From Candidatus Eiseniibacteriota bacterium (GTDB taxonomy: Bacteria; Eisenbacteria; RBG-16-71-46), in the NCBI GenBank assembly GCA_016223045.1, contig JACRPT010000037.1, positions 1-62,435 on the forward strand: a stretch of DNA of 62,435 nucleotides. Direction: 5' to 3'. The notes under the pieces were generated by a model that worked only from the letters and a program-made list of their open reading frames with translations, was not told where the DNA came from and searched no databases. Made by a program: the position numbers and the translations under genes. Position 1 is the first letter of the stretch, and every line of letters starts with the position of its first letter. Below, one piece after another: positions 1 to 62,435 of the stretch.

Positions 1-88
1 GCGCCGCCCGCGCGCGGAGAAGCTCCGGCGCGAAGCCCGGTCGCTCGCCCGCCTGCTGCTCGCCCCGGCGCGCCGCCTGCCGCGGCTC
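1..88 (+). repeat. Copy A of an ~88-nt dispersed direct repeat (partner 6454..6541)
   Basis: Hand alignment of nt 1-88 against 6454-6541 shows 7 mismatches. Similarity may continue upstream of the window edge. Confidence 0.85.
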
Positions 89-319
89 GGGGTTCGCATC
101 GCCGAGGTCCGCCTGGAACGCTCCCGCGGCGGGCGCCCCTCGGACCGCACAGGAAACCCGGGCCGAGTTGCCGGGTTCTCGCTCCCCCCCGGCGCCTCCT
201 CTCACGAACCGGTTGGCTTGGCCGACCACGCCGCGCCCGACAGGTTCGGCCGGGACTACTCCGATTCCAGCTCCAGGGAATCGCTTGCAACATGGAGAAG
301 GCGGCCCTACTTTAGCTGA
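2..319 (+). CDS. 5'-truncated ORF at the window edge. Its first ~29 codons copy an internal segment of the 6071..7978 gene and the rest is unrelated (possible gene remnant or short paralog).
   Basis: Frame-2 translation RRPRAEKLRREARSLARLLLAPARRLPRL... matches RRPRAEKLRREAESLARLLLAPARRLPRL in the 6071 ORF. The frame is open from the window edge to TGA 317-319. Confidence 0.3.
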   Translation, partial: RRPRAEKLRREARSLARLLLAPARRLPRLGVRIAEVRLERSRGGRPSDRTGNPGRVAGFSLPPGASSHEPVGLADHAAPDRFGRDYSDSSSRESLATWRRRPYFS

Positions 320-495
320 CGGATGACTTGCGGCATGCCTGACTGCAGCTTGCCACATCACGTCCCCGGGTGCACCCGGCCGCGCACCGGGTCGTCGGAC
401 TTCGCTTCGTGACCCTGCCACGGCCAGCGTGTCATCGGATGTTGGACGCGAGGTGCGCCCGCGGCCGCCAGAAGCGTTCTGACGAGGAGGCGAGC

Positions 496-1245
496 GTGAA
501 GAGCCCACTGGTCGTGCTGATGTTCATGGTCGAAGTCCTGGCGCTGGCCTCCGAGGCCCCGGCCGCCGGCGTCAACTTCTCCTGGGACGCTTGCACGGCA
601 GAAGGGGGGGTGCAGAGCAAGACGTTCGCCTGCAACACGAATGCTGGTTCCCGGGCGGCGTGGGGCTCGTTCGTCGTCGCAGCCGCCCAGGACAGCTTCG
701 TCGGCGTCGAGGTGGTGATCAACGTCCAGGCCCAGAGCGACACGCTGCCCGACTGGTGGCAGTTCTTCAACTCCGGGGCCTGTCGCCAGACCGCGCTCTC
801 GACCTCCTTCGACTTCACCTCCGCTCCCGGGACCACTTGCACCGATCCATGGTTCGGGCTAGCGGCGGGTGGCTGGGCGGCCTACCACACGATCAACACC
901 GTGCCGCCGGTGCCGAGCGGTTTGGCCAATGCGGCGCGGATCAAGATCGGTGCGGCCGTGTCCAGCACGAGTCCGCTCAGCCTGGCGGCGGGGACCGAGT
1001 ACTACTGCTTCAGACTTGTCCTCACGAACGCCAAGACCGTTGGCAGCGGGGCGTGCAGCGGCTGCGATGTGCCGGTCTGTCTGACGCTCTCGGAGATCAA
1101 GGTGGCGCAGCTCAACGGCGCGGTCGAGGCCCTGACCCAGCCGATCTCCCAGAACGTCGTGTACTGGCAGTCGAGTGGTGGGAGCTGCGGGACGACCGCG
1201 CCTCGGAACACCACTTGGGGGCAGATTCGCAGCGTCTTGAGGTAG
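496..1245 (+). CDS. Secreted hypothetical protein (Cys-containing, no family recognised)
   Basis: SD GAGGAGG lies 5 nt before GTG 496. Signal-peptide-like N-terminus VKSPLVVLMFMVEVLALASEAPAAG. The protein ends ...TTWGQIRSVLR. Confidence 0.55.
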   Translation: MKSPLVVLMFMVEVLALASEAPAAGVNFSWDACTAEGGVQSKTFACNTNAGSRAAWGSFVVAAAQDSFVGVEVVINVQAQSDTLPDWWQFFNSGACRQTALSTSFDFTSAPGTTCTDPWFGLAAGGWAAYHTINTVPPVPSGLANAARIKIGAAVSSTSPLSLAAGTEYYCFRLVLTNAKTVGSGACSGCDVPVCLTLSEIKVAQLNGAVEALTQPISQNVVYWQSSGGSCGTTAPRNTTWGQIRSVLR

Positions 1246-1343
1246 CGGCGATGAACTCCCCTCGCATGTACCCCGACTCGTCCACCCGCCTCAAGCAGCT
1301 GCGAACATCGCTTGGACCCCGACTCTTGGTGGAGGTTCTCTCC

Positions 1344-3440
1344 ATGCGCCGCAAGTGCTGGTTGACCGCGCTTTTCCTCGTGCTGATCCCCCAGGCGTCA
1401 CCCGCTATCCAGTTGCACTGGAGTTCCGGAGTGGACACCCTGACTTGCACGGCGGCGACGCGCTGCACGTTGGTCGTGCAGGCCGACGCCGCCGAGCAGC
1501 GGCTGCCGGCGGAGTGGCGCCTGCTGTGGGTGGCGGATAGCTCTTCGGTCCAGTTCATCGCGATGGATTCCCTCGAAGCCTGCCTGCTCGACGCAGCGCA
1601 GGTTTCCCGGATCGAAGGACCGGCGACGGCCGCAGACACGGCCGCCAACCTGATCACGGAGCGTTTCTGCTCCACCGGGAGCAATCCGGCGACCGCCCAC
1701 CAGGTCCTGGACCTTCCAGCGGGTGGCCACGGCAAGTTCAAAGTCGTCGCGCTCGACCCGACGGATCCCGACTCGGGCCGGGTCATCGAGTCGAACGAGG
1801 TCGCGTACAATGGAGGCGTCGAAGGCGCCTACGCACCGGTGCTCCTGCGAGCTTCCAGCACGCACGAGACCGCCTTGCTCCGGGTGACCGCTGTCGGGGC
1901 CGGACTCGCGTCGGTGCAGGCGATCAGGGTCGGGTCGCCGGACAACCTCTGGAGCGTCCCGCTCACGGTCGAGCAGCAGAGCAACACGAGCATCACCGCG
2001 ACCGCCGACGTATGTGTGCCCTTGCCGCAAGCCGTCGTCCAGGCAGGATCGTCGACCGCGCCCTCGGATCAGGCGCCACTTGCTGCTGACCAGATCATCA
2101 CCGCCGCGGTGATGTCCGCCGGCACCGACACGATTCTCTTCCGCGACCCCAATCCCTCGATCTACCCCAAGGACTTCGCCTTCCACTACAACTCGGTCTA
2201 CGACCCCACCGACCCCGCTCACCCGTGGAAGGGGATCTTCCATCTCTTGTACATCCGCAACAAAGCCGGCCTCGACAGCATCATCGCCCACGCGTGGACC
2301 GACTCGCTCGGCAAGCCCTGGTCCGTGGACTCGATGGCGTTCCGACCCAGCGGCATCGGCTGGGACAAGAAGAAGTGCTGGGCACCGTCCATCCAACAGG
2401 TCGGCAATCTGACCTACATGTTCTACACGGGAGTGGATTCCCTCGGCAATCAGAGCATCGGCTACGCCACCACGCCGATGCTTGGGACCGCGAACATCTC
2501 TTGGACTCGCAAGGCCTCGCCCTCCTACAGGGCGACGGACGCGTCATCTTGGGCTGATGCCACCGGGCATCAAGTACCAGGTGTTGTCCAGTTCCGGGAC
2601 CCGTTCGTCATGCCCGATCCTGACGTCACGAACTACCCTGGCCGCTACCTCCTTTTCAACGCTGGGGAGCATGCTGCGCTACCCACCCACTACACGATAG
2701 GCGTCGCTCGCAATGACGTTGGAACGCTCGACTTTTGGAGAGACCTTAGGAACTACGAAGCAACTGCTCACAACCACCTCGCCGTCTCTGGCTCGCTCGA
2801 ATCACCGCTGGTCGTCCGCGATTCGCTGACCGGCGCGTGGCGCATGTTCGTCGCGAACGCCGACTACGACACGAACGGCTACTACTCGACGATCTTCCTG
2901 ACCGAAACGGTTGGCGACAGCCTCACCGACATCCGGGCCTCCGCGTGGCCGCAGCGCGACTCGCTCTACCACTACGTCGGCGACGACGCCGACGTGGTCG
3001 GTTGGCAGGCGTGCGAGCACCTCCAGATCGGCCAGGTGCACTTCTTCGCCGCCTACGAGGGCAATGGCATCGGCATCACCCGCATGCACTGGGATCCGGT
3101 CGCGCAGAAGTTCATCTTCGTGCATCCCGACGTTACGGGTGTGCCACCTGGCACGGACCGAAGCGGCGTGCGCTTCTTCTTCTCGGAACTACGGCCCACC
3201 GCGGGGATCGTCCGCTTTGCGCTCGAGTCGGCAAGCGCGATTGCGCCGCGGCTGATGGTGTATGACGTCACGGGGAGACGGGTTCGCAAGCTGACGGACG
3301 GCCGCGCCATGCAGGGACGCTCGGAAGTCACGTGGGATTGCCGCGACGAGGCCGGGAAACCCGTGCCCACCGGGATCTACTTTGCGCGGATGACCGAGGC
3401 TGGAAGAGCGCAGGTCGTGCGCGTCCCAATCGTCCGGTAG
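1344..3440 (+). CDS. Secreted protein with a GH32/43/68-like five-bladed beta-propeller region and a T9SS-type (FlgD-Ig-like) C-terminal domain
   Basis: GGAGG lies upstream of ATG 1344, followed by signal peptide MRRKCWLTALFLVLIPQASPA. Motifs FHLLY, WAPS, FRDPFV and ESP are present. The last ~85 aa (...MVYDVTGRRVRKL...GIYFARM...VRVPIVR) fit the sorting-domain pattern shared by six other proteins here. Confidence 0.7.
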   Translation: MRRKCWLTALFLVLIPQASPAIQLHWSSGVDTLTCTAATRCTLVVQADAAEQRLPAEWRLLWVADSSSVQFIAMDSLEACLLDAAQVSRIEGPATAADTAANLITERFCSTGSNPATAHQVLDLPAGGHGKFKVVALDPTDPDSGRVIESNEVAYNGGVEGAYAPVLLRASSTHETALLRVTAVGAGLASVQAIRVGSPDNLWSVPLTVEQQSNTSITATADVCVPLPQAVVQAGSSTAPSDQAPLAADQIITAAVMSAGTDTILFRDPNPSIYPKDFAFHYNSVYDPTDPAHPWKGIFHLLYIRNKAGLDSIIAHAWTDSLGKPWSVDSMAFRPSGIGWDKKKCWAPSIQQVGNLTYMFYTGVDSLGNQSIGYATTPMLGTANISWTRKASPSYRATDASSWADATGHQVPGVVQFRDPFVMPDPDVTNYPGRYLLFNAGEHAALPTHYTIGVARNDVGTLDFWRDLRNYEATAHNHLAVSGSLESPLVVRDSLTGAWRMFVANADYDTNGYYSTIFLTETVGDSLTDIRASAWPQRDSLYHYVGDDADVVGWQACEHLQIGQVHFFAAYEGNGIGITRMHWDPVAQKFIFVHPDVTGVPPGTDRSGVRFFFSELRPTAGIVRFALESASAIAPRLMVYDVTGRRVRKLTDGRAMQGRSEVTWDCRDEAGKPVPTGIYFARMTEAGRAQVVRVPIVR

Positions 3441-3454
3441 TGAGACCAGGAGGA

Positions 3455-5989
3455 ATGGTCCGGCGCGTGCATGGGGCTGGCCCGAGGTCTCGCGGGCGAG
3501 CGACGAGAACGGCAGTGTCCTACCTCATCAAGCCGAAGTGTGCCGCCTTGGCGGGGCTTCGATCGCTCGCGCCTACGACCGGGCTGTTGCTGGCTACGCT
3601 GGTTGGAACTGCCTGCGGCCAGGCCGTGGACACCACGACGTGGGGGTTCAGCCCGGGCGCCAACGTGCTGGCCATCGCTCGGAATGGCAACACAATCTAC
3701 CTTGGCGGCAACTTCAACTACATCGGCCCCTCGACGGGGGGCGGCGTGCCGGTCAACGCTCGCTCCGCCATCCCGCTCACGCGTTACCCTCGCGTCGTCG
3801 GCCGAGTCTATGCGGTCGTGGCCGATGGCGGAGGCGGCTGGTACATCGGTGGACGGTTTTCCCACGTCGGAGGGCAGCCACGAGTCAATCTCGCCCACAT
3901 CCTTGCGGACGGGAGCGTGTCTGCGTGGGCACCGGATCCGGACCAGCAGGTGTGGGCGATCACGTTGGTGGGCGAAACCCTCTACGTGGGCGGCGACTTC
4001 AACTTCGTCGGGGGCGAGCCGCGAGCGCATCTCGCCGCGCTGAGTCCATCGAGCAGCACGCCACTTCCGTGGACGTGCGACATCAATAGCCGGGTGACGG
4101 CGCTCGTGGCAAGCGGGCCTACGCTCTACGTGGGCGGATGGTTCGCGTACGTCGCGGGGCAGCCCTGGTCCTATGTCGCAGCGGTAGACTTGGCGAGCGG
4201 GGTGCCGACGCCGTGGCAGGTGAACCTCGACGATCAGGTGAAGGCGCTGGCGTTGCAGGACACCACGCTCTACATCGGCGGGTACTTCTCGACTGCAAAC
4301 GGAGAGTTCCATCGGTGTCTCGTGGCGGTCGGTACGGAGACCGGTTCGGTACACGCATGGGATCCAGGTCTCGAGCGAACCCCGATCTGGAGCATCGACT
4401 TTGGGCCTCACGTCAACGCCCTGCTGATCGATGGTCGATCGCTGTTCGTGGCAGGGTCGTACTCGAAGCTCGGGGGCCAAACCCGGCGAGGGATTGCGCA
4501 GCTCGATCTGGCTGCTGGTCAAGCCACATCATGGACCGTGACGGCGACCTTCCCCAGGAGTGTCGGTGCAGAGTTCTGGTCGCTGCTGCGCTCGGGGGAC
4601 ACGCTCTTCGTCGCGGGAGAGTACGACTCGCTCGGCGGCGTTCCCGCAACCAACGCCTCGGCGTTGAGCGTCAGGACCGGGGAGCGGTTCGATTGGGACC
4701 CTCGCACGAACGACTATGTCTTCTCGCTCGCCCTCCAGGGAGGTGTGCTCTACGTCGGCGGTTGGTTCACCTCGGTAGGGGAGTGGGTGGAGCGGCGCTG
4801 CCTCGCTGCGATTGACGCCAACACTGGTCGTGTCACGGATTGGGATCCGCGCGCGAACAGCGGCGTGAGGAGTCTGCTCGTCCACGGTGGGAAAGTCTTC
4901 GTGGGCGGGAACTTCGACGTTGTGGGCGGGCAACCGCGCAGCTACATCGCTGCGCTCGACCCAGCCACGGGCCTGGCCCTCCCTTGGAATCCTGGCGCGA
5001 ACTCGACGGTCTACTCAGTGGTACGAATGAGCGACGCGGTGGTGGCCTGCGGGCTGTTCAGCTCAATCGGCGGCGAGCCGCGGCGAGGCCTTGCCGCGAT
5101 CGACACGTCTACCGGCCTTGCCACTGCGTGGAATCCGCAGGCTGGTGGCGACGTCTACAGCGTCGCCGTGAGCGATTCGGTGGTCTATGTCGGCGGCGAT
5201 TTCCTCACCGCGGGTGGGCAGTCCCGCAGGTCACTGGCCGCTCTCGATCCGGTGACCGGGATGGCTACACCCTGGAATCCCGGCACCGACGGGTCCATCG
5301 ACGCGATCACCTTGCTTGACGGGACCATCTACGTGGGCGGCTGGTTCCACAACGTCGGCGGGCTACCACGTGACTTCCTTGCGGCCTTCGATCGTTCGGG
5401 GACAGTGACGCCATGGGCGCCCAATGCATTCGGCCCCGAAGGCAGCACCCGCATTCACGCGCTCGCGGCCAGCGATAGTACGGTCTTCGCCGGCGGCTAT
5501 TTCTCCGGCGTGTCCGGTGAGTCCCGCGAGTACTTCGCGGCCATGGACGCGAAGACCGCTGCCGTTCGGCACTCGTACCCGACCCTCGACGGTCAGGTAT
5601 TGGCGCTTGCGGCGAGCGATGGCAGCATCTACGTTGGCGGCGGATTCGGAAGAGTGGGTTCCTGGCCGATCATTTGTTTCGCGGCCATCATGCCGCCGCA
5701 GCCGCCGGGTTCGACTGTGGGTCGGGAGCTGAGCTTGGCTCAATGCGCGCCCAATCCGGTGCTGGATCAAGCGGTGATCCGCTACTCCCTCCCCGCTAGT
5801 CATAGCGTCAGCTTGACCGTGTTCGACCTACAAGGGCGTTCCGTGGCCACGGTCCTCTCGGAGGTCTGGCAGACCGCCGGCCCCCACCAGGTATCCCTGT
5901 CCACGGCCGGCTGGCGACCGGGTTGCTACCTGTACCGGCTCGAGGCCGGAAGCTTGAGCGCCGCGCGGAAAATGGTGGTCATCAGGTAA
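3455..5989 (+). CDS. Beta-propeller repeat protein (delta-60 / DUF5122-like ~55-60 aa repeats) with a T9SS-type C-terminal domain
   Basis: AGGAGGA lies before ATG 3455. About a dozen tandem repeats follow the form LYVGGxFxxVGGxxRxxLAALDxxTGxxxxWNP. C-terminus ...GCYLYRLEAGSLSAARKMVVIR. Paralog of 59194..61689(-). The exact start is uncertain. Confidence 0.75.
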   Translation: MVRRVHGAGPRSRGRATRTAVSYLIKPKCAALAGLRSLAPTTGLLLATLVGTACGQAVDTTTWGFSPGANVLAIARNGNTIYLGGNFNYIGPSTGGGVPVNARSAIPLTRYPRVVGRVYAVVADGGGGWYIGGRFSHVGGQPRVNLAHILADGSVSAWAPDPDQQVWAITLVGETLYVGGDFNFVGGEPRAHLAALSPSSSTPLPWTCDINSRVTALVASGPTLYVGGWFAYVAGQPWSYVAAVDLASGVPTPWQVNLDDQVKALALQDTTLYIGGYFSTANGEFHRCLVAVGTETGSVHAWDPGLERTPIWSIDFGPHVNALLIDGRSLFVAGSYSKLGGQTRRGIAQLDLAAGQATSWTVTATFPRSVGAEFWSLLRSGDTLFVAGEYDSLGGVPATNASALSVRTGERFDWDPRTNDYVFSLALQGGVLYVGGWFTSVGEWVERRCLAAIDANTGRVTDWDPRANSGVRSLLVHGGKVFVGGNFDVVGGQPRSYIAALDPATGLALPWNPGANSTVYSVVRMSDAVVACGLFSSIGGEPRRGLAAIDTSTGLATAWNPQAGGDVYSVAVSDSVVYVGGDFLTAGGQSRRSLAALDPVTGMATPWNPGTDGSIDAITLLDGTIYVGGWFHNVGGLPRDFLAAFDRSGTVTPWAPNAFGPEGSTRIHALAASDSTVFAGGYFSGVSGESREYFAAMDAKTAAVRHSYPTLDGQVLALAASDGSIYVGGGFGRVGSWPIICFAAIMPPQPPGSTVGRELSLAQCAPNPVLDQAVIRYSLPASHSVSLTVFDLQGRSVATVLSEVWQTAGPHQVSLSTAGWRPGCYLYRLEAGSLSAARKMVVIR

Positions 5990-6070
5990 GGGCATCCTGC
6001 CCCCCATCCGCGATGCTCCCTCGCCGCACGCGGTAGCCCGGCCGGTGACGAACGGCTAGAGTACGCGGTC

Positions 6071-7978
6071 ATGTCCGCGCGCCCGGGGCTCGTCCGCGCC
6101 GCCGTCGTTCTCGCCCTCGCCGCGCTCGCCCTGCTCGGAGCGCGCGCGGCCGGCCGCGCGGTGGTCGCCGCGCGCATCCGCCACGCCGCGTCCGGGCGCG
6201 GGCTCAGCGCGAGCTGGCACACGCTCGCGCTCGCCTTCCCGCTCGAGGCCCGCGTCACCGGCCTCGCCCTCACCGACGCGCGCGGCGACACGCTGGTGCG
6301 CGCCGACTCGCTCGTCGCCGCGCTCGACCCGTGGTCGCTGCTCGTCCTCCATCCACGTCCGGGCCGCCTCGCGCTCTCCCACGCGTGGCTGCGTCCCGGC
6401 GCGCGCGCCGCGGCGGCGGCCGACACGCTGGCGCCCGAGGAGGAGGAAGCGCCGCGCCGCCCGCGCGCGGAGAAGCTCCGGCGCGAGGCGGAATCGCTCG
6501 CCCGCCTGCTGCTCGCGCCGGCCCGCCGCCTGCCGCGGCTCATGGTGCGCGACGTGACGCTCGAGGTGCCGCCCGGCGACGAGGCGCTCCTGCGCGGCGT
6601 GCGGCTCGCGTGGCTCGACCTCGACCGGTCGCCCGCCGGCGTGCGGCTGCGCGCGGCGGGCTCCCTGGCGCTGCAGGACGAGGTGAGCTTCGACCTCGCG
6701 ATTGCCTGGGACCACGACGACCGCCTGGCCGGCGGCGCGCGCTTCGTGCTCGCGTCCGGCGGCGCGCGAAGCGAGACGCTCGCCGTGAGCGTGGACGGCG
6801 CGCTGGCGCAGGATCGGCGCGCCGGGGTGCTGCGGCTCGCCGACACGACGCGCGTGCGGCTGGGCCGGCTGCCGTTCACGCTGGGCGGCGCGCTCCAGCG
6901 CGCGGGACCGCAGGTCGCGTTGCGACTCGCGGCCGACGGCATCACCCGGGCGCGCATCGCGGAAAGCCTCCCGCGCGCGGTGCTGGGACCGCTCGAGGGG
7001 CTCGCGATACAGGGCTCGTTCGACTACCGGCTGGGGCTCGACCTCGACCTGGCGCGGCCCGACAGCGTGGACTTCAGCGCCGACGTCATCCCGCACGGCC
7101 TGGCGCTCGACGCGGAACGCACCACGCTCGACCTGCTCTCGCTCGATCAGCCCTTCGTCGCGCGCATCCACCTGCCGCACGACCGCATGGTGGAGCGCGA
7201 GCTGTCGAGCGCCAACCCGTACTTCCGCCCGCTCGAGGCGCTGGACTCGCTGCTGGTCCACGCCGTGATCACCAACGAGGACGGCGCCTTCTTCCGCCAC
7301 CGCGGATTCAACACCGAGGCCATCAAGCTCGCCATCGCCGAGAACCTGCGGGCCGGCGCCTACCGGCGCGGCGCCGGCACCATCACCATGCAGCTCGCGC
7401 GCAACCTGTGGCTGGGCCACGCGCGCACGCTCTCGCGCAAGGCGCAGGAGGTGGTGCTGGCGTGGGTGCTCGAGCACCTGACCGGGCTCTCGAAGCGCCG
7501 CCTGCTCGAGATCTACCTCAACATCATCGAGTGGGGGCCCGGCGTCCACGGCGCGGGCGAGGCGGCGCGCTGGTACTTCGACGAGGATGCCGCGCATCTC
7601 ACGGTGGACGAGGCGCTGTTCCTCACCACCGTGATTCCGGCCCCCGCGAAGTGGAGGTACCGCTTCGCGCCCGACGGCTCACTGCGCCCCTTCGAGCGCG
7701 CGCAGATGCACTTCATCGGCCGCGCCATGATCGCGAAGGGCTGGTTGGCTCCCGAGTCGCTGCCGGAGCGCGACTCGCTGCGGGTCGAGCTGCGCGGGCC
7801 GGCGCGCGAGGTGCTGTTCCCGCCGGACTCGTCTGCGGTGGGCGGGGCCGCCCCGGGCGACAGCGCGGTGGCGGATGCGCGGCCTGCTGCCGGGCGACGC
7901 GGTCGGGGCGCGCTTCCACCCGGACGCCGTGCCGGCGCCGGGCGACTTCGGGCAGACCGCGCCGCCCGTGTAGGATGA
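6071..7978 (+). CDS. Peptidoglycan glycosyltransferase (GT51 transglycosylase domain) with a ~330-aa N-terminal extension of unknown function
   Basis: GT51 motif series is present: EDGAFFRHRGF, GAGTITMQLARNL, SRKAQEVVLAWVLE. N-terminal signal-anchor MSARPGLVRAAVVLALAALALLGA. Confidence 0.8.
   Translation: MSARPGLVRAAVVLALAALALLGARAAGRAVVAARIRHAASGRGLSASWHTLALAFPLEARVTGLALTDARGDTLVRADSLVAALDPWSLLVLHPRPGRLALSHAWLRPGARAAAAADTLAPEEEEAPRRPRAEKLRREAESLARLLLAPARRLPRLMVRDVTLEVPPGDEALLRGVRLAWLDLDRSPAGVRLRAAGSLALQDEVSFDLAIAWDHDDRLAGGARFVLASGGARSETLAVSVDGALAQDRRAGVLRLADTTRVRLGRLPFTLGGALQRAGPQVALRLAADGITRARIAESLPRAVLGPLEGLAIQGSFDYRLGLDLDLARPDSVDFSADVIPHGLALDAERTTLDLLSLDQPFVARIHLPHDRMVERELSSANPYFRPLEALDSLLVHAVITNEDGAFFRHRGFNTEAIKLAIAENLRAGAYRRGAGTITMQLARNLWLGHARTLSRKAQEVVLAWVLEHLTGLSKRRLLEIYLNIIEWGPGVHGAGEAARWYFDEDAAHLTVDEALFLTTVIPAPAKWRYRFAPDGSLRPFERAQMHFIGRAMIAKGWLAPESLPERDSLRVELRGPAREVLFPPDSSAVGGAAPGDSAVADARPAAGRRGRGALPPGRRAGAGRLRADRAARVG
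6454..6541 (+). repeat. Copy B of the ~88-nt dispersed direct repeat (partner 1..88), internal to the GT51 gene
   Basis: See the copy A entry (1..88). Confidence 0.85.
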
Positions 7979-8041
7979 TCGCGCCGGAGCCGCAGCAGCG
8001 GCTCCGCGGATCCCACCTCCCACCGCACGGGAGTCCCGCCG

Positions 8042-9895
8042 ATGCCGAAGCCCCACCGCGTGACGCGCGTGACGCGCCCGGACGCCCGCGCCCGGACCGC
8101 GCCCCGCGTCCCGTCCGCGGGCGGGGGACGCGCGCGGCTGTGGCTGGCGCTCGGCGCGCTGGCGCTGGTCGCGCTCTTCGTGGCGGCGCGCACGCCCACG
8201 CTGGGCATGGCGGTGGCGGACGACTACACGTTCCTCGAGCGCCTGCGCTTCCAGCACCCGCTCGATCCCTTCGACTCGATGGGCGCCGCGTTCTACTGGC
8301 GTCCGGTGAGCCGCCAGCTCTACTTCTCGCTGGTGGGGCCGTGGCTGCTCTCCGCGCCCTGGGCGGCCGCGGCCCTGCACGCGCTGCTGCTGCTGGCGCT
8401 CTACGCCGTGCTGTGGCGCATCGCGCGGCGTGGCTTCCCGCCCGGCGTCGCCGCCGCGGTCGCCGCGTTCCCGCTGCTCTCCGAGCCGGCGCGCGTGCTG
8501 CTGGCGTGGCCGAGCGCGGGCCAGCACGTGCTGGCCATGCTGTTCGCCGCGCTGGCGGTGGAGCGGGCGCTGGCCGGGCGCCGGCTCCACGCCGCGCTCG
8601 TCGCGCTGCTCGCGCTCCTCAGCCACGAGACCGCGGCGGTGGTGCTGCCGGTGCTCCCGTTCGTGACGTGGGTGCGCGCGCGCGAGCTGCGCGCGGGGCT
8701 GGTCTCGCTCGGCGGCGTGCTCGTGGTCGCCGCGCTGTGGGGCGCGGGCTACGCGGCCGCGCTGCACCACGGCGTGAAGCTCCCGGGTGACACCTACACC
8801 GTGTCCCCGCTGGCGGGCCTGCTGCCGGTGCTCGCGCGCGGACTCACCGCACAACTCGACCTCGAAGACGCCAGCCCCGCGGTGCGCGACACCGCGGTCC
8901 TGCTCTACGGCGCGCTCGCGCTGCTCGCCCTGGGCCTGGCTGCCGGGCGCCGGGCACGCGCGCGGCTCGCCGCCGCGGCCCCCGCGCTGCTGGGCGGCGC
9001 CGCGTGGTTCCTGGCCACGCTGGCGCCGCTCGCGCTGGTGTTCCCCGACTGGAACGCGTGGCGCACCTCGGTGGCTTCGCTCGGGCTCGCGGTCGCGCTC
9101 GCCGGCACGCTCGGGCTGGTGCGCCCGTGGCTCGCGGGGGTGTTCACCGCCGTGCGCCTGGCGGCGCTGCTCGCCGCGCCGGCCGCACCCGCGGTCGTCG
9201 AGATGGCCGTGCCGCTCACCACGTCCGACTTCTCCTTCGTGCGCATCGTGCGGCTGCAGCGCACGGTCGAGTCGGCGCGGCGGGTCATGCTCGCACGCCA
9301 TCCCGTGCTGCCGCGCGCCGCGCAGCTGCGCTTCTGGCAGCAGCCGCGCCTCGCCGAGGTCGGGTTCCAGTCGCTGCGTGCGGCGCGCGTGTGGTATCGC
9401 GACTCCGCGCTCGACTGGCACGCATTCGGCGGCAAGCGGGGGCTCCACCAACGCCCGGACGCCCTCGTGGAGTTCGAGATCCGGCGTCCGTGGCCCGCCG
9501 TCGTCATCGAACCGGCGGCGCTGCTCTCCTACCTCGCCGCCTCCGACAGCATGATCGCAGGGAACCTGCGCGCCGCCGACTCGCTCATGCTGGCGGCGTG
9601 GCGCGTCCAGCCCGGCGACACGCTCATCTTCCACGGGATCCTCGCGCTCAACCGGGCGCGGCTGGCCTGGGACCTGCGCGATTTCGCCCGGGCCGACTCG
9701 CTCAACCAGTGGGGCCAGAGGTACCAGGGCGAGAGCAGCGGCTACTGGGCGATGAGCGCGCGCTTCGCGCTGCTGCGCGGCGACCGCGGCGCCGCCGATG
9801 TCGCGGTGCGGCGCTGCCTGACGATCGACCCCGCCGACGAGGACGGCCTGCTGCTCCAGCGCGCCTACGGCCTCGCGGGCGGCGCTCGCCCGTGA
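8042..9895 (+). CDS. Polytopic membrane protein with a C-terminal helical-repeat (TPR-like) region; possibly a GT-C-type glycosyltransferase
   Basis: GGGAG lies before ATG 8042. Many hydrophobic segments. An acidic ADDY loop follows the first TM segment. The soluble C-terminal ~150 aa are helical. Confidence 0.55.
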   Translation: MPKPHRVTRVTRPDARARTAPRVPSAGGGRARLWLALGALALVALFVAARTPTLGMAVADDYTFLERLRFQHPLDPFDSMGAAFYWRPVSRQLYFSLVGPWLLSAPWAAAALHALLLLALYAVLWRIARRGFPPGVAAAVAAFPLLSEPARVLLAWPSAGQHVLAMLFAALAVERALAGRRLHAALVALLALLSHETAAVVLPVLPFVTWVRARELRAGLVSLGGVLVVAALWGAGYAAALHHGVKLPGDTYTVSPLAGLLPVLARGLTAQLDLEDASPAVRDTAVLLYGALALLALGLAAGRRARARLAAAAPALLGGAAWFLATLAPLALVFPDWNAWRTSVASLGLAVALAGTLGLVRPWLAGVFTAVRLAALLAAPAAPAVVEMAVPLTTSDFSFVRIVRLQRTVESARRVMLARHPVLPRAAQLRFWQQPRLAEVGFQSLRAARVWYRDSALDWHAFGGKRGLHQRPDALVEFEIRRPWPAVVIEPAALLSYLAASDSMIAGNLRAADSLMLAAWRVQPGDTLIFHGILALNRARLAWDLRDFARADSLNQWGQRYQGESSGYWAMSARFALLRGDRGAADVAVRRCLTIDPADEDGLLLQRAYGLAGGARP

Positions 9896-10109
9896 GCGCC
9901 GCGGGGCTGGGCGTGGGCCGCGCGACGGCGCCTTCGGTGCGACGGCAGGCCTCTGCCATGGAGAGAGGGGCGCGATGGCCGGGACCAGGACGAGCCGACC
10001 CTGCGGCGCCCGCTCCACGGCGCCCGGGCTGGACCGCGCCGCGGGGCGCCACTAGACTGCCGCGCCGGCCGCAGCAGAGAGTACCTGACGCGTGATCCCG
10101 GGGGACGCC

Positions 10110-10571
10110 ATGCTCCACCTCTGGAAGTTCGTGCACCTGTTCTTCGCCTTCAGCTTCGTCGGCAGCCTGGTGGTGGCAGAATGGAACGGCCGCGCCGCGC
10201 GCGCCACCGACGACTGGCGCCAGCGCGCCATGCTGTGGGGCATCGTGCGGCTCGCGAGCCGCGTGGCCGGCGTGGGCGCGCTCGTGCTGCTCGGCATCTT
10301 CGGCAACCTGCTGGCGACCGCGGCCGGGTACGCGATGGCCGGCGTGTGGCTGCGCTGGGTAAACATCGTGTGGGTGGCGGGCGTCGCGCTCATGGCTTTC
10401 GTGGCGCTGCCGGCCGCGAACCGGCTGGCCGCGCTCTCGGCGGCCGCGGCCGCCAGCGGCAGCTCCGAGGGCTACGACCGGGCGCTCGGGCGCTGGCGCT
10501 TCGCGAACCTGCTCCTGAGCCTGTTCTACCTGGCGATGCTCGGGCTCATGGTGTTCCGCCCGACGCCCTGA
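10110..10571 (+). CDS. Small integral membrane protein, DUF2269-like
   Basis: MLHLWKFVHLFFAFSFVGSLVV... with four hydrophobic segments. ATG 10110 is preferred over GTG 10092. Confidence 0.55.
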   Translation: MLHLWKFVHLFFAFSFVGSLVVAEWNGRAARATDDWRQRAMLWGIVRLASRVAGVGALVLLGIFGNLLATAAGYAMAGVWLRWVNIVWVAGVALMAFVALPAANRLAALSAAAAASGSSEGYDRALGRWRFANLLLSLFYLAMLGLMVFRPTP

Positions 10572-10897
10572 CGCCGGGGCCGGCGGCCGGCGCTGCGGGC
10601 GCGCCGGGCGCGAGCCGTGTGGTGCGAGGTGCGGACACGCCGGCAGCCGCGCGCCCGGCACACTGGCGGCCCGGCTCGACCCCGCGCGGCGCGTCGCCGC
10701 GTGGGTCGAAAGCACCCCGCGCGCTCCGGGATTTCCGCTTGGCCGCGGCCGCGCCCGGTGCGAAACTGTCCCAGCCTGAGCGGGCGCGTGCCCGGTCCTC
10801 TGCTCGCGTCGGACCGGCAGCGCGTCCGCGACCCACTCCCACACCACGGCACTGGCGAGGTCCGGCGCCCCGCCAGCCGGGACAAGGAACCGTCTCC

Positions 10898-13489
10898 ATG
10901 ACCACGCGCACTTTCCGCAACGCATCGCTGGCGGGCGTGCTCGCCCTCGCGCTCATGGCCTCTCTGCCCGTCGCGACCCGCGCGGCGCAGGGGCCCACCT
11001 CCACGGACGGACCGCAGGCCGCACACGTGGCCCGGCTCAAGCGGCTCCAGCAGCACCTGCTCATGAAGGGCGCGAGCGGGCGGATCGAGCAGGCCCGCAG
11101 GCTGCTCCGGCTGCGCAACGCCGGTCTGATGAGCCCGAAGGGAAGCGGGCGCGGGCAGCCGCGCGATCGCGGAGAGGGCGGCGGCACGCAGGGCGGGACC
11201 GCGGGAGCGCGCAGCGGAGACGGGCTTCCGCCCGCGGCGCTGCAGGCGCTCGGCGCCAACGTGCGCGCCAACAACCCGGCGGGCGACGCGGCCAACGCCG
11301 GGCAGGCCGAGCAGTCCATCGCGGTGGACGGCCTGAACGTGCTGGTGGCCTGGAACGACGGACAGGGCTTCGTGAGCGGCGGCGACACCCAGGGCTACGG
11401 CTACTCCACCGACGGTGGCGCCACCTTCACCGACGGCGGCGTGCCGCCCAAGCCCGGGGCCTACCCGAGCTTCGTCTGGACCAGCGACCCGATCGTCACG
11501 GTGAACGAGAAGACCCACGAGTTCTGGTTCTGCGCCATGGCCAGCCCCACCGCGACCACCAACGGCGTGGCGGTGGTCAAGGCGACGTTCCCGGGCGGCG
11601 TCCTCACCTGGGGCACGCCGGTCGTCATACGCAATTTCAGCAACGCGAGCGCGTTCCTGGACAAGCCGTGGATCGTCGCCGACTCGACGGCCAACCGGCT
11701 CTACCTGAGCTACACCGTGTTCGGCACGATGGACACCATCGTGTTCCAGCGCTCCGCGGTGGGCGGCGCGACCTGGCCGGACAACCCGATCAAGCTCTCG
11801 GCCAACGCCGACGCCGGCTACGTGCAGGGCTCGCGCCCGGCCACGGGGCCGAACGGCGAGGTCTACGTGGTCTGGTACACCATCGGGCAGACCGCCTCGG
11901 GCCAGGACTACTTCAACGTCCGCCGCTCGCTCGACAGCGGCGCCAGCTTCGGCGGCCAGGCCACCGTCGCCTCGGTCTACTCGACCTTCGGCAACGGCGC
12001 GCCCGGCTTCAACCGCGAGAACGGGATCACCTTCCCCTCGATCGCGGTGGACCGCTCGACCGGGGCGTACCGCGGCCGGATCTACGTGGGCTGGAACGAG
12101 GGCATTGATTTCTACGACGACAACCTCGGCACGCTGCCCACGGTGAACGAGAGCGAGGGGAACGATACGCCCGCCACCGCCGACCCCATCACCTTCGGCG
12201 CGGGGGTGCGCGGCACCATCGGCAGCGGCGCCGATCTCGACTACTTCAGCTTCAGCGCGACCGCGGGACAGACCGTGATCGTCTACGCCGACACCGTGGC
12301 GGGTGCGCTCGACATGTCGCTGCGGCTGTTCTGCACCGACGGCCTGACGCGGCTGGCCTACTCGGCGCCGGGCCCGGGGCTCAACAACCTGTACGTCTTC
12401 ACCATCCCGGTGACCGGCACCTACTACATCCGCTGCGCCTCGTTCAGCAGCACCACCGGCTCCTACAAGCTCGTCACCGGCTTCGACGTGCCGACGCCGG
12501 GCGAGCGCGCGCGCGATCACCGCGACGGGTTCGTGGCCTACTCGGGCGACGGCCTGATCTGGTCCACGCCGGTGCTCGCGGCCACCAGCCCGGCCAACTA
12601 CGACGACTGGCTGCCCGAGGTGGCGGTGCTCACCAACGGCCCCACCGGGTTCATCCCGGGCCGGGCGTTCTTCCTGTGGTACGACTGGCGCGACTCCCCG
12701 GCCGGCAACTGCGGCGGCCTGTCGCACGTCTACCTGACGCGCTCGGACGACGGCGGCGCGAGCTGGAGCTCGCTCGGCGCCGTGACCGACGTGCAGACCA
12801 ACTGGACCAGCGTCTCGAGCAACATCGCGCCGAACCAGGGCGACTACCTCGCGCTGTTCGCGAACGGCGCCGGCGTCTACGCGGCGTGGGCCGACGGCCG
12901 CAACCTCAACCCGGACGTCTACACTTCGTCGCTCTCGGCGCCCACGCCGACCCAGGTGGCGCTGGCGAGCGCGCAGGCCACGCCCGACCACGTGACCCTC
13001 ACCTGGTTCGCCGGCGCGCGGCAGGGCTTCACGGCCACGGTCGAGCGCGCGGAGACCGAGGGCGCGTGGACCGCGCGCGGCACGGTGTCGGCCGACGGCA
13101 CCGGGATGCTGACCTGGACCGACGTCGCGGTGACGCCGGGCGCGCGCTACGCCTACCGGCTGGCGTGGGACGAGGGCGGCGCCACGCGCGCCACGCCCGC
13201 GACCTGGGTCGAGGTCCCGGTGGCGCCGCGCTTCGCGCTCGCCGGCGCGCGGCCCAACCCGGCGACGGGCGGCGCGCTCTACGTGTCGTTCTCGCTGCCC
13301 GACGCCGCGCCCGCGACCCTCGAGCTGCTCGACGTGAGCGGCCGGCGTCTGCGGACGCGGGAGGTCGGCGCGGCGGGCGGCCAGGTCGTGAACCTGGGCG
13401 CGGGCCTCGGGCTCGAGCCGGGGCTCTACCTGGTGCGGCTGACGCAGGGAGGGCGCGCGCTCACGGCGCGCGTCACCGTCGTCCGATGA
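10898..13489 (+). CDS. Secreted BNR/sialidase-like beta-propeller protein with a PPC (pre-peptidase C-terminal) domain and a T9SS-type C-terminal domain
   Basis: Signal peptide MTTRTFRNASLAGVLALALMASLPVATRAAQG. Asp-box-like STDGGATF and SDDGGASW. PPC-like NESEGNDTPATADP...DLDYFSFSATAGQTV. C-terminus ...GLYLVRLTQGGRALTARVTVVR. Paralog of 17082..19772. Confidence 0.75.
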   Translation: MTTRTFRNASLAGVLALALMASLPVATRAAQGPTSTDGPQAAHVARLKRLQQHLLMKGASGRIEQARRLLRLRNAGLMSPKGSGRGQPRDRGEGGGTQGGTAGARSGDGLPPAALQALGANVRANNPAGDAANAGQAEQSIAVDGLNVLVAWNDGQGFVSGGDTQGYGYSTDGGATFTDGGVPPKPGAYPSFVWTSDPIVTVNEKTHEFWFCAMASPTATTNGVAVVKATFPGGVLTWGTPVVIRNFSNASAFLDKPWIVADSTANRLYLSYTVFGTMDTIVFQRSAVGGATWPDNPIKLSANADAGYVQGSRPATGPNGEVYVVWYTIGQTASGQDYFNVRRSLDSGASFGGQATVASVYSTFGNGAPGFNRENGITFPSIAVDRSTGAYRGRIYVGWNEGIDFYDDNLGTLPTVNESEGNDTPATADPITFGAGVRGTIGSGADLDYFSFSATAGQTVIVYADTVAGALDMSLRLFCTDGLTRLAYSAPGPGLNNLYVFTIPVTGTYYIRCASFSSTTGSYKLVTGFDVPTPGERARDHRDGFVAYSGDGLIWSTPVLAATSPANYDDWLPEVAVLTNGPTGFIPGRAFFLWYDWRDSPAGNCGGLSHVYLTRSDDGGASWSSLGAVTDVQTNWTSVSSNIAPNQGDYLALFANGAGVYAAWADGRNLNPDVYTSSLSAPTPTQVALASAQATPDHVTLTWFAGARQGFTATVERAETEGAWTARGTVSADGTGMLTWTDVAVTPGARYAYRLAWDEGGATRATPATWVEVPVAPRFALAGARPNPATGGALYVSFSLPDAAPATLELLDVSGRRLRTREVGAAGGQVVNLGAGLGLEPGLYLVRLTQGGRALTARVTVVR

Positions 13490-13508
13490 AACGGGCCCGC
13501 GAGGTCAC

Positions 13509-16500
13509 GTGAGACAGGTCATCGCGCTCCCGCTCCTCATCCTTGGATTGCTCGGCACGAGCGCGCTGGCACAGACGCAGTCCGATAGGATCTTCACCCG
13601 CACGGCCGCCCCGGCGCGCGCCGCCTCCCGGCGCGCGCCGCGGGCGGCCGCGTTCGTCTCCGTGGACCGCGCGGCGGTCCGGCGCTTCCGGCTGGCCGGC
13701 GGCGGCAGGCTCGCCGTGCCGCTCGCCGACGGCAGCGATGCGGTGCTCACCCTCGAGCGCTTCGAGGTGTTCGCGCCGGGCGCGCAGATCGTCGCCGGCG
13801 CGCGCGGCGGCGACCTGCCGCTCGCGACCGACCTCACGCTCTTCAAGGGCACGGTCGAGGGCGCGCCCGGCTCGTGGGCGGTGCTCTCGATGTCGGGCGG
13901 CGAGGTGCTGGGCACCATCGAGCGCGGGGACGCGCGCTTCTCGATCGCCCCCGCCGCAGGCGCGGGCGGCGACCACGTGGTGCTGGCCGACGACGGGGAG
14001 CGCCCCGCCGGCGCCGCGCCCTTCACCTGCGCGGCCGAGGACCTGCCGCGCGTCACCTCCGGGCCCCGGGCCCGGCTGGCGCCGCTGCCCGCCGACGTGC
14101 AGGTCACGCTCACGCGCCTGGTGTCCGACGTGGCGGTGGAGTGCGACTACGAGTTCTTCCACGTCAAGTTCGCGGACGACACCACGCGCGCGCTCAACTA
14201 CATCACCACGGTGATGGGCACGGTCTCGGCGATCTACGAGCGCGACATCAACGTCACGCTGCGCGTGCCCTACCTGTACCTGTGGACCGCGTCGGACCCG
14301 TACACCGGGAGCACGACGAGCGCGCGGCTCGACGAGTTCCAGGCGTACTGGAACGCCAACCGCACCGGCGTCTCGCGCACCCTCGCCCACCACGTCTCGG
14401 GCAACCCGCTGGGCGGCGGCATCGCGTACCTGAACGTGCTGTGCAACAGCTCGTACGGCTACGGCGTGAGCGCCATCGACGCGAGCTACAGCTATCCGAC
14501 CAACACCACGACCTGGGACGTCAACGTCATCGCCCACGAGATCGGCCACAACTTCAGCTCGTACCACACGCACAACTGCTGGTGGGGCTACAACGGCTAC
14601 GCGCCGCCGGGCGGCATGCTCGACTCGTGCTATGCCTCGGAGGGCGGCTGCTACGGCGGACCGAACAGGCTCCCGCCCGACAAGGGCACCATCATGAGCT
14701 ACTGCCACCTGCTCGGGAACATCGCGGGCACGATACGGCTGGACTTCCACAACGCGTGCAAGACGGTGATGCGCCAGGCCTCGGAGGCCTCGTGCATGGC
14801 GGCCGCCGTGGTACAGCCGCCGCGCAACCTCGCGGTCGCGGTGGCGGGCGCGGCCCACCTGACCTGGACCGCGAGCCCCACGGCGGGCGTGATCCGCTAC
14901 GACGTCCACCGCAGCTCGGTGCAGCTCGACCTGAACCCGGCGCTGCTCGGCTCCACCACGGGCACGGACTGGACCGACGCCGACCTCGGCACGTTCTACT
15001 ACAAGGTGCGCGCGGTGCGGGCCGCGGACCAGTCGGAGTTCTCGGGCGAGGTGAAGGCGGCGGTGTGCGCGCCCGCGGCCGCGGTGGCGTACAACTCCGA
15101 CGTCCAGCCCCTGGCGGTGGTGCCCGGCGACTTCGACGAGGACGGCATCACCGACCTCGCCGTGGCGAACTACGGCAGCGACGACGTCTCGATCCTGCGC
15201 GGCCAGGGCGCGGGCGGCGTCGGCAACGGGACCTTCGCGGCACCCGTGAACGTGGGCGTGCCGGCGGGCTCGTACCCGCGCACGCTCGCCACCGGCGACT
15301 TCAACAGCGACGGCATCGCCGACCTGGTGGTGGCGGAGGAACAGACCTCGGTGCTCTCGATCCTGACCGGCCAGGGCGCGGGCGGCGTCGGCAACGGCAG
15401 CTTCGCCGCGGGCGCGACGTTCGCGGTGGACCAGGCCCCCTGGGCGCTCGCGGTCGGCGACTTCAACGAGGACGGCATCCAGGACATCGCCGCGGTGTGC
15501 GCGATCGGCACGCTCGACATCCTGCTCGGCCAGGGCACGGCCGGCGCCGGCAACGGCACGTTCGCCGCCAAGGTCGCCTACAGCGCCGGCAGCGGCGCGC
15601 ACGGGCTGGCGCTCGGCGACTTCAACCACGACGGGGTCACCGACATCGCGGTGTGCGTGAGCGCCGGCGCGAAGATCTACCCGGGCCAGGGCGCGGGCGG
15701 CCGCGGCGACGGCACCTTCGCCGCGCCGGTCACCTACGCGGCGGGGAGCCTGCCGTCGAGCATCGCCGCCGGGGATTTCAACGGCGACCTCATTACCGAT
15801 CTCGCGGTCGCGAACCAGAGCAGCGGGAACATCTCCATCCTGCTCGGGCAGGGCGCGGGCGGCGTGGGCGACGGCACCTTCGCCGCGGCCGTGAACTACC
15901 CGTGCGGCGCGAACCCCTATGCCGTCTCGGTCGCCGACTGGAGCCAGGACGGCATCGCGGACCTGGCGGTCGTGAACAACACCAGCGCCACGCTCTCGAC
16001 CCTGACCGGCCGGGGCGGCGGCGGCGTGGGCGACGGCACGTTCGGCGACCCGCAGGCCTTCGCCGCGGGCACCTCGCCGCGCGCGCTGGCGATCGCCGAC
16101 TTCGACGAGGACGGCGCGCCCGATCTCGCCGTGGCGAACACGCTCCTGTCGGGCAAGGCCTCGGTGCTCCGGGCCAGCTGCGTCGGCGCGCTCTCCAGCG
16201 CGGTGGCCGTGACTTCTCCCAACGGCGGGGAGAGCTGGATCTCGGAGAGCGAGCACGCCGTCACCTGGACGAAGGGACCCGGCGTCACCGCCGTGAACCT
16301 CGAGATCTCGCGCGACGGCGGCGCCAACGCGCAGACCATCGCCACCAACCTGGCCGGCACGAGCTGGACCTGGACCGTGGCCGAGCCCTACACCACGCAG
16401 GCCCGCATCCGCGCCTACGACCCGGCGGTGCCGAACCACGGCGACTGGAGCGATTCGAGCTTCACCATCATCCCGGTGTCGGCGCTCGACGCGCCGCGCG

Positions 16501-16775
16501 CGGAACGCGCGGGGCTGGCGCTGGCGGGGCTCAGGCCCAACCCGGCGCGCGAGGCCCTGTCGGTCTCCCTGTCGGTTCTTCCGGGCGCGCCCGCCACGCT
16601 GGAGCTGCTCGATCTCGCCGGCCGGCGCGTACGCGCGCTCGACCTCGGCGTGCGCGGTCCGGGCTTCCACACGGTCGAGCTCGCCGGTCTCGGGACGCTC
16701 CGGCCCGGCGTGTATCTGGTGCGGCTCACGCAGTCGGGCCGCTCGCTCACCGCGAAAGCGGCGATCGTGCGGTGA
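13509..16775 (+). CDS. Secreted metzincin (reprolysin/M12B-like) zinc metalloprotease with seven FG-GAP/VCBS-type repeats and a T9SS-type C-terminal domain
   Basis: Signal peptide MRQVIALPLLILGLLGTSALAQ. Zinc motif HEIGHNFSSYH. Seven GDF(D/N)xDGxxDLAV repeats. C-terminus ...GVYLVRLTQSGRSLTAKAAIVR. Confidence 0.85.
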   Translation: MRQVIALPLLILGLLGTSALAQTQSDRIFTRTAAPARAASRRAPRAAAFVSVDRAAVRRFRLAGGGRLAVPLADGSDAVLTLERFEVFAPGAQIVAGARGGDLPLATDLTLFKGTVEGAPGSWAVLSMSGGEVLGTIERGDARFSIAPAAGAGGDHVVLADDGERPAGAAPFTCAAEDLPRVTSGPRARLAPLPADVQVTLTRLVSDVAVECDYEFFHVKFADDTTRALNYITTVMGTVSAIYERDINVTLRVPYLYLWTASDPYTGSTTSARLDEFQAYWNANRTGVSRTLAHHVSGNPLGGGIAYLNVLCNSSYGYGVSAIDASYSYPTNTTTWDVNVIAHEIGHNFSSYHTHNCWWGYNGYAPPGGMLDSCYASEGGCYGGPNRLPPDKGTIMSYCHLLGNIAGTIRLDFHNACKTVMRQASEASCMAAAVVQPPRNLAVAVAGAAHLTWTASPTAGVIRYDVHRSSVQLDLNPALLGSTTGTDWTDADLGTFYYKVRAVRAADQSEFSGEVKAAVCAPAAAVAYNSDVQPLAVVPGDFDEDGITDLAVANYGSDDVSILRGQGAGGVGNGTFAAPVNVGVPAGSYPRTLATGDFNSDGIADLVVAEEQTSVLSILTGQGAGGVGNGSFAAGATFAVDQAPWALAVGDFNEDGIQDIAAVCAIGTLDILLGQGTAGAGNGTFAAKVAYSAGSGAHGLALGDFNHDGVTDIAVCVSAGAKIYPGQGAGGRGDGTFAAPVTYAAGSLPSSIAAGDFNGDLITDLAVANQSSGNISILLGQGAGGVGDGTFAAAVNYPCGANPYAVSVADWSQDGIADLAVVNNTSATLSTLTGRGGGGVGDGTFGDPQAFAAGTSPRALAIADFDEDGAPDLAVANTLLSGKASVLRASCVGALSSAVAVTSPNGGESWISESEHAVTWTKGPGVTAVNLEISRDGGANAQTIATNLAGTSWTWTVAEPYTTQARIRAYDPAVPNHGDWSDSSFTIIPVSALDAPRAERAGLALAGLRPNPAREALSVSLSVLPGAPATLELLDLAGRRVRALDLGVRGPGFHTVELAGLGTLRPGVYLVRLTQSGRSLTAKAAIVR

Positions 16776-16781
16776 CCCGGC

Positions 16782-16802
16782 GCCCCGCGTTCGGCGCGGG
16801 GC
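16782..16802 (+). terminator. GC hairpin directly after the protease stop codon (8-bp stem, 5-nt loop), with no U-tract
   Basis: GCCCCGCG-ttcgg-CGCGGGGC, 7 nt after TGA 16773-16775. Confidence 0.35.
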
Positions 16803-16914
16803 ATCGCCCGACCGTGACCCGGGCCCGGTTCCAGCCGCTTCGCGCCCCGCGCGCGGGGCGACCTGCGCGCAGCGCCGGGGAGATCCCCGCCGTGCCCGGC
16901 GGCGCCCCGCGGGG

Positions 16915-16941
16915 GGTCACCGTGCAGGACGCACGGTGACC
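16915..16941. other. Perfect 11-bp inverted repeat with a 5-nt loop in an intergenic region
   Basis: GGTCACCGTGC-aggac-GCACGGTGACC. It lies between the protease gene and the second BNR/PPC gene. Confidence 0.4.
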
Positions 16942-17081
16942 GCCACCGCTTCCTGCCGCGAGGCGCGTCGTCGCCGCGATTCGCGCGCTCCGTCGCTGGC
17001 CCCGGGATTGCGAGTCCGTGTAGAATCATCGCCGGACTTCTCGCGTCGCTCCGTTCCCACTCCAGCTCGGGAGGTTTCCTC

Positions 17082-19772
17082 ATGCCCTGGTTCCCACCCG
17101 CGCGCCACCTTGCCCCCCGGCTCGGCCGCGCCGCGGCCGCGGCCCTGCTCGCCGCCCTGACCTTCGCCACCGCTCACGCCCAGGAACCGGTCCAGCGCGC
17201 GCCCGACGGCGTGCCGATCCCGCGCGAGGTCCGGCTCCAGGCCATGCGCCAGCTCAAGCACGACCTGCTGTGGCAGGGCGCGCGGCGGCACTTCACCGAG
17301 GTGGCGCGCCGGCAGCGCGAGGCGCGCGAGCTGAAGCAGCGCGGCAAGCCCGCCCCGACCAGGGGCCAGCGCGTCCGCGAGGCGTTCGTGGACGACGGCC
17401 CGCTCCCGGCGGGCAGCGAGCGCCTCGCCGCGCCCGCGGCGGCCGAGGCCACGGCGGTCGTTCCCACCAACGTGCGCGCCAACACCCCGGGCGGCGACTC
17501 CGCGACGGCCGGGCAGGCCGAGGAGTGCATCGCCTCGCTCGGCAGCAACATCCTGGTGGCGTGGAACGACGGGCAGGGCTTCGTCACCGGCGGTGACACC
17601 CAGGGCTACGCTTACTCGACCGACAACGGCGCCACCTTCACCGACGGCGGCGACCTCCCGCATCCCGCCGCCTACCCGTCGTGGAAGTGGACCAGCGACC
17701 CGGTGGTGGCGGTGAACGAGAAGACCGGGCGGTTCTTCTACTGCGGCCTCGCCAACTCCGACGCCAGCAACAACGCCGTCGGCGTGGCCTACGGCCACTT
17801 CTCCGGCGCGTCGTTCGTGTGGGACAGCGTGGTCGCGGTGCGCACCGCATCCAACGCGACCACGTTCCTGGACAAGCAGTGGATCGCGGCCGACTCCTCC
17901 GGGACCGGCCAGATGGTCTACGTCTCGAACACCACCTTCGACACCTCCGACCACATCGACTTCTACCGCTCCACCGACGGCGGACGTACCTGGTCGCTGC
18001 CGACCCAGCTCTCGCCGGTGTCCGAGAACGGCGCGGTGCAGGGCTCGCGCCCCGCGGTCGGGCCGGGCGGCGAGCTCTACGTGGTGTGGTCGGCGCTCGG
18101 CGCGGGTGACGCCGACTTCTTTAACCTCAAGAAGTCCACGAATTCGGGCGCGAGCTTCGGCGCCGAGTCCCAGGTGGTGAGCCTCTACGCCAACGCGGGC
18201 ACCGGCGCACCCGGCTTCAACCGCGAGCGCGGCATCACCTTCCCCTCGATCGTCGTGGACCGCACGACCGGCGTGAACCGCGGCCGGGTCTACGTGGGCT
18301 GGAACGAGTCGGTGGACGTCTGGGCCGCCCCGTTCAGCCTCAACAGCGGCAAGGTCGAGGTGGAGCCGAACGGCTACGCCCTGGCCGCGACGCTGTTCAC
18401 GCCCGGGCAGACCCTGCGCGGGAACACGTCCGCGGTGAGCCCGGCCGACCTCGACTACTGGAAGTTCAGCCTGACGGCGGGCCAGGTCTTCGTGGTCTGG
18501 GCCGATTCGCTGCCGGCGAGCCAGACCTACACGCTGCGCGTCTTCGCCCCCAATCCCGACAGCACGCAGCGCCTGTGCTTCGGCGGCGACATCAACGCGG
18601 GCACGAACGTGACGCAGGCGTGGTACGGCTTCTGCGCGCCGGTGACTGCGACCTACTACCTGCGCTTCGCTCCGGCGTACACCTCGTCGAGCAGCAAGAC
18701 CGGCAACTACCGCATCGAGACCGCGATCTACACCCCGACCGGCGAGCGCAGCCGCGACCAGCGCGACGCGTTCGTGACCTGGTCGGACAACGGCTCGAGC
18801 TGGTCCACGCCGGTGCGCGCCAACGACAGCGCGGTGGGATTCGACGAGTGGCTGCCCGAGGTCGCGGTCGGCGCGGACGGCTGCGCCTACGCGACCTGGT
18901 TCGACTGGCGCGACGACACCTACGGCTCGCGCGGGCACCAGTACGGGACGCGCTCCACCGACGGCGGCGCCACCTGGCAGCCGAGCGCGATGCTGACGAG
19001 CGCGCAGAGCAACTTCACCACGTCCTCGAGCAACATCGCGCCGAACCAGGGCGACTACAGCTCGTCCTTCGGCGACGCACGCTACGTGCGCCACACCTGG
19101 GCCGACGGCCGCGGGAGCAACGTGGACGTGTGGACCACGGGGTGGGACACCTGGCAGGTCATCACGGTGTGCGCGGCGAACCAGACCGTGATCCCGAACA
19201 TGACCGCGAACCTCGCCTGGACGGTCACCAACAACAACCCGCTGTTCGCCAACGACTACACGTGCGCGCTCTCGAGCCAGCGCAACTGGCCGATGCCGGC
19301 GAACGTTCCGCTCGCGCTCGCCGCCGCGGCGTTCGGCGACGCGAACATGTCGGTGGCCGTGCCCGACACGGCGGCCGCCGGCATCAACCTCCTCACCTTC
19401 ACGGTGACGAACTCGCGCGGAGCGCTGGTCAAGACCTGCACCACCAGCCTCACCGTGGATCCGAGCCTGGTGGGCGTGGGTGGCGGGCAGCCGCTGGCCT
19501 TCGGGCTCAGGCCGAGCTGGCCGAACCCGGCGCGCTGTTCGGCGCGCCTCGAGTACACGCTGCCGCGCGCGGGCGCGGTGACGCTGCGGATCTACGGGCT
19601 CAAGGGCGAGCTGGTGCGCACGCTGGTGAGCGGCGAGCGGCCCGCGGGTCTCAACGCGGCGGTCTGGGACGGGCGTGACGAGCGCGGCAACGCCGTGGGC
19701 GCCGGCGCCTACTTCTATCGCCTCGAGGGCTTCGGCCGGAGCGCCGCGCGGCGGATGGTCTGGATGAGGTAG
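17082..19772 (+). CDS. Secreted BNR/sialidase-like protein with a PPC domain and a T9SS-type C-terminal domain (paralog of 10898..13489)
   Basis: GGGAGG lies before ATG 17082. Asp-boxes RSTDGGRTW and RSTDGGATW. PPC-like VEVEPNGYALAAT...DLDYWKFSLTAGQVF. C-terminus ...GAYFYRLEGFGRSAARRMVWMR. Confidence 0.75.
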   Translation: MPWFPPARHLAPRLGRAAAAALLAALTFATAHAQEPVQRAPDGVPIPREVRLQAMRQLKHDLLWQGARRHFTEVARRQREARELKQRGKPAPTRGQRVREAFVDDGPLPAGSERLAAPAAAEATAVVPTNVRANTPGGDSATAGQAEECIASLGSNILVAWNDGQGFVTGGDTQGYAYSTDNGATFTDGGDLPHPAAYPSWKWTSDPVVAVNEKTGRFFYCGLANSDASNNAVGVAYGHFSGASFVWDSVVAVRTASNATTFLDKQWIAADSSGTGQMVYVSNTTFDTSDHIDFYRSTDGGRTWSLPTQLSPVSENGAVQGSRPAVGPGGELYVVWSALGAGDADFFNLKKSTNSGASFGAESQVVSLYANAGTGAPGFNRERGITFPSIVVDRTTGVNRGRVYVGWNESVDVWAAPFSLNSGKVEVEPNGYALAATLFTPGQTLRGNTSAVSPADLDYWKFSLTAGQVFVVWADSLPASQTYTLRVFAPNPDSTQRLCFGGDINAGTNVTQAWYGFCAPVTATYYLRFAPAYTSSSSKTGNYRIETAIYTPTGERSRDQRDAFVTWSDNGSSWSTPVRANDSAVGFDEWLPEVAVGADGCAYATWFDWRDDTYGSRGHQYGTRSTDGGATWQPSAMLTSAQSNFTTSSSNIAPNQGDYSSSFGDARYVRHTWADGRGSNVDVWTTGWDTWQVITVCAANQTVIPNMTANLAWTVTNNNPLFANDYTCALSSQRNWPMPANVPLALAAAAFGDANMSVAVPDTAAAGINLLTFTVTNSRGALVKTCTTSLTVDPSLVGVGGGQPLAFGLRPSWPNPARCSARLEYTLPRAGAVTLRIYGLKGELVRTLVSGERPAGLNAAVWDGRDERGNAVGAGAYFYRLEGFGRSAARRMVWMR

Positions 19773-19786
19773 CTCCCGCGCTTCGC

Positions 19787-19825
19787 ACCAGGGCCGGCGG
19801 TTCCCACCGCCGGCCCTTGGTGTTT
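19787..19825 (+). terminator. Intrinsic-terminator-like hairpin after the BNR/PPC gene
   Basis: Perfect 10-bp stem GGGCCGGCGG/CCGCCGGCCC with loop TTCCCA, extended by ACCA/TGGT with one bulge, followed by GTTT. Confidence 0.55.
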
Positions 19826-21754
19826 CCGGCGTCGGGGATCCGCGCCCCGGCGCCCGCACCCGCCGCGCCGGCGCGCTCGGAGCTGCCGCCGCTGGTGCCG
19901 CGCGACGTGTTCTTCGGCAACCCGGTGAAGGCCTCGCCCCGGCTCTCGCCCGACGGGAAGCTGCTGGGCTACCTCGCGCTCTCGGAGCAGGGCGTGCTCA
20001 ACGTCTGGGTGCGGAGCGTCGGCAGGGACGACGATCGCATGGTCACGAACGATACCCGGCGCGGCATCCGCGTCTTCTTCTTCGCCGAAGACCTCAAGCA
20101 CCTGCTCTACATGCAGGACGTCGGCGGCAACGAGAACTTCCATCTCTACGCGGTGGACCTCGCCGCCGGGGACGCGAAGGACCTCACGCCCTACGAGGGC
20201 GTGCGCGCGCAGGGCATCGAGACGGACAAGAAGCATCCGGACGAGCTCCTGGTCGGCCTCAATCTGCGCGACAGGAAGGTCTTCGACATGCACCGGATCA
20301 ACCTGGCGAGCGGCGAGTCGAAGCTCGACACGGAGAACCCCGGCGACGTGCTCGGCTGGGACGTGGACGCAGACTTCGTCATCCGCGGCGCCACCGCGCA
20401 GAACCCGCAGGACGGGAGCACGGTCCTGCGCGTGCGGGATGCCGCCGGCGCCCCGTGGCGCGACCTGGTCACGCTGCCGGCCGAGGAGAACGGCAGCTTC
20501 GTCGGCTTCACGGCCGACGGCAAGGCCGGCTACGTGACGACCTCGATCGGGTCCGACGTCACGCGGCTGGTGAGGATGGACCTTGCCACCGGCCGGGAGC
20601 TCGAGACCATCGCCACCGACCCGCGCTGCGACGTCGGCGGCATCATGATTCAGGACGACACCCGCACGGTGCAGGCGGTGGGCTTCAACTACCTGCGCAA
20701 CGAGTGGAAGGTGCTCGACCCGGCGATCGCGGCCGACTTCGCCGCGCTCCGGAAGCTCAGCCCCGGCGACTTCGCCGTGACCGGCCGCGACCGCGCCGAC
20801 CGCACCTGGATCGTCGTCTACACGGTGAGCGACGGCCAGGTGAAGTGGTTCACCTGGGACCGCAACGCCAGGAAGGGCACGTTCCTGTTCGGCAACCAGC
20901 CGGCGCTCGAGAAGGCCCGACTGGCGAAGATGGAAGGCGTGGTCATTGAGGCGCGCGACGGGCTCAGGCTGCCGTGCTACCTGACTCTGCCCGCCGGCGT
21001 GCCGCCGAAGAACCTGCCGATGGTGCTGTACGTGCACGGGGGCCCGTGGGCGCGCGACGGCTGGGGCTACAACCCGACGGCGCAGTGGCTCGCCAACCGC
21101 GGCTACGCCGTGTTCCAGGTGAACTACCGCGCTTCGACCGGCTTCGGCTAGAAGTCCCTGCACGCCGGCGACCTCCAGTGGGGCGCGAAGATGCAGGACG
21201 ACCTCAGCGACGCGGTGAAGTGGGCGATCGCGAAGGGCTACGCCGATCCGCGGCGTGTCGCCATCATGGGCGGCTCCTACGGCGGCTACGCGACGCTGGC
21301 CGGCCTCACGTTCACGCCCGGGCTCTACGCCTGCGGCGTGGACATCGTCGGCCCGTCGAACCTGAGGACGCTGCTCCAGTCGGTGCCGCCCTACTGGGCG
21401 CCGATGCGCAAGATGTGGGACCTGCGCATGGGTCCGGTGGACCAGGACTCGGTGTTCAACCAGAAGGCCTCACCCCTGTTCCAAGTGGACGCGATCCGCG
21501 TCCCGCTCCTGATCGGCCAGGGGCAGAACGATCCGCGCGTCAACGTCCGCGAGTCGGACCAGATCGCGGCGGCGATGCGCGCGAAGGGCCTGCCGGTGGA
21601 GTACATCGTGTACGGCGACGAGGGCCACGGCTTCGCGCGTCCCGAGAACCGCCTCGACTTCTACGGCCGGGTGGAGCCCTTCCTGGCCCGGCACCTGGGC
21701 GGTCGCGCCGAGCCGTTCGCCGAGGTGAAGGGCAGCGCCGCGCAGGTCCGCTAG
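19817..21754 (+). pseudogene. S9 family serine peptidase (prolyl oligopeptidase / dipeptidyl-peptidase type; beta-propeller plus alpha/beta-hydrolase) interrupted by one in-frame TAG at 21149-21151
   Basis: ORFs 19817..21151 and 21191..21754 are in the same frame. Read-through gives ...[34 protein letters not shown].... Triad motifs GGSYGG, GQNDPRV and GDEGHGF are intact downstream of the stop. The true start is probably downstream of 19817, for example GTG 19895 before PRDVFFGNP. Confidence 0.6.
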
Positions 21755-21787
21755 CGTCGCCGCAGCCCCGCGGCCCGGGCGCCCTAA

Positions 21788-22019
21788 CGGTGCCCGGGCC
21801 GCCGGCGTTCCGGCGCCGAGGGGGCACGGCGGTCCGCGCCCGCAGCGGTGCCCGGGCCGCCGGCGTTCCGGCGCCGAGGGGGCACGGCGGTCCGCGCCCG
21901 CAGCGGTGCCCGGGCCGCCGGCGTTTCGGCGCCGTGTGGGCGCGGTGGTGCGGGCTCGCAGCGGTGCCCGGGCGCCCGGCTCTTCTGGCCATTCCGCGCC
22001 GGCCCCGGCACGGCGCACC
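21788..22019. repeat. 58-bp tandem repeat of four units: two identical and two progressively degenerate
   Basis: The unit cggtgcccgggccgccggcgttccggcgccgagggggcacggcggtccgcgcccgcag starts at 21788, 21846, 21904 and 21962. Each unit contains GC-rich self-complementary segments (GTGCCC...GGGCAC; CGCCGG-cgtt-CCGGCG). Confidence 0.85.
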
Positions 22020-22038
22020 GCTTCCCGCGAGATTCCCG

Positions 22039-22067
22039 TTGACGCCGGGTCCGGATTGTAGTTTTAT
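22039..22067 (+). promoter_or_regulatory. Putative sigma-70-type promoter of the arg operon
   Basis: TTGACG (22039-22044), a 17-nt spacer, then TTTTAT (22062-22067). This is the only AT-rich patch in the intergenic region. Confidence 0.35.
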
Positions 22068-22092
22068 TCATGGCGCTCGATAATTATTCACA
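22055..22092 (+). promoter_or_regulatory. Tandem pair of ARG boxes (ArgR operator)
   Basis: Compared with the E. coli consensus TNTGAATWWWWATTCANW, ATTGTAGTTTTATTCATG (22055-22072) matches 12/16 defined positions and GCTCGATAATTATTCACA (22075-22092) matches 13/16. The two boxes are 2 bp apart and overlap the putative -10. Confidence 0.6.
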
Positions 22093-22108
22093 CCCCCGCG
22101 GAGGACCC

Positions 22109-22585
22109 ATGTCGCGCTCCCGCCGTCTCGCCCTGGTCGCCCAGCTCCTCTCCGGCCGCCGCTTCTCGAGCCAGGAGGAGCTGGCCAGGGCGCTGGGCCG
22201 GGCCGGTGTCCACGTGACGCAGGCCACGCTCTCCCGCGACCTGCGCAGTCTCGGAGTCGCCAAGCGCCCCGATGCCGGAGGGCACAGCGTCTACGAGCTG
22301 CCCGGCCCGGCCCACGAGGCGCTCGACCGCGAGCGCCAGCTGCTCGACCTGAGGGCCTTCGTCAACGAGACCCGGGTGGCGCAGAACCTGACGGTGGTGA
22401 AGACCCCGCCCGGACACGCCAACGCCGTCGCGCGCGCGATAGACCTCGCGGCGTTCGACGGCGTGGTGGGCTCGGTGGCCGGTGACGACACGGTGCTGGT
22501 GGTCACGGCGGACGCCGGGGCGGCGAAGCGGTTCCAGCGCCGCCTCGACGGGATCTCGGGACGCCGCGCCGGAGCGGGCAAGTGA
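22109..22585 (+). CDS. argR: Arginine repressor ArgR
   Basis: GGAGGA lies before ATG 22109. wHTH segment [31 protein letters not shown]-terminal [12 protein letters not shown] motif. Confidence 0.85.
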
Positions 22586-23796
22586 TCCCGCCCGTCGCCG
22601 GGGCCGGCATCGCCGCAGGCGCGCCCGCTTCCGCGGGCGCCGGGTCCGCGCCCGCCGGGCTCCCCGCCACCGTCGCGGCGGACGGGCTTGCTCCGGCCGC
22701 GGGGCTCGGACCGCCGGCCGCGGCCGCGGCAGAGAGCCGCCGGCCCGCGCGCGCGTCCGACCGCGCCCCGCAGGCCGCGCGCATCGCGGTGCTCGGCGCG
22801 AGCGGCTACGCCGGACAGGAGTTCGCGCGGCTCGCGCTCGCGCATCCCGGGCTCCAGCTCGCGGCGCTGTGCTCGCGCGAGCAGGCCGGCCGCCCGGCGT
22901 GCGAGCTGCTGCCGGGCGTGGACCCGCGCGTGGATCCCCTGCCGCCGGTGCTCGACCCGGAAGCGCTCGAGGAGCGGCTCGCGGCCGGCGCGTTCGACAC
23001 GCTGGTGTGCTGCCTGCCGCACGGCGCGTGGAAGCAGCTCGCCGCCGAGCGGCCCGCGCTCGCCGACGGCCCGGCGCGGGTGGTGGACCTCTCCTCGGAC
23101 TTCCGCGACGGCCGGGTACCCGCCGCGGGCGGGTGGGACTACGTCTACGGTCTGCCCGAGGCGTTCCGCCTCGAGATCCCGGCGGCCACGCGGGTCGCGA
23201 ACCCCGGCTGCTACCCCACGGCCGCGGCGCTGGCGCTGCTGCCCGCGGCGGAGTGGATCGCGGGCCCGGTCATGGTGAGCGCGCTCTCGGGCGTGAGCGG
23301 CGCCGGGCGCGCGCCGCAGCTCAGAACCTCGTTCGTCGAGCTGGACGGCGGCGCCGCGCTCTACCGCGCCGGCACCGAGCACGCGCACGTGCCCGAGATG
23401 GAGCGCACGCTGGCCCGGCTCGCCGGCCGGCCGGTGCCGGTGGGCTTCGCCCCGCAGCTGGCGCCGATGGCGCGCGGCATCCTGCTCACCGCGACCGCGC
23501 CGCTGGCGCGGCCCGTGAGTCCCGGGGAGGCGCGTGACGCCTACCTCGCGCGCTACGAGGGCGAGCCGTTCGTGCGCGTGCTCGCCGCCGGCACCTGGCC
23601 CGAGACACGCGCGGTGCGCTCGTCGAACCGCTGCGACGTGGCGGTGACCACGCTCCACGGCGGCACCACGCTGCTCGCCGCCGCCGCGCTCGACAACCTG
23701 GTCAAGGGCGCGGCCGGGCAGGCGGTGCAGAACCTGAACCTCATGCTGGGCTGGCCCGAGGAATGGGGCCTGCCCACCCACGGCACCCCATGGTGA
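22582..23796 (+). CDS. argC: N-acetyl-gamma-glutamyl-phosphate reductase
   Basis: [14 protein letters not shown] Rossmann motif and active-site NPGCYPT. GTG 22582 overlaps the argR stop (GTGA). About 65 aa of Ala/Gly/Pro-rich sequence precede the conserved core, which begins near 22780. Confidence 0.85.
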
Positions 23797-24851
23797 GGAG
23801 CGCGGGGCCGGAAGACGGCTCCGCCCGGGCGGTCGTCCGGGGGGACCGGGGCGTGATGCCCGCGCCGGGCGGTCCGGTGGTGGTGAAGCTGGGCGGTCGC
23901 GCGCTCGAGGCGGAAGGAAGCTCCGGCGCGGGTCCGGGCGCCGCGGCGCTCCGCGAGCTGGCCGCCGAGCTGGCGTCGCTTTCCGGCGGGTCGCTCCTCG
24001 TGCACGGCGGCGGCGCCGAGGTGAGCGCCTGGTGCGGGCGCCTCGGCCTGGCCCCGCGCTTCGAGGACGGCCTGCGCGTCACCGACCCCGACACGCTCGA
24101 GGTGGCGGCCGCGGTGCTGGCCGGGCTCGCGAACAAGCGCCTGGTCGCCCTGCTGCGCGCGCACGGCGTGGACGCGATCGGACTCTCCGCGCTCGACGGC
24201 GGCATCGCGGAGTGCGGTCCGCACCCCGACGCCGGCCGCCTCGGACTGGTGGGCGCGGTGCGCGCGATGAACGCCGCGCTGCCCGCGGCGCTGCTCGCCC
24301 AGGGCTACACCCCGGTGCTGGCAAGCATCGGCGCGTGCGGCGGACAGCTCCTGAACCTGAACGCCGACGACTTCGCCGCCGCGCTCGCCGCCGCGCTGCG
24401 CGCCCCGGCGCTGCTGCTCCTGAGCGACACGCCGGGGCTCAGGCTCGACGGCGCGCTGGCGCCGCGGCTCGACGCCGCCGGCCTCGACGCCGCGCTCGCG
24501 CACCCCGAGGTCACGGGCGGCATGCGCCCCAAGCTGCTCGCCGCGCGCGCGGCGCTGGCGGGCGGCGTGGCGCGCGTCGCGATCGCGCAGTGGCAGGGCC
24601 CCGGCACGCTGCACTCGCTGCTCGACGGCAGCGGCACGGGCACCACGATCGCCGGGACCATCGCTGCCGGAGCGGGGCCCGCGCTCACCGGGACGTCGCC
24701 CGCGGCGTCCGCCCCTGCGCGAGCGACTCCCGCCGGCCCCGCGGTCGCCGGGACGAGGCCCGCGGCGTCCGCGATCATGGACGATGCCGGGGAGCGGAGC
24801 CCTCGCACGACGAATCGGCCCGCCGTGCCGGCGGAGGCTCCCCGTGGCTGA
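23790..24851 (+). CDS. argB: Acetylglutamate kinase
   Basis: VVVKLGGRAL...LLVHGGGAEV...RVTD motifs. ATG 23790 overlaps the argC stop. Alternative start ATG 23856. About 70 aa of low-complexity C-terminal tail. Confidence 0.85.
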   Translation: MVRSAGPEDGSARAVVRGDRGVMPAPGGPVVVKLGGRALEAEGSSGAGPGAAALRELAAELASLSGGSLLVHGGGAEVSAWCGRLGLAPRFEDGLRVTDPDTLEVAAAVLAGLANKRLVALLRAHGVDAIGLSALDGGIAECGPHPDAGRLGLVGAVRAMNAALPAALLAQGYTPVLASIGACGGQLLNLNADDFAAALAAALRAPALLLLSDTPGLRLDGALAPRLDAAGLDAALAHPEVTGGMRPKLLAARAALAGGVARVAIAQWQGPGTLHSLLDGSGTGTTIAGTIAAGAGPALTGTSPAASAPARATPAGPAVAGTRPAASAIMDDAGERSPRTTNRPAVPAEAPRG

Positions 24852-26180
24852 CACGATCGCCACGGCCCCGGCCCAGCCCGTCGCGCTCGCCGAAGAGGAA
24901 CTCGCGCTCTTCGCGCCCGTCTATCCCCTCCCGCGGCTCGAAATCGCCTCCGGGCGCGGCGCATTCGTGCGCGACGCGGACGGCCGCGAGTACCTGGACT
25001 TCGTGAGCGGCATCGCGGTGAACGCGCTGGGCCACGCGCCCGCCGGGATCGCGCGCGCGGTCGCCCGCCAGCTGCGCACGCTGGCCCACTGCTCGAACCT
25101 GTTCGCGAACCGCCCGGCGCTGGAGCTGGCGCGCGCGCTGGCGCAGGCGACCGGCTACGAGCGCGTGTTCTTCTGCAACTCCGGCACCGAGGCGGTCGAG
25201 GCCGCGCTCAAGTTCGCGCGGGCCCGCGCGCGGGCGCGGGGAACGGCGGCCGCGCCGGCCGATGCGTCGCGAGCCGGGTCAGGCGGACGGGATGCGCCGG
25301 GCGTCACGCTTCAGTCCGGATCGGAGGCACGGCCCGCGCCGGGCCGCGACGTGCTGGCCTTCCGCGGCGGCTTCCACGGGCGCACCGCGTTCGCGCTGTC
25401 CGCCACCTGGACGCCCGCGTACCGCGAGCCCTTCGAGCCGCTCGTGCCGGGCGTACGCTTCGCCGACTTCAACCGCGTGGACCAGCTCGACGCGGTGCTC
25501 GACGAAGGCGTGGCCGCGGTGATCGTCGAGCCGGTGCAGGGCGAGGGCGGCGTCATCCCCGCGACGCGCGAGTTCCTCCAGGCGCTGCGCGCGCGCACCG
25601 CGGCGCTGGGCGCGGCGCTGGTCTTCGACGAGGTGCAGTGCGGCATGGGGCGTTGCGGCCGGCTGCTGGCCTCGGAGGAGCACGGCGTGCGCGCCGACTA
25701 CGTGGTGCTCAGCAAGGCGCTGGGCGGCGGGCTGCCGCTGGGCGCGGTGCTCATGACCGCCGAGGCGGCGCAGGCGCTCCAGCCCGGGATGCACGGCTGC
25801 ACCTTCGGCGGCGGCCCGGTGGCGGCCACGGCCGGCGCGTACGTGCTGGCGCGCGTGAGGAAGCCCGGCTTCCTCGCGCGCGTGCGCCGGCAGGGGCGCA
25901 CGCTCGGCGCGGGGCTCGAGCGGCTGGTGGCGCGCCACGCGTCGCTCGCCGAGGCCCGCGGCGTCGGCCTGCTGCGCGCGGTCGAGATCGCGGCGCCGGC
26001 GCCCTGGGACCCGCCGGCGCTGGTGGCGGCGGCGCGCGCGCACGGGCTGCTGCTGGCGCGCGGCGGCGAGCGCGCGGTGCGGCTCCTGCCGCCGCTCACC
26101 GTCACCGGCGAGGAGATCGCTCTGGCCCTCGAGCGGCTGGAGCGTGCGATCGCGGAGCTCGAAGCGGGAGGTGAGCAGGG

Positions 26181-26184
<4 letters not shown>
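24844..26184 (+). CDS. argD: Acetylornithine aminotransferase (class III PLP aminotransferase)
   Basis: CNSGTEAVEAALKFAR, DEVQCGMGRCG, and the PLP-lysine context LSKALGGGLPLG. GTG 24844 overlaps the argB stop (GTGGCTGA). An Ala/Arg/Gly-rich insertion follows KFARARARARG. Confidence 0.85.
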
Positions 26185-27537
<1,353 letters not shown>

Positions 27538-27548
<11 letters not shown>

Positions 27549-29700
27549 CCAGGTGTGGCGCGGCCGGCTCGCGGCCGGCCTCGACCCGCGCGCGCAGGCG
27601 CTCAACGACTCGCTGCCGGTGGACCGCCGACTGTGGCCCGAGGAGCTCGCCCTGTCGCGCGCCTGGGCGCAGTCGGTCGCGGAGGCCGGGGCGCTCTCGC
27701 CCGCCGGGCTCGATACGCTGCTCGCCGCCTGCGACGCGCTCGAGTCCGACCTCGCCGCGGGCGCCGTCGTGCTGGCGGGCGAGGACGTGCACTCCGCGGT
27801 CGAGGCGGCGCTGACGGAGCGCTGCGGCGATCCGGCGCGCCGGCTCCACACCGGCAGGAGCCGCAACGACCAGGTGAGCACGCTGCTGCGGCTGCGCGCC
27901 ATGCGGCTCTGCGACCAGGCCGTGGAGGGCGTGCGCGAGCTGGAGCGCGCGCTCACCGGCCAGGCGCGCGCCGCGGGCGCGCAGGCGGTCGCCGCCTGGA
28001 CGCATCTCCAGCCCGCCCAGCCGGTGCTGCTCGCGCACTGGTGGCTGGCGCACGTCGCCGCGCTCGAGCGCGACGAGGCGCGCTTCGAGGCCGCGCGCGA
28101 GGCCGCGGACCTGATGCCGCTCGGCGCCGGCGCCGTGGCCGGCACGCCGCTGGTCTTCGATCGCATCGCCCTGGCGTCGCGCCTCGGCTTCAGCCGGCTC
28201 GCCGTGAACAGCCTCGACGCCGTCGGCGACCGCGACTTCGCGCTCGAATACCTGAACGCGGCCGCCGTGCTCGCCGTGCACCTCTCGCGCCTGGCCGAGG
28301 ACCTGGTGCTGTGGTGCTCGCCCGGTTTCGGCTGGCTCGTCGCGCCCGACGGCTTCTCGACCGGCTCGAGCCTGCTGCCGCAGAAGCGCAACCCCGACCT
28401 GTTCGAGCTGGCGCGGGGCAAGGCCGGACGTCTCATCGCCAATGCCCAGCGCCTGGCGGTGGTGATGAAAGGCCTGCCCTGCGCCTACCAGAAGGATCTG
28501 CAGGAGGACAAGGAGGCGGTGTTCGACACCGCAGACACGCTCGCCGCGCTGCTCGACGTGCTGCCCGCGGCCATCGCGGCGCTCGAGCCGAACCGCGGGC
28601 GGATGACGGCGAGCCTCACGCCCGACCTGCTCGCGGTCGAGCTGGCGGACTCGCTGGTCGCCGAGGGCCTGCCGTTCCGTGACGCCCACGCCGCCGTCGG
28701 CCGCCTGTGGGCCGCGGCGGAGCGCGCGGGCGTGGCTCCCGACGCGCTGCCCGAGGACGCCCGCTTCGCCATCTCGCCGCACTTCACCGCGGCGCGGCTC
28801 GCCTCGCTCACCGTCGAGTCCGCGCTCGCGCGCCGCAACCACCCGCCCGGCGCCGGCCCGAAGTCGGTGGCGCTCCAGCTCGCGCAGCACGAGGCGAGGC
28901 TGGGCATCGGCGCGGGAGATCCGGAGGCGCCGGAAGGCCCGGAGCGTCCGACAGCGCGCAGCGAGACTCCCGGTACGTCTTCGGCCGGGACGGCCGAAGG
29001 CGTTCACCGGGCGGGTGAGCGGAGCCAGGAAGGCGTAGCGGGACCCGCTGACGCGGGTGCCCCGTCTCGCTGCGCGCCGTCGGACGCTCCGGGCCGGGGC
29101 ACCGAAGTGGTTCTTCGCCGCGCCACGCCGCAGGACGTGCCGGGCATCGCGCGCCTGATGGCGGGCTACGTCGCGCAGGGCGTGCTGCTGCCGCGGCCGG
29201 TGGGCGAACTCTACCAGTGCGTGCGCGAGTTCCACGTCGCGCTCACGGACGGCGAGGTCGTCGCCTGCGCCGCGCTGCGCCTGCTGTGGAGCGACCTCGG
29301 CGAGGTGCGCTCGCTCGCGGTGCGCTCCGACCACCACGGCAACGGCCTGGGCGCGCAGCTCGTCGCGCGCGCGCTCGACGACGCGCGCGCGCTCGCGCTG
29401 CCTCGCGTCATCGCGCTCACGCGCGAGGTCGCGTTCTTCGAGCGCTGCGGCTTCGTGAGCGCCGGCCGCGACGCGCTGCCGCGCAAGGTGTGGACCGACT
29501 GCGTGCGCTGCCCGCGGCGCCACGCCTGCGACGAGGTCGCGGTGGTGCTCGACCTCGTCCCCGGCGCCTCGGCGGCGGCCGCCGCGGCGCGCCGATCGTG
29601 GGTGCTGCCCATCCCGCACCTCGGGACCGCGCCGGGTCGGACGCCGTCCATCCCCGAACCGGGACCCCCGCCCGAGTCTCCGCTCCCCGTGATCTCGTGA
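27538..29700 (+). CDS. argH: Argininosuccinate lyase fused to a C-terminal GNAT domain of the short N-acetylglutamate-synthase (ArgA-like) type
   Basis: Lyase signature GSSLLPQKRNPD. A low-complexity linker spans ~28900-29100. The GNAT core is ...EFHVALTDGEVVACAALRLLWSDLGEVRSLAVRSDHHGNGLGAQLV...FFERCGF...KVWTDCVRCPRRHAC. Confidence 0.85.
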
Positions 29701-29713
29701 GGACCATCGCGCC

Positions 29714-30745
29714 ATGAACGACACCTCCCGCCACCTGGTGGACCTGCTGGGGCGCGACCGCGCCTGGGTGAACGCCCTGTTCGAGCGGGCTGACGTGCTG
29801 CGCGGCCTGCGGGGCACGCCGGCCGCCCCGCGCCCGCTCGCGGGGAAGACCGCGGCGCTGGTCTTCCACAAGCCGTCGCTGCGCACGCGCGTCTCGTTCA
29901 CCGTCGGCGTGCACGAGCTGGGCGGCGACACCGTGGACCTCACCGCGGCGGAAATCTCCGAGCACGGGCGCGAGAGCCTCAAGGACGTGGCGCAGGTGCT
30001 CTCGGAGATGTGCGACCTGATCGTGATCCGCACCTTCGCGCACCGCGTGGTGCAGCAGCTCGCCGCGCACGCCGACGTGCCGGTGATCAACGCGCTCACC
30101 GACTTCTCGCATCCCTGCCAGATCCTCTCCGACCTCTACACCCTGCGCCGCGCCGGCAAGGACCTGGACGCCATGACCGTGGCGTGGGTGGGCGACGGCA
30201 ACAACGTGCTCCACTCCTGGCTCGAGGCGGCGACCATCTTTGGATTCACGCTCCACGTCGCGGTGCCCGACGGGTTCGAGCCCGACGCCGGGCTGTTCCT
30301 CGAGGCCGAGCGCCGCGCCGCGGTGCGGCGCACCCGCGACCCGCGCGAGGCGGTGCGCGGCGCCGACGTGGTCTACACCGACGCCTGGACCAGCATGGGC
30401 CACGAGAAGGACGCCGACTGGCGGCGCGTGGCGTTCGCCGGGTTCCAGGTGAACGCCGAGCTGATGGCGCTCGCGCAGCCCGACGCGCTGTTCCTGCACT
30501 GCCTGCCCGCGCACCGCGGCGAGGAGGTCACCGACGAGGTGATGGACGGGCCGCAGAGCATCGTGATCGAGCAGGCCGCCAACCGCCTCCACCTGCAGAA
30601 GGCGCTGATGCTGGACCTGCTGCGCGCCGCGGCTCGCGGCCGGGCGAAGGGCCTCGCGGAGGAGGCGGCGGCCGCGTTCCCGGCCGGGGAAGCCCCGCCG
30701 GTCGTCGCGGCCGGAGCCGGCTACGCGAGGCGTGACGCGCCGTAG
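29714..30745 (+). CDS. argF: Ornithine carbamoyltransferase
   Basis: Carbamoyl-phosphate motif SLRTR, plus HPCQ, ornithine-loop DAWTSMG, and HCLPAHRGEE. About 35 aa C-terminal tail. Confidence 0.8.
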   Translation: MNDTSRHLVDLLGRDRAWVNALFERADVLRGLRGTPAAPRPLAGKTAALVFHKPSLRTRVSFTVGVHELGGDTVDLTAAEISEHGRESLKDVAQVLSEMCDLIVIRTFAHRVVQQLAAHADVPVINALTDFSHPCQILSDLYTLRRAGKDLDAMTVAWVGDGNNVLHSWLEAATIFGFTLHVAVPDGFEPDAGLFLEAERRAAVRRTRDPREAVRGADVVYTDAWTSMGHEKDADWRRVAFAGFQVNAELMALAQPDALFLHCLPAHRGEEVTDEVMDGPQSIVIEQAANRLHLQKALMLDLLRAAARGRAKGLAEEAAAAFPAGEAPPVVAAGAGYARRDAP

Positions 30746-30929
30746 CCGGCCACACCCCGCGGTGCTGTCGGTCGCCAATCCGGAGGGCTGAGGATCCTGA
30801 GCAGCATGCCGCGGAACGCATTCTCCTGCCGGGCCTCCTTGCACACGGGGCGCAAGAAGCGAAGCGTTTCAAGACCGCCTGGAGCAGGCGGGCGCGGCCG
30901 AACGCCGGAACTCGGCTTTGGATTCGCTC

Positions 30930-30958
30930 TTGACGTGTTCCGGATTTGCGTCCATAAG
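30930..30958 (+). promoter_or_regulatory. Putative promoter of the wHTH-nucleotidyltransferase gene, apparently giving a leaderless mRNA
   Basis: TTGACG (30930-30935), a 17-nt spacer, then CATAAG (30953-30958). ATG 30967 lies 8 nt after the -10 and has no SD. Confidence 0.4.
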
Positions 30959-30974
30959 TACGCACTATGCGTAC
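30958..30974. promoter_or_regulatory. Perfect 7-3-7 palindrome spanning the start codon (candidate autoregulatory operator)
   Basis: GTACGCA-cta-TGCGTAC. The ATG at 30967-30969 sits at its centre. Confidence 0.45.
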
Positions 30975-31656
30975 ACGCTACGGGGCGGACGCCCTCTTCC
31001 CGGCCATCCGGAAGCACATCCTCGCCGCCACCGTCATGCAGCCGGAGCGCTGGTGGTACGCGAGCCAGCTCGCCCGCCACCTCAAGGTCTCGAAGACAAG
31101 CCTCCAGCGAGAGCTCGTGAACCTCGCCCAGGCCGGCGTGCTTCGCAAGCGCACCGAAGGGAAGCAGGTCTACTACCAGGCCGACTCGGACTGCCCGTTC
31201 CTGCCCGAGCTTCAAGGCCTCATGGCAAAGACAGCGGGGCTCGTGGATGTGGTCCGCGAGGCCCTCGCGCCGGCAGCGCCCTGCATCGCCTTTGCTTTCG
31301 TCTACGGCTCGGTGGCAAGCGCCAGGGAGATCGCGACGAGCGACGTCGACCTCATGGTTGTCGGGGAGATCGCGGTGGCGGACCTCGCGCTCCCGCTTCG
31401 AAAGGTGAGGGAGCGACTCGGACGCGAGGTAAACATCACGGCCTATTCAACCGAGGAGTTCGCCCGAAAGGCACGAGCGGGGCACCACTTCGTCCGTTCG
31501 GTGCTGAACAAGCCGAAGCTCTTCATCGTAGGGACGGCGAATGACGTGGAAGCGGTTGTTGGCGGAGAAGCGGGTCGAGCGCAGGCCAGGAGTGAAAGCG
31601 GAGCTCCAGGAACTCCGGGCCATCGCGGAAAGAAGCCTCGCCGACGCGCGTCTTGA
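30967..31656 (+). CDS. Winged-helix DNA-binding domain fused to a minimal nucleotidyltransferase (MNT-like) domain
   Basis: wHTH-like YASQLARHLKVSKTSLQRELVNLAQAGVLRK. NTase motif FVYGSVASAREIATSDVDLMVVG. The last ~35 codons are low complexity and overlap the next gene. Confidence 0.7.
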   Translation: MRTRYGADALFPAIRKHILAATVMQPERWWYASQLARHLKVSKTSLQRELVNLAQAGVLRKRTEGKQVYYQADSDCPFLPELQGLMAKTAGLVDVVREALAPAAPCIAFAFVYGSVASAREIATSDVDLMVVGEIAVADLALPLRKVRERLGREVNITAYSTEEFARKARAGHHFVRSVLNKPKLFIVGTANDVEAVVGGEAGRAQARSESGAPGTPGHRGKKPRRRAS

Positions 31657-31984
31657 GGGCCTCTCGACCGACGGCAAGTACGGCCACGCGTACGAAGCAG
31701 CTCGCGCCTTCGCGACGATGGTCGTCCGTGCCTCAGGCCACCGGGTCAGAACCCACGGCGGAGGCCACTACAACACGTTTCTGGCCCTGGAGGCCGCGGA
31801 CCCGAAGCTCTTCGCCCGGCCGGCGGCGTACTTCAACACCTGCCGTGAGAAGCGAAACGAATTCAGCTACGAACTGGCCGGGGTGGTCTCTGAGCTCGAG
31901 GTGCAGGAGCTGCTGCGCGAGGTCTCGGAGTTCGCGCTCCTCGTCGGGCGCTGGATCCAGGAGCGACACCCGGAGCTGGCGTGA
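31541..31984 (+). CDS. All-helical HEPN-like protein (non-canonical; no clear Rx4-6H motif)
   Basis: Position immediately after (and overlapping) an MNT-type gene. Helical pattern ELQELRAIAERSLADARLEG...YEAARAFATMVV...CREKRNEFSYE. The family assignment is tentative. Confidence 0.5.
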   Translation: MTWKRLLAEKRVERRPGVKAELQELRAIAERSLADARLEGLSTDGKYGHAYEAARAFATMVVRASGHRVRTHGGGHYNTFLALEAADPKLFARPAAYFNTCREKRNEFSYELAGVVSELEVQELLREVSEFALLVGRWIQERHPELA

Positions 31985-32272
31985 CGCGCCGGAGCACCGC
32001 CAGGGAGAGATGCTGCCGGTCGAGGGCGCACGGGTTCCCTGGTTCCCGGGGCTCCCTGGAGAGCTGCTCTCACATGTGAAGGCGGGAGGGATCTGTCTTC
32101 GTTCGCCTTCGCCCCCCACACCAACCCGGCGACAGCCGATGCGCTGTTCGCGCGGGCGCAGCACGACGCCGCGCCAATCACCCGATCACGGCCCGAATGT
32201 GCATCGCGAGGTGAGCCGAGGCCGTCCGTGGTCCGGCGGCGCAACCCGCTCCGCCCTTCCGCCGTAATCCCT

Positions 32273-32310
32273 CCCGGACCCGGACGCGAACCCGGACCCG
32301 GACCCGGACC
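32273..32310. repeat. Hexanucleotide microsatellite (CCCGGA)n, six units with one degenerate
   Basis: cccgga cccgga cgcgaa cccgga cccgga cccgga, read directly from the sequence. Confidence 0.9.
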
Positions 32311-32316
32311 AGCCTG

Positions 32317-32352
32317 CGGCGGGTGCCCCGGCGGGTGCCCCGGCGGGTGCCC
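32317..32352. repeat. 12-nt tandem repeat (CGGCGGGTGCCC) x3, plus a partial fourth copy at ~32368-32383
   Basis: Three perfect copies at 32317, 32329 and 32341. Confidence 0.9.
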
Positions 32353-32416
32353 CGACCCGCGCCGGGCGCGGGTGCCCCGGCGGCCGGGCCGCTCCTCGTC
32401 ATCGCGGGAGGAACTC

Positions 32417-33052
32417 ATGAAGATCACAACCCTCGCCCTGGCGTTCGCGCTCGCGCTGGCCCTGCCCGCGCGGGCGCTCGATCTGGGCAGCCTGACCGGC
32501 GCGTGGTCTGCGCGCGGCACCGAAGCGGTCGCAGTGGACTTCCCGGTCGGGGACCTGTACGTCGTGCCCGGTGTGGACGACTCCGTCTCCGTGGTCCTCG
32601 AGGTGCGCTGCAAGCACGGCGGCCGCGGCTGCATCGAGCGCTCGCGCAGGCTCCGCATCGTCACGGATCAGGTGGGCACGCGGCGCAGGATCCGCGTCGA
32701 GGGCTACCCGAAGTGGGACAGCCGCGGCCTCCACCTCGAGTTGCGCGTCACGGTGCCGCGGCGCACGGCGCTCCATCTCGACGTCGGCGTGGGCAGTCTC
32801 GACATCCGCGGCGTCGCCGGCGACGTCGCAGTCGAGCTGGGTGTCGGCGAAGCCACCATTCACGTGCCCGAGCACGACGTCCGCTCGGTGAGCGCCGAGG
32901 TGGGCGTGGGATGCGCCGACCTCAAGGGCCGCGGCCTGCGCGTGGACGGCCAGAGCTTCATCAGCTCACACCTCCACTGGAGCGACGGCCCCGGGAGCGC
33001 GCGGGTGAGCCTGCACCTGGGCGTGGGCGACGCGAGCGTGCGGCTCGACTGA
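32417..33052 (+). CDS. Secreted protein with a repetitive beta-strand pattern (DUF4097 / putative-adhesin-like)
   Basis: GGAGGA lies before ATG 32417. Signal peptide MKITTLALAFALALALPARA. Repeated VGVG...D(I/L)xG segments. Confidence 0.6.
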   Translation: MKITTLALAFALALALPARALDLGSLTGAWSARGTEAVAVDFPVGDLYVVPGVDDSVSVVLEVRCKHGGRGCIERSRRLRIVTDQVGTRRRIRVEGYPKWDSRGLHLELRVTVPRRTALHLDVGVGSLDIRGVAGDVAVELGVGEATIHVPEHDVRSVSAEVGVGCADLKGRGLRVDGQSFISSHLHWSDGPGSARVSLHLGVGDASVRLD

Positions 33053-33134
33053 CGCCGCCCGCCCGAGGCGGACCCCACGCGCGCCCCACGCGCGCCGTTC
33101 CGGGGCCCGCGGGCAGTGTGCTAACTTCCCGCGC

Positions 33135-33488
33135 ATGGACGATCTCAAGCAGGCCACCTGCGTGCCGTGCCGCGGTGGGGTTCCCCCGCTCACGGCCGCG
33201 GAGATTGCGGAGCTGCGGCCGCATGCCCCCGCCTGGGACGTGGTGGAACGCGACGGCATCCTGCGGCTGGAGCGCGCGTTCGCGTTCAAGGACTTCCGCG
33301 CGGCGCTCGACTTCACGGTCGAGGTCGGCGAGCTCGCCGAGCGGGAGCAGCACCACCCCGACATCCACCTGTCGTGGGGTAAGGTCGTGGTGGAGACTTG
33401 GACGCACAAGATCCGCGGGCTCCACCGGAACGACTTCATCCTCGCCGCGAAGACCGAGACGCTCTACGCGGGGAGCGCGAAGGCGTGA
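33135..33488 (+). CDS. phhB: Pterin-4-alpha-carbinolamine dehydratase
   Basis: CVPCRGG...LERAFAFKDFRAALDFTVEVGELAEREQHHPDIHLSWGKV. The size of 117 aa is typical for the family. Confidence 0.85.
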   Translation: MDDLKQATCVPCRGGVPPLTAAEIAELRPHAPAWDVVERDGILRLERAFAFKDFRAALDFTVEVGELAEREQHHPDIHLSWGKVVVETWTHKIRGLHRNDFILAAKTETLYAGSAKA

Positions 33489-33492
33489 GCGC

Positions 33493-35406
33493 TTGAACGC
33501 CACCGCGCTGCTGCTGGCCGCCGCGCTCGTCGCGCCCGCGGCCGTGGTACAGGCGCGCGCGCCGAAGCCCGTCGTCCCGCTGGCGCCGCGGGCGCGCGGG
33601 GCACAGGCGCCGCCCGACACCGCGCGCGTCGCACCCGTCATCCCGCGCGGCATGACGCCGCTCACGGAGATCACGTCGTTCTGGTACACCAGGGCTGAGC
33701 GCACGGGCTACCGGCTCACCTCCGGCTACGACGAGACCCTGGAGTTCCTGCGCCGGCTCGAGTCGGCCTCGCCATGGGTGCACCTCACCAGCTACGGGAC
33801 CAGCGGCCAGGGCCGGCCGCTCCCGCTGGTCATCGCGTCGAAGGACCGCGCCTTCACGCCCGAGGCGGCGCGCGCCGCCGGCAAGGCGGTCGTGCTCATC
33901 CAGTGCGGCATCCACTCCGGCGAGATCGAGGGCAAGGACGCCTGCCTGGCGCTGCTGCGCGACATCGCCGTGCTCCGCACCCGCGACGGGCTGCTCGACC
34001 ACGTCGTCCTCCTGGTACTGCCGATCTTCTCGGTGGACGCGCACGAGCGCGCCGGGCGGTACAACCGCATCAACCAGAGCGGACCCGAGAACGCGGGCTG
34101 GCGCACCACGCCGGTGGGGCTGAACCTGAACCGCGACTACCTCAAGGCCGACGCGCCCGAGATGCGCGCGATGCTCGGCAGCGTGTTCACGAAGTGGTGG
34201 CCGGACCTGTTGGTGGACACCCACACCACCGACGGCGCCGACTACCGGCACGACGTGACCTACCTCTACAACCACGGGCCCGACGCGCCGGCGCCGCTCG
34301 GGCGCTGGCTCGACCAGGCGTTCGGGGACCGCGTGCTCTCCGCGCTCACCGCGATGGGCCACCTGCCCGCGCCCTACCTGAGCTTCCGCCGCGGCGACGA
34401 CCCCGCGAGCGGCGTCGCGCTGGGCGACTCCCCGCCGCGCTTCTCGACCGGCTACGGTCCGCTCCAGTGCACGCCCGCGCTACTGGTCGAGACCCACATG
34501 CTCAAGCCCTACGAGACCCGGGTGCGCGCCACCTTCGACCTGATCGTGGCGCTGCTCGCCGAGGTGAACGCGCGCCCCGCCGCGCTCACCGGCGCGGTGG
34601 CCGCGGCCCAGGCCGAGGTAGTGGCGCGCGGCCGCGAGCGCGACCCGGCGCGGCGCGCGGTGGTGCTCGCGGCGCGCGTCGGGCCCGACAGCGTGCTGTT
34701 CCCGTACCGGGGACGCGCCACGCGCTGGGAGATGAGCGGCATCACCGGCGCGCCGGTCGCGCACTACAGCGAGGCGCCGTGGGACACGCTGATCCCGCTG
34801 TTCCGCGACCTCGAGCCCGCGCTGGTGGTGCGCCAGCCGGCCGGCTACCTGGTGCCGCGCGAGTGGTCCGCGTGCGCCGAGCGGCTGGCCATCCACGGCG
34901 TGCGCGTGCGCCGCTTCGCGAAGGCCTGGACCGACTCGGTCGAGATGGCGCGCATCCTCGAGTGGAGCGCCGCGCCGCGCCCGGCCGAGGGCCACTTCCC
35001 GATCAGCGTGACCAGGCTCGAGCTGGTCGGGAGGCGGCGCACGTTCCGGCCCGGCGACCTGTGGGTCCCGCTCGATCAGCGCTCGGCGCTGGTGGCGGTG
35101 CACCTGCTCGAGCCGCAGGCGCCCGACGGGCTCCTGCGCTGGAACGCGTTCGACACCATCTTCGAGCGCAAGGAGTACGCCGAGGACTACGTGATGGAGC
35201 CGATCGCGCGGCAGATGCTGAAGGACGACCCGGCGCTGGCGCGCGAGTTCGAGTCCCGGCTGGCCGCGGATTCCAGCTTCGCGCACTCGCCGTTCGCGCG
35301 CACCGACTTCTTCTATCGCCGCACGCGCTGGGCCGACCCGGAGCAGGACCTCTACCCGGTCGCGCGCGCGCTCCAGCCGCCGCCGGAGTCGGTGCTGGAG
35401 CCCTGA
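33493..35406 (+). CDS. M14 family zinc carboxypeptidase-like protein, secreted
   Basis: Zinc-site context GIHSGEIEG, plus LNLNRDY. N-terminal hydrophobic leader after TTG 33493. The start is uncertain. Confidence 0.7.
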   Translation: MNATALLLAAALVAPAAVVQARAPKPVVPLAPRARGAQAPPDTARVAPVIPRGMTPLTEITSFWYTRAERTGYRLTSGYDETLEFLRRLESASPWVHLTSYGTSGQGRPLPLVIASKDRAFTPEAARAAGKAVVLIQCGIHSGEIEGKDACLALLRDIAVLRTRDGLLDHVVLLVLPIFSVDAHERAGRYNRINQSGPENAGWRTTPVGLNLNRDYLKADAPEMRAMLGSVFTKWWPDLLVDTHTTDGADYRHDVTYLYNHGPDAPAPLGRWLDQAFGDRVLSALTAMGHLPAPYLSFRRGDDPASGVALGDSPPRFSTGYGPLQCTPALLVETHMLKPYETRVRATFDLIVALLAEVNARPAALTGAVAAAQAEVVARGRERDPARRAVVLAARVGPDSVLFPYRGRATRWEMSGITGAPVAHYSEAPWDTLIPLFRDLEPALVVRQPAGYLVPREWSACAERLAIHGVRVRRFAKAWTDSVEMARILEWSAAPRPAEGHFPISVTRLELVGRRRTFRPGDLWVPLDQRSALVAVHLLEPQAPDGLLRWNAFDTIFERKEYAEDYVMEPIARQMLKDDPALAREFESRLAADSSFAHSPFARTDFFYRRTRWADPEQDLYPVARALQPPPESVLEP

Positions 35407-35489
35407 AGCGCGGGGGCCGGGCCGTCGCGTCGGTGTCCGGCTCGCCCGAACCGGCGCGCGACGGGGCGCCGGCATCGCGGTCCGGGACC

Positions 35490-35517
35490 TTGCGCCATCC
35501 GGCGACAGCGATAGAAT
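35490..35517 (+). promoter_or_regulatory. Putative sigma-70-type promoter of the kinase/regulator operon
   Basis: TTGCGC (35490-35495), a 16-nt spacer, then TAGAAT (35512-35517). Confidence 0.45.
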
Positions 35518-35619
35518 GGCCCGTGAGCGCGACCTCTCGTCGCTCGCCGACCGGCCACCCCGCCGTTCCGATGTGCGCTCAGTGAGGGCGCCCGCCGCGC
35601 CGCTCTCGGGAGCAGAGCC

Positions 35620-37647
35620 ATGACCGACGCGCCCCCCAGCGGCCAGCGTTCCCGGCCCCCCCGGCGGGCCTCGCGCCTGCAGTTCGTGATCCCGGTCGTG
35701 GTTGTCTGTCTCGCGGCCGTCGTGGGCGGCTACCAGATCGTCGAGCGCACGCTGATCGCCCAGCGCGCGTCCACGGAGTCACTGGGCTTCCTCCAGATCA
35801 TCCGCGGCGTCGTCTTCTCCCTGCTCCTCGCGGGCCTCGGGGTCTGGTACCTGCTGCGCAGGAGCGTGCCGGTGTTCCCCTCCTCGCCCGCCGTGGAGGC
35901 GCCGCTCGTCCTCGCCGAAGTGGACGAGCGGGCCCGGCAGCACGCGCGGTGGTTCGTCCACGCCCGGTGGGTCGCGCTGGGCGTCATCCTCGGTCTCATC
36001 CTCATCGCCGGGCCGCTAGCGCGGATGCTGCCGGGCGCGACCCTGGTGCCGCTGCTCGCCTGGTGGGTCGTGCTCCTCGCCGCCAACCTGTGGTTCCACC
36101 GGTCGGTCGCCCGGGTGCGCTCGCCCGAGGGCCACATCATGGCCCAGGCGGTCGCGGACCTGGTCGTCCTCACCGGGCTGCTCAACGCGTCCGGCGGGAT
36201 CGAGAACCCGCTCTACCTCGCCTACATGTTCCACGTCATCATCGCGGCGGTCGTCCTGCCGAAGCGCAAGTCCCTGGCCGTCACCGCCGTGGCGCTGTCG
36301 CTGTTCCTCGCGCTGGTGGTGGGCGAGTCCGCGGACATCCTGCCTCACTACACGAACCAGCTCTTCCCTCATGCCTCGATCGCGGAGCTGGCGCACCAGC
36401 CGGCGAGCGGCCACGAGGACGGGGATCTTCTCCACGCCGCCCACGACCCTCTGTTCGTCACCGGCGAGGCCGGCTCGTTCGTCCTGATGCTCCTGCTCGC
36501 GTCCTGGCTGACGATGCTGGTCACCGACCGCCTGCGCCACAGCGAGGCGCGTCTCGAGCGGACGGCGCGCTCGGCCGTGCTTGAGCGGAAGCGCCTGGAG
36601 AGCGTGGTCCACTCGGCCAAGGTGGGGATGATCCTCCTCGACCCCGACCTCACCGTGCGCTGGGTCAGTCAGCTCGCGTCCGAGTGGCTGGAGTGGGACG
36701 CCTCGGTGATCGGCCGGCGGTGTCCGCTGTACGCCGCGGCCGGGGAGGGCGAGCCCGGCCCGGCCGCGCGCGTCCTCGAGAGCGGGCGGCCCGCCGAGAC
36801 GGAGCGCGCCGTGCCGGCCGCCGACGGCAGCCTGCGCTACTTCCGCCACATCGCCTCCCCGGTGCGCGACGGGACGGGACGGGTGGTGCAGGTGGTGGAG
36901 CTGGTGGAGGACGTCACCATGCGCCGCGCGCTGGAGGCGGAGGCCCTCCACGCCGGCAAGATGTCGGTGCTCGGCCGCATGGCCGCGGGCATCGCCCACG
37001 AGATCGGCAACCCGCTGTCGTCCATGGCCGCGCGGCTGCGGCTGATGGAGCAGAGCAGCGATGCCGAGTTCCTGAGCGGCAGCCTCGCCCTGCTCCAGGG
37101 GCAGGTGGACCGCATCGGGCGCATCGTGCACGGTGTCTCGGAATTCGCGCGGGTGCCGCGGCGGGAATGGACGACCCTGGAGGTGAACGCGGCGGTCGAA
37201 GAGGCGATGAGCGTCGCCGAGCTGGACCCGCGCGTCAACGGCATCGTGTTCCGCCGGGCGATGGCGGCACCCTCGCCGCTCATCCGCGGGGTGCGGGACC
37301 AGGTGGTGCAGGTGGTGCTCAACCTGCTGCTCAACGCCGCGGAGGCGACGTCGGGTCGCGGGACCATCGCGGTCGAGACCTCCCGGCGGCAGGGCGAGGT
37401 CGCGATCGCCGTGCAGGACTCCGGCGTCGGGATGGACGAGCAGGTCCGGACGAAGTTGTTCGAGCCGTTCTTCACGACGAAACCCAGGGGGACCGGGCTC
37501 GGCCTCTCGATCAGCTATGCGCTGGTCCACGCGCACGGGGGCCGCTTCCAGGTGGAGAGCGAGCCCGGCAGGGGCGCCCGGTTCGTCGTCCTGCTCCCGG
37601 CGGCCGAAGCGGTGGCGGCGGCCGGTGGCGCGGGAGTGAAGAGATGA
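35620..37647 (+). CDS. Membrane-bound sensor histidine kinase (multi-TM N-terminus, PAS-like region, HisKA, HATPase)
   Basis: H-box AAGIAHEIGNPLSSM. ATP-lid motifs DSGVGMD and GTGLGLSISYALV. About six N-terminal hydrophobic segments. Confidence 0.85.
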   Translation: MTDAPPSGQRSRPPRRASRLQFVIPVVVVCLAAVVGGYQIVERTLIAQRASTESLGFLQIIRGVVFSLLLAGLGVWYLLRRSVPVFPSSPAVEAPLVLAEVDERARQHARWFVHARWVALGVILGLILIAGPLARMLPGATLVPLLAWWVVLLAANLWFHRSVARVRSPEGHIMAQAVADLVVLTGLLNASGGIENPLYLAYMFHVIIAAVVLPKRKSLAVTAVALSLFLALVVGESADILPHYTNQLFPHASIAELAHQPASGHEDGDLLHAAHDPLFVTGEAGSFVLMLLLASWLTMLVTDRLRHSEARLERTARSAVLERKRLESVVHSAKVGMILLDPDLTVRWVSQLASEWLEWDASVIGRRCPLYAAAGEGEPGPAARVLESGRPAETERAVPAADGSLRYFRHIASPVRDGTGRVVQVVELVEDVTMRRALEAEALHAGKMSVLGRMAAGIAHEIGNPLSSMAARLRLMEQSSDAEFLSGSLALLQGQVDRIGRIVHGVSEFARVPRREWTTLEVNAAVEEAMSVAELDPRVNGIVFRRAMAAPSPLIRGVRDQVVQVVLNLLLNAAEATSGRGTIAVETSRRQGEVAIAVQDSGVGMDEQVRTKLFEPFFTTKPRGTGLGLSISYALVHAHGGRFQVESEPGRGARFVVLLPAAEAVAAAGGAGVKR

Positions 37648-38987
37648 GCGAACGCATCCTCCTCATTGATGACGAGGACATGTTCCGCGAGGACATGGCG
37701 AGCCTGCTGCGCCAGCAGGGCTTCGCCTGCCGCACCGCCGCCAGCGGCGAGGACGGCCTGCGCGCCGCCCAGGCCGAAGCGCCGGACCTGGTGCTCTGCG
37801 ACCTGGTCATGCCGGGCGCCGGCGGACTCGAGGTCGTGGGCCGGCTCGCCGCGCTCTACCCCGAGCTGCCGGTGATCGTCATCACCGCCTTCGGGACGCT
37901 CGAGACCGCCGTCGAAGCGTTCCGCAGCGGCGCCACCGACTACGTGCTCAAGCCGGTCGTCCCCGAGGACCTGCTGGGCAAGGTGGCCCGCTGCCTCGAG
38001 CACCGCCGACTGATGGGCGAGGTGCGCTACCTGCGCCGGGAGGTGTCCGAGGTCCGCGCCGGCGCACGCCTGGTTGGAACCAGCCCGGCCATGGAGGCGG
38101 TCCGCAGGCTGATCGCCCGGGTCGCCGCCGGCGACTCCACCGTGCTGATCCGCGGCGAGAGCGGCACCGGCAAGGAGCTCGTCGCCCGCGAGATCCACGA
38201 GGTCGGGCGGGGGCCCGATCGCCCGTGCGTCGCGGTCAACTGCGCGGCCGTCCCGCGGGACCTGTTCGAGAGCGAGCTCTTCGGGCACGTCCGGGGGGCG
38301 TTCACCGGAGCGGTGCGCGACCGGCCGGGCCTGTTCGAGGTGGCGTCCGAGGGCACGTTGTTCCTGGACGAGATCTCCGAGCTTCCGCTCGAGCTCCAGC
38401 CCAAGCTCCTGCGGGCGATCGAGCAGAAGGAGGTGCTGCGCGTGGGCGAGAGCCGAACCCGGCCGGCGCGGGCCCGGATCGTCGCGGCCACCCAGCGCGA
38501 TCTCCAGGCGGAAGTCGCCGCCGGGCGCTTCCGCGAGGACCTGTTCTTCCGCGTGCGCGTGGTGGAGATCGTGATCCCGCCCCTGCGCGAGCGCCGCGAG
38601 GACATCCCGCTGCTGGTGGAGCACTTCGTCCCGCGCCTCAATGCCCGGCTCAAGCGGCACATCCTGGGCGTGGACCAGGCCGCGATGCGCGCGCTGATGA
38701 GCGCGCCGTGGCGGGGCAACATCCGCGAGCTGGAGAACACCCTGGAACGCGCGATGCTGCTGACCGAGCACGAGTACGTCGGGGTCGGAGACCTCCCGGC
38801 CGAGCTGGCCGGCCGCGCGCACTCCGCGGAACTCTCCGATGACCTCCGCGCGGCGCTGAGCGCGTACGAGCGCGAGCACATCCGCCAGGTGCTGGCTACC
38901 ACCGGCGGGAACCGCGAAGAGGCGGCGCGGCGCATGGGCATCGACGTCTCCACGCTCTACCGCCGACTGAAGGCCCTCGACCTCTAG
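37644..38987 (+). CDS. Sigma-54-dependent response regulator (NtrC family enhancer-binding protein)
   Basis: ATGA overlap with the kinase stop. Receiver domain LLIDDE...LVLCDLVMPG. AAA+ Walker A GESGTGKE. GAFTGA motif. C-terminal Fis-type HTH EAARRMGIDVSTLYRRLK. Confidence 0.9.
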   Translation: MSERILLIDDEDMFREDMASLLRQQGFACRTAASGEDGLRAAQAEAPDLVLCDLVMPGAGGLEVVGRLAALYPELPVIVITAFGTLETAVEAFRSGATDYVLKPVVPEDLLGKVARCLEHRRLMGEVRYLRREVSEVRAGARLVGTSPAMEAVRRLIARVAAGDSTVLIRGESGTGKELVAREIHEVGRGPDRPCVAVNCAAVPRDLFESELFGHVRGAFTGAVRDRPGLFEVASEGTLFLDEISELPLELQPKLLRAIEQKEVLRVGESRTRPARARIVAATQRDLQAEVAAGRFREDLFFRVRVVEIVIPPLRERREDIPLLVEHFVPRLNARLKRHILGVDQAAMRALMSAPWRGNIRELENTLERAMLLTEHEYVGVGDLPAELAGRAHSAELSDDLRAALSAYEREHIRQVLATTGGNREEAARRMGIDVSTLYRRLKALDL

Positions 38988-39100
38988 CCCGCGCGGCCGG
39001 GCGCCCGCCAGGCCGCCTGCGGATCCGCCGCGCGGTGCACGGAACGGGCGGCGGCCCGTCCCCCGATGGCGCGGCCGCGGCCGCCACTTCGTCTCCGCCC

Positions 39101-39149
39101 CTCGCAGGTCTGCGAGTCGCGGGCCCCCCGGGTCTCGCAGATCTGCGAG
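39101..39149. promoter_or_regulatory. Two 16-bp palindromes 33 bp apart (candidate enhancer/UAS for the adjacent sigma-54 activator)
   Basis: CTCGCAGGTCTGCGAG (39101-39116) and the perfect palindrome CTCGCAGATCTGCGAG (39134-39149). Both sit inside a ~25-nt direct repeat, ~120-170 bp upstream of the -24/-12 element. Confidence 0.55.
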
Positions 39150-39269
39150 TCGCGGGCGCCGCGGCGGGCCGGCTCGCGCGCTCTCCCGCACGCCCCGGCG
39201 CTTCACTTCCCGGTGCGCGACCGCCACTTGTCGGGCCAGCTCCGCGACAACCCGCACCCGGCACGCGGG

Positions 39270-39285
39270 CGGCAGGGTCCTTGCG
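39270..39285 (+). promoter_or_regulatory. Sigma-54 (-24/-12) promoter candidate
   Basis: CGGCAG-GGTCC-TTGCG against consensus TGGCAC-N5-TTGCW. GG at 39271-39272 and GC at 39283-39284. A weaker overlapping GG-N10-GC starts at 39260. Confidence 0.55.
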
Positions 39286-39301
39286 TGGGCGCTGTGGCGC
39301 G

Positions 39302-39640
39302 ATGGAGCCGCAGAAGGCGGAAGGTCTGGCGCGCAGCCTGATCCAGGCCACGGAGCGCAGTTTTCGAAGCCACCTGGGCGAGCGGGCCAGGGACCGGGAC
39401 TTCATCGGCGAACTCTATCTCGGTCTCAGGCGAACGCTGGCCCAGCTCGATGATGCGGGAGTCCACGAGACGGAGAAGCGGCGCGGGATCGTGGACGAGC
39501 TCGCGCTCACCGCCTATCTCATCGCCGCGTCCCGGCACCCCGGCGCCCAGGTGGATCCGGAGTTGCTCGAGTCGCTGCGAGGCGCGATTGCCCGGGCCTT
39601 GTCGGGCACGGGGCAGACACCCACGGCGCCCGCGTCCTGA
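39302..39640 (+). CDS. Small helical hypothetical protein, first ORF after the sigma-54 promoter
   Basis: ATG 39302 lies only ~18 nt after the -12 GC. No family recognised. The upstream part of track ORF 39035.. contains the regulatory palindromes and is rejected. Confidence 0.4.
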   Translation: MEPQKAEGLARSLIQATERSFRSHLGERARDRDFIGELYLGLRRTLAQLDDAGVHETEKRRGIVDELALTAYLIAASRHPGAQVDPELLESLRGAIARALSGTGQTPTAPAS

Positions 39641-39688
39641 GCGGGAAGCGGCGCCGGGAAGTGCGAACCCGAACCAAGGAGCACGGCC

Positions 39689-40972
39689 ATGGAGGCATGG
39701 CGGAAGCAGCACCGGCTGGTTCTCCCCGTACTGCTGTTGTTCGTCCCCCTGCTGATCGGCGTGGTCAACTCGGCGCGAGCGATTCCCGCCTTCAGCCGCA
39801 AGTACCAGACCAGCTGCACCACCTGCCACTACGCGTTCCCGCAGCTGAACGCGTTCGGCAAGGCGTTCCGCAACAACGGCTACCGGTACCCGGGCGGGGA
39901 TGAGAACTTCCGCAAGGAGGAGCCGGTCAGCCTCGGCAGCGAAGCCTACAAGCAGGTCTGGCCCGACGCGATCTGGCCCTCCGACATCCCCGGGACGTCG
40001 CCCCTCGCGGTCCACGCCATCGGCCAGTACGAGATGAAGTTCCATCAGCCCGACAGCGTGGCCAGGTCCGTCTTCGAATTCCCCGGGGCGGTGGAGATCC
40101 TGTATGCGGGGACGCTGGGCGACAAGTTCTCCTTCTTCGGCGAGGTGGCCGTGGAGACGGAGGGAGGCGCGGTGGAGACCGGGTTCCCGTTTCGCCTGGA
40201 GCTGAACCAGCGCCCGGGCTTCAATGTCGTGCTCGGGAGCTTCGTCGTGGATCCCACGCCCGGCCATCGCAGCCTGATCCCCACCGAGTTCAACGTCTCC
40301 ATGCTGGAGAGCCGGAACGGCTGGATGCTGCACGAGGAGAAGCCCGGCCTCGAACTCTGGGGGGCGGGCAACGGCTCCGGCGGCAGGGGCGGATGGAAGT
40401 ACCAGGCGGGCGTGATGGAGGGGCAGGGAGGTGACGCCGGACGCGACAAGGACGTCTTCGCCCAGGTCACCTACAAGGTCGGCGGACTCGGGGAGCTGGG
40501 CGGGACCGAAGGGCAGGCCAGCCAGACCTCGGCGTTCTACCGCGACAACAGCGTGACGGTCGGCGGCTTCGTCAGCTCGGGGCGGGTCGGGGCGGACCTG
40601 TTCGCGGACAAGGAAGACCTCACCGTCGTGGCCGGCACGCTGGACGCCTGGTACGAGCGGGCGATCCTCAATGCCACGGCGATGAGCATGAACTCCCGAA
40701 TCGGCGGCACGCCGGACCGCAAGAGCCTCGCCTGGTACGCGCAGGGCCAGTATGTCATCTACCCCTGGCTGATCGGGCTGGCCCGCTACGAGTCCACCGA
40801 CGAGGACACGGACGATGCCGTGGATCCGCAGACGACGCTGATCCCCGCGGTGGCCGGCATGGTCCGGGCGAACGTCAAGCTGACGCTCCAGTACGTGCGC
40901 CCCATCAGCGACTACGACGCGCGCAAGGCAGACGAGGAGCGCGTGGTGGCGAAGCTCGACTTCAGTCTCTAG
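39689..40972 (+). CDS. Fused monohaem cytochrome c / outer-membrane beta-barrel protein, Cyc2-like
   Basis: AAGGAG lies before ATG 39689. Signal peptide, then IPAFSRKYQTSCTTCHYAFPQLNAFGKAFRNNGY with a single CxxCH. About 380 aa follow with alternating beta-strand-like pattern, Gly-rich loops, and C-terminus ...VAKLDFSL. Confidence 0.6.
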   Translation: MEAWRKQHRLVLPVLLLFVPLLIGVVNSARAIPAFSRKYQTSCTTCHYAFPQLNAFGKAFRNNGYRYPGGDENFRKEEPVSLGSEAYKQVWPDAIWPSDIPGTSPLAVHAIGQYEMKFHQPDSVARSVFEFPGAVEILYAGTLGDKFSFFGEVAVETEGGAVETGFPFRLELNQRPGFNVVLGSFVVDPTPGHRSLIPTEFNVSMLESRNGWMLHEEKPGLELWGAGNGSGGRGGWKYQAGVMEGQGGDAGRDKDVFAQVTYKVGGLGELGGTEGQASQTSAFYRDNSVTVGGFVSSGRVGADLFADKEDLTVVAGTLDAWYERAILNATAMSMNSRIGGTPDRKSLAWYAQGQYVIYPWLIGLARYESTDEDTDDAVDPQTTLIPAVAGMVRANVKLTLQYVRPISDYDARKADEERVVAKLDFSL

Positions 40973-40995
40973 CCGGGCACGGAGGGCGTGCCCGG
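40973..40995 (+). terminator. Perfect 9-bp stem / 5-nt loop hairpin immediately after the porin-cytochrome stop codon (intra-operon attenuator or stabiliser candidate)
   Basis: CCGGGCACG-gaggg-CGTGCCCGG, starting 1 nt after TAG 40970-40972. No U-tract. Confidence 0.35.
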
Positions 40996-41044
40996 ACACG
41001 TTCCCGCAGCATCGGCGAAGACTGCAGGAGGAGGGTATCGAGAC

Positions 41045-41635
41045 ATGAACGGCAGACTGGCAGTCCTTGTGCTGGCGGGCCTGTCGGCCATCGCGGCTCC
41101 CACGGTCGCCGGCACGATCAAGGGGAAGGTCGCGATCCCGCGGGCGAGGAGCCTCGCGAACATCGTGGTGTACGTGGAGAAGGCGCCCGGGGAGTTCCCC
41201 GCGCCGAAGCAGCACACGGTCATGGACCAGAAGAACCTCACCTTCGTGCCGCACGTGCAGCCGGTGGTGGTGGGAACGACGGTGGACTTCCTGAACAGCG
41301 ACCAGGTGCTGCACAACGTCTTCAGCCCCGACAAGTGCGCCAACAAGTTCAACCTGGGGACCTGGCCGAAGGGCGAGACGCGGTCGTTCACGTTCGACAA
41401 GGCCGGCTGCACCCCGGTGCTGCTGTGCAACGTCCATCCGGAGATGGAAGCGTTCGTCGTGGTGCTCCAGAACCCCTTCTTCGCCGTCACCGACAAGAGC
41501 GGGCTCTTCGCGATCCACAACGTGCCGGAGGGCAAGTACACGATCAAGGCGTGGAACCGGAAGTTCCTCGACGTGTCGCAGGAAGTCGCCGTGCCGAAGG
41601 ATGGCGAGGTTCCCTGCAATCTGGCGCTGAAGTAG
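41045..41635 (+). CDS. Periplasmic cupredoxin (type-1 blue copper protein) with an N-terminal carboxypeptidase-regulatory-like beta-sandwich
   Basis: Signal peptide MNGRLAVLVLAGLSAIAAPTVAG. Copper ligand candidates are His in VLHNVF and the amicyanin-like spacing C-N-V-H-P-E-M. Confidence 0.7.
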   Translation: MNGRLAVLVLAGLSAIAAPTVAGTIKGKVAIPRARSLANIVVYVEKAPGEFPAPKQHTVMDQKNLTFVPHVQPVVVGTTVDFLNSDQVLHNVFSPDKCANKFNLGTWPKGETRSFTFDKAGCTPVLLCNVHPEMEAFVVVLQNPFFAVTDKSGLFAIHNVPEGKYTIKAWNRKFLDVSQEVAVPKDGEVPCNLALK

Positions 41636-41747
41636 CCGGGCGGGGCGCTCGTGTCCGCGGGGGGCCCGCGCCGCGGGTCCTCGCGGGACCGGTGGAGGCC
41701 ACGCGCGCGGCGGAGCTGGCGCGCGCGGGAACGACGACGGAGCGGAC

Positions 41748-42260
41748 GTGCGACGACTCGCATCCGGGATGGCCGTGGTGGCGGTGATGGCGGCGGCAGG
41801 CTCTGCGGGCTGCGCGCGGGAGGTTCTTCAGCCGGTGGCGTTCAACCACCGGCTGCATGCGGACAACAACGTCCCCTGCCTCACCTGCCACCCGACCGCG
41901 GCCACCGGCCAGGGCGCCACCCTCCCGGCGGTGTCGGTGTGCCGGCGCTGTCACGAAGACGTGCTCTACGAAGCCCCGGAGGAGGCGAAGATCCGGCTGG
42001 CGGCCGAGAGCGGCCACGCGCTCGGCTGGGTGCCGGTCTTCGCGCTGCGCCCCTACGTCTACTTCTCCCACCGCCGCCACGTGACGCTCGGGAAGGTCGC
42101 CTGCGCCGCGTGCCACGGCGACGTCGAACGGCGCAGCACCCCGTTCCGCATGGCCGCCGGGCCGTTCTCGGGCATCCGCGGGATGGGAGCGTGCCTGCGC
42201 TGCCATGACGAGAGCCACAGTCCCTACGCCGGCGTGGACTGCGTGGATTGCCACCGATGA
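41748..42260 (+). CDS. Pentahaem c-type cytochrome lipoprotein (ActA/QrcA-like)
   Basis: Lipobox AAAGSAGC. Five CxxCH motifs: CLTCH, CRRCH, CAACH, CLRCH, CVDCH. Confidence 0.8.
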   Translation: MRRLASGMAVVAVMAAAGSAGCAREVLQPVAFNHRLHADNNVPCLTCHPTAATGQGATLPAVSVCRRCHEDVLYEAPEEAKIRLAAESGHALGWVPVFALRPYVYFSHRRHVTLGKVACAACHGDVERRSTPFRMAAGPFSGIRGMGACLRCHDESHSPYAGVDCVDCHR

Positions 42261-42279
42261 GCGCGGCAGGATCGGCCTC

Positions 42280-44703
42280 ATGAGCGCACTCAGCCGGCGC
42301 GAGTTCCTGACCACGCTCGGCGCCGCCGGCGTGGTGGCCGCCTCATCCGGATGGTTCACGCGCCGCCTGTTCGCCATGGCGGAGGAAGGCACGCTGCGGG
42401 CGCCGCGCGGCCCGGGCGTGGAACGCTGGGTGCCCACGCTGTGCCGCATGTGTCCGGCGGGGTGCGGGCTCCGGGTGCGGCTGGTGGACGGGCTGCCGGT
42501 GGGACTCGAAGGCGACCGCACGAACCCGCTGAGCGCCGGCGGCCTGTGTCCCGCGGGCTTCGCCGGACTTCAGGAGCTGGTGCACCCGGACCGGGTCCGC
42601 ACGCCGCTGCGTCGCGACGGGCCGCGCGGTTCGGGACGCTGGACCCCGGTCTCGTGGGATGAGGCGCTGGAGCAGATCGCGGCGCCACTCCGCGCGTCGC
42701 GGGCGGAGGGCCGGCCGCAGGCGTTCGCGGTGCTCGAACGGGGCGACTCCCCGCTCACGCTCTACTGGCTGGAGCGCGTGTTGCGCGCCCACGGCAGCCC
42801 GAACCTGGTGGTGGACGCCACGGGTGAGCCATGGCGCAGCGCGTGGGCGACCGTGGCCGGGACCGCGCGACCGCCGGCGCCCGATCTCGCGAACGCGGAC
42901 TTCGTCCTGAGCTTCGGCCACGAGTCGCTCGAGACCGACGGCCACCCGGTGTGGCAGACCAAGACCTGGGGTCGCCTGCGGGCGCCCATCGCCGCGCGCC
43001 AGGCGAGCGCCGCGTACGTCGGACCACGCATGTCGCCGACCGCGAACCATGCCGACCTGAAGGTGGCGGTGCGCCCGGGCACGGAAGCCATCATGGCCCT
43101 CGGCCTGGTCCACGTCCTGATCCTGGAGGACCTGGCGGACCGCTCGTTCCTCGACCGCTTGACCCGCGGCTATCACGACCGGCCCGGCGGCTCGGGCGCG
43201 GGAGGCGACGGCTTCGAGGCCTACGTGCGCAGCCGTTTCGGCCTCGAGGAGGTGAGCCGCCTCACCGGCGCCCCGGTCAGCGAGATCTTCCGCCTGGGAC
43301 GCGCCTTCGGCACGTCGCGGCGGCCGCTGGCGCTGGCCGGACCCGGCGCGCTCTCGGGGGAAATCGGGTTCGCCACCGCGATGGCGGTGATCGCCTTGAA
43401 CCTGGCGGTGGGGGCGATGGGGCGCACGGGCGGCTACGTGGCGTCGGGCGGCGCACCCCTCGACCTGCCGCCGCCAGAGGAGCCGGACCAGGTGGCGCGC
43501 CGTGGGCTCTCGTCCGCGCGGGTGGATGGCGCCGGATGGGCCACGCTCCCGCTGGTCCGCCAGAGCCCGGCCGGGTTGGCGGCGAACCTCGCCGCCCGGC
43601 GGCCCTACCCGCTGGAGGTGCTCCTCGTCCACGGCGTCAACCCGGTGCACGAGTGGCCGGGAGGAAAGACGATCGAAGAGGCGCTGGCCGCCGTGGGTCT
43701 GGTGGCGGTGGTCGGAGCGGTGGCGGACGAGACCGCCCGCGTCGCGGACCTGATCCTGCCGGAAGCGAGCTTCCTCGAGGCCTGGCAGATCCTGCCGCCG
43801 GCGACGGGGATCCCGTTCGACTACGCCGGCCTGCAGCAGCCGGTGTTGGAGCCGATCTACCAGAGCCGCGCCTTCGAGGACATGTGGTTCGACCTCGCCC
43901 GCCGCATCGGCGGCCCGGCGGCGGCGGCGGTCCCCGCGGGCAGCTACGCCGACTGGCTGCCGAGCGCCGCCGCCGGACTCCACCGCGCCGGCCGCGGGAC
44001 CATCGCGGGCGGACCGTTCCACGCGCGCGTCGCCGGCTTCATGGAGGAGCGCGGCTGGAAGGCCCCGGGCCCGCAGACGGCCGAGGCGTTCTGGGAGGAG
44101 TTCCGGCGGTCGGGCTCGTGGGTGGACGCGCCGCGCGGCGAGCACTCGCCTGCCGAGCTGCTCGGCGACCGCGCGGAGCGCTTCGACCTCTGGCCGGAGA
44201 GGCTGCTCGCCGACGCGCGGAAGCTGACCGGGACGCCGGTCGCGGACGACGCCCTCTACGGCGGCGCGCGGGCGGCGGCCGCGGGCGCGGCCGGCCATTC
44301 CGATCATCCTCTCCATCTCCTGCTCTTCGACACCAGCACGCTGTGGGCCGGCCGCACGGCGCTCACGCCGGTGCTGCTCGAGATGTCGGGATTCCGCGAG
44401 GACATCGGCTGGGACAGCTGGGTCGAGATCCACCCCGAGACCGCGCGGCGCGGACGGATCCAGGCCGGCGACCGCGTGCGGCTGGAGTCTCCCGCGGGGT
44501 CGCTCATCGCGCGCGCCCGGATCACCCCGGTGGTCCCCCCCGACGCGGTGGCCATGCCCCGCGGCCTCGGCCACCGCCACTTCGGCCGCTTCGCGACCGG
44601 CGTCGGCGTCAACCCGCTGGCACTGGTGGCTCCCGCCCTCGACCGCTGGACGGGCAACGCGATCCTCGAGACCCGCGTCCGGCTGACGCGGATGCCGGCG
44701 TAG
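42280..44703 (+). CDS. TAT-exported molybdopterin-oxidoreductase-family subunit (ActB1/QrcB/PsrA-like)
   Basis: Twin-arginine leader MSALSRREFLTTLGAAGVVAASSG. N-terminal 4Fe-4S motif CRMCPAGCG...GGLCPAG. MopB-like length and a C-terminal beta-barrel-type segment. Confidence 0.85.
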   Translation: MSALSRREFLTTLGAAGVVAASSGWFTRRLFAMAEEGTLRAPRGPGVERWVPTLCRMCPAGCGLRVRLVDGLPVGLEGDRTNPLSAGGLCPAGFAGLQELVHPDRVRTPLRRDGPRGSGRWTPVSWDEALEQIAAPLRASRAEGRPQAFAVLERGDSPLTLYWLERVLRAHGSPNLVVDATGEPWRSAWATVAGTARPPAPDLANADFVLSFGHESLETDGHPVWQTKTWGRLRAPIAARQASAAYVGPRMSPTANHADLKVAVRPGTEAIMALGLVHVLILEDLADRSFLDRLTRGYHDRPGGSGAGGDGFEAYVRSRFGLEEVSRLTGAPVSEIFRLGRAFGTSRRPLALAGPGALSGEIGFATAMAVIALNLAVGAMGRTGGYVASGGAPLDLPPPEEPDQVARRGLSSARVDGAGWATLPLVRQSPAGLAANLAARRPYPLEVLLVHGVNPVHEWPGGKTIEEALAAVGLVAVVGAVADETARVADLILPEASFLEAWQILPPATGIPFDYAGLQQPVLEPIYQSRAFEDMWFDLARRIGGPAAAAVPAGSYADWLPSAAAGLHRAGRGTIAGGPFHARVAGFMEERGWKAPGPQTAEAFWEEFRRSGSWVDAPRGEHSPAELLGDRAERFDLWPERLLADARKLTGTPVADDALYGGARAAAAGAAGHSDHPLHLLLFDTSTLWAGRTALTPVLLEMSGFREDIGWDSWVEIHPETARRGRIQAGDRVRLESPAGSLIARARITPVVPPDAVAMPRGLGHRHFGRFATGVGVNPLALVAPALDRWTGNAILETRVRLTRMPA

Positions 44704-44705
44704 CC

Positions 44706-45398
44706 ATGGCGCGCTGGGGGATGGTCATAGACCTCGACCGGTGCACCGGCTGCGGCGCCTGCGTCGCCGCCTGCAAGGTCGAGAACAACGTCCAGGTCGT
44801 CAGCCCCGCCGAGGGGGAGCGCGGGCGCCGGATGCACTGGCTGCGTCTCCTGGTCGAGGCGCGGGGCGAGTACCCGCACGTCGAGGTCCGCATCGCGCCG
44901 AACCTCTGCATGATGTGCGAGAACCCCCCGTGCACCAAGGTGTGTCCGGTGCACGCCACCTACCGCGGCGAGGACGGCCTGGTGGGCCAGATCTACCCGC
45001 GCTGCATCGGGTGCCGCTACTGCATGGCGGCCTGTCCCTACAGCGTCAAGGCATTCAACTGGGGCAGCCCCGAGTGGCCGGAGGCGCTCCTCTCCACCCT
45101 GAACCCGGACGTCTCGATGCGGCCCAAGGGCGTCGTGGAGAAGTGCACCTTCTGCTACCACCGGCTGCAGCTCGGCCGGGAGAAGGCGCGAGCCGAGGGA
45201 CGTCCGCTGCGCGAGTCGGATTACCAGCCGGCGTGCGTGCACAGCTGTCCGGCGGACGCCATGACCTTCGGCGACCTGGACGACGCGCTGAGCCCGGCCG
45301 CCCAGTTGAGCCGGAGCACGCGGGCGACGCGCGCCCTGGAGCACCTGGGCACCGAGCCGCGGGTGTTCTACCTGGAGAAGCGTGATGCGCCGCTTTGA
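44706..45398 (+). CDS. 4Fe-4S ferredoxin-type subunit (ActB2/QrcC/PsrB-like)
   Basis: Four cluster motifs: CTGCGACVAAC, CMMCENPPCTKVCP, CIGCRYCMAACP, CTFC...ACVHSCP. Confidence 0.9.
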   Translation: MARWGMVIDLDRCTGCGACVAACKVENNVQVVSPAEGERGRRMHWLRLLVEARGEYPHVEVRIAPNLCMMCENPPCTKVCPVHATYRGEDGLVGQIYPRCIGCRYCMAACPYSVKAFNWGSPEWPEALLSTLNPDVSMRPKGVVEKCTFCYHRLQLGREKARAEGRPLRESDYQPACVHSCPADAMTFGDLDDALSPAAQLSRSTRATRALEHLGTEPRVFYLEKRDAPL

Positions 45399-46731
45399 GC
45401 CGGACAGCACCCGGGACGAGACGCTGTTCCGCCCGATCGAGCAGACCGGCGCGAGGTTCTACCTCACGGTCTCGGTGCTGGTCGCGATCATCCTGTTCGC
45501 GCTCGTCATGTACACGCGCCAGGTGGTGCTGGGTCTCCGGGTCACCGGGATGATGCAGCCCGTGACCTGGGGGTTCTACATCGTCAACTTCGTCTTCTTC
45601 ATCGGCATCAGCCACGCCGGCACGCTGATTTCCGCGATCCTCCGCCTCACCCAGGCGGAGTGGCGACGCCCGATCACGCGCATGGCGGAGGTGATCACGG
45701 CCATCGTGCTGGCGATCGGCGCGCTCCATCCCATCCTCGACCTGGGACGGCCCGACCGGGTGATGAACGTCTTCCTGTTCGGGAGGCTGCAGTCGCCGCT
45801 GCTGTGGGACGTCACCAGCATCAGCGCCTACTTCGCCGCCAGCACCGTGTACCTGTTCCTGCCGCTGATCCCCGACATCGCGCTGATCCGGGAGCGCGGG
45901 AAGAAGCACCGCTGGCTCTACACGTTCATGTCCTGGGGCTGGCAGGGGACGCCCGAGCAGTGGAAGGTGCTGACCCGCGCCATCAACATCATGATGATCG
46001 TGGTGGTGCCCATCGCGGTGTCGGTGCACACGGTGATCTCGTACATCTTCGCGATGACGCTCCAGTCCGGCTGGCACAGCACGATCTTCGGGCCCTATTT
46101 CGTGGTGGGAGCCATCTTCTCCGGCATCGCCGCGCTGTTCGTGGCGATGATCGCGTTCCGGAGCGCCTTCCGCCTGCAGGCCTACCTCAAGCTCGTCCAC
46201 TTCCAGCAGCTCGCCAAGCTGCTGCTGGCCATGTCGATCCTGTGGACGTACTTCACCTTCGGCGAGTACCTGACGGGCTACTACGGCGGCGAGCCGGAGG
46301 AGATGAAAACCCTGCTCTACAAGGTCGCCGGCCGCTACGCCCCGCTGTTCTGGACCATGGTGGTCTGCAACTTCGTGGTCCCGGTGGTGCTGCTGAGCTC
46401 CCGGCGGTTGCGCACGATCCCGGGGATCCTGGTCTCCTCGATCACGGTGCTGATCGGGATGTGGCTCGAGCGGCTGATCATCGTGGTGCCCAGCCTGGAG
46501 AACCCGCGCATGCCGTTCCCGGGCCGCATCTACATCCCGAGCCTGACCGAGATCAGCCTGTTCACCGGGGCGCTGGCGCTGTTCGCGCTCGGCTTCGTGC
46601 TGTTCTCCAAGTTCTTCCCGATCGTGTCGGTGTGGGAGGTCCAGGAAGGGCGGGCGCTGGGCAAGGAGGAGACGGTGGAGCGCGTGGAATCGTACCTGCC
46701 CGACGACGAGGTGTCCCATGCGGGCGCCTGA
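45382..46731 (+). CDS. NrfD/PsrC-type integral membrane quinone-interacting subunit (ActC/QrcD-like)
   Basis: About 10 hydrophobic segments. N-terminal ...WGFYIVNFVFFIGISHAGTLISAILRL is typical of the NrfD family. It overlaps the FeS gene by 17 nt. Confidence 0.85.
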   Translation: MMRRFEPDSTRDETLFRPIEQTGARFYLTVSVLVAIILFALVMYTRQVVLGLRVTGMMQPVTWGFYIVNFVFFIGISHAGTLISAILRLTQAEWRRPITRMAEVITAIVLAIGALHPILDLGRPDRVMNVFLFGRLQSPLLWDVTSISAYFAASTVYLFLPLIPDIALIRERGKKHRWLYTFMSWGWQGTPEQWKVLTRAINIMMIVVVPIAVSVHTVISYIFAMTLQSGWHSTIFGPYFVVGAIFSGIAALFVAMIAFRSAFRLQAYLKLVHFQQLAKLLLAMSILWTYFTFGEYLTGYYGGEPEEMKTLLYKVAGRYAPLFWTMVVCNFVVPVVLLSSRRLRTIPGILVSSITVLIGMWLERLIIVVPSLENPRMPFPGRIYIPSLTEISLFTGALALFALGFVLFSKFFPIVSVWEVQEGRALGKEETVERVESYLPDDEVSHAGA

Positions 46732-46987
46732 CCCGCACGCGCCGTCCTGGCATCCGCGGGGCATCCGGGTGCTGCAGATCCTGTCCATCGTGCTGATGTG
46801 GGCGTTCCTGGGCGGGGTCGTGGCGTGGATGGTGAACGTGGTGCAGCTCTCGCTGTCCCTCGGCGACGCGCTCACGGTCTCGGTGGGCATCAGCCTGGTG
46901 GTGATCCCGGTCTACACCCTGGTCGCCGGCGTGCTGACCTACGTCTTCTTCGGCCTCCAGCGGGGCCGGCGGGATCCGGAGAGCTGA
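46718..46987 (+). CDS. Small two-TM membrane protein (possible accessory subunit)
   Basis: Two hydrophobic helices. Overlaps the NrfD-type gene at its 5' end and is coupled to the next gene by TGATG. Confidence 0.45.
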   Translation: MRAPDPHAPSWHPRGIRVLQILSIVLMWAFLGGVVAWMVNVVQLSLSLGDALTVSVGISLVVIPVYTLVAGVLTYVFFGLQRGRRDPES

Positions 46988-48192
46988 TGCGCACGACCGG
47001 GGCACGGTGCCGAGCGGGCTGCCGCCAGCGGGCCGCCCGCGTGGCCCGGGCCATCGGGCTCGTCGCGGCATGGATGATGTTCGTCCCGGGCGAGATCCGG
47101 GCGACGACGCCCGGGCGCTTCCCGGACGTGGCGGCCGGCCAGGCGCTGATCCAGCAGAAGGGCTGCGCCAACTGCCACGGCGTCCTGGGATCGGGCGGGC
47201 GCCAGGGGCCCGACCTGCTGCGGATCGCGCGGGGCAAGGGCGCGGCGGCGCTGCTGGCCGACATGTGGAACCACGTCCCGCAGATGGTGGCCGCACTGCT
47301 GACCGGGGAGCGGCTGCCCGCGCTCTCGGCAGGAGAGCTGCGCGACCTGGTCGGATACCTCAACTTCGTCAACTACCTCGGTGACCCCGGGGACGCCGGG
47401 CGCGGCGGCGCGGCGCTGGCCCAGATGCCGTGCCTGGCGTGTCATGACCTCGGCCAGCGCGGGAAGATCGGGCCGGCGCTGATGGTCTCCACCCGGGCGG
47501 CGTCCCCGGTCGGGCTGGTGACGGACCTGTGGAACTATTACCCGGGCATGCACGCGGCGCTCCGGGAGCGCGGTCTGCCGTGGTTCGCCTGGAGCGGGGA
47601 TCTGCTGACCGACCTCTCACGCTACCTGGCGTCGCTGGCGCCGGCGGGCAGCCCCGCGCCGCTGCTGGCGCCGGGGGATCCGCAGGAAGGGAGCCGCGTG
47701 TTCGCTCGCATCGGCTGCGAGCGATGCCACGGCCCATCGGGCGCGGGCGCCTGGGCCGCGCTGCTGCGCAGATCGAACGCCCGGAGCGCCGCCGAGAACG
47801 GCGCCGCGCTGCTCGGGCACCTGCCCGCGATCGGCGGGGGCGCCGCGGACGCCCTGCGCCCGCTGTCCGAGAAGGACATGGCGGACCTGCTCGCCTACCT
47901 GAGCCTCGCCGGCACGGAGGTGCCGGGCGGGGACGCGCGCGCCGGCCGCGAAGTGTTCGCGCGTGACCGGTGCGGCACTTGCCACGCGCTCCCCGGCCGC
48001 AAGCCCGGCATCGGACGCGACGTGCAGGACATGCCCGCGATCGGGGACCCGTACGACGTGGCCGCGCTGATGCTGCAGCACGCACGCAACATGAAGACGG
48101 CCACGGAACTCAAGCACGTCCCGTGGCCGCAGATAAGGCCCGATGAGCTGCTGGACCTGTATGCCTTCCTCGCCAGCCAGCCGCGCCGCTAG
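46987..48192 (+). CDS. Tetrahaem protein built from four class-I-like cytochrome c domains
   Basis: CANCH, CLACH, CERCH, CGTCH. N-terminal hydrophobic anchor. Confidence 0.75.
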   Translation: MRTTGARCRAGCRQRAARVARAIGLVAAWMMFVPGEIRATTPGRFPDVAAGQALIQQKGCANCHGVLGSGGRQGPDLLRIARGKGAAALLADMWNHVPQMVAALLTGERLPALSAGELRDLVGYLNFVNYLGDPGDAGRGGAALAQMPCLACHDLGQRGKIGPALMVSTRAASPVGLVTDLWNYYPGMHAALRERGLPWFAWSGDLLTDLSRYLASLAPAGSPAPLLAPGDPQEGSRVFARIGCERCHGPSGAGAWAALLRRSNARSAAENGAALLGHLPAIGGGAADALRPLSEKDMADLLAYLSLAGTEVPGGDARAGREVFARDRCGTCHALPGRKPGIGRDVQDMPAIGDPYDVAALMLQHARNMKTATELKHVPWPQIRPDELLDLYAFLASQPRR

Positions 48193-48202
48193 CGGCGCTC
48201 GT

Positions 48203-50236
48203 GTGAGCGGCGCGCGGGCGGGCGCGGTGCGTGGACTACGGCGCGCGCGCCGGGCGCTCGCGCTGCCGGCGGGCGCGGTGCGTGGGCTGGGGCGCGTGCG
48301 CCGGACGCTCGCGCTGCTGGCGATGGCCGTGGCTCTGGCCGGTTGCGGTCGCGCCGTGGAACAGCGCGGGACGGACCCGCAGGGCGGCGCCGCGGCGCTC
48401 CCCGCGGTGCTGGTCAACGACTCCCTGAGCGTCGAGGACCGCTGCATCGCCTGCCACCGCGGCGTGCTCGATCCGCGACACAAGCTGGACCCGCAGCCCC
48501 TCACCACTCATCCGGGACGCCTGCTCGACATCCACTCCCCGCTGCGCTTCGGCTGCACCTCCTGCCACGGCGGCGACGGCGGCGCGGCCGGCGTCCGCGA
48601 GACGCACGGGGCCTGCTCGAGCCGGCTGGGATTCCTCGTCGGCGACGCCGCCGAGATCGCCTGCGGCAAGTGCCACCTGAACGAGGTCGAGCTCGACGGC
48701 GCGCCCCGCCTGAGTCACGGCCGCGCGCTGCTCCGCCGTTCCCACTGCGACGGGTGCCACGAGATCGGGGAGGCCGCCCGGAGCGGGCAGCCCGGACCGG
48801 ACCTCGCCGGGATCGCGCGGCGCACCAACCCGTCCTGGCTGTTCCGCTGGCTCAAGAATCCGCGCGACTACGCGGACAACGCCCGCATGCCGCGCTACCA
48901 GCTCGAGGACCGCTACGTGGACGCGCTGGTGGGGTACCTGATGACGTTCCGCGGCGAGGCTCCGTTCGACACCACCGCCTTCCCGCCGGGAGACGCGGAG
49001 CGCGGGAAGAACCTGGTGCGGCTCTCCTTCTGCATCAGCTGCCACGCCATCGAGGGCAAGGGCGGCAGGGACGCCATCGATCTGGGGCGCGTGGGGAACA
49101 AGCTCACGCGTGGCTGGATGCTCCGGCTGCTCTCCGACACGCACGGCGCCGACCCCTCCAGCCCGATGCCGCAGTACCGCTTCACGCCCGCGCAGGTGGC
49201 GGATGTCGCCGCCTACTTCCGGGAGGAGCTCACCGATCCGTCGTTCGAAGGGGTCGAGGCCGATTCCGCGCTGGACAGGCTCGGCGCCTGGTGGCCCGAC
49301 GAGGCGCGGCGCGTGGATGTCGGACGGCGCCTGTTCAAGGAGCTGCGCTGCGGCAACTGCCACGCCTTCCCCGGCGGCGAGGGCTGGATCCGCGTGGCGC
49401 CGATCCTCTCGCGGCTGGGCGAGAAGAAGACCTCCGATCTCCCCTGGGGCACGACGCGGTTCGCGCGCACGCTGGAGGACTACGTGTGGCGCAAAGTGGA
49501 GAACCCGCTGGTCTTCGCCACCGCGCCGCATCGCTTCAAGATGCCCACGTACGACTTCACGCCGGAGGAGGCGCGGGACGCGACCATCGCGCTGCTCGCT
49601 CAGGCCGACCTGCCGGTGCTCCCGGAGGCCTTCGTCGTGCGCGACTCGACCGACGCGGCGCTGCCCCTGCCGGGCGAGTTCGGGCGCCTGGTGCGCCGGT
49701 ACCGCTGCCTCTCCTGCCACTCGGTGAACGGGATCGGGCACAACATCTCCTACGATCTCGGGGCGGAAGGCAGCCGGGCGCAGCGGGACTGGATCTACCA
49801 GTACTTGAAGCTCCCCTACACCATCCGGCCGATCCTCACCGTGCGGATGCCGATCTTCAACCTCACCGACGAGGAGGCGCGGATCCTCGCGGATGGCATC
49901 GCCGACTCGTGGCGGGATGCGCGGGCGGATTCGGCGGGCGATTTCCCCGCGGGGCCGCGCGAGCTGGAGGCCGGCCGCAGGCTGTTCGAGCGCAGCGGCT
50001 GCCGGAGCTGCCACCAGGTGGGTGCGACGGGCGGCTACGTCGGCCCGAGCTTCACCAGCGGCACGCCGATGGCCCGCAGGCTACGACGCGGATGGATCGT
50101 GCGCTGGCTGCAGAACCCGCAGGCGATCAAGCCCGACGTGCTGGAGCCGCGCTACGGCTTCTCGGAGGCCGAGGCGCGGGCGCTCGCCGCCTACCTCATG
50201 ACGCTCGGCCCGACCGGGGAAGGGAGCGCGCGATGA
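48203..50236 (+). CDS. Octahaem c-type cytochrome lipoprotein
   Basis: Lipobox LAMAVALAGC. Eight CxxCH motifs: CIACH, CTSCH, CGKCH, CDGCH, CISCH, CGNCH, CLSCH, CRSCH. The start is uncertain; GTG candidates at 48203, 48227 and 48278. Confidence 0.75.
   Translation: MSGARAGAVRGLRRARRALALPAGAVRGLGRVRRTLALLAMAVALAGCGRAVEQRGTDPQGGAAALPAVLVNDSLSVEDRCIACHRGVLDPRHKLDPQPLTTHPGRLLDIHSPLRFGCTSCHGGDGGAAGVRETHGACSSRLGFLVGDAAEIACGKCHLNEVELDGAPRLSHGRALLRRSHCDGCHEIGEAARSGQPGPDLAGIARRTNPSWLFRWLKNPRDYADNARMPRYQLEDRYVDALVGYLMTFRGEAPFDTTAFPPGDAERGKNLVRLSFCISCHAIEGKGGRDAIDLGRVGNKLTRGWMLRLLSDTHGADPSSPMPQYRFTPAQVADVAAYFREELTDPSFEGVEADSALDRLGAWWPDEARRVDVGRRLFKELRCGNCHAFPGGEGWIRVAPILSRLGEKKTSDLPWGTTRFARTLEDYVWRKVENPLVFATAPHRFKMPTYDFTPEEARDATIALLAQADLPVLPEAFVVRDSTDAALPLPGEFGRLVRRYRCLSCHSVNGIGHNISYDLGAEGSRAQRDWIYQYLKLPYTIRPILTVRMPIFNLTDEEARILADGIADSWRDARADSAGDFPAGPRELEAGRRLFERSGCRSCHQVGATGGYVGPSFTSGTPMARRLRRGWIVRWLQNPQAIKPDVLEPRYGFSEAEARALAAYLMTLGPTGEGSAR
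48220..48321 (+). repeat. In-frame 51-nt tandem duplication inside the leader-peptide region of the octahaem cytochrome gene
   Basis: Copy 48220-48270 (GAVRGLRRARRALALPA) and copy 48271-48321 (GAVRGLGRVRRTLALLA), about 44/51 identical by hand alignment. Confidence 0.8.
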
Positions 50237-50706
50237 ACCGCGCGCGACGGTGGAGCGCCGCGGCCGCACTGCTCCTCGCGGCGGCCTCCGTGCTGCCCGG
50301 CTGCGGTCCGCGCCGGGGCGGACGCGCCGAGCCCGCGCGCGCCGACTCGAGCTTCGCCGCGGTCACCTACCGGCGGGACAAGTCGCCCGAGGCGCTGTCG
50401 CTGGCACGGGGGCGCGTGCTCTACGACCGCTACTGCGCCATCTGCCACGGCGAGGCGGGCGGCGGCGACGGCTTCAACGCCTACAACGTGAAGGCCGCAT
50501 TCGACGTCTCCCCGACCGCGTTCACCGATTCGGTGACCTTCGGCGCGCTGCGCGAGGACACGGCGCTGGCCGCGATCCGCGACGGCGGGCCCGCGGTCGG
50601 CAGGTCGCCGGCGATGCCGCCGTGGGGACACACGCTCACGGCCGGCGAGGTCGTGGACGTGTGGGCCTACATCAAGGCCCTTTCGCGCGCGGCGCCCGGG
50701 GAGTAG
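50233..50706 (+). CDS. Monohaem class-I cytochrome c lipoprotein
   Basis: ATGA overlap with the preceding stop. Lipobox SVLPGCG. CAICHG, with distal Met context SPAMPPWG. Confidence 0.75.
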   Translation: MNRARRWSAAAALLLAAASVLPGCGPRRGGRAEPARADSSFAAVTYRRDKSPEALSLARGRVLYDRYCAICHGEAGGGDGFNAYNVKAAFDVSPTAFTDSVTFGALREDTALAAIRDGGPAVGRSPAMPPWGHTLTAGEVVDVWAYIKALSRAAPGE

Positions 50707-50785
50707 CCGGAGCCTGGCGCGGCGCCCGGGCTGCCGGCCTTCCGCCCACGGTTCGCGCGGTCTCGATCAAGCCTCGGGAGAAGGA

Positions 50786-50804
50786 GTCACGCTGGTCGCG
50801 TGAC
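50786..50804. terminator. Hairpin between convergent genes (7-bp stem)
   Basis: GTCACGC-tggtc-GCGTGAC. Confidence 0.3.
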
Positions 50805-50824
50805 CATCCCGCGGTGGCCCGCTC

Positions 50825-51880
50825 TTACTCCCAGCCCTCCGCCACCGCGCGCTCGTACGCCGGCCAGTAGGGATCGGGCTCGGGGGTTTCGATCGCGCGC
50901 ACCGACCTATCCGGCGCGGTGAGCCGGAGCTTCCCGCTCCCCGGCACCACCTCGCCCACCTCGGCAGCCACGATGCCCTCGTTGCGGAGTGCGTCGAGCA
51001 CCGCGCCCGCTTGCGCCGGCCGCGCGGTGGCGATGAGGGCGCCCTCCGCCAGCGTCCAGTAGGGGTCCACGCCGAACACCGCGCACGCGCCGGCGGCCTC
51101 CGCAGAGAGCGGGATCTTCGCCTGCTCTACGCGCAGGTCGTGGCCGCACGCCTGCGCCAGCTCGACCAGCCCGCCCAGCACTCCGCCCTCGGTGGCGTCG
51201 TGGAGCGCGGTGACGCCGCGCTCATGCACGCCCACGCGCAGCGCGACCCGGCAGTCGGCGACCACGCTCACCTGGTCGAGCGAGGCACGCGCCCGCGCGA
51301 GGCCCGCGGCGCCGAGCCGCGCTTCGAGTCGCTTCGGGCAGAGCCACGCCGCCACCGCGGCCGCCTCGATGGCGCAGCCCTTGGTCAGGATCACGCGGTC
51401 GCCGGGAGCGGCCATCGCCGGGGTGAGGTAGCGGCCCTCGTCGCCCACGCCGCACAGCGTGCCGGCGCCGATGATGGAGTAGTCGCAGCCGGGATAGCGC
51501 CCGGTGTGGCCCGCGACCACCGCGACGCCCAGCTCCTCCCACGCCGCGCTCATCGCCTCCCAGTACGTGGCGAAGTCGCCGTCGCTCAGGTGCGGCGGCA
51601 GGTTGAAGGTGAGCGAGGCCCACGCCGGCGCGATGCCGGTGCTCCACAGGTCCGAGGCGATGAGGTGACAGGAGAGCCGCGCCGAGGCCGTGAGCCCAAG
51701 CGCGGGCACGATCGAGAGCGGATCGGTGGTGATCGCAAGCACGCGCCCCTCGCCCAGCCGCACGATGGCGCTGTCCGCGCCGGCGTGCGGGCCCACCAGC
51801 ACCTCGGCGCGTGCGGCGCCCAGGCGCGGCGCGATCACGCGGCGGAACTCCGCGGGCGCGATCTTGCCGAGGCCGCTCAT
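50825..51880 (-). CDS. AIR-synthase-related protein (PurM/HypE/ThiL superfamily)
   Basis: MSGLGKIAPAEF...GADSAIVRLGEGRVLAITTDP...VVAGHTGRY...LHDATEGGV. The start is taken at the internal ATG (complement of 51878-51880). Confidence 0.7.
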   Translation of the reverse strand: MSGLGKIAPAEFRRVIAPRLGAARAEVLVGPHAGADSAIVRLGEGRVLAITTDPLSIVPALGLTASARLSCHLIASDLWSTGIAPAWASLTFNLPPHLSDGDFATYWEAMSAAWEELGVAVVAGHTGRYPGCDYSIIGAGTLCGVGDEGRYLTPAMAAPGDRVILTKGCAIEAAAVAAWLCPKRLEARLGAAGLARARASLDQVSVVADCRVALRVGVHERGVTALHDATEGGVLGGLVELAQACGHDLRVEQAKIPLSAEAAGACAVFGVDPYWTLAEGALIATARPAQAGAVLDALRNEGIVAAEVGEVVPGSGKLRLTAPDRSVRAIETPEPDPYWPAYERAVAEGWE

Positions 51881-52110
51881 TGCATCCTGCACGATACGGC
51901 GGGCGGTGCGGCGGCGGCGCGGAGTCCCGGGGAGCGCATCGGCGCAGTTTCGCCGCGCGCGCCGCTTCGCACAAGCGGGGCATGCCTCTTGCGGAACACC
52001 CATGCCGAGGGCCTGGCGCACGGCAGGCGTGCCCTCTAGACTGCCGGCGTCGGTCCTCCACCCCGGTCCCGCGCGGCGCCACCCGCGCGCGGACGCACCC
52101 GGGAGGTTTC

Positions 52111-52920
52111 GTGAGCTTGCGAAGGAACGCAATCGTCGTGGCGCTCGCGTGCGCCCTCGCCGCGGGCTGCTCGGGCGGACCTCCGGAGCCCTCTGCCCCC
52201 ATCGCCGTGGGCACCGGCACCGCGCAGCTCCAGGTGACCGACGCGCCGGCCGCGGTCGAGGCGGTGAACCTGGTGGTGCTGCAGGTCGCGATCCGCCACG
52301 CGGGCGCCGCCGACACCCTCTCGGGCTGGGAGATCCTGCGCACCGACTCGCTCACCATCGAGCTGCTCTCGCTGCGCGGCGGTGCGCTCGCCGACCTCGC
52401 GCTCGGCACGGTGCCGGCCGGGAGCTACGACCAGGTGCGCCTGAAGCTCGGCACGCGCTCGTCGGTGCAGGTGGACGGCGCGACCTTCCCGCTCACCGTC
52501 CCGAGCGGCTCGGAGAGCGGCCTCAAGATCATGGGTGGATTCGACGTCCCCACCAACGGCACCGTGCGCATCGTCCTCGACTTCAACGCCGAGCGCTCCA
52601 TCCACCGCACCGGCTCGGACAAGTACATCATGCAGCCGGTGGTGCGCCTGATCGACGTTGCGGGCGCCGGCGCCATCGCCGGGCGCCTCGCGCCCGCGGA
52701 CATCCCGGTCACCCTCCACGCGGTGCTGGCGGGCGACACGCTGCGCAGCGTCACCACCACCGCCGGGCAGGCGGCGTTCTCGCTGCCGTTGCTCCCGGCC
52801 GGGAGCTACACGCTGCTGGTGCGGCCCGCCGCGAACTTCCGTGACACCTCGTTCGCCGGTCTCACGGTGAGCGCGGGCGGCACCACCGATATCGGCACGC
52901 TCGCGCTCGCGCCGCGGTAG
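52111..52920 (+). CDS. Lipoprotein, DUF4382-like with a carboxypeptidase-regulatory-like C-terminal domain
   Basis: GGGAGG lies before GTG 52111. Lipobox ALAAGCSG. LQVTDAP...VVLQVAI...GSYDQVRLKLG pattern. Confidence 0.6.
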   Translation: MSLRRNAIVVALACALAAGCSGGPPEPSAPIAVGTGTAQLQVTDAPAAVEAVNLVVLQVAIRHAGAADTLSGWEILRTDSLTIELLSLRGGALADLALGTVPAGSYDQVRLKLGTRSSVQVDGATFPLTVPSGSESGLKIMGGFDVPTNGTVRIVLDFNAERSIHRTGSDKYIMQPVVRLIDVAGAGAIAGRLAPADIPVTLHAVLAGDTLRSVTTTAGQAAFSLPLLPAGSYTLLVRPAANFRDTSFAGLTVSAGGTTDIGTLALAPR

Positions 52921-52925
52921 CGGCC

Positions 52926-54674
52926 TCAGCGCGTCGGCAGACCGCCGCGCGCGGTGTCGGCGGCGCGTTCGGCGAGCATGCGCTCGATCGTGGCCGCCGC
53001 GCGCTCCAGGCCCGGGCCCAGGTCGCCGCGCGAGCGCGCGGCCGCCAGCGAGCGGCGTGCGGCCGTGGTGTCGCCTGCCACCGCCCACGCCTCGGCGGCC
53101 AGCAGGGCGCGCCGCGGGTTGCCGCCCAGCGCGAAGGCACGATCGTAGTAGCCGCCGGCCAGCTCGGGGCGGCCCAAGTCCATGGCGCGCTGGCCGAGCC
53201 AGACGTGGAGCGCGCTCGCCTGCAGGTCGCCCATGCGAGGCGGCTGCGCGGCCATCGCCAGCGCGCGCCCCATCGCGGCCCGCTCGTCGGCGTTCACCGC
53301 CACCCAGCCGCCGGCGCCGAGCGCGAGTGCGGGCAGCAGCCACAGCAGGGTGCCGCGCAGCCGCGCCGCCGGCAGCGTGGCGAGCAGCGCGCCGGCGGCG
53401 AGCGTCAGCGTCCAGCCGCCGAGGGCGTTCAGGTCGAAGTCGCGCTGCGCCCCGAGCCCGCCTCCGCCCACCGGCAGCATGAGCCCGAGGGGCACGAGCG
53501 GCAGCGCCGCCACCAACAGCAGGCGCGCCTCGGAGCGCCGCGCGAAGGCCCGCAGCACCTGCCACCCGGCGAGCGGCGGCGCCAGCAGCGCGAGCGGCGC
53601 CAGCAGCGCCAGCATGTTGAGCGCGTCGCCCGGGAGCAGCAGCGGGAGCGATCCGCGCCGGGTCGCGCCGCCCAGCAGGTCGCGCCAGTCCGCGGCGAGT
53701 TGAGCCGCGCCCGCGCCGGCCAGCAGGACCGCCGCGGCCAGCAGCGCGGCGGCCGCGCTCAGGCCCAGCAGCAGCCGGCGGGGTCCGGGCTGGTCGCCCG
53801 GGAGCGGCGCGCCGAGCGCCCGCCAGGCCTGCGGCAACAGCATGACGAGCGCCATGCGGTGGCCGAGGAACATCAGCAGCCACAGCACCGCGGCGCGGGC
53901 GGCCCGGGCACGGGTGTCGAGCGGCGCCAGCAGAGCGGCCCACCACCACGCGGCGGCGGCGAGCAGCAGCCCGGTGGACTCGGAGTAGCCGGCGAAGATC
54001 TCGAGCGTCCCGGCCAGCGCGAGCGCGCAGCACAGCGCCACCCGGTTCTCCGGCGCCACCGGCAGCCGCGCGCTCACCCGCCACAGCCCGGCGCAGAACG
54101 TGGCGGCCAGCAGCAGCGAGACCGTCGAGACCGCGTCCAGCACGCCGAGCCCGAGCCGGTGGAGCCCGATCGGACCGAGGAAGTCCACCGCGATGTCGAG
54201 CGGGTTGGCGTGCAGCTTCTGCGACCATTCGCGCAGCGTCGCCTCGAAGAGCTGCGCGCCGAACACGGCGATGGAGCGGATGCGGGTCTGCGTGTCCCCG
54301 AGCACATGGATGCGCTCGTGCAGCGGGAACGCCAGCACGACCGCGAGCACCCCGGCCAGCGCCACCCAGGCCGCCCGCGCGCGCAGCCGCAGTGCCGGCA
54401 CCAGCGCCGCCGCACCGGCCGCCAGCAGCAACGCGAGCCGCGCCGCGGGCGGGACCGAGCGGAATCCGTTGACCCCCCAGAACCAGTTCGACTGCGGCGG
54501 CGCCAGCAGCAGCAGCGCGGCCCACAGCGCCAGGGCGACCACGCCGGCGATCGGCAATGGCGGCAGCGGCGCCCCCGGCGGCGGGAAGTCCCGGCCGCGA
54601 CGCGGCTCGCCTCGCGACGCGCTGTGCCGAGGGCCGCCGCGTCCCGCGTCCGCCCTGCGCTCGCGCCGGCTCAC
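52926..54674 (-). CDS. Polytopic membrane protein with a C-terminal TPR-like segment
   Basis: At least 10 hydrophobic segments. The C-terminal soluble part is GGYYDRAFALGGNPRRALLAAEAWAVAGDTTAARRSL. Confidence 0.55.
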   Translation of the reverse strand: MSRRERRADAGRGGPRHSASRGEPRRGRDFPPPGAPLPPLPIAGVVALALWAALLLLAPPQSNWFWGVNGFRSVPPAARLALLLAAGAAALVPALRLRARAAWVALAGVLAVVLAFPLHERIHVLGDTQTRIRSIAVFGAQLFEATLREWSQKLHANPLDIAVDFLGPIGLHRLGLGVLDAVSTVSLLLAATFCAGLWRVSARLPVAPENRVALCCALALAGTLEIFAGYSESTGLLLAAAAWWWAALLAPLDTRARAARAAVLWLLMFLGHRMALVMLLPQAWRALGAPLPGDQPGPRRLLLGLSAAAALLAAAVLLAGAGAAQLAADWRDLLGGATRRGSLPLLLPGDALNMLALLAPLALLAPPLAGWQVLRAFARRSEARLLLVAALPLVPLGLMLPVGGGGLGAQRDFDLNALGGWTLTLAAGALLATLPAARLRGTLLWLLPALALGAGGWVAVNADERAAMGRALAMAAQPPRMGDLQASALHVWLGQRAMDLGRPELAGGYYDRAFALGGNPRRALLAAEAWAVAGDTTAARRSLAAARSRGDLGPGLERAAATIERMLAERAADTARGGLPTR

Positions 54675-54690
54675 GCGCGCCCCCTCGACC

Positions 54691-57663
54691 TCAGTCCAGC
54701 GCCGGCGCGTAGAGCACGGCGTTCAGCAGCATCCGCTCGGTCGAGCGCCAGAACAGGCGGAACGCGGGCGAGCCGGCGATCATCACGACGTGGCCCTTGC
54801 CGGCGGGCTCGTCCACGGCGTAGGCGGTGCCCTGGAGCCGCCGCTCGGTCTCGGGCCACACCCAGCCGGTGAGCGCCAGCGGCGCGCGGTCGAACATCGC
54901 GGGGTTGGCGCCGTCGCGCGAGGGTTGCAGGAACAGCCGGCCCTGCATCAGCACCGGGATGCGCGGGGTATCGTAGCCGTAGCCGAGGAAGTGGCGCGGG
55001 TCGAGCGTCGCCCAGAACACCGTGCCGGGCAGGTATTGCGGGCGCACCTCACGCTCGCGCACGCTGTCGGGGAGCGCGCCTGTCGGCGCTTCCTCGCCTC
55101 CGTACTTCCGCTCCTTCTCCTCCTCCTTCGGCTTCACCCCCACCGCGCGCGCGGTCGAGAGCTCGACGCCCTTGAGCGTCGGGAGCTCAGCCGCCTCCTC
55201 CAGGCACACCAGCGCGCCGCCGCGCCCGGTCCACTCCCTGAGCTTCGCGATCGCCCCGTCGCCCAGCGCCGCGGCCAGCGCGCCGGCATCGCCGTCGGGC
55301 ACCACGACCACGTTGTAGCGGTCGAGGTCGGCGCGCGCCAGCGCGTCCACCCGCAGCGCGGTGAAGCGCACGCCGAGCCGGCGCTCGAGCAGGAACCACA
55401 GCCAGCCGTACGCGGTCGGCGAGACCGGCCCGTCCACCAGCACGGCGATGCGCGGGCGCTTGAGGCTCACCACCGCCTGCGAGCCCACGCCGGTGTCGCC
55501 GCGGTCGGTCCACGCGCTGCTGACCGCCACCACCGCCACGCCCGAGCTGCTCGCCAGCTCGGCGACGCGGCGGTGCAGGCTCGCCGGGTTGCGCTCGACC
55601 CGCGCCACGAACGAGCCGCGCGGGAAGTCGCGTCCGGCGGCGCGCAGCGGGCGCGTGGCGGCGGCGACCTTGAAGTCCTCCTGCAGGAGCCGCAGCGCCA
55701 GCCGCTGCGCGCCGTCCTGGTCGCACGCCCACACGTAGGCGGTGGCGGCGCGCCCGCCCTCGATCCGGCCGGAGAGGTCGAGCGCCGCGCCGCCGCGCGC
55801 GTCGCGCAGCACCAGCGGCCCGGCGCGGCTCACGCGCGCGGTGAGCGGCAGCCCCACCGCGAGCGAATCGGGCACGCGTTCCTCGGCGCCGTCGGGCGCG
55901 CTTGGGTCGGGCGCGGCCAGCGGCACCCCCTCCGGCGTCTCGCGCAGCGCGAACGCGGGCACGCCGAAGGTCACAGGCAGCGACCACGCGGTGACGTCGT
56001 AGAAGTCGTAGGGCTCCTTGGGCGCCAGCTTCCCGCGCTTGAGGTTGCGCGCGTACTTCTCGAGCTGGATCCGGGCGAACGCGGTGTCCATCGCCGCGTC
56101 GCGCTCGATCAGCGTGCGCGCCAGCCGGCCCGCCGGCTGCGCCAGGTCCACCACGAAGGCGCCGTGCGCGAACTCGCGCGCCGCGAATGGCGGGGCCGCG
56201 GCGCCCACCATGCCGCCAGCGGGCTCCGGCCGCGCGCGGACCGCGCTCTTCCCTGCGCCCGCGGCCGCGCGCTCGCCCGCGCCGCGCGATGCCGCCCGCT
56301 CGCCCGCCGCCGCCCCCGCGGCGCGGAACGGCTTCGCCACCCAGCGCACCTCGACGCCCGCGTTCAACAGGTCCTCGGCCAGCGCCGCGGCGCGCAGCGG
56401 GTCGTCGCCGGGGTCGAGCGCGTAGGCGCGAACCTCCCCCGCGCGGCCCGACTCGATCGCCGCCAGCGCGAAGCGGTGGAAGTCGCGCAGCCGCTCCTCG
56501 CGGTGCTCGGCGGCGGCGGCGCAGGTGGCGAGCGAGGCGGTGAAGTGGCGCTCGATGCCGTCCAGCAGCGTCACCACCGTCTCGTCGTCGCGGCGAATCG
56601 CCAGGTTGCCGCCGCCGTCGGTCTCGTAGGTCATGCCAACCGCGCCCTGCAGCGAAGGCCACGCGTCCCAGTAGCCCGGGTAGTAGAGGTCGAAGACGTC
56701 GCGCACGAAGTAGCTCCAGCCGTAGCGGTCGAACGCCGCGGCGTTGGCGCGCCCGAACAGGTCGGTCCAGTGGCGCACCTCTCCCGCGCTCAGCGCGCCG
56801 TTGATGGGCGCGGCCGGCGGGGCGAAGAAGTAGCTCGCGGTCTGGCCGTGGTGATCCACGAACACCTGCGGCCGCCAGCGCCGGAACGCCGCGGCCATCT
56901 GGCGCGACTCGACCTGGCTCATCGCCAGCGCGTCGCGGTTCAGGTCCACCTGGTAGTGGTTGGTGCGCCCGCCGATGCCCCACGGCTGCTGGCGCTGCTG
57001 CTCCACCGCCCACGGGTCGGGGTTCCCCGAGCCCAGCGCGTTCACCCAGGTGACGAAGCGCTCGTGGCCGTCGGGGTTGTGGGCCAGGTTCAACACCACC
57101 ACGCAGCGCTCGCGGATGGCGCGCGTCAGCGAGTCCTCGCCCGCGGCGAGCTGCCAGGCCACCTGCATCATCGCCTCGAACGAGGCCGACTCGTCGCCGT
57201 GGATGCTGTAGTTGAGCCACACCGTGACCGGCGTCTCGCGGATCAGCTTCTCCGCCTCGCCGGGGCTCGCGAGCCTGCGCGGATCAGCGAGCTGCTGCGT
57301 GGCGCCGCGGATCTGCTCGAGCCGCCGCTGGTTCTCGGGCGAGGTGATCACCAGCAGCGCGCGCTCGCGGAACTCGTCGGTGAGCCCGAAGGGCTCGCGC
57401 CGCACCCGGTCGGTCGCCGCGCGCAGCAGCGCGTCCACATAGCGCTCCATGTTCCCGTAGTTGGTGTGGAAGGTGCCGGGCGCGTAGCCCAGCACCTCGG
57501 CCGGGCGCGGTACGCCCTCGCGGTACGGCCCGCGGTCGTAGAAGTCGAAGCGGGCGGGCGCCGCGGTGTCGTCGGCGGGCGCCGCGGAGGCCGCGCCGCC
57601 AGGCGCACGGAAGCAGAGAAGCAACGTGGCGAGGAAGACGATCGTTCGGGTAACGAGACGCAT
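54691..57663 (-). CDS. Large secreted M14 family zinc peptidase-like protein
   Basis: GGAGG lies before the ATG (complement of 57661-57663). Signal peptide MRLVTRTIVFLATLLLCF. Zinc-site context YSIHGDESAS, plus VDLNRD. Confidence 0.7.
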   Translation of the reverse strand: MRLVTRTIVFLATLLLCFRAPGGAASAAPADDTAAPARFDFYDRGPYREGVPRPAEVLGYAPGTFHTNYGNMERYVDALLRAATDRVRREPFGLTDEFRERALLVITSPENQRRLEQIRGATQQLADPRRLASPGEAEKLIRETPVTVWLNYSIHGDESASFEAMMQVAWQLAAGEDSLTRAIRERCVVVLNLAHNPDGHERFVTWVNALGSGNPDPWAVEQQRQQPWGIGGRTNHYQVDLNRDALAMSQVESRQMAAAFRRWRPQVFVDHHGQTASYFFAPPAAPINGALSAGEVRHWTDLFGRANAAAFDRYGWSYFVRDVFDLYYPGYWDAWPSLQGAVGMTYETDGGGNLAIRRDDETVVTLLDGIERHFTASLATCAAAAEHREERLRDFHRFALAAIESGRAGEVRAYALDPGDDPLRAAALAEDLLNAGVEVRWVAKPFRAAGAAAGERAASRGAGERAAAGAGKSAVRARPEPAGGMVGAAAPPFAAREFAHGAFVVDLAQPAGRLARTLIERDAAMDTAFARIQLEKYARNLKRGKLAPKEPYDFYDVTAWSLPVTFGVPAFALRETPEGVPLAAPDPSAPDGAEERVPDSLAVGLPLTARVSRAGPLVLRDARGGAALDLSGRIEGGRAATAYVWACDQDGAQRLALRLLQEDFKVAAATRPLRAAGRDFPRGSFVARVERNPASLHRRVAELASSSGVAVVAVSSAWTDRGDTGVGSQAVVSLKRPRIAVLVDGPVSPTAYGWLWFLLERRLGVRFTALRVDALARADLDRYNVVVVPDGDAGALAAALGDGAIAKLREWTGRGGALVCLEEAAELPTLKGVELSTARAVGVKPKEEEKERKYGGEEAPTGALPDSVREREVRPQYLPGTVFWATLDPRHFLGYGYDTPRIPVLMQGRLFLQPSRDGANPAMFDRAPLALTGWVWPETERRLQGTAYAVDEPAGKGHVVMIAGSPAFRLFWRSTERMLLNAVLYAPALD

Positions 57664-57721
57664 GCGGGAACCTCCAGCCGGGTTCACGACGTGGCCACCT
57701 CCGCGGTCCGCGGGGACCGCG

Positions 57722-58432
57722 CTACCGCGGCAGCGCGCCCGCCTCGACGATCGCCGCGTCCGCGCCCTCGGCCAGCAGCCGCGCCACGCCGTAGCCCGCG
57801 ACCTCGGGCCCGGCGAGCGGCCCGGCCGGCGCGGCGCCCGCGGCGGTCGCAGCCGCGGTGCGCAGGCGCGGCACGCGCAGCGCGTAGAACTCCATGCCCG
57901 GCCGGCCCGGCGCGCGCAGCAGCTGGATCAGCCCTTCGAGGAAGCTGCGGCCCAGCGACCACGCGTCGGGCCGGCCGCCCTGCTCCAAGCCGGGCGTGGC
58001 GGTCACCGCCACCACGCGCTTCACCGGGGCCCCGCCGTTCAGGTGCGGCAGCATCCCCAGGATGAAGCGCGCCGGCGCCGAGACGTTGCTCTCGACCGCG
58101 TGCTGCACGCCGTCGGCGTCCAGCCCGTTCAGCCAGCCGATCGGCGGCGTGCCGATGGCCGAGACCAGGTGGTCGAGCCCGCCGAACTCGCGGCGTGCCA
58201 CCGCGGCGACGCGCCGCGGCATGGCGGGGTCGTTGAACTCGCCCACCGCGGTGCGCACCCGCGGGACGACCTCGGCGTCCACCGCGAGGTAGAAGCGCTC
58301 GGCCACCGCCTCGCTGCGCACCGGCACGATGATGCGCGCGCCGCTGAACAGCAGCACGTCCACGACGGCACGGCCGACGCTGCCGGTGCCGCCGCCTACC
58401 ACGATCACCTGTCCGTCGAGTCGGGGGATCAT
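57722..58432 (-). CDS. NAD(P)-binding Rossmann-fold protein (atypical SDR-like)
   Basis: VIVVGGGTGSVGRAVV glycine-rich motif near the N-terminus. Confidence 0.55.
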   Translation of the reverse strand: MIPRLDGQVIVVGGGTGSVGRAVVDVLLFSGARIIVPVRSEAVAERFYLAVDAEVVPRVRTAVGEFNDPAMPRRVAAVARREFGGLDHLVSAIGTPPIGWLNGLDADGVQHAVESNVSAPARFILGMLPHLNGGAPVKRVVAVTATPGLEQGGRPDAWSLGRSFLEGLIQLLRAPGRPGMEFYALRVPRLRTAAATAAGAAPAGPLAGPEVAGYGVARLLAEGADAAIVEAGALPR

Positions 58433-58525
58433 GCGGACCTCCAGGCAGAATGAGGCGGCATTCTCCCACAAACCGCGGCCCGCGCCAGCGGAAAGCGCGC
58501 GGTGGCCCGCGCGCCCCCACCGCCG

Positions 58526-58966
58526 TCACGCCGGGTACTTGCCGGTGATGAAATCGGTGAGGTGGCGCACCTCGACCTCGCGCTCGGCCGAGAGGTGCTT
58601 GACCGTGTCGCCGATCGAGACCAGTCCCGCCAGGCGCCCGCCCTCGATCACCGGCAGGTGCCGGATGCGCTCGCGGGTCATGATCGCCATGCAGTCCTCG
58701 ACCGGGCGATCGGGGCCGAGGCAGATCGGGTTCCCGGTCATGATCTCGCGCACCGGCGTCGCGCCAGCGTCCCGCTGCTGGAGCGCGACGCGCCGCAGGT
58801 AGTCACGCTCGGTGATGATCCCGACGATGTCGTCGCCGTCCACCACCACCAGCGATCCGACGCCGTTCTTCACCATCTTCACGAGCGCTTCGAAAGCGGT
58901 AGCCCCCGGGGAGATGACGTGGACCTGTCCGCCCTTGCGGGCGAGGATCTCTGCGACTCGACTCAT
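58526..58966 (-). CDS. CBS-pair domain protein
   Basis: AGGAGG lies before the ATG (complement of 58964-58966). Two CBS-like units: ...VGSLVVVDGDDIVGIITERDYLR... and ...IRHLPVIEGGRLAGLVSIGDTVK.... Confidence 0.8.
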   Translation of the reverse strand: MSRVAEILARKGGQVHVISPGATAFEALVKMVKNGVGSLVVVDGDDIVGIITERDYLRRVALQQRDAGATPVREIMTGNPICLGPDRPVEDCMAIMTRERIRHLPVIEGGRLAGLVSIGDTVKHLSAEREVEVRHLTDFITGKYPA

Positions 58967-59193
58967 GGCCGCCTCCTGCACGAAGGCGCGGTCGGTCGGC
59001 GGCACGGGACGCGATCGGCGCGTCCCCGGCCCGCGCACGGCCGGATTGTGGCACAGGGGAAGGGGCGAGGAAAAGCAAGACAGAAGTACGCTGTGAAGAA
59101 ACTCGCGGCAATGTCCGGAGGCATGCTCGGGAAACCCACGCCGGACACTTGGGCGGTGGCTTCCTGGCGCCCGGAGCGCTGCTCGCTCCATGC

Positions 59194-61689
59194 TCACTTC
59201 ACCACGAGCATCTTCCGCGTGGCGGCAACACCGTTCGCCTCTAGGCGATAGAGGTAGCATCCCGGCATCCAGCCAGCCGTACTAATGGCGATCTCGTGAT
59301 CGCCCGCAGTCTTGAGCTCCCGTTGCAGTAGAGCGGCCACGCGACGGCCTTGCAGATCGTAGACGGCAAGTGACACCGGCGCGGCCGTCGGCAAACAAAA
59401 ACGGAGACGCCCAAACAGTTGGATCGGGTTCGGCGAGACCGCAACCGTCAGAGCCGTCGCCGGGCGGGTGGGGGGTGAATACGCCACTGGAGTTGCAGTG
59501 AGACCGCCTGCCGGCATCCCGCCGAATGACCGGAACGAGCCCCCAACGTAGAGCCACCCGGCATCGGCCACAATAGCTGAGACTACCCCGTCAGAACCAG
59601 GGTTCCAGGGAAACACTGCACCCGAAACTGGGTCGAGGCTCGCAATCGACTGTCGCGGCTCTCCACCAATGAAGCCAAAGCCTCCCCCGGCGTATACCGC
59701 CGCCGGTGTCGCTGTCACAGCGTACACTTGCCGGCTCGCGTTTGCGATCCACTGCGCAGCTTGCCCGGTGGCCACGTCGAGGGCTGCAATGCCGTCGCGG
59801 GCCTGCCCGCCAATGTAGTTGAAATTCCCGGCTGCAAACACGACTCCTTCGCGGACATCGATGTCATGAATGATAAAATCAGCGCTCGGATCCCACGCGG
59901 TGGCCGTTCCCGCTGCGGTGTCAAGCGCGGCGATGTAGCTGCGTGCTTGCCCGCCGATCTGCGAGAACCACCCGCCGGCATAGACTGTGCCGGCGCTGAC
60001 GGTCAAGCACTCCACGATGTCGTTGGCCCCAGGATTCCACGCCGTTGCGCTCCCTGTGATCGTGTCGAGGGCCGCAAGATAAGGCCGCGGCTGTCCACCA
60101 ATGACGCCGAACCAGCCCCCCGCGTACAGCGTCGAGCCGCCCAGCGCAAGCGCGTACACCGGTCCACTTGCATCAGCCCGCCAGCTCGTGGCTGCTCCGG
60201 TCTGGCCATCGAGCGCTGCAATACCGCTGCGCGCTTGCCCCCCAACTTGAGAAAAATACCCGCCGACGTAGACCGTCCGACTGTACACCGCAAGTGCACT
60301 GACGAAGAACCCGTCCGGGTTAGGGTTCCAGGCGGTCGCCTCGCCGCTGCCGAGATCAAGCGCCGCGAGGCCATGTCGGTGTACACCGCCGAGGATGGCG
60401 AATTCGCCACCGACGTAGATCACGCTGCCGTCGCCCGCAAGGCAATGGACATCCCCACCCGGCATCGGATCCCACGGCGTCACGGACCCACTGCGCGCAT
60501 CAACCGCCGCCAGGAAGCGGCGGTCATAGTCACCCAGGTGGCGGAAGCGGCCCCCCAGGTAAACGGTCTGACCATGGACGAGAACCGCATCGACATAGGG
60601 CGCTGCGCTAACCTGTACCGGCAGCGGACTGGGGTTCCAGGCTGTGGGTAGTCCCGTTGCCACGTCCACCTCCGCTATGCCGCCACGGAGCTGACCACCG
60701 ACGCTCGTGAAATGGCCGGCGGCATAGACGGAGTTGCCCTGCACGGCCAAACGGGCCACGTACGGGCCCAAGTCTCGGTCATTGGGGACGCTGCTGACAG
60801 TCGGGTTCCAAGCGCTGACCGCACCCGTGTTCAAGTCCACAGCACCAAGGAAGCTCCGCGGCTGCCCGCCAAGATGAGTAAACTGGCCTCCGACATAGAG
60901 GGTGTTGCCGTGGAGCGCCAAAGCGTAGACTCGAGAATCCGCGCCCGGATTCCATGGTGCAGCGAGGCCGGTGGCGGCATCGATAGCCGCCATGTTGCTG
61001 CGATCCGCTCCGCCAATTCGGCCAAAGTCGCCCCCCACGTAGACAACCAGACCTCGTACTGCGATCGCGCTGACGGAAGTAAAGAGCAGGCCTCCGGCCA
61101 CGTCCGGATTCCATGTCGTCGCCGTGCCGGTTGACGTATTGACCGCAGCCAGGAAGTTGCGCGCAGCTCCGCCAATCGAGGCGAATGCGCCGCCCACGTA
61201 GAGCGTCCGGCCACACAGGGCGAGCGCGTTCACGTTGTTGTCGGGGTCAGGTGACCAGGCAGCAACCGAGCCGTCGGCTAGGATATGTGCCAGATTGGCT
61301 CGCGCGATGCCGCCAACGGCCGTAAACCGGCCACCAATGAACCAGCCTCCGTCTCCGTCCGAAACAGCGGCCGCGACGGCTCCAGCCACTCTTGAGAAGG
61401 GACCTACGGGGGCAGCGGTGCGCTCGCTGACGGGTACGCCTCCCCCAGTGGAAGGGCCAACCATCGTGAACGTCCCGCCGATGAAAAGCTGGTTGTCGGG
61501 TCCGCGGGCGATGGCATTGACCGCCCCATCAGTTCCCCACAGCTCTGCACCAGCCGCTTGCCCGGGTGGAGGACCTACAGCCAGGGCGAGGGCCGGCACG
61601 AGTGAAACTACCACCAAAGCCCACAGCCGACAGCGAAACGGCAAAGGCCGCAGCGAGACCCGGCGGGAGGGATATGCGAGAGCGAACAT
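59194..61689 (-). CDS. Beta-propeller repeat protein (delta-60 / DUF5122-like) with a T9SS-type C-terminal domain; paralog of 3455..5989
   Basis: Same repeat architecture (LYVGGxFxxIGGxxRxxLAALD..TG....WNP). N-terminal block GPSTGGGVPV...NLAHILADGSVAAWSPDPD closely parallels the left-end copy. C-terminus ...GCYLYRLEANGVAATRKMLVVK. Confidence 0.75.
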   Translation of the reverse strand: MFALAYPSRRVSLRPLPFRCRLWALVVVSLVPALALAVGPPPGQAAGAELWGTDGAVNAIARGPDNQLFIGGTFTMVGPSTGGGVPVSERTAAPVGPFSRVAGAVAAAVSDGDGGWFIGGRFTAVGGIARANLAHILADGSVAAWSPDPDNNVNALALCGRTLYVGGAFASIGGAARNFLAAVNTSTGTATTWNPDVAGGLLFTSVSAIAVRGLVVYVGGDFGRIGGADRSNMAAIDAATGLAAPWNPGADSRVYALALHGNTLYVGGQFTHLGGQPRSFLGAVDLNTGAVSAWNPTVSSVPNDRDLGPYVARLAVQGNSVYAAGHFTSVGGQLRGGIAEVDVATGLPTAWNPSPLPVQVSAAPYVDAVLVHGQTVYLGGRFRHLGDYDRRFLAAVDARSGSVTPWDPMPGGDVHCLAGDGSVIYVGGEFAILGGVHRHGLAALDLGSGEATAWNPNPDGFFVSALAVYSRTVYVGGYFSQVGGQARSGIAALDGQTGAATSWRADASGPVYALALGGSTLYAGGWFGVIGGQPRPYLAALDTITGSATAWNPGANDIVECLTVSAGTVYAGGWFSQIGGQARSYIAALDTAAGTATAWDPSADFIIHDIDVREGVVFAAGNFNYIGGQARDGIAALDVATGQAAQWIANASRQVYAVTATPAAVYAGGGFGFIGGEPRQSIASLDPVSGAVFPWNPGSDGVVSAIVADAGWLYVGGSFRSFGGMPAGGLTATPVAYSPPTRPATALTVAVSPNPIQLFGRLRFCLPTAAPVSLAVYDLQGRRVAALLQRELKTAGDHEIAISTAGWMPGCYLYRLEANGVAATRKMLVVK

Positions 61690-61777
61690 GGCCCCGACAA
61701 GGGGTTAGCGGTTCAGGAATGGAACCCGATAATGATACCTCCGGTGCGCAAGAGGAATCAATCCCCCCCACCTGCCA

Positions 61778-62435
61778 TCAGCGAAGCAGGGGCACACGCA
61801 CCGTGCGCTGGCCAGCCCGGCAGTTCAAACGAGCAAAGTAGATGCCGCTGCCCGCCGCTGCGCCACTGCTCCCCCGCCCATCCCACTCTACGGCGCTCTC
61901 CCCTGGCGGCAGATCACCATCGAGAACCGTCCGAACCCTGCGGCCCGTGACATCGTACAGATCGAGCCGAGCGTGCAGCGCCGCCGGCACCTCAACCCGG
62001 AACCCGACCGCTCCCGTGCCCGGCCGCAGTCTCGCAAGTCGAAGCGCGAGCTCCCGGGGCGCGGGGTCTGTTCCATTGTCTACGCCCGTGACCCCCGTGC
62101 CCAAGCCGAGGACGTCCTTCGCACCACCCGATCCGGGAGTCCACCGCAGCTGCACGATCCACACTCGGTTGCTGTCCGGGTTCGCTACCGTGCCACACGC
62201 ATCCACGACCGCCGCATTGTAGCCGGCAAGGTATTCGTGCTCGAAGAACTTCACGTACTCTGATCCGTTCCAATCCTTCACTCGCGCGTCATTCCCTGTC
62301 TCCCCGTACAGTCGCTTGGAATGTGTGCGATTCTTAGTTGGTGAATTGAAGCGGCTCCCACCGCTGTGGTGTGATGGCGATGGAACGTCGTCCTCACCCC
62401 CAGAAGAAAGGAGCCGTAGATGGGCAGTGTCATCC
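61778..62435 (-). CDS. 3' part of a secreted protein with a T9SS-type C-terminal domain (N-terminus lies outside the window)
   Basis: The minus-strand frame stays open from the track start (62281) to the window edge. The C-terminus ...LDLYDVTGRRVRTVLDG...GIYFARLNCRAGQRTVRVPLLR resembles the tail of the 1344..3440 product. Confidence 0.6.
   Translation of the reverse strand, partial: DDTAHLRLLSSGGEDDVPSPSHHSGGSRFNSPTKNRTHSKRLYGETGNDARVKDWNGSEYVKFFEHEYLAGYNAAVVDACGTVANPDSNRVWIVQLRWTPGSGGAKDVLGLGTGVTGVDNGTDPAPRELALRLARLRPGTGAVGFRVEVPAALHARLDLYDVTGRRVRTVLDGDLPPGESAVEWDGRGSSGAAAGSGIYFARLNCRAGQRTVRVPLLR

Follow-up and report, generated by a model that had tools for sequence, protein, structure and literature searches.

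Can one operon link the cell surface to the menaquinone pool by a route for electrons? A gene cluster in a 62,435-nucleotide stretch of DNA (hereafter the window) from a Candidatus Eiseniibacteriota bacterium raises this question. We think it somewhat probable that the cluster is one operon under sigma-54/two-component control which encodes such a chain and serves, most likely, to oxidise Fe(II). The observations behind this reading, and the alternatives to it, are set out below.

Organization of the operon

Thirteen densely packed genes make up the cluster (Table 1). Their junctions range from -56 to +112 bp, the 311-bp promoter region excepted, and they carry the GC3 signature that marks genuine genes at the window's GC content of 73%. 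Strand, spacing and GC3 bear out the original prediction of a single unit of 13 same-strand, mostly coupled genes, and our recount of CxxCH motifs (1+5+4+8+1) returns the 19 that it reported. The unit had been taken to start at 35490, while the first gene actually begins at 35620. Co-transcription remains an inference. As stated before, the window holds no terminal oxidase or reductase gene, and no carbon-fixation gene was found in it either.

Table 1. Features of the operon, with positions in the window and the evidence for each
Feature	Position	Strand	Evidence or remark
Sensor histidine kinase	35620..37647	+	Pfam PAS, HisKA, HATPase_c; ~6-7 N-terminal membrane helices (hydropathy)
NtrC-type sigma-54 activator	37644..38987	+	Pfam receiver, AAA+ Sigma54_activat with GAFTGA, HTH_8
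Palindrome pair, candidate activator-binding enhancer	39102..39148		Two TCGCAG-NN-CTGCGA copies; binding function inferred
-24/-12 sigma-54 promoter-like element GGCAGGGTCCTTGC	39271..39284	+	Pattern match
Small ORF, 113 aa	39299..39640	+	Coding status uncertain
Cyc2-type monohaem cytochrome c/16-strand outer-membrane porin fusion, 427 aa	39689..40972	+	Motif, AF2, Foldseek, profile homology
Periplasmic type-1 copper protein (cupredoxin)	40988..41635	+	Pfam, PDB alignments; likely start 41045
Pentahaem c3/c7-type cytochrome, QrcA/ActA position	41748..42260	+	Five CxxCH; Pfam Cytochrome_C7
TAT-exported MopB-family subunit	42205..44703	+	Pfam; probable start 42277 (MSALSRREFL)
Four-cluster Fe-S subunit, QrcC/DsrO/PsrB type	44706..45398	+	Cysteine groups 4+4+4+4; Pfam Fer4 families
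NrfD/PsrC-type integral membrane quinone-interacting subunit	45382..46731	+	Pfam NrfD; ~10 helices (hydropathy)
Small membrane protein, 89 aa, 2-3 helices	46718..46987	+	GC3, hydropathy, homologues
Tetrahaem cytochrome, four class-I cytochrome c domains	46984..48192	+	Four CxxCH; Pfam Cytochrom_C, Cytochrome_CBB3
Octahaem cytochrome	48143..50236	+	Eight CxxCH; Pfam
Monohaem class-I cytochrome c lipoprotein, final gene	50233..50706	+	LPGC lipobox; sequence, Pfam

A Cyc2-type porin-cytochrome and its copper neighbor

The proposed contact with the outside is the product of 39689-40972, which combines a signal peptide with one CTTCH, embedded in the motif AIPAFSRKY-x3-CTTCH-x3-PQL, the PQL lying 4 residues past the haem motif. 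With one A-to-S change, it fits the consensus that defines the Cyc2 family, AXPXFAR[Q/K][T/Y]...CXXCH...PXL (Keffer 2021, PMC8406198). An exact-motif DNA scan with identical spacing recovers genes of Mariprofundus, Zetaproteobacteria and Acidithiobacillus, which score 58, 57 and 38 bits against the family profile. Full-length identity to Cyc2-like genes of Chlorobium/Chlorobiaceae is 34-36%, and similarity to zetaproteobacterial Cyc2 is limited to the cytochrome domain. AF2 modelled a confident barrel of about 16 strands over residues 106-426, and Foldseek matched this model to the 16-strand porins Omp32, OmpC and OprP at ~1e-10. The original prediction of a Cyc2-like porin-cytochrome was to fall if either the barrel or the Cyc2 similarity was missing; both were found, and motif, barrel model and homology to the Cyc2-motif genes of iron oxidisers all agree. 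Judged from sequence and predicted structure, the protein belongs to the Cyc2 fused cytochrome-porin superfamily. The group to which it belongs forms a subfamily of its own, marked by an N-terminal region that is unusually long and highly conserved; within it, ~70 residues past the haem motif show almost no variation from phylum to phylum. The serine of the window protein stands where the published Cyc2 filter demands alanine. Many organisms that do not oxidise iron carry Cyc2 homologues, and family membership is no proof of Fe(II) oxidase activity (Keffer 2021, PMC8406198).

The adjacent cupredoxin has the H...C-x2-H-x2-M copper ligand set, including an amicyanin-like C-x2-H-x2-M loop, and aligns in the PDB with the C-terminal cupredoxin of NirK and with amicyanins. 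Across 68 aligned sequences (the window protein and 67 orthologues) the first ligand His is present in 68, and the Cys, His and Met ligands in 67. These type-1 copper ligands support the periplasmic blue-copper protein described earlier, with the correction that it bears an added C-terminal CarboxypepD_reg-like beta-sandwich.

A Qrc-like quinone module whose MopB subunit lacks the Mo-ligand Cys

The gene order pentahaem-MopB-FeS-NrfD is that of qrcABCD. Against the NCBIfam models, the pentahaem cytochrome, which begins with a signal peptide or possible lipobox, scores 68 bits for QrcA (cut-off 180), and the Fe-S subunit 285 bits for QrcC (cut-off 400). MopB scores 241 bits for QrcB, 217 for PhsA and 163 for ArrA, all under cut-off and, for the catalytic models, far under it (694 for PhsA and 1600 for ArrA). 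The NrfD subunit matches Pfam NrfD (E = 3e-33) and scores 108 bits for NCBIfam DsrP and 40 bits for QrcD. The 89-aa membrane protein, with a GC3 of 0.96 and membrane-like hydropathy, has no Pfam match; its homologues (36-49% identity) occur in all longer Qrc-type loci, and it is specific to the Qrc-like operon version. The module had been described as ACIII/Qrc-like. On gene order and best NCBIfam models (QrcA, QrcB and QrcC), it is Qrc-like rather than ACIII-like, an assignment made without direct comparison to the ActB1 of iron oxidisers. That its subunits form a complex is inferred.

Among solved structures, MopB matches ArrA best (E = 3.5e-51), followed by PsrA (4.8e-38), and its matches to ActB chains are weak and partial (E = 8e-9 to 3.5e-4). 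An active-site alignment revealed that it lacks the Mo-ligand Cys of ArrA and PsrA but keeps the cluster motif CX2CX3CX27C. In the family alignment, the Mo-site segment is hypervariable with indels, the TAT motif and four FS0 cysteines are invariant and 'ADLILP'-type MopB motifs are kept; an Asp/Glu near the Mo site is conserved within Eisenbacteria. For the same operons compared between phyla, identity is 33-41% for MopB, 60-70% for the Fe-S subunit and 69-74% for NrfD, and this low conservation of MopB relative to its partners fits a non-catalytic scaffold. That MopB has no Mo is inferred from its sequence alone, and arsenite oxidase shows that Mo can be bound without a protein ligand. Its sequence features suggest that MopB is apparently a scaffold that has kept its [4Fe-4S] cluster and lost molybdopterin catalysis. 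Firm clustering with catalytic enzymes would have counted against the original prediction; MopB did not cluster with Psr, Phs or Arr.

Regulatory genes and sites

The activator gene starts 4 bp inside the end of the kinase gene, and its product matches Pfam Sigma54_activat with E = 2e-65; the kinase orthologue in L004 has the same length. Downstream of the activator gene lie the predicted palindromes, TCGCAGGTCTGCGA at 39102-39115 and TCGCAGATCTGCGA at 39135-39148, and the -24/-12 element. Taken alone, the palindrome and promoter patterns do not exceed chance, since shuffles yield 0.8 and 2.0 matches per window. Yet both palindrome copies are kept at the same position in the Eisenbacteria loci L001, L003 and L004 (alignment A3), and GGCAGGGTCCTTGC is kept in L001 and nearly kept in L004. 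A strict -24/-12 match lies 5' of cyc2 in only 12 of 79 loci. A sigma-54 activator is found at most about 12 kb from Cyc2 in 53 of 81 loci, usually directly upstream. The activator domains and the conservation of these elements in Eisenbacteria support the proposed sigma-54/two-component control. Each component assigned in the original prediction withstood the checks. The small protein placed 3' of the promoter is less certain: the ORF exists, but its coding status is doubtful, with a GC3 of 0.84, a sole homologue among the relatives (51%, in L003) and no Pfam or NCBIfam match, and it is the weakest gene call of the operon. No experiment or expression data are available for the operon.

Related loci and interchange of the quinone module

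We compared 81 related loci, comprising 79 from species-representative genomes and the metagenome contigs L004 and L007. A core of kinase, sigma-54 activator, Cyc2, cupredoxin, octahaem and monohaem cytochromes recurs across FCB phyla and Acidobacteriota, so that related operons are found in numerous phyla of uncultured bacteria. The cupredoxin adjoins Cyc2 in 67 of the 81, which are nearly all non-Chlorobiaceae loci with enough sequence. Cyc2 identity between phyla is 45-55%, unusually high for an outer-membrane barrel. Where the sequence extends sufficiently far 3', most loci retain both the octahaem and the monohaem gene. The octahaem cytochrome, whose translation probably begins some tens of codons 3' of 48143, has four c3/c7-like haems and, C-terminal to them, four class-I domains; its orthologues (31-54% identical) are placed 3' of either module type, and those of the monohaem lipoprotein terminate the operon in most loci. 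The tetrahaem cytochrome accompanies the Qrc-like module and also lies 3' of NrfD in L205 and L207, where the module stands alone.

What varies is the slot between cupredoxin and octahaem cytochrome. A GltD-like flavoprotein with Rieske and cytochrome b proteins fills it in 42 loci and a Qrc-like module in 9; one locus has both, and 7 (4 of them Chlorobiaceae) have neither. The Cyc2-cupredoxin linkage persists while the quinone module swaps. Within this operon family of FCB-group phyla and Acidobacteriota, the window holds the rarer, Qrc-like version. Interchange of a Rieske/cytochrome b complex with a Qrc-like module argues for a link between the outer membrane and the quinone pool, and strengthens the original proposal of such a conduit.

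A survey of gene order and habitats in relatives had been suggested, and the family does recur in iron-rich settings: the fluids of the DeMMO deep mine, MAGs from SWIR vent chimneys, aquifer sediment and fen. In published surveys of these samples, Cyc2 homologues had been recorded from the same MAGs or phyla. The lineage had been called one not known for this physiology; this is only partly correct, as FeGenie-type surveys (PMC9769843, PMC8478452) have already named Eisenbacteria and neighboring phyla among the carriers of Cyc2. We found no description of this operon or its relatives in the searchable literature. Cyc2 homologues in Eisenbacteria had been reported previously, and what is new is the interchange of quinone modules beside a constant core among the 81 loci.

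Proposed electron chain and its alternatives

In our model, the outer-membrane Cyc2-type protein would exchange electrons with soluble extracellular species, the blue-copper protein and the tetra-, octa- and monohaem cytochromes would ferry them through the periplasm, and a Qrc/ACIII-type complex (pentahaem cytochrome, MopB, four-cluster Fe-S, NrfD and small membrane subunits) would couple them to quinone/quinol. Dissolved Fe(II) would be oxidised at Cyc2, its electrons entering a high-potential copper/cytochrome c pool, from which they could pass to a terminal oxidase or reductase whose gene would lie elsewhere. The complex-III-type module could also trade electrons with the quinone pool, 'uphill' on proton-motive force if needed. 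Fe(II) as substrate is inferred, as is the direction of flow, which is unproven; Fe(II) oxidation is the likeliest function.

The same architecture could instead run outward, which we regard as unlikely. The NrfD/Fe-S module would then oxidise menaquinol, and the haems and copper protein would pass electrons to Cyc2, which would reduce a soluble acceptor of fairly high potential, for example Mn(III), humic quinones or Fe(III) in chelated form. Solid Fe(III) is out of reach for a single haem in a narrow 16-strand pore, the operon lacks a surface multihaem cytochrome of the MtrC/OmcS type, and the potentials of copper protein and Rieske centre are too positive to reduce ferrihydrite-type minerals. 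In favor of outward flow, the module brings along a class-I tetrahaem cytochrome, as quinol-oxidising ACIII does and Qrc does not, and swaps with a Rieske/cytochrome b complex, normally quinol-oxidising; the carriers are inferred heterotrophs of anoxic or suboxic iron-rich sediments and aquifers. Qrc-type complexes are also reversible (PMC6303296). Nevertheless, each biochemically tested Cyc2 is an Fe(II) oxidase (PMC8406198).

More doubtful still is that the operon encodes an ordinary complex-III equivalent and the cytochrome c and copper proteins that accept its electrons in aerobic or denitrifying respiration. The Cyc2-like porin would then be a mere accessory (Fe2+ detoxification, metal uptake or sensing), through which no energy-conserving electron flow enters or leaves. 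Standard equipment of FCB bacteria includes ACIII- or bc-type complexes that deliver electrons to a cupredoxin or cytochrome c, and c7-MopB-FeS-NrfD-tetrahaem modules stand alone without Cyc2 in L205 and L207. In the operon family, however, no members are as constant or as well conserved as Cyc2 and the cupredoxin, the linkage of these two outlasts the module swaps, and one would not expect a housekeeping complex III to be governed by its own sensor kinase and sigma-54 activator. It is very improbable that MopB, Fe-S and NrfD subunits form a catalytic Psr/Phs/Arr-type reductase (of polysulfide, thiosulfate, arsenate or similar) with accessory cytochromes: despite its ArrA and PsrA structure matches and its retained TAT signal, FS0 cluster and 'ADLILP'-type motifs, MopB lacks their Mo-ligand Cys at a hypervariable site with indels, scores highest for QrcB and is the least conserved subunit, the operon has no TorD-type chaperone gene, and a Rieske/cytochrome b complex fills the slot in most orthologous operons.

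Comparison with known systems

With the Cyc2 iron oxidases (A. ferrooxidans Cyc2, M. ferrooxydans Cyc2PV-1 and Leptospirillum Cyt572; PMC8406198), the window protein shares the signal peptide, single N-terminal CXXCH, AXPXF(A/S)RKY spacing, PXL 4 residues downstream, length (~430 aa), fused 16-strand porin and detectable profile homology. It differs in its subfamily, its Ser for Ala, its FCB/Acidobacteriota carriers, which are inferred heterotrophs, and its lack of activity data.

The QrcABCD complex of Desulfobacterota (PMC6303296, PMC13059093) has the same order of multihaem c, MopB, Fe-S and NrfD genes, is the top NCBIfam match for three of the four subunits, and likewise has a periplasm-facing topology and a MopB without catalytic Mo ligand. 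In contrast, all window scores are below equivalog cut-offs, QrcB is cofactor-free where the window MopB keeps an invariant CX2CX3CX27C cluster site, the window module adds the small membrane subunit and class-I tetrahaem cytochrome, and no cytochrome c3, hydrogenase or formate dehydrogenase is near it. The ACIII-like act cluster of neutrophilic iron oxidisers (actA-B1-B2-C-D-E-F), proposed to connect Cyc2 electrons to quinones, shares a pentahaem cytochrome, an NrfD-type subunit and a MopB-like B1, with CX2CX3CX27C, split from Fe-S B2 (Kato et al. 2015, PMC4643136). The window module has one NrfD-type subunit only, without an ActF, it lacks any Pfam match to ActD, and its MopB resembles solved ActB chains only weakly and partially; fusion of act with cyc2 in one operon has not been reported for the iron oxidisers.

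The rus and petI operons of Acidithiobacillus ferrooxidans encode Cyc2, Cyc1, rusticyanin and an aa3 oxidase, and a bc1 complex run in reverse. The window operon follows the same scheme (Cyc2 to cupredoxin and c-type cytochromes, to a complex-III-type module, to quinone) and holds all parts except the terminal oxidase in one unit. It differs in its Qrc-like quinone module (Rieske/cytochrome b in relatives), its sigma-54 two-component regulation, and its cupredoxin with an amicyanin-like loop and additional beta-sandwich domain. The carriers are inferred heterotrophs, with no obvious need for an 'uphill' branch.

Rieske centres, class-I cytochromes and copper proteins suit ordinary quinol-to-oxidase respiration equally well. 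Anammox bacteria have Rieske/cytochrome b complexes of the R/b-2/R/b-3 type with an NAD(P)-linked flavoprotein and multihaem cytochromes. Such a module is absent from the window and is only the alternative occupant of its slot. The likeness of the majority operon version to these complexes is inferred from its GltD-like flavoprotein, Rieske protein, split cytochrome b and octahaem cytochrome c, as exemplified by L167.

Gene content and promoter region

The operon consists of 13 genes, all on the plus strand, between 35620 and 50706. Junctions between genes range from -56 to +112 bp, with the exception of a 311-bp promoter region. Since the window has a G+C content of about 73% and ORF lists were full of spurious frames, genes were called by third-position GC (GC3). 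The nearest genomes are Candidatus Eisenbacteria MAGs, where the Cyc2-like gene shows 72% (L001), 69% (L003) and 63% (L002) identity. The coordinates of the main features are collected in the table.

Features of the operon, its control region and its upstream neighbors (window coordinates)
Feature	Coordinates	Strand	Remarks
PPC-domain protein	10181-13489		secreted-peptidase-like; upstream of operon
Reprolysin/FG-GAP protein	13509-16775		secreted-peptidase-like; upstream of operon
BNR protein with FlgD_ig tail	17082-19772		secreted-peptidase-like; upstream of operon
Membrane histidine kinase	35620-37647	+	PAS, HisKA, HATPase_c
NtrC-type activator	37644-38987	+	receiver, Sigma54_activat (E = 2e-65) with GAFTGA, HTH_8
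Two TCGCAG-NN-CTGCGA palindromes	39102-39115, 39135-39148		in 311-bp gap after activator gene
-24/-12-like element, GGCAGGGTCCTTGC	39271-39284		in 311-bp gap after activator gene
Small ORF	39299-39640	+	GC3 0.84; no family match; sole homologue in L003
Cyc2-like gene	39689-40972	+	427-aa product
Cupredoxin gene	40988-41635	+	directly downstream of Cyc2-like gene
Quinone module	41748-48192	+	pentahaem c3/c7-type, TAT MopB, four-cluster Fe-S, NrfD-type (~10 helices), 89-aa membrane protein, tetrahaem
Octahaem and monohaem genes	48143-50706	+	octahaem: four c3/c7-like haems, then four class-I domains; last gene: monohaem class-I lipoprotein

The activator meets the criteria for an NtrC-type protein, with three Pfam domains above cut-off and GAFTGA present in the translation. 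The sensor kinase has a membrane/PAS domain in the window, and in other phyla it has a dCache domain. Counts of the palindrome and of the -24/-12 pattern across the window were not above those in shuffled sequence. Both are kept at the equivalent position in three other Eisenbacteria loci (promoter-region alignment A3), where the intergenic sequence around them has diverged. Based on this conservation alone, and without binding data, we consider it probable that the palindromes act as an enhancer and that GGCAGGGTCCTTGC is a -24/-12 promoter. Among the 79 related loci described below, a strict TGGCAC-N5-TTGCW site (up to two mismatches) was found upstream of cyc2 in only 15, and GGCW-N6-TTGC in only 12 (background 0.017 per 700 nt). 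Because strict matches are this few, promoter conservation is claimed within Eisenbacteria only, and sigma-54 control in general rests on the adjacency of the activator gene. The position of the small ORF is taken in other phyla by a gene for a CheY-like single-domain receiver (e.g. L167:9554-9946).

The Cyc2-like protein and the cupredoxin

Searches of Pfam and NCBIfam gave no match to the 427-aa Cyc2-like protein. Its N terminus (...SARAIPAFSRKYQTSCTTCHYAFPQLNAFG...) carries one CxxCH, at residue 43, behind a hydrophobic leader. Cyc2 has been defined as a protein of at least 365 residues that has the motif AXPXFAR[Q/K][T/Y] ahead of a single CXXCH, a PXL that follows it by four residues, and a 16-strand porin in the same polypeptide (Keffer 2021; PMC8406198). 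The window protein exceeds this minimum and meets the PXL criterion (CTTCH-YAF-PQL), P51 and L53 being invariant in 41 homologues. Its upstream motif, AIPAFSRKY, has Ser in place of Ala and fails the strict published filter. Exact FARKY is present in same-operon orthologues from other phyla (e.g. proteins P0046, P0051 and P0058). An exact-motif DNA scan of 185,579 species genomes, using the same spacing, returned at least 120 stretches, and among the matches listed were genes of Mariprofundus, a zetaproteobacterium and Acidithiobacillus. These comparison genes were identified by organism name and motif, not by accession. The spacing from the motif to CXXCH is canonical, as it is identical in the Mariprofundus and Acidithiobacillus genes. 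A profile of the window subfamily scored 58 (Mariprofundus), 57 and 38 bits (Acidithiobacillus) against the motif-scan genes, mostly in the cytochrome domain. The Cyc2 family is known for similarity that is concentrated in this domain. Chlorobiaceae/Chlorobium loci gave a full-length match, with 34-36% identity across residues 1-411.

An AlphaFold2 model built with 41 homologues (mean pLDDT 72.9) predicts with confidence a barrel at residues 106-426, where pLDDT is mostly 80-95. The barrel contains 17 DSSP strand elements, corresponding to approximately 16 strands, and the haem domain was left unmodelled. Foldseek matched the 16-strand porins Omp32, OmpU, OmpC and OprP (rank 16) with E = 2e-10 to 7e-9; no solved Cyc2 structure was among the structure matches, which were generic porins only. 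The original prediction of a fused monohaem cytochrome/beta-barrel of the Cyc2 type is thus supported by the CXXCH, the PXL, the barrel model and the Chlorobium homology, but the strict FAR motif is not met and the structural support does not extend to the haem domain.

The subfamily comprises 1121 matches with 45-55% identity between phyla, which is unusually conserved for a barrel protein. An exhaustive scan returned 2246 clusters (50% identity) at E <= 1e-3 and 203 at E <= 1e-30. The conserved N-terminal region (residues 30-103, window 39689-40000) reaches approximately 55 residues past the published Cyc2 motif (NAFGKAFxNNGYRYPGGD...VWPDAIWPSDIPG). The region offers neither an invariant Met nor a second His as a potential distal haem ligand.

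The downstream gene had been read as encoding a periplasmic blue-copper protein, and its ligand set upholds this. The His of VLHNV and the C-x2-H-x2-M of LLCNVHPEM align with the positions that bind type-1 copper in amicyanins and in the C-terminal cupredoxin of NirK; the first His is present in all 68 aligned sequences, and the Cys, His and Met in 67 of 68. The Pfam Copper-bind score is sub-threshold (18.4 vs a cut-off of 21.2). A CarboxypepD_reg-type beta-sandwich lies C-terminal to the cupredoxin domain.

The quinone module

Downstream of the cupredoxin, the order multihaem cytochrome c, MopB, Fe-S and NrfD (41748-46731) is that of QrcABCD. NCBIfam models for QrcA, QrcB and QrcC rank first for the corresponding products, all below their equivalog cut-offs (68/180, 241/440 and 285/400 bits). 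For the NrfD subunit, DsrP (108 bits) scores ahead of QrcD (40 bits; cut-off 570). Alternative complex III (ACIII) differs in having a fused ActB and two NrfD-type subunits (ActC and ActF), whereas in the window MopB and the Fe-S protein are separate and there is one NrfD. The ActB chains 8k9e, 6lod, 6f0k and 6btm gave only weak partial matches to MopB (E = 2e-12 to 3.5e-4), and no ActD match to the 89-aa protein was found in Pfam. The original description of the module as ACIII/Qrc-like therefore stands for its Qrc gene order and best models (QrcA-C), but Qrc cut-offs are not reached and the criteria for ACIII are not met.

The best matches of MopB among solved structures were ArrA and PsrA (ArrA E = 3.5e-51). 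Scores against catalytic NCBIfam models were low, with 217 bits for PhsA (cut-off 694) and 163 for ArrA (cut-off 1600). In pairwise alignments, the Mo-ligand Cys of ArrA (SSVCAEA) and PsrA (VSLCTAP) has no counterpart; MopB has VDATGEPW. All 22 sequences in an alignment of the MopB family share the twin-arginine motif and the four FS0 cysteines (CX2CX3CX27C), whereas the Mo-ligand segment is hypervariable and contains indels. We infer from these patterns that MopB is a putative scaffold that would have lost molybdopterin catalysis and kept one [4Fe-4S] cluster. It differs in this respect from QrcB, described in PMC13059093 as a subunit without cofactors. The same CX2CX3CX27C is found in ActB1, which is split from its Fe-S protein in the 'ACIII-like' cluster of neutrophilic iron oxidizers (PMC4643136); this likeness concerns the motif and the split and is not based on direct sequence comparison. 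Identity across phyla in the same operons is 33-41% for MopB (42277-44703), 60-70% for the Fe-S protein and 69-74% for NrfD (together 44706-46731). The Cyc2 barrel protein is better conserved between phyla than MopB.

Stand-alone modules without Cyc2 were found at L205:5284-14866, L207:4659-16939 and L206:8215-14979. Each has a c7-type cytochrome, a MopB with the cluster motif, Fe-S and NrfD proteins and a class-I multihaem cytochrome. Those of L205 and L207 have their own sigma-54 two-component systems and additional multihaem cytochromes, and that of L206 (Terriglobia) has an ActD-family gene after NrfD. The tetrahaem of the window consists of four class-I domains, and we assign it to the quinone module since the stand-alone modules also carry a class-I multihaem protein.

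Conservation of the operon across phyla

Four orthologue contigs were the first to reveal the same gene order outside the window; it was seen in a contig resembling Eisenbacteria, in a MAG of Calditrichaeota and in a contig from a hot spring. A profile-guided scan of species genomes yielded 79 loci, which span Eisenbacteria, Ignavibacteria, Bacteroidota, Calditrichota, Latescibacterota and Zixibacteria as well as Glassbacteria/Gemmatimonadota, Fidelibacterota, Acidobacteriota, Deferrimicrobium and Chlorobiaceae. The 13 window proteins and four proteins of the related locus L167 were compared by tblastn with 81 loci, i.e., these 79 and the metagenome contigs L004 and L007. The survey of gene order in related MAGs that had been proposed with the original prediction thus reveals a recurring core of kinase and sigma-54 activator, Cyc2, cupredoxin, octahaem and monohaem, with a slot of variable content between the cupredoxin and the octahaem. 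In 42 loci the slot is filled by a GltD-like flavoprotein (Fer4_20, Pyr_redox_2 and Fer4), a Rieske protein and a split cytochrome b (domains assigned by Pfam on L167:11967-15845). The Qrc-like module takes this place in nine: L001, L004 and L164 (Eisenbacteria), L151 and L152 (Calditrichota), L143 (Bacteroidetes), L147, L153 and L159. One locus (L007) has both modules, seven have neither (four of them Chlorobiaceae), and 22 are too short to judge. In L007, a hot-spring metagenome contig, the two modules stand in series after Cyc2 and the cupredoxin, along with an extra dihaem cytochrome (11262-21245).

Two unrelated quinone-interacting complexes therefore alternate between invariant carriers of the outer membrane and periplasm and invariant cytochromes, which suggests that the slot joins the chain to the quinone pool. 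This alternation, observed by comparing gene content, is the strongest argument available for such a role. It also indicates that the Qrc-like set would be an analogue of complex III rather than a substrate reductase. The GltD-like/Rieske/cytochrome b version recalls complexes of anammox bacteria in which Rieske and cytochrome b proteins are joined by a subunit with NAD(P) oxidoreductase function, hinting at a link to NAD(P)H.

Two individual loci depart from the usual arrangement. In L007, a gene for an outer-membrane-type protein (Phenol_MetA_deg-like) lies between the Fe-S and NrfD genes. In L164:10001-21311, from an Eisenbacteria MAG of a black-smoker chimney, the cluster from cupredoxin to monohaem is on the opposite strand and convergent with a Cyc2 gene of 45% identity, which suggests either a second Cyc2 paralogue or a rearrangement.

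Proposed role and alternatives

The components would span the cell envelope, with Cyc2 in the outer membrane, the copper protein and 18 further haems in the periplasm and NrfD in the inner membrane. Every Cyc2 that has been tested biochemically oxidizes Fe(II), and a lone haem inside so narrow a pore should be accessible to dissolved species only (PMC8406198). For these two reasons we rank Fe(II) oxidation first among possible functions of the Cyc2-like protein. Electrons from Fe(II) would enter a high-potential Cu/cytochrome c pool, and from there may continue to an oxidase or reductase whose gene lies elsewhere; as the original prediction held, the window contains no terminal oxidase or reductase genes. 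The Qrc-like module could also exchange electrons with menaquinone, and complexes of the Qrc and ACIII types are reversible and coupled to membrane potential (PMC6303296). The gene cluster itself is confirmed, and its reading as a conduit from the outer membrane to quinone is supported by a clear comparative-genomic signal; there are no functional data, and Fe(II) oxidation is an inferred function.

Flow in the outward direction, from quinol through Cyc2 to a soluble oxidant, cannot be excluded. Two features favor it, namely the class-I tetrahaem and the Rieske module that takes the slot in other loci; it is placed behind Fe(II) oxidation by the activity of the tested Cyc2 proteins. It is less likely that the operon encodes a conventional complex III to which the porin is merely accessory, because Cyc2 and the cupredoxin are the constant and best-conserved parts, and the operon has a dedicated regulator. 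A catalytic molybdoenzyme of the Psr, Phs or Arr type is unlikely, even though ArrA and PsrA are the best solved-structure matches of MopB, since the Mo-ligand Cys is missing, the site is not conserved in orthologues and PhsA and ArrA scores are below cut-off.

We tentatively extend the reading to the family as a whole. A modular operon of Cyc2, cupredoxin, complex III-type module and octahaem, regulated by sigma-54 and with interchangeable quinone modules, may be common to heterotrophic bacteria of the FCB group and to Acidobacteriota as their principal machinery for electron exchange with dissolved iron. We regard this as a possibility, although we are more inclined to doubt it than to accept it. 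If true, extracellular Fe(II) would have a direct link to the quinone pool, and perhaps to NAD(P)H as well, through a route that is both widespread and undescribed, and the abundance of Cyc2 homologues in lineages never seen oxidizing iron would be explained.

Cyc2 is the main genetic marker for inferring microbial iron oxidation from metagenomes. The operon bears on the route of electrons from Cyc2 to the quinone pool and on the role of Cyc2 in lineages not known as iron oxidizers, as it physically ties Cyc2 to a specific copper protein, cytochromes and a complex III-type module under one dedicated regulator. Dozens of species show this linkage, and they come from iron-rich settings in the subsurface, in sediments and at vents. 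Sites that yielded related loci include DeMMO, SWIR Dive96, Rifle-type aquifers and Stordalen fen. The linkage provides a testable parts list, with partner proteins for Cyc2 (docking, redox titration) and a regulator that invites a search for its inducing signal, and the Qrc-like and Rieske/cytochrome b versions constitute a natural module-swap experiment. A cyc2 match in phyla that carry the operon should be read along with the operon. If the function is confirmed, iron cycling in aquifers, soils and sediments would be attributed to a wider range of organisms.

Surveys of the FeGenie type have reported Cyc2 homologues in Eisenbacteria, Calditrichota, Gemmatimonadota, Ignavibacteriales, Zixibacteria and others (PMC9769843, PMC8478452), and the MAGs of loci L164 and L173 are given as Cyc2 carriers (PMC9769843). 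Loci L129 and L143 originate from the DeMMO MAG set. For Ca. Tenderia and for iron oxidizers, both acidophilic and neutrophilic, the prevailing model already has electrons passing from Cyc2 through a periplasmic carrier to ACIII or bc1. In the full-text literature we found no description of the operon, the cupredoxin partner, the sigma-54 control or the interchange of Rieske and Qrc-like modules; subscription journals were outside this coverage and a prior description is not excluded. The ACIII-type cluster of PMC10732223 and the Rieske/Nap cluster of Caldithrix (PMC5317091) were considered and are different loci.

Genomic surroundings

The genes around the operon are unrelated to it; among them are peptidase genes, an arginine operon and, on the opposite strand, an AIR-synthase-like gene. 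On each side of the operon region there is a gene for a very large protein (approximately 1000 aa) that has a zinc carboxypeptidase M14 domain (32323-35406, plus strand; 54691-57687, minus strand). The arginine biosynthesis operon (22070-30745) begins with the gene for the ArgR repressor, and its argininosuccinate lyase gene (27538-29700) carries a fused GNAT acetyltransferase domain. A small ORF at 31541-31984 has a weak HEPN (SAV_6107-like) match, slightly under the Pfam cut-off.

Follow-up and report, generated by a model that had tools for sequence, protein, structure and literature searches.

The Haem-Porin Gene Heads a Run of Redox Genes

The window analyzed here is a stretch of 62,435 nucleotides with a GC range of 65–78%. 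Its closest genomic relatives are Candidatus Eisenbacteria MAGs, placing the host outside the Proteobacteria, in line with the earlier note on this DNA, which called the genome non-proteobacterial and very GC-rich. The gene under study (39689..40972, + strand) opens a co-directional series of redox genes extending as far as position 50706. Its ORF begins with an ATG, is preceded by AAGGAG 7 nt upstream, and encodes a 427-aa protein; the frame has a GC3 of 0.92, similar to that of the window's other real genes. Both the product length and the position at the head of the redox genes are as previously described. The protein is laid out in four parts: after a signal peptide come a domain with one CxxCH, a conserved linker of 60 aa, and a β-barrel predicted to have 16 strands. 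By inspection, residues 1 to 31 (39689..39781, +) form the signal peptide, with a basic n-region, a hydrophobic LVLPVLLLFVPLLIGVV stretch, and a cleavage site read after A-R-A, between ARA and IPAF; the AF2 model places a helix at residues 2 to 26. The translation ends in the C-terminal strand (...KLDFSL) that had also been pointed out.

Right after the stop codon lies a GC-rich stem-loop (40973..40995, +; CCGGGCACG-gaggg-CGUGCCCGG) with a nine-bp stem and a 5-nt loop. The earlier note had described a strong hairpin here and argued that it would allow the gene a stoichiometry different from that of the genes downstream. The hairpin itself was recovered, as the intergenic region folds with a z of −2.8 (−3.6 including flanks). 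It lacks a U-tract, and a terminator scan called nothing after the haem-porin gene. Similar stem-loops are found in three related loci (L003, L028, and L041) and are absent from the closest relatives (L001, L004, and L050). Because the hairpin is not conserved in these three nearest relatives, we did not adopt the stoichiometry argument.

The N-Terminal Domain Carries a Cyc2-Type Haem Motif

Residues 32 to 104 (39782..40000, +; AIPAFSRKYQTSCTTCHYAFPQLNAFGKAFRNNGY) correspond to a predicted monohaem cytochrome c domain and the conserved linker. The CxxCH motif (39815-39829, +) reads C43-T-T-C46-H47, inside AIPAFSRKYQTSCTTCHYAFPQL, and C43 and C46 are the sole cysteines of the protein. A PxL element, P51-Q-L53, follows in the context H47-Y-A-F-P51-Q-L53, with its proline the fourth residue past the CxxCH histidine; the reading of a single CxxCH followed by P-x-L was therefore accurate. 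In an alignment of 53 homologues that are 47–78% identical to the window protein, residues P33, R37, Y39, C43, C46, H47, P51, and L53 are invariant. The AF2 pLDDT is low across this domain, which was modeled without haem.

This arrangement recalls the Cyc2 family, which was reportedly defined by McAllister 2020. As defined by Keffer 2021 (PMC8406198), the family includes Acidithiobacillus ferrooxidans Cyc2, Leptospirillum Cyt572, and Mariprofundus ferrooxydans Cyc2PV-1, and the criteria are a signal peptide, exactly one N-terminal CXXCH with PXL four residues after it, a C-terminal 16-stranded porin resembling OprO/OprP, and a length of at least 365 aa. The same authors describe the signature AXPXFAR[Q/K][T/Y] upstream of CXXCH and a strict filter, PXFAR[Q/K][T/Y] (PMC8406198). 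The window protein, which at 427 aa exceeds the published minimum of 365, shares with the family the signal peptide, the one N-terminal CxxCH, the P-x-L element, A-x-P-x-F-x-R-K-Y with identical spacing, and the 16-strand porin (predicted here). There are also differences. Its signature, A-I-P-A-F-S-R-K-Y, is one fixed position off the published motif (Ser for Ala); having FSR instead of FAR, it misses the literal PXFAR[Q/K][T/Y] filter by one residue. Orthologues in the 53-sequence alignment carry FARKY, and most superfamily representatives have AIPxFARKY, which agrees with the published AXPXFAR[Q/K][T/Y] signature. In addition, a conserved insert of ~30 aa (RYPGGD...WPSDIPG), specific to the subfamily, lies between the haem domain and the barrel.

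As comparators, we used four full-length proteobacterial Cyc2-like genes obtained by a tblastn search against plasmids, all of them uncharacterized biochemically. The spacing from signature to cysteine is identical in the window protein and in the proteobacterial AVPSFARQTG..C..CH..FPELTPFG sequences. An N-terminal HMM scored 20–41 bits against proteins of Caballeronia, Methylocystis, and Ideonella and one A. ferrooxidans plasmid protein, and alignment of the N-terminal domain with a proteobacterial Cyc2-like family (hhalign) gave a probability of 98.6% and an E value of 6e-16. The A. ferrooxidans plasmid copy was rejected as a characterized Cyc2, its sequence being of the Acidiphilium/Acidocella type. 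The link to characterized Cyc2 proteins runs through the published motif, these uncharacterized proteobacterial homologues, and an annotation in one paper (PMC9769843).

The C-Terminal Region Is Predicted to Form a 16-Stranded Barrel

AF2 predicts that residues 105 to 427 (40001..40969, +) form a 16-stranded outer-membrane β-barrel. Within this part, M334 is nearly invariant and is a candidate for the distal haem ligand. The AF2 model, built on the 53-sequence alignment, has an overall pTM of 0.72, with pLDDT values mostly of 80–95 in the barrel. DSSP assigned 17 strand segments, of which 161-165 and 168-175 constitute one bulged strand, hence the count of 16. Foldseek matched the barrel to OmpT, OmpC, Omp32, and OprP with E values of about 1e-9 and target-normalized TM scores of 0.56–0.68; OprP (2o4v), the template cited for Cyc2, was the 23rd match, with an E value of 1e-8. 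A soluble or helical fold, named earlier as the outcome that would contradict a porin, is not what AF2 gives: the model is a β-barrel, and its top PDB matches are 16-stranded porins.

At the sequence level, a PDB search with the family profile returned chance matches only, to equinatoxin (E of 0.3). When the barrel alone was compared, profile to profile, with a Cyc2-like barrel from Proteobacteria, no significant similarity was found (probability 0.9%, E of 0.06). Since similarity between the barrels is undetectable, common ancestry of the entire protein is not demonstrated.

The MtrCAB, MtoAB, and PCC conduits likewise pair a barrel in the outer membrane with c-type haem to exchange electrons across it. 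In those systems, however, the porin and the multihaem protein are distinct polypeptides and the barrel has 26 strands, whereas the window encodes one polypeptide with one haem and a predicted 16-strand barrel. An MtrB-type conduit was considered and rejected.

The Protein Belongs to a Large Family Already Reported in Eisenbacteria

Pfam and NCBIfam scans of the haem-porin gave no family match, and its more than 1,100 homologues are all annotated "hypothetical." The superfamily amounts to 3,509 clusters at E ≤ 1e-3, which we sampled as 150 representatives of 50%-identity clusters. Exactly one CxxCH, in the same context, was present in 141 of the 149 further representatives; two have two such motifs and six, mostly fragments, have none, so that the motif is retained in 143.

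These counts bear on whether the protein could be an ordinary diffusion porin whose CxxCH is fortuitous or vestigial and binds no haem. The barrel fold does resemble general porins, and the lack of recognition by any curated family (Pfam, NCBIfam) would suit such a protein. Yet the CxxCH and no fewer than ten residues around it do not vary across many phyla at 47–78% identity, the representatives that lack the motif are mostly fragments, and the gene is always found among cytochrome and copper-protein genes. We discarded the idea of a CxxCH arisen by chance in an ordinary porin, as the motif and its flanks are invariant in the 53 homologues, and consider this reading very improbable. The haem motif is present in every close database match, so neither the loss of the CxxCH among orthologues nor best matches to haem-less porins, the two outcomes that had been named as refuting, was encountered.

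Judged from its sequence, the haem-porin is probably of the Cyc2 type and belongs to a subfamily of the Fibrobacterota-Chlorobiota-Bacteroidota (FCB) phyla and Acidobacteriota. The proposal of a Cyc2-like fused cytochrome-porin is supported by the agreement of N-terminal domain, spacing, and predicted barrel fold, with FSR in the signature and the undetectable barrel similarity as caveats.

The gene had been thought more novel than it is. Cyc2 homologues are reported from Eisenbacteria, Calditrichota, and Gemmatimonadota MAGs in PMC9769843 and from Ignavibacteriales, Zixibacteria, and Eisenbacteria MAGs in PMC8478452, and such homologues in FCB-group and other MAGs fall in the same orthologous group as the window protein. 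The orthologue at L041 (Eisenbacteria Dive96_bin2.117), 45% identical over its full length and with shared neighboring genes, is named there as the Cyc2 homologue of that MAG (PMC9769843). A second locus, L049 (Gemmatimonadales Dive96_bin10.104), likewise shares neighboring genes and encodes a protein with 42% identity over its full length, and the DeMMO MAG loci L006 and L020 also contain a haem-porin gene. Because an Eisenbacteria orthologue has been published as a Cyc2 homologue, the window gene is an ordinary member and no new kind. In the portions available, both papers list the Cyc2 gene as a marker; the conserved cupredoxin partner, the alternative quinone modules, and the sigma-54 regulators considered below are not described in those portions (PMC9769843, PMC8478452).

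A Cupredoxin Is the Proposed Electron Partner

The gene that follows (41045..41635, +) is predicted to encode a type-1 copper (cupredoxin) protein of the periplasm that ends in an Ig-like (CarboxypepD_reg) domain. The putative ligand set is H90...C128-N-V-H131-P-E-M134; H90, C128, H131, and M134 do not vary in a 17-sequence alignment, and 73 of 74 cupredoxin orthologues have the C-x2-H-x2-M loop. Against the PDB, the profile of this gene matched cupredoxin domains from Cu nitrite reductases at 2e-5, from a blue copper protein at 1e-3, and from amicyanin at 6e-3; the same profile also matches NOMO Ig domains (1.8e-11). The Pfam Copper-bind score of 18.7 bits is under the cut-off of 21.2, and an AF2 model from the single sequence had a pLDDT of 36. 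Going by the ligand set and profile matches, the product is a type-1 copper protein with a predicted cupredoxin fold. Its gene comes directly after the porin gene, 1.2–1.5 kb downstream of the latter's start, in about 75 of the 83 related loci, and we propose that the protein is the electron partner of the haem-porin. Unlike rusticyanin, this cupredoxin joins a C-x2-H-x2-M loop of amicyanin type to an Ig-like domain, and no rusticyanin similarity was found among its database matches.

An ACIII/Qrc-Like Module and Further Cytochromes Follow

The genes from 41748 to 48192 jointly encode multihaem cytochrome, molybdopterin-like, four-cluster FeS, and NrfD-type subunits. The first product is a pentahaem cytochrome c of ActA/QrcA type (41748..42260, +; five CxxCH motifs, Pfam Cytochrome_C7, QrcA below cut-off). 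Next come a molybdopterin-oxidoreductase-like subunit that has a Tat-type leader and an uncertain start codon (ActB1/QrcB-like; 42205..44703, +; Pfam Molybdop_Fe4S4, Molybdopterin, and Molydop_binding; best NCBIfam match QrcB), a four-cluster ferredoxin subunit (ActB2/QrcC-like; 44706..45398, +; NCBIfam QrcC, DsrO at 181 bits, and Pfam Fer4 families), and an NrfD-type integral membrane quinone-interacting subunit (ActC/QrcD-like; 45382..46731, +; Pfam NrfD at 116 bits). The NrfD-type subunit is 69–91% identical across loci with this variant. A hydrophobic 89-aa ORF (46718..46987, +), for which Pfam gave no family match, is conserved in ACIII-type loci and encodes a small membrane protein in an ActD-like position. 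The next gene (46987..48192, +), its start set from a 401-aa orthologue in L001, encodes a cytochrome c with three class-I domains (Pfam Cytochrom_C and Cytochrome_CBB3 in three stretches). It is succeeded by an octahaem lipoprotein cytochrome c (48143..50236, +; eight CxxCH motifs; Pfam Cytochrom_C at 104 bits, Cytochrome_CBB3, FixO), in which a multihaem N terminus precedes four class-I or FixO-like domains. A monohaem cytochrome c lipoprotein (50233..50706, +; Pfam Cytochrome_CBB3 at 46.8 bits) is last in the co-directional run, and the gene after it is on the opposite strand.

The module shares with ACIII (ActABCDEF) and Qrc (QrcABCD) the pentahaem cytochrome and the molybdopterin-like, four-cluster FeS, NrfD, and small membrane subunits, followed by c-type cytochromes. 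B1 and B2 are each encoded by a gene of their own, as in Qrc. Unlike ACIII, it has no second NrfD-like gene (ActF), none being present within the co-directional run, and it differs from both complexes in sharing its locus with genes for an outer-membrane haem-porin and for a cupredoxin. NCBIfam scores against their cut-offs were 68/180 bits for QrcA, 241/440 for QrcB, 285/400 for QrcC, and 40/570 for QrcD. Since these scores are below the equivalog cut-offs and ActF is absent, we call the module ACIII/Qrc-like and assign it to neither family.

Past the cupredoxin, an ACIII/Qrc-like module is found in 11 related loci and a Rieske/cytochrome b module in 49. The octahaem and monohaem cytochromes c come after either one; in most loci of either type, an octahaem homologue lies about 6–10 kb downstream. 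The two alternatives are functionally analogous quinol:cytochrome c modules.

A Two-Component Pair Lies Upstream

Upstream of the haem-porin gene are a membrane PAS histidine kinase (35620..37647, +; Pfam PAS_4, HisKA, HATPase_c) and a sigma-54-dependent response regulator of NtrC type (37644..38987, +; Pfam Response_reg, Sigma54_activat at 220 bits, HTH_8). About 55 of the 83 related loci have a kinase homologue ahead of the cytochrome-porin gene, and the response regulator is kept about 2 kb upstream in most. The kinase and the sigma-54 activator probably control haem-porin expression. A weak sigma-54 (−24/−12)-like element with correctly spaced GG/GC, CGGCAGGGTCCTTGCG (39270..39285, +), recurs as an identical 16-mer 119 nt upstream of the orthologue in the Eisenbacteria locus L004. 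Canonical sigma-54 promoters were not enriched upstream of the gene in the 81 loci scanned, and matches in the window were not above chance; the element is therefore tentative.

Proposed Electron Route and Its Direction

Taking the locus as a whole, we think it reasonably probable that the protein is a Cyc2-type fused cytochrome-porin that exchanges electrons with Fe(II) and is linked by the cupredoxin to the quinone-interacting complex. That haem is attached, that the protein sits in the outer membrane, which protein is its electron partner, which way electrons flow, and that Fe(II) is the substrate are all inferences. The haem, in or at the barrel, would trade electrons one at a time with a dissolved redox species outside the cell, Fe(II) being the most probable. 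Electrons would pass from the haem-porin to the type-1 copper protein encoded by the next gene, and from there to the c-type cytochromes and the ACIII/Qrc-like complex; the route could go uphill to the quinone pool or, by way of the cytochromes, end at a terminal oxidase whose gene lies elsewhere. The likeliest course takes electrons across the outer membrane to the copper protein and from it to the quinone pool.

In the A. ferrooxidans scheme, Cyc2 passes electrons to rusticyanin and on to cytochrome c and bc1. The proposed route mirrors this scheme, and the window gene, like that of the rus/pet system, has as neighbors genes for a blue-copper protein, for c cytochromes, and for a quinol:cytochrome c complex. 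The coupling complex differs in being an ACIII/Qrc hybrid in place of bc1, and the host differs from those of the Cyc2 family in being Eisenbacteria-like and probably heterotrophic.

ACIII and bc complexes normally pass electrons from quinol to cytochrome c or cupredoxin, and in Chloroflexus the blue copper protein auracyanin is reduced by ACIII. From this usual direction, outward electron flow fits at least as well. The chain would then run from quinol through the ACIII/Qrc-like or Rieske/cytochrome b complex to the cytochromes and cupredoxin, and from there through the haem-porin to an acceptor outside the cell, for example chelated Fe(III), Mn(IV), or humic quinones. Carriers of the gene are mostly predicted heterotrophs, some of their relatives are known iron reducers, and the operon holds no terminal oxidase or CO2-fixation gene, all of which would accord with such a reversal. 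Several MAG studies add that iron "oxidation" and "reduction" genes occur in the same organisms (PMC8478452, PMC7914226, PMC9769843) and that Ignavibacteria are described as iron reducers (PMC8478452). However, every biochemically tested member of the Cyc2 kind oxidizes Fe(II) (PMC8406198, PMC7029218), type-1 copper proteins and class-I c cytochromes are usually high-potential and ill-suited to reducing Fe(III) oxides, and the known outward conduits are multihaem chains, not single haems. We view a reversed chain as unlikely.

A further reading keeps "Cyc2-like" as a term of architecture only: the substrate would be another dissolved species, such as Mn(II), reduced sulfur, iodine species, or soluble shuttles, or the protein would serve mainly in detoxification or redox sensing. 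The great size of the family and its spread over many phyla and habitats favor this, as do a conserved insert of 30 aa behind the haem motif, peculiar to this subfamily, and the dedicated PAS-kinase/sigma-54 regulator pair. The authors defining Cyc2 hold that homologues outside cluster 1 need functional checks (PMC8406198), and PMC9769843 calls for like caution. Against it, there is no positive evidence for any alternative substrate, and many of the habitats that the sequences come from are rich in iron, among them deep mine fluids, groundwater, and vent chimneys. This reading seems to us quite improbable, and we favor Fe(II) as the substrate.

Significance

Cyc2 is the main genetic marker for inferring microbial iron oxidation in metagenomes. 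To our knowledge, its function has been verified only in a few Proteobacteria and Leptospirillum, and the periplasmic electron path from Cyc2 is an acknowledged gap. The window locus does not change the known distribution of Cyc2-like genes. What the neighborhood of the FCB-group subfamily supplies, in the copper protein, the quinol:cytochrome c-type complex, the octahaem cytochrome, and the regulators, is a set of clonable candidate partners. The conserved neighbors suggest an onward destination for the electrons and offer a way to test both the "iron oxidation" calls made in heterotrophs and the direction of the chain.

We also entertain, as a speculation that we would sooner doubt than accept, that the haem-porin is the entry of a self-contained, horizontally mobile, sigma-54-controlled cassette comprising also the cupredoxin-Ig protein, either of two interchangeable quinone complexes (ACIII/Qrc-like, or Rieske/cytochrome b plus a GltD-like NAD(P)-binding flavoprotein), and the octahaem cytochrome, which would give heterotrophs of many phyla a means of extracellular electron exchange. 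If this were true, the periplasmic route, with the copper protein first, and possibly the direction of flow would differ from those of the proteobacterial Cyc2 pathway.

The Haem-Porin Carries a Single Conserved Haem Motif and a Predicted Beta-Barrel

The gene at 39689..40972 (+) proved to be an ORF as claimed in the earlier note, with an ATG start, a 427-aa product and a TAG stop. AAGGAG precedes the ATG by 7 nt, and the third-position GC content of 0.92 matches that of the other credible genes of the window, where overall GC is 65-78%, falling to ~0.65 at both ends. A typical signal peptide ending in A-R-A is followed by IPAFSRKYQTSCTTCHYAFPQLNAFGKAFRNNGY. Since C43 and C46 are the sole cysteines, the protein has exactly one CxxCH. 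The described P-x-L element is PQL, with its proline the fourth residue past the CxxCH histidine, and the C-terminus is ...KLDFSL, again as claimed.

Pfam and NCBIfam scans assigned the protein to no family; a large protein collection holds >1,100 homologues, all annotated "hypothetical" (best 78% identity). Among 53 aligned homologues sharing 47-78% identity with the haem-porin, P33, R37, Y39, T41, S42, C43, T45, C46, H47, Y48, P51, L53, N54, F56 and G57 are invariant. An exhaustive profile search with the family against 1.84 billion cluster representatives yielded 3,509 clusters at E <= 1e-3, including 313 at E <= 1e-30. Exactly one CxxCH was found in 141 of 149 further cluster representatives, the others having none (six, mostly fragments) or a second motif (two); the usual context is AIPxFARKYxTSCxTCH...P.L..FG..F..NGY. 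The CxxCH, the putative haem site, is thus a functional element conserved among orthologs and more than a chance occurrence. Residues 48-104 (39830-40000), which include a 30-aa family-specific insert, offer no His or Met candidate for a distal haem ligand, so the sixth ligand may be supplied by the barrel. This conserved stretch has two invariant lysines, K76 and K88; M334 (about 40688-40690), in the M-x-M-N-S motif of a barrel strand, is nearly invariant.

An AlphaFold2 model built with the 53-sequence alignment and without haem had a mean pLDDT of 72.8 and a pTM of 0.72. Residues 105-427 form a mostly high-confidence beta-barrel, in line with the amphipathic beta-strand periodicity noticed earlier; residues 26-104, including the haem domain modelled without its haem, are of low confidence. 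DSSP delineated 17 strand segments, and because two of them (161-165 and 168-175) lie only two residues apart, we read the predicted barrel as 16-stranded. Foldseek searches of the PDB returned the 16-stranded general porins OmpT, OmpU, OmpC, Omp32 and chitoporin (E about 1e-9; TM normalised to target, 0.56-0.68). OprP (2o4v), one of two templates cited for Cyc2 (PMC8406198), ranked 23rd.

Homology to Cyc2-Like Proteins Is Evident in the N-Terminal Region

Keffer et al. 2021 (PMC8406198) defined Cyc2 by six features: a signal peptide, a single CXXCH, AXPXFAR[Q/K][T/Y] upstream of it, PXL four residues downstream, a 16-strand porin and a length of >= 365 aa. The window protein, for which the earlier note put forward a Cyc2-type architecture, agrees with this definition apart from a single position in the motif preceding the CXXCH: it reads FSR there, not FAR. 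FARKY is found in members of its orthologous group and in most superfamily sequences. With the published motif as bait we recovered proteobacterial N-terminal fragments, such as AVPSFARQTGMACAACHTVFPELTPFGREFKLNGY, whose spacing on both sides of the haem motif is identical to that of the window protein. Several ORFs of 87-93 aa (P0296, P0298, P0310 and P0312) encode only a haem domain of the Cyc2 type, preceded by its signal peptide (AVPSFARQTGM.CAACHTVFPELTPFGREFKLNGY). Long contigs (170-316 kb) carry three of them, and three have short, similar tails (...RRPSV, ...YRRSV); such ORFs may be free-standing mini-cytochromes, or may result from frameshifts or gene mis-calls.

tblastn searches of plasmids revealed full-length Cyc2-like genes in Caballeronia, Ideonella, Methylocystis and an A. 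ferrooxidans plasmid, with a c-type cytochrome gene after each of them. The haem-porin family profile matched the first ~50 residues of these proteins, which are not biochemically characterised Cyc2, with 20-41 bits. Profile-profile comparison with a 44-sequence Acidiphilium/Acidocella-type Cyc2-like alignment gave 98.6% probability (E 6e-16) over the signal peptide, haem domain and first barrel strands; the window's family, of the type found in the Fibrobacterota-Chlorobiota-Bacteroidota (FCB) group, differs in having a conserved ~30-aa insert, RYPGGD...WPSDIPG. The window family and proteobacterial Cyc2-like barrels compared alone showed no significant similarity (0.9% probability, E 0.06), so the demonstrated ancestry link is confined to less than the whole protein. 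This result is consistent with the published remark that the porin part of Cyc2 is poorly conserved. Taken together, the data support the designation "Cyc2-like fused cytochrome-porin", with the strict upstream motif off by one residue.

The A. ferrooxidans YQ-N3 plasmid (L085, CP084173.1) encodes at 1836-4743 a 455-aa Acidiphilium/Acidocella-type Cyc2-like protein and then a c-type cytochrome, and a transposase gene adjoins the pair. The same query region matched an Acidiphilium cryptum JF-5 plasmid with identical statistics (H13, 56.3% identity, 51 bits). This setting suggests that the gene pair has passed horizontally among acidophiles.

Related Genes Are Known from Eisenbacteria

The best genomic matches to the haem-porin gene and its neighbours are Candidatus Eisenbacteria MAGs, with identities of 72%, 69% and 63% for the haem-porins of loci L004, L050 and L005 and 63-91% for neighbouring genes. 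More distant orthologues (31-55% identical) occur in Ignavibacteriota, Bacteroidota, Calditrichota, Latescibacterota, Zixibacteria, Gemmatimonadota, Fidelibacterota and Acidobacteriota. These sequence matches and the spread of orthologues indicate that the window very probably derives from an Eisenbacteria-like member of the FCB group. Elsewhere, it encodes two very large secreted proteins (13443-19772 and 22043-30745), one with a zinc-metalloprotease-like HExxH region and FG-GAP/VCBS-like repeats and the other with BNR/sialidase-like features, and an arginine cluster of argR-like, argG, argH (fused to an acetyltransferase-like C-terminus) and argF genes.

The non-proteobacterial host, highlighted in the earlier note, has precedent in two studies. 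One describes Cyc2 homologues from 39 MAGs, among them members of Eisenbacteria, Calditrichota and Gemmatimonadota, and its supplementary N-terminal alignment contains an AIPAFARKY... sequence from the Eisenbacteria MAG Dive96_bin2.117 (PMC9769843). Our locus L041 comes from this MAG; its protein, which starts AIPAFARKYKTSCSTCHYAFPRLNGFG, shares 45% identity with the window protein along the full length. The other reports FeGenie iron-cycling genes, predominantly Cyc2, in Ignavibacteriales, Zixibacteria and Eisenbacteria MAGs (PMC8478452), from which loci L006 and L020 come. The window gene therefore belongs to an already known kind; novelty is low for the haem-porin gene itself and moderate for the conserved cassette in which it lies.

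The Haem-Porin Gene Heads a Redox Cassette

As had been noticed, the haem-porin gene stands first among the redox genes, which run co-directionally (+) as far as 50706. It is followed by genes for a cupredoxin-Ig protein (41045-41635), a pentahaem ActA/QrcA-like cytochrome (41748-42260), a molybdopterin-like subunit with a Tat leader (42205-44703), a four-cluster FeS subunit (44706-45398), an NrfD membrane subunit (45382-46731), a small membrane protein (46718-46987), a three-domain cytochrome c (46987-48192), an octahaem lipoprotein cytochrome (48143-50236) and a monohaem cytochrome c (50233-50706). All NCBIfam Qrc scores were under the equivalog cut-offs and the run has no ActF; hence we call the complex ACIII/Qrc-like, after alternative complex III and QrcABCD. 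Upstream are genes for a PAS histidine kinase and a sigma-54-dependent response regulator (35620-38987, +).

The N-terminal half of the cupredoxin-Ig protein contains H90 and C128-N-V-H131-P-E-M134, by sequence a predicted amicyanin-like type-1 copper ligand set (H90/C128/H131/M134). Of 74 orthologues, 73 have the C-x2-H-x2-M loop; a 17-sequence alignment shows no variation at the ligand residues. Profile matches included copper nitrite reductase cupredoxin domains (2e-5, 1e-4), a blue copper protein (1e-3) and amicyanin (6e-3), while the C-terminal half (Ig-like, CarboxypepD_reg) matched NOMO-type Ig domains (1.8e-11).

When the window's proteins were compared by tblastn with 83 related loci, the cupredoxin gene was found 1.2-1.5 kb past the haem-porin gene start in about 75, a pairing kept across at least eight phyla, and the kinase-regulator pair lay upstream in about 55. 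Sixty-four loci had enough downstream sequence to score the next module. The ACIII/Qrc-like set is present in 11, including the window's close relatives, several Calditrichota and one Bacteroidetes, one Lentisphaeria and one Deferribacteres MAG; 49 have genes for a GltD-like NAD(P)/FAD/FeS protein, then Rieske and split cytochrome b (e.g., L003, 2147-8476), and four have neither. The octahaem cytochrome and small cytochrome c come next in both module types. Two functionally analogous quinone-coupling complexes thus occupy the same slot, which makes a good circumstantial case for the cassette as the link between the outer-membrane haem-porin and the quinone pool. NAD(P)-linked bc complexes have been proposed for anammox bacteria. 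The GltD-like/Rieske/cytochrome b module recalls these and, by analogy, could point to quinol-driven NAD(P)+ reduction. The literature searched yielded no description of the haem-porin/cupredoxin-Ig pairing or of the conserved cassette.

The hairpin reported after the haem-porin gene is real: a nine-bp GC-rich stem-loop (40973-40995) stands directly 3' of the stop codon, and its surroundings are predicted to fold more stably than shuffled sequences (z = -2.8 for the intergenic sequence, -3.6 with flanks). It has no U-tract and was not called in a terminator scan. Comparably stable stem-loops follow the gene in one Ignavibacteria, one Calditrichota and a second Eisenbacteria locus and are absent from the three closest relatives (L001, L004 and L050); the hairpin may play a part in differential expression, which these comparisons do not support. 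A -24/-12-like 16-mer, CGGCAGGGTCCTTGCG, is located at 39270-39285, -419 from the haem-porin start codon, and is identical upstream of the L004 orthologue, at -119. Sigma-54 consensus matches were not enriched across loci or within the window. Between this element and the haem-porin gene is a 112-aa ORF (MEPQKAEGLARSLIQ...; 39302-39640, +) with no Pfam family. L001 has no called gene here, and the ~294-nt intergenic gap of L004, with the promoter-like element at -119, leaves no room for it; the ORF may be an insertion, or not a gene.

Proposed Path of Electrons

From evidence consisting entirely of sequence features, a predicted fold, N-terminal homology and synteny, we infer haem attachment, location, partner, direction and substrate. 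The main rival reading is plausible: electrons would flow outward, from quinol through ACIII or bc to the cupredoxin and cytochromes, then the haem-porin and an external acceptor. Outward flow accords with the way ACIII and bc complexes normally run and would suit hosts that are heterotrophic and partly iron-reducing; it is at odds with the biochemistry of every Cyc2 protein tested. The best-supported reading is inward transfer, which parallels the established A. ferrooxidans pathway through Cyc2, rusticyanin, c-type cytochromes and bc1, summarised in PMC10367259. A dissolved species outside the cell, most likely Fe(II), would exchange single electrons with the haem-porin, which would pass them to the periplasmic copper protein; the cytochromes and ACIII/Qrc-like complex would link that protein either to the quinone pool or to an oxidase whose genes lie elsewhere, with expression controlled by the PAS kinase and sigma-54 activator.
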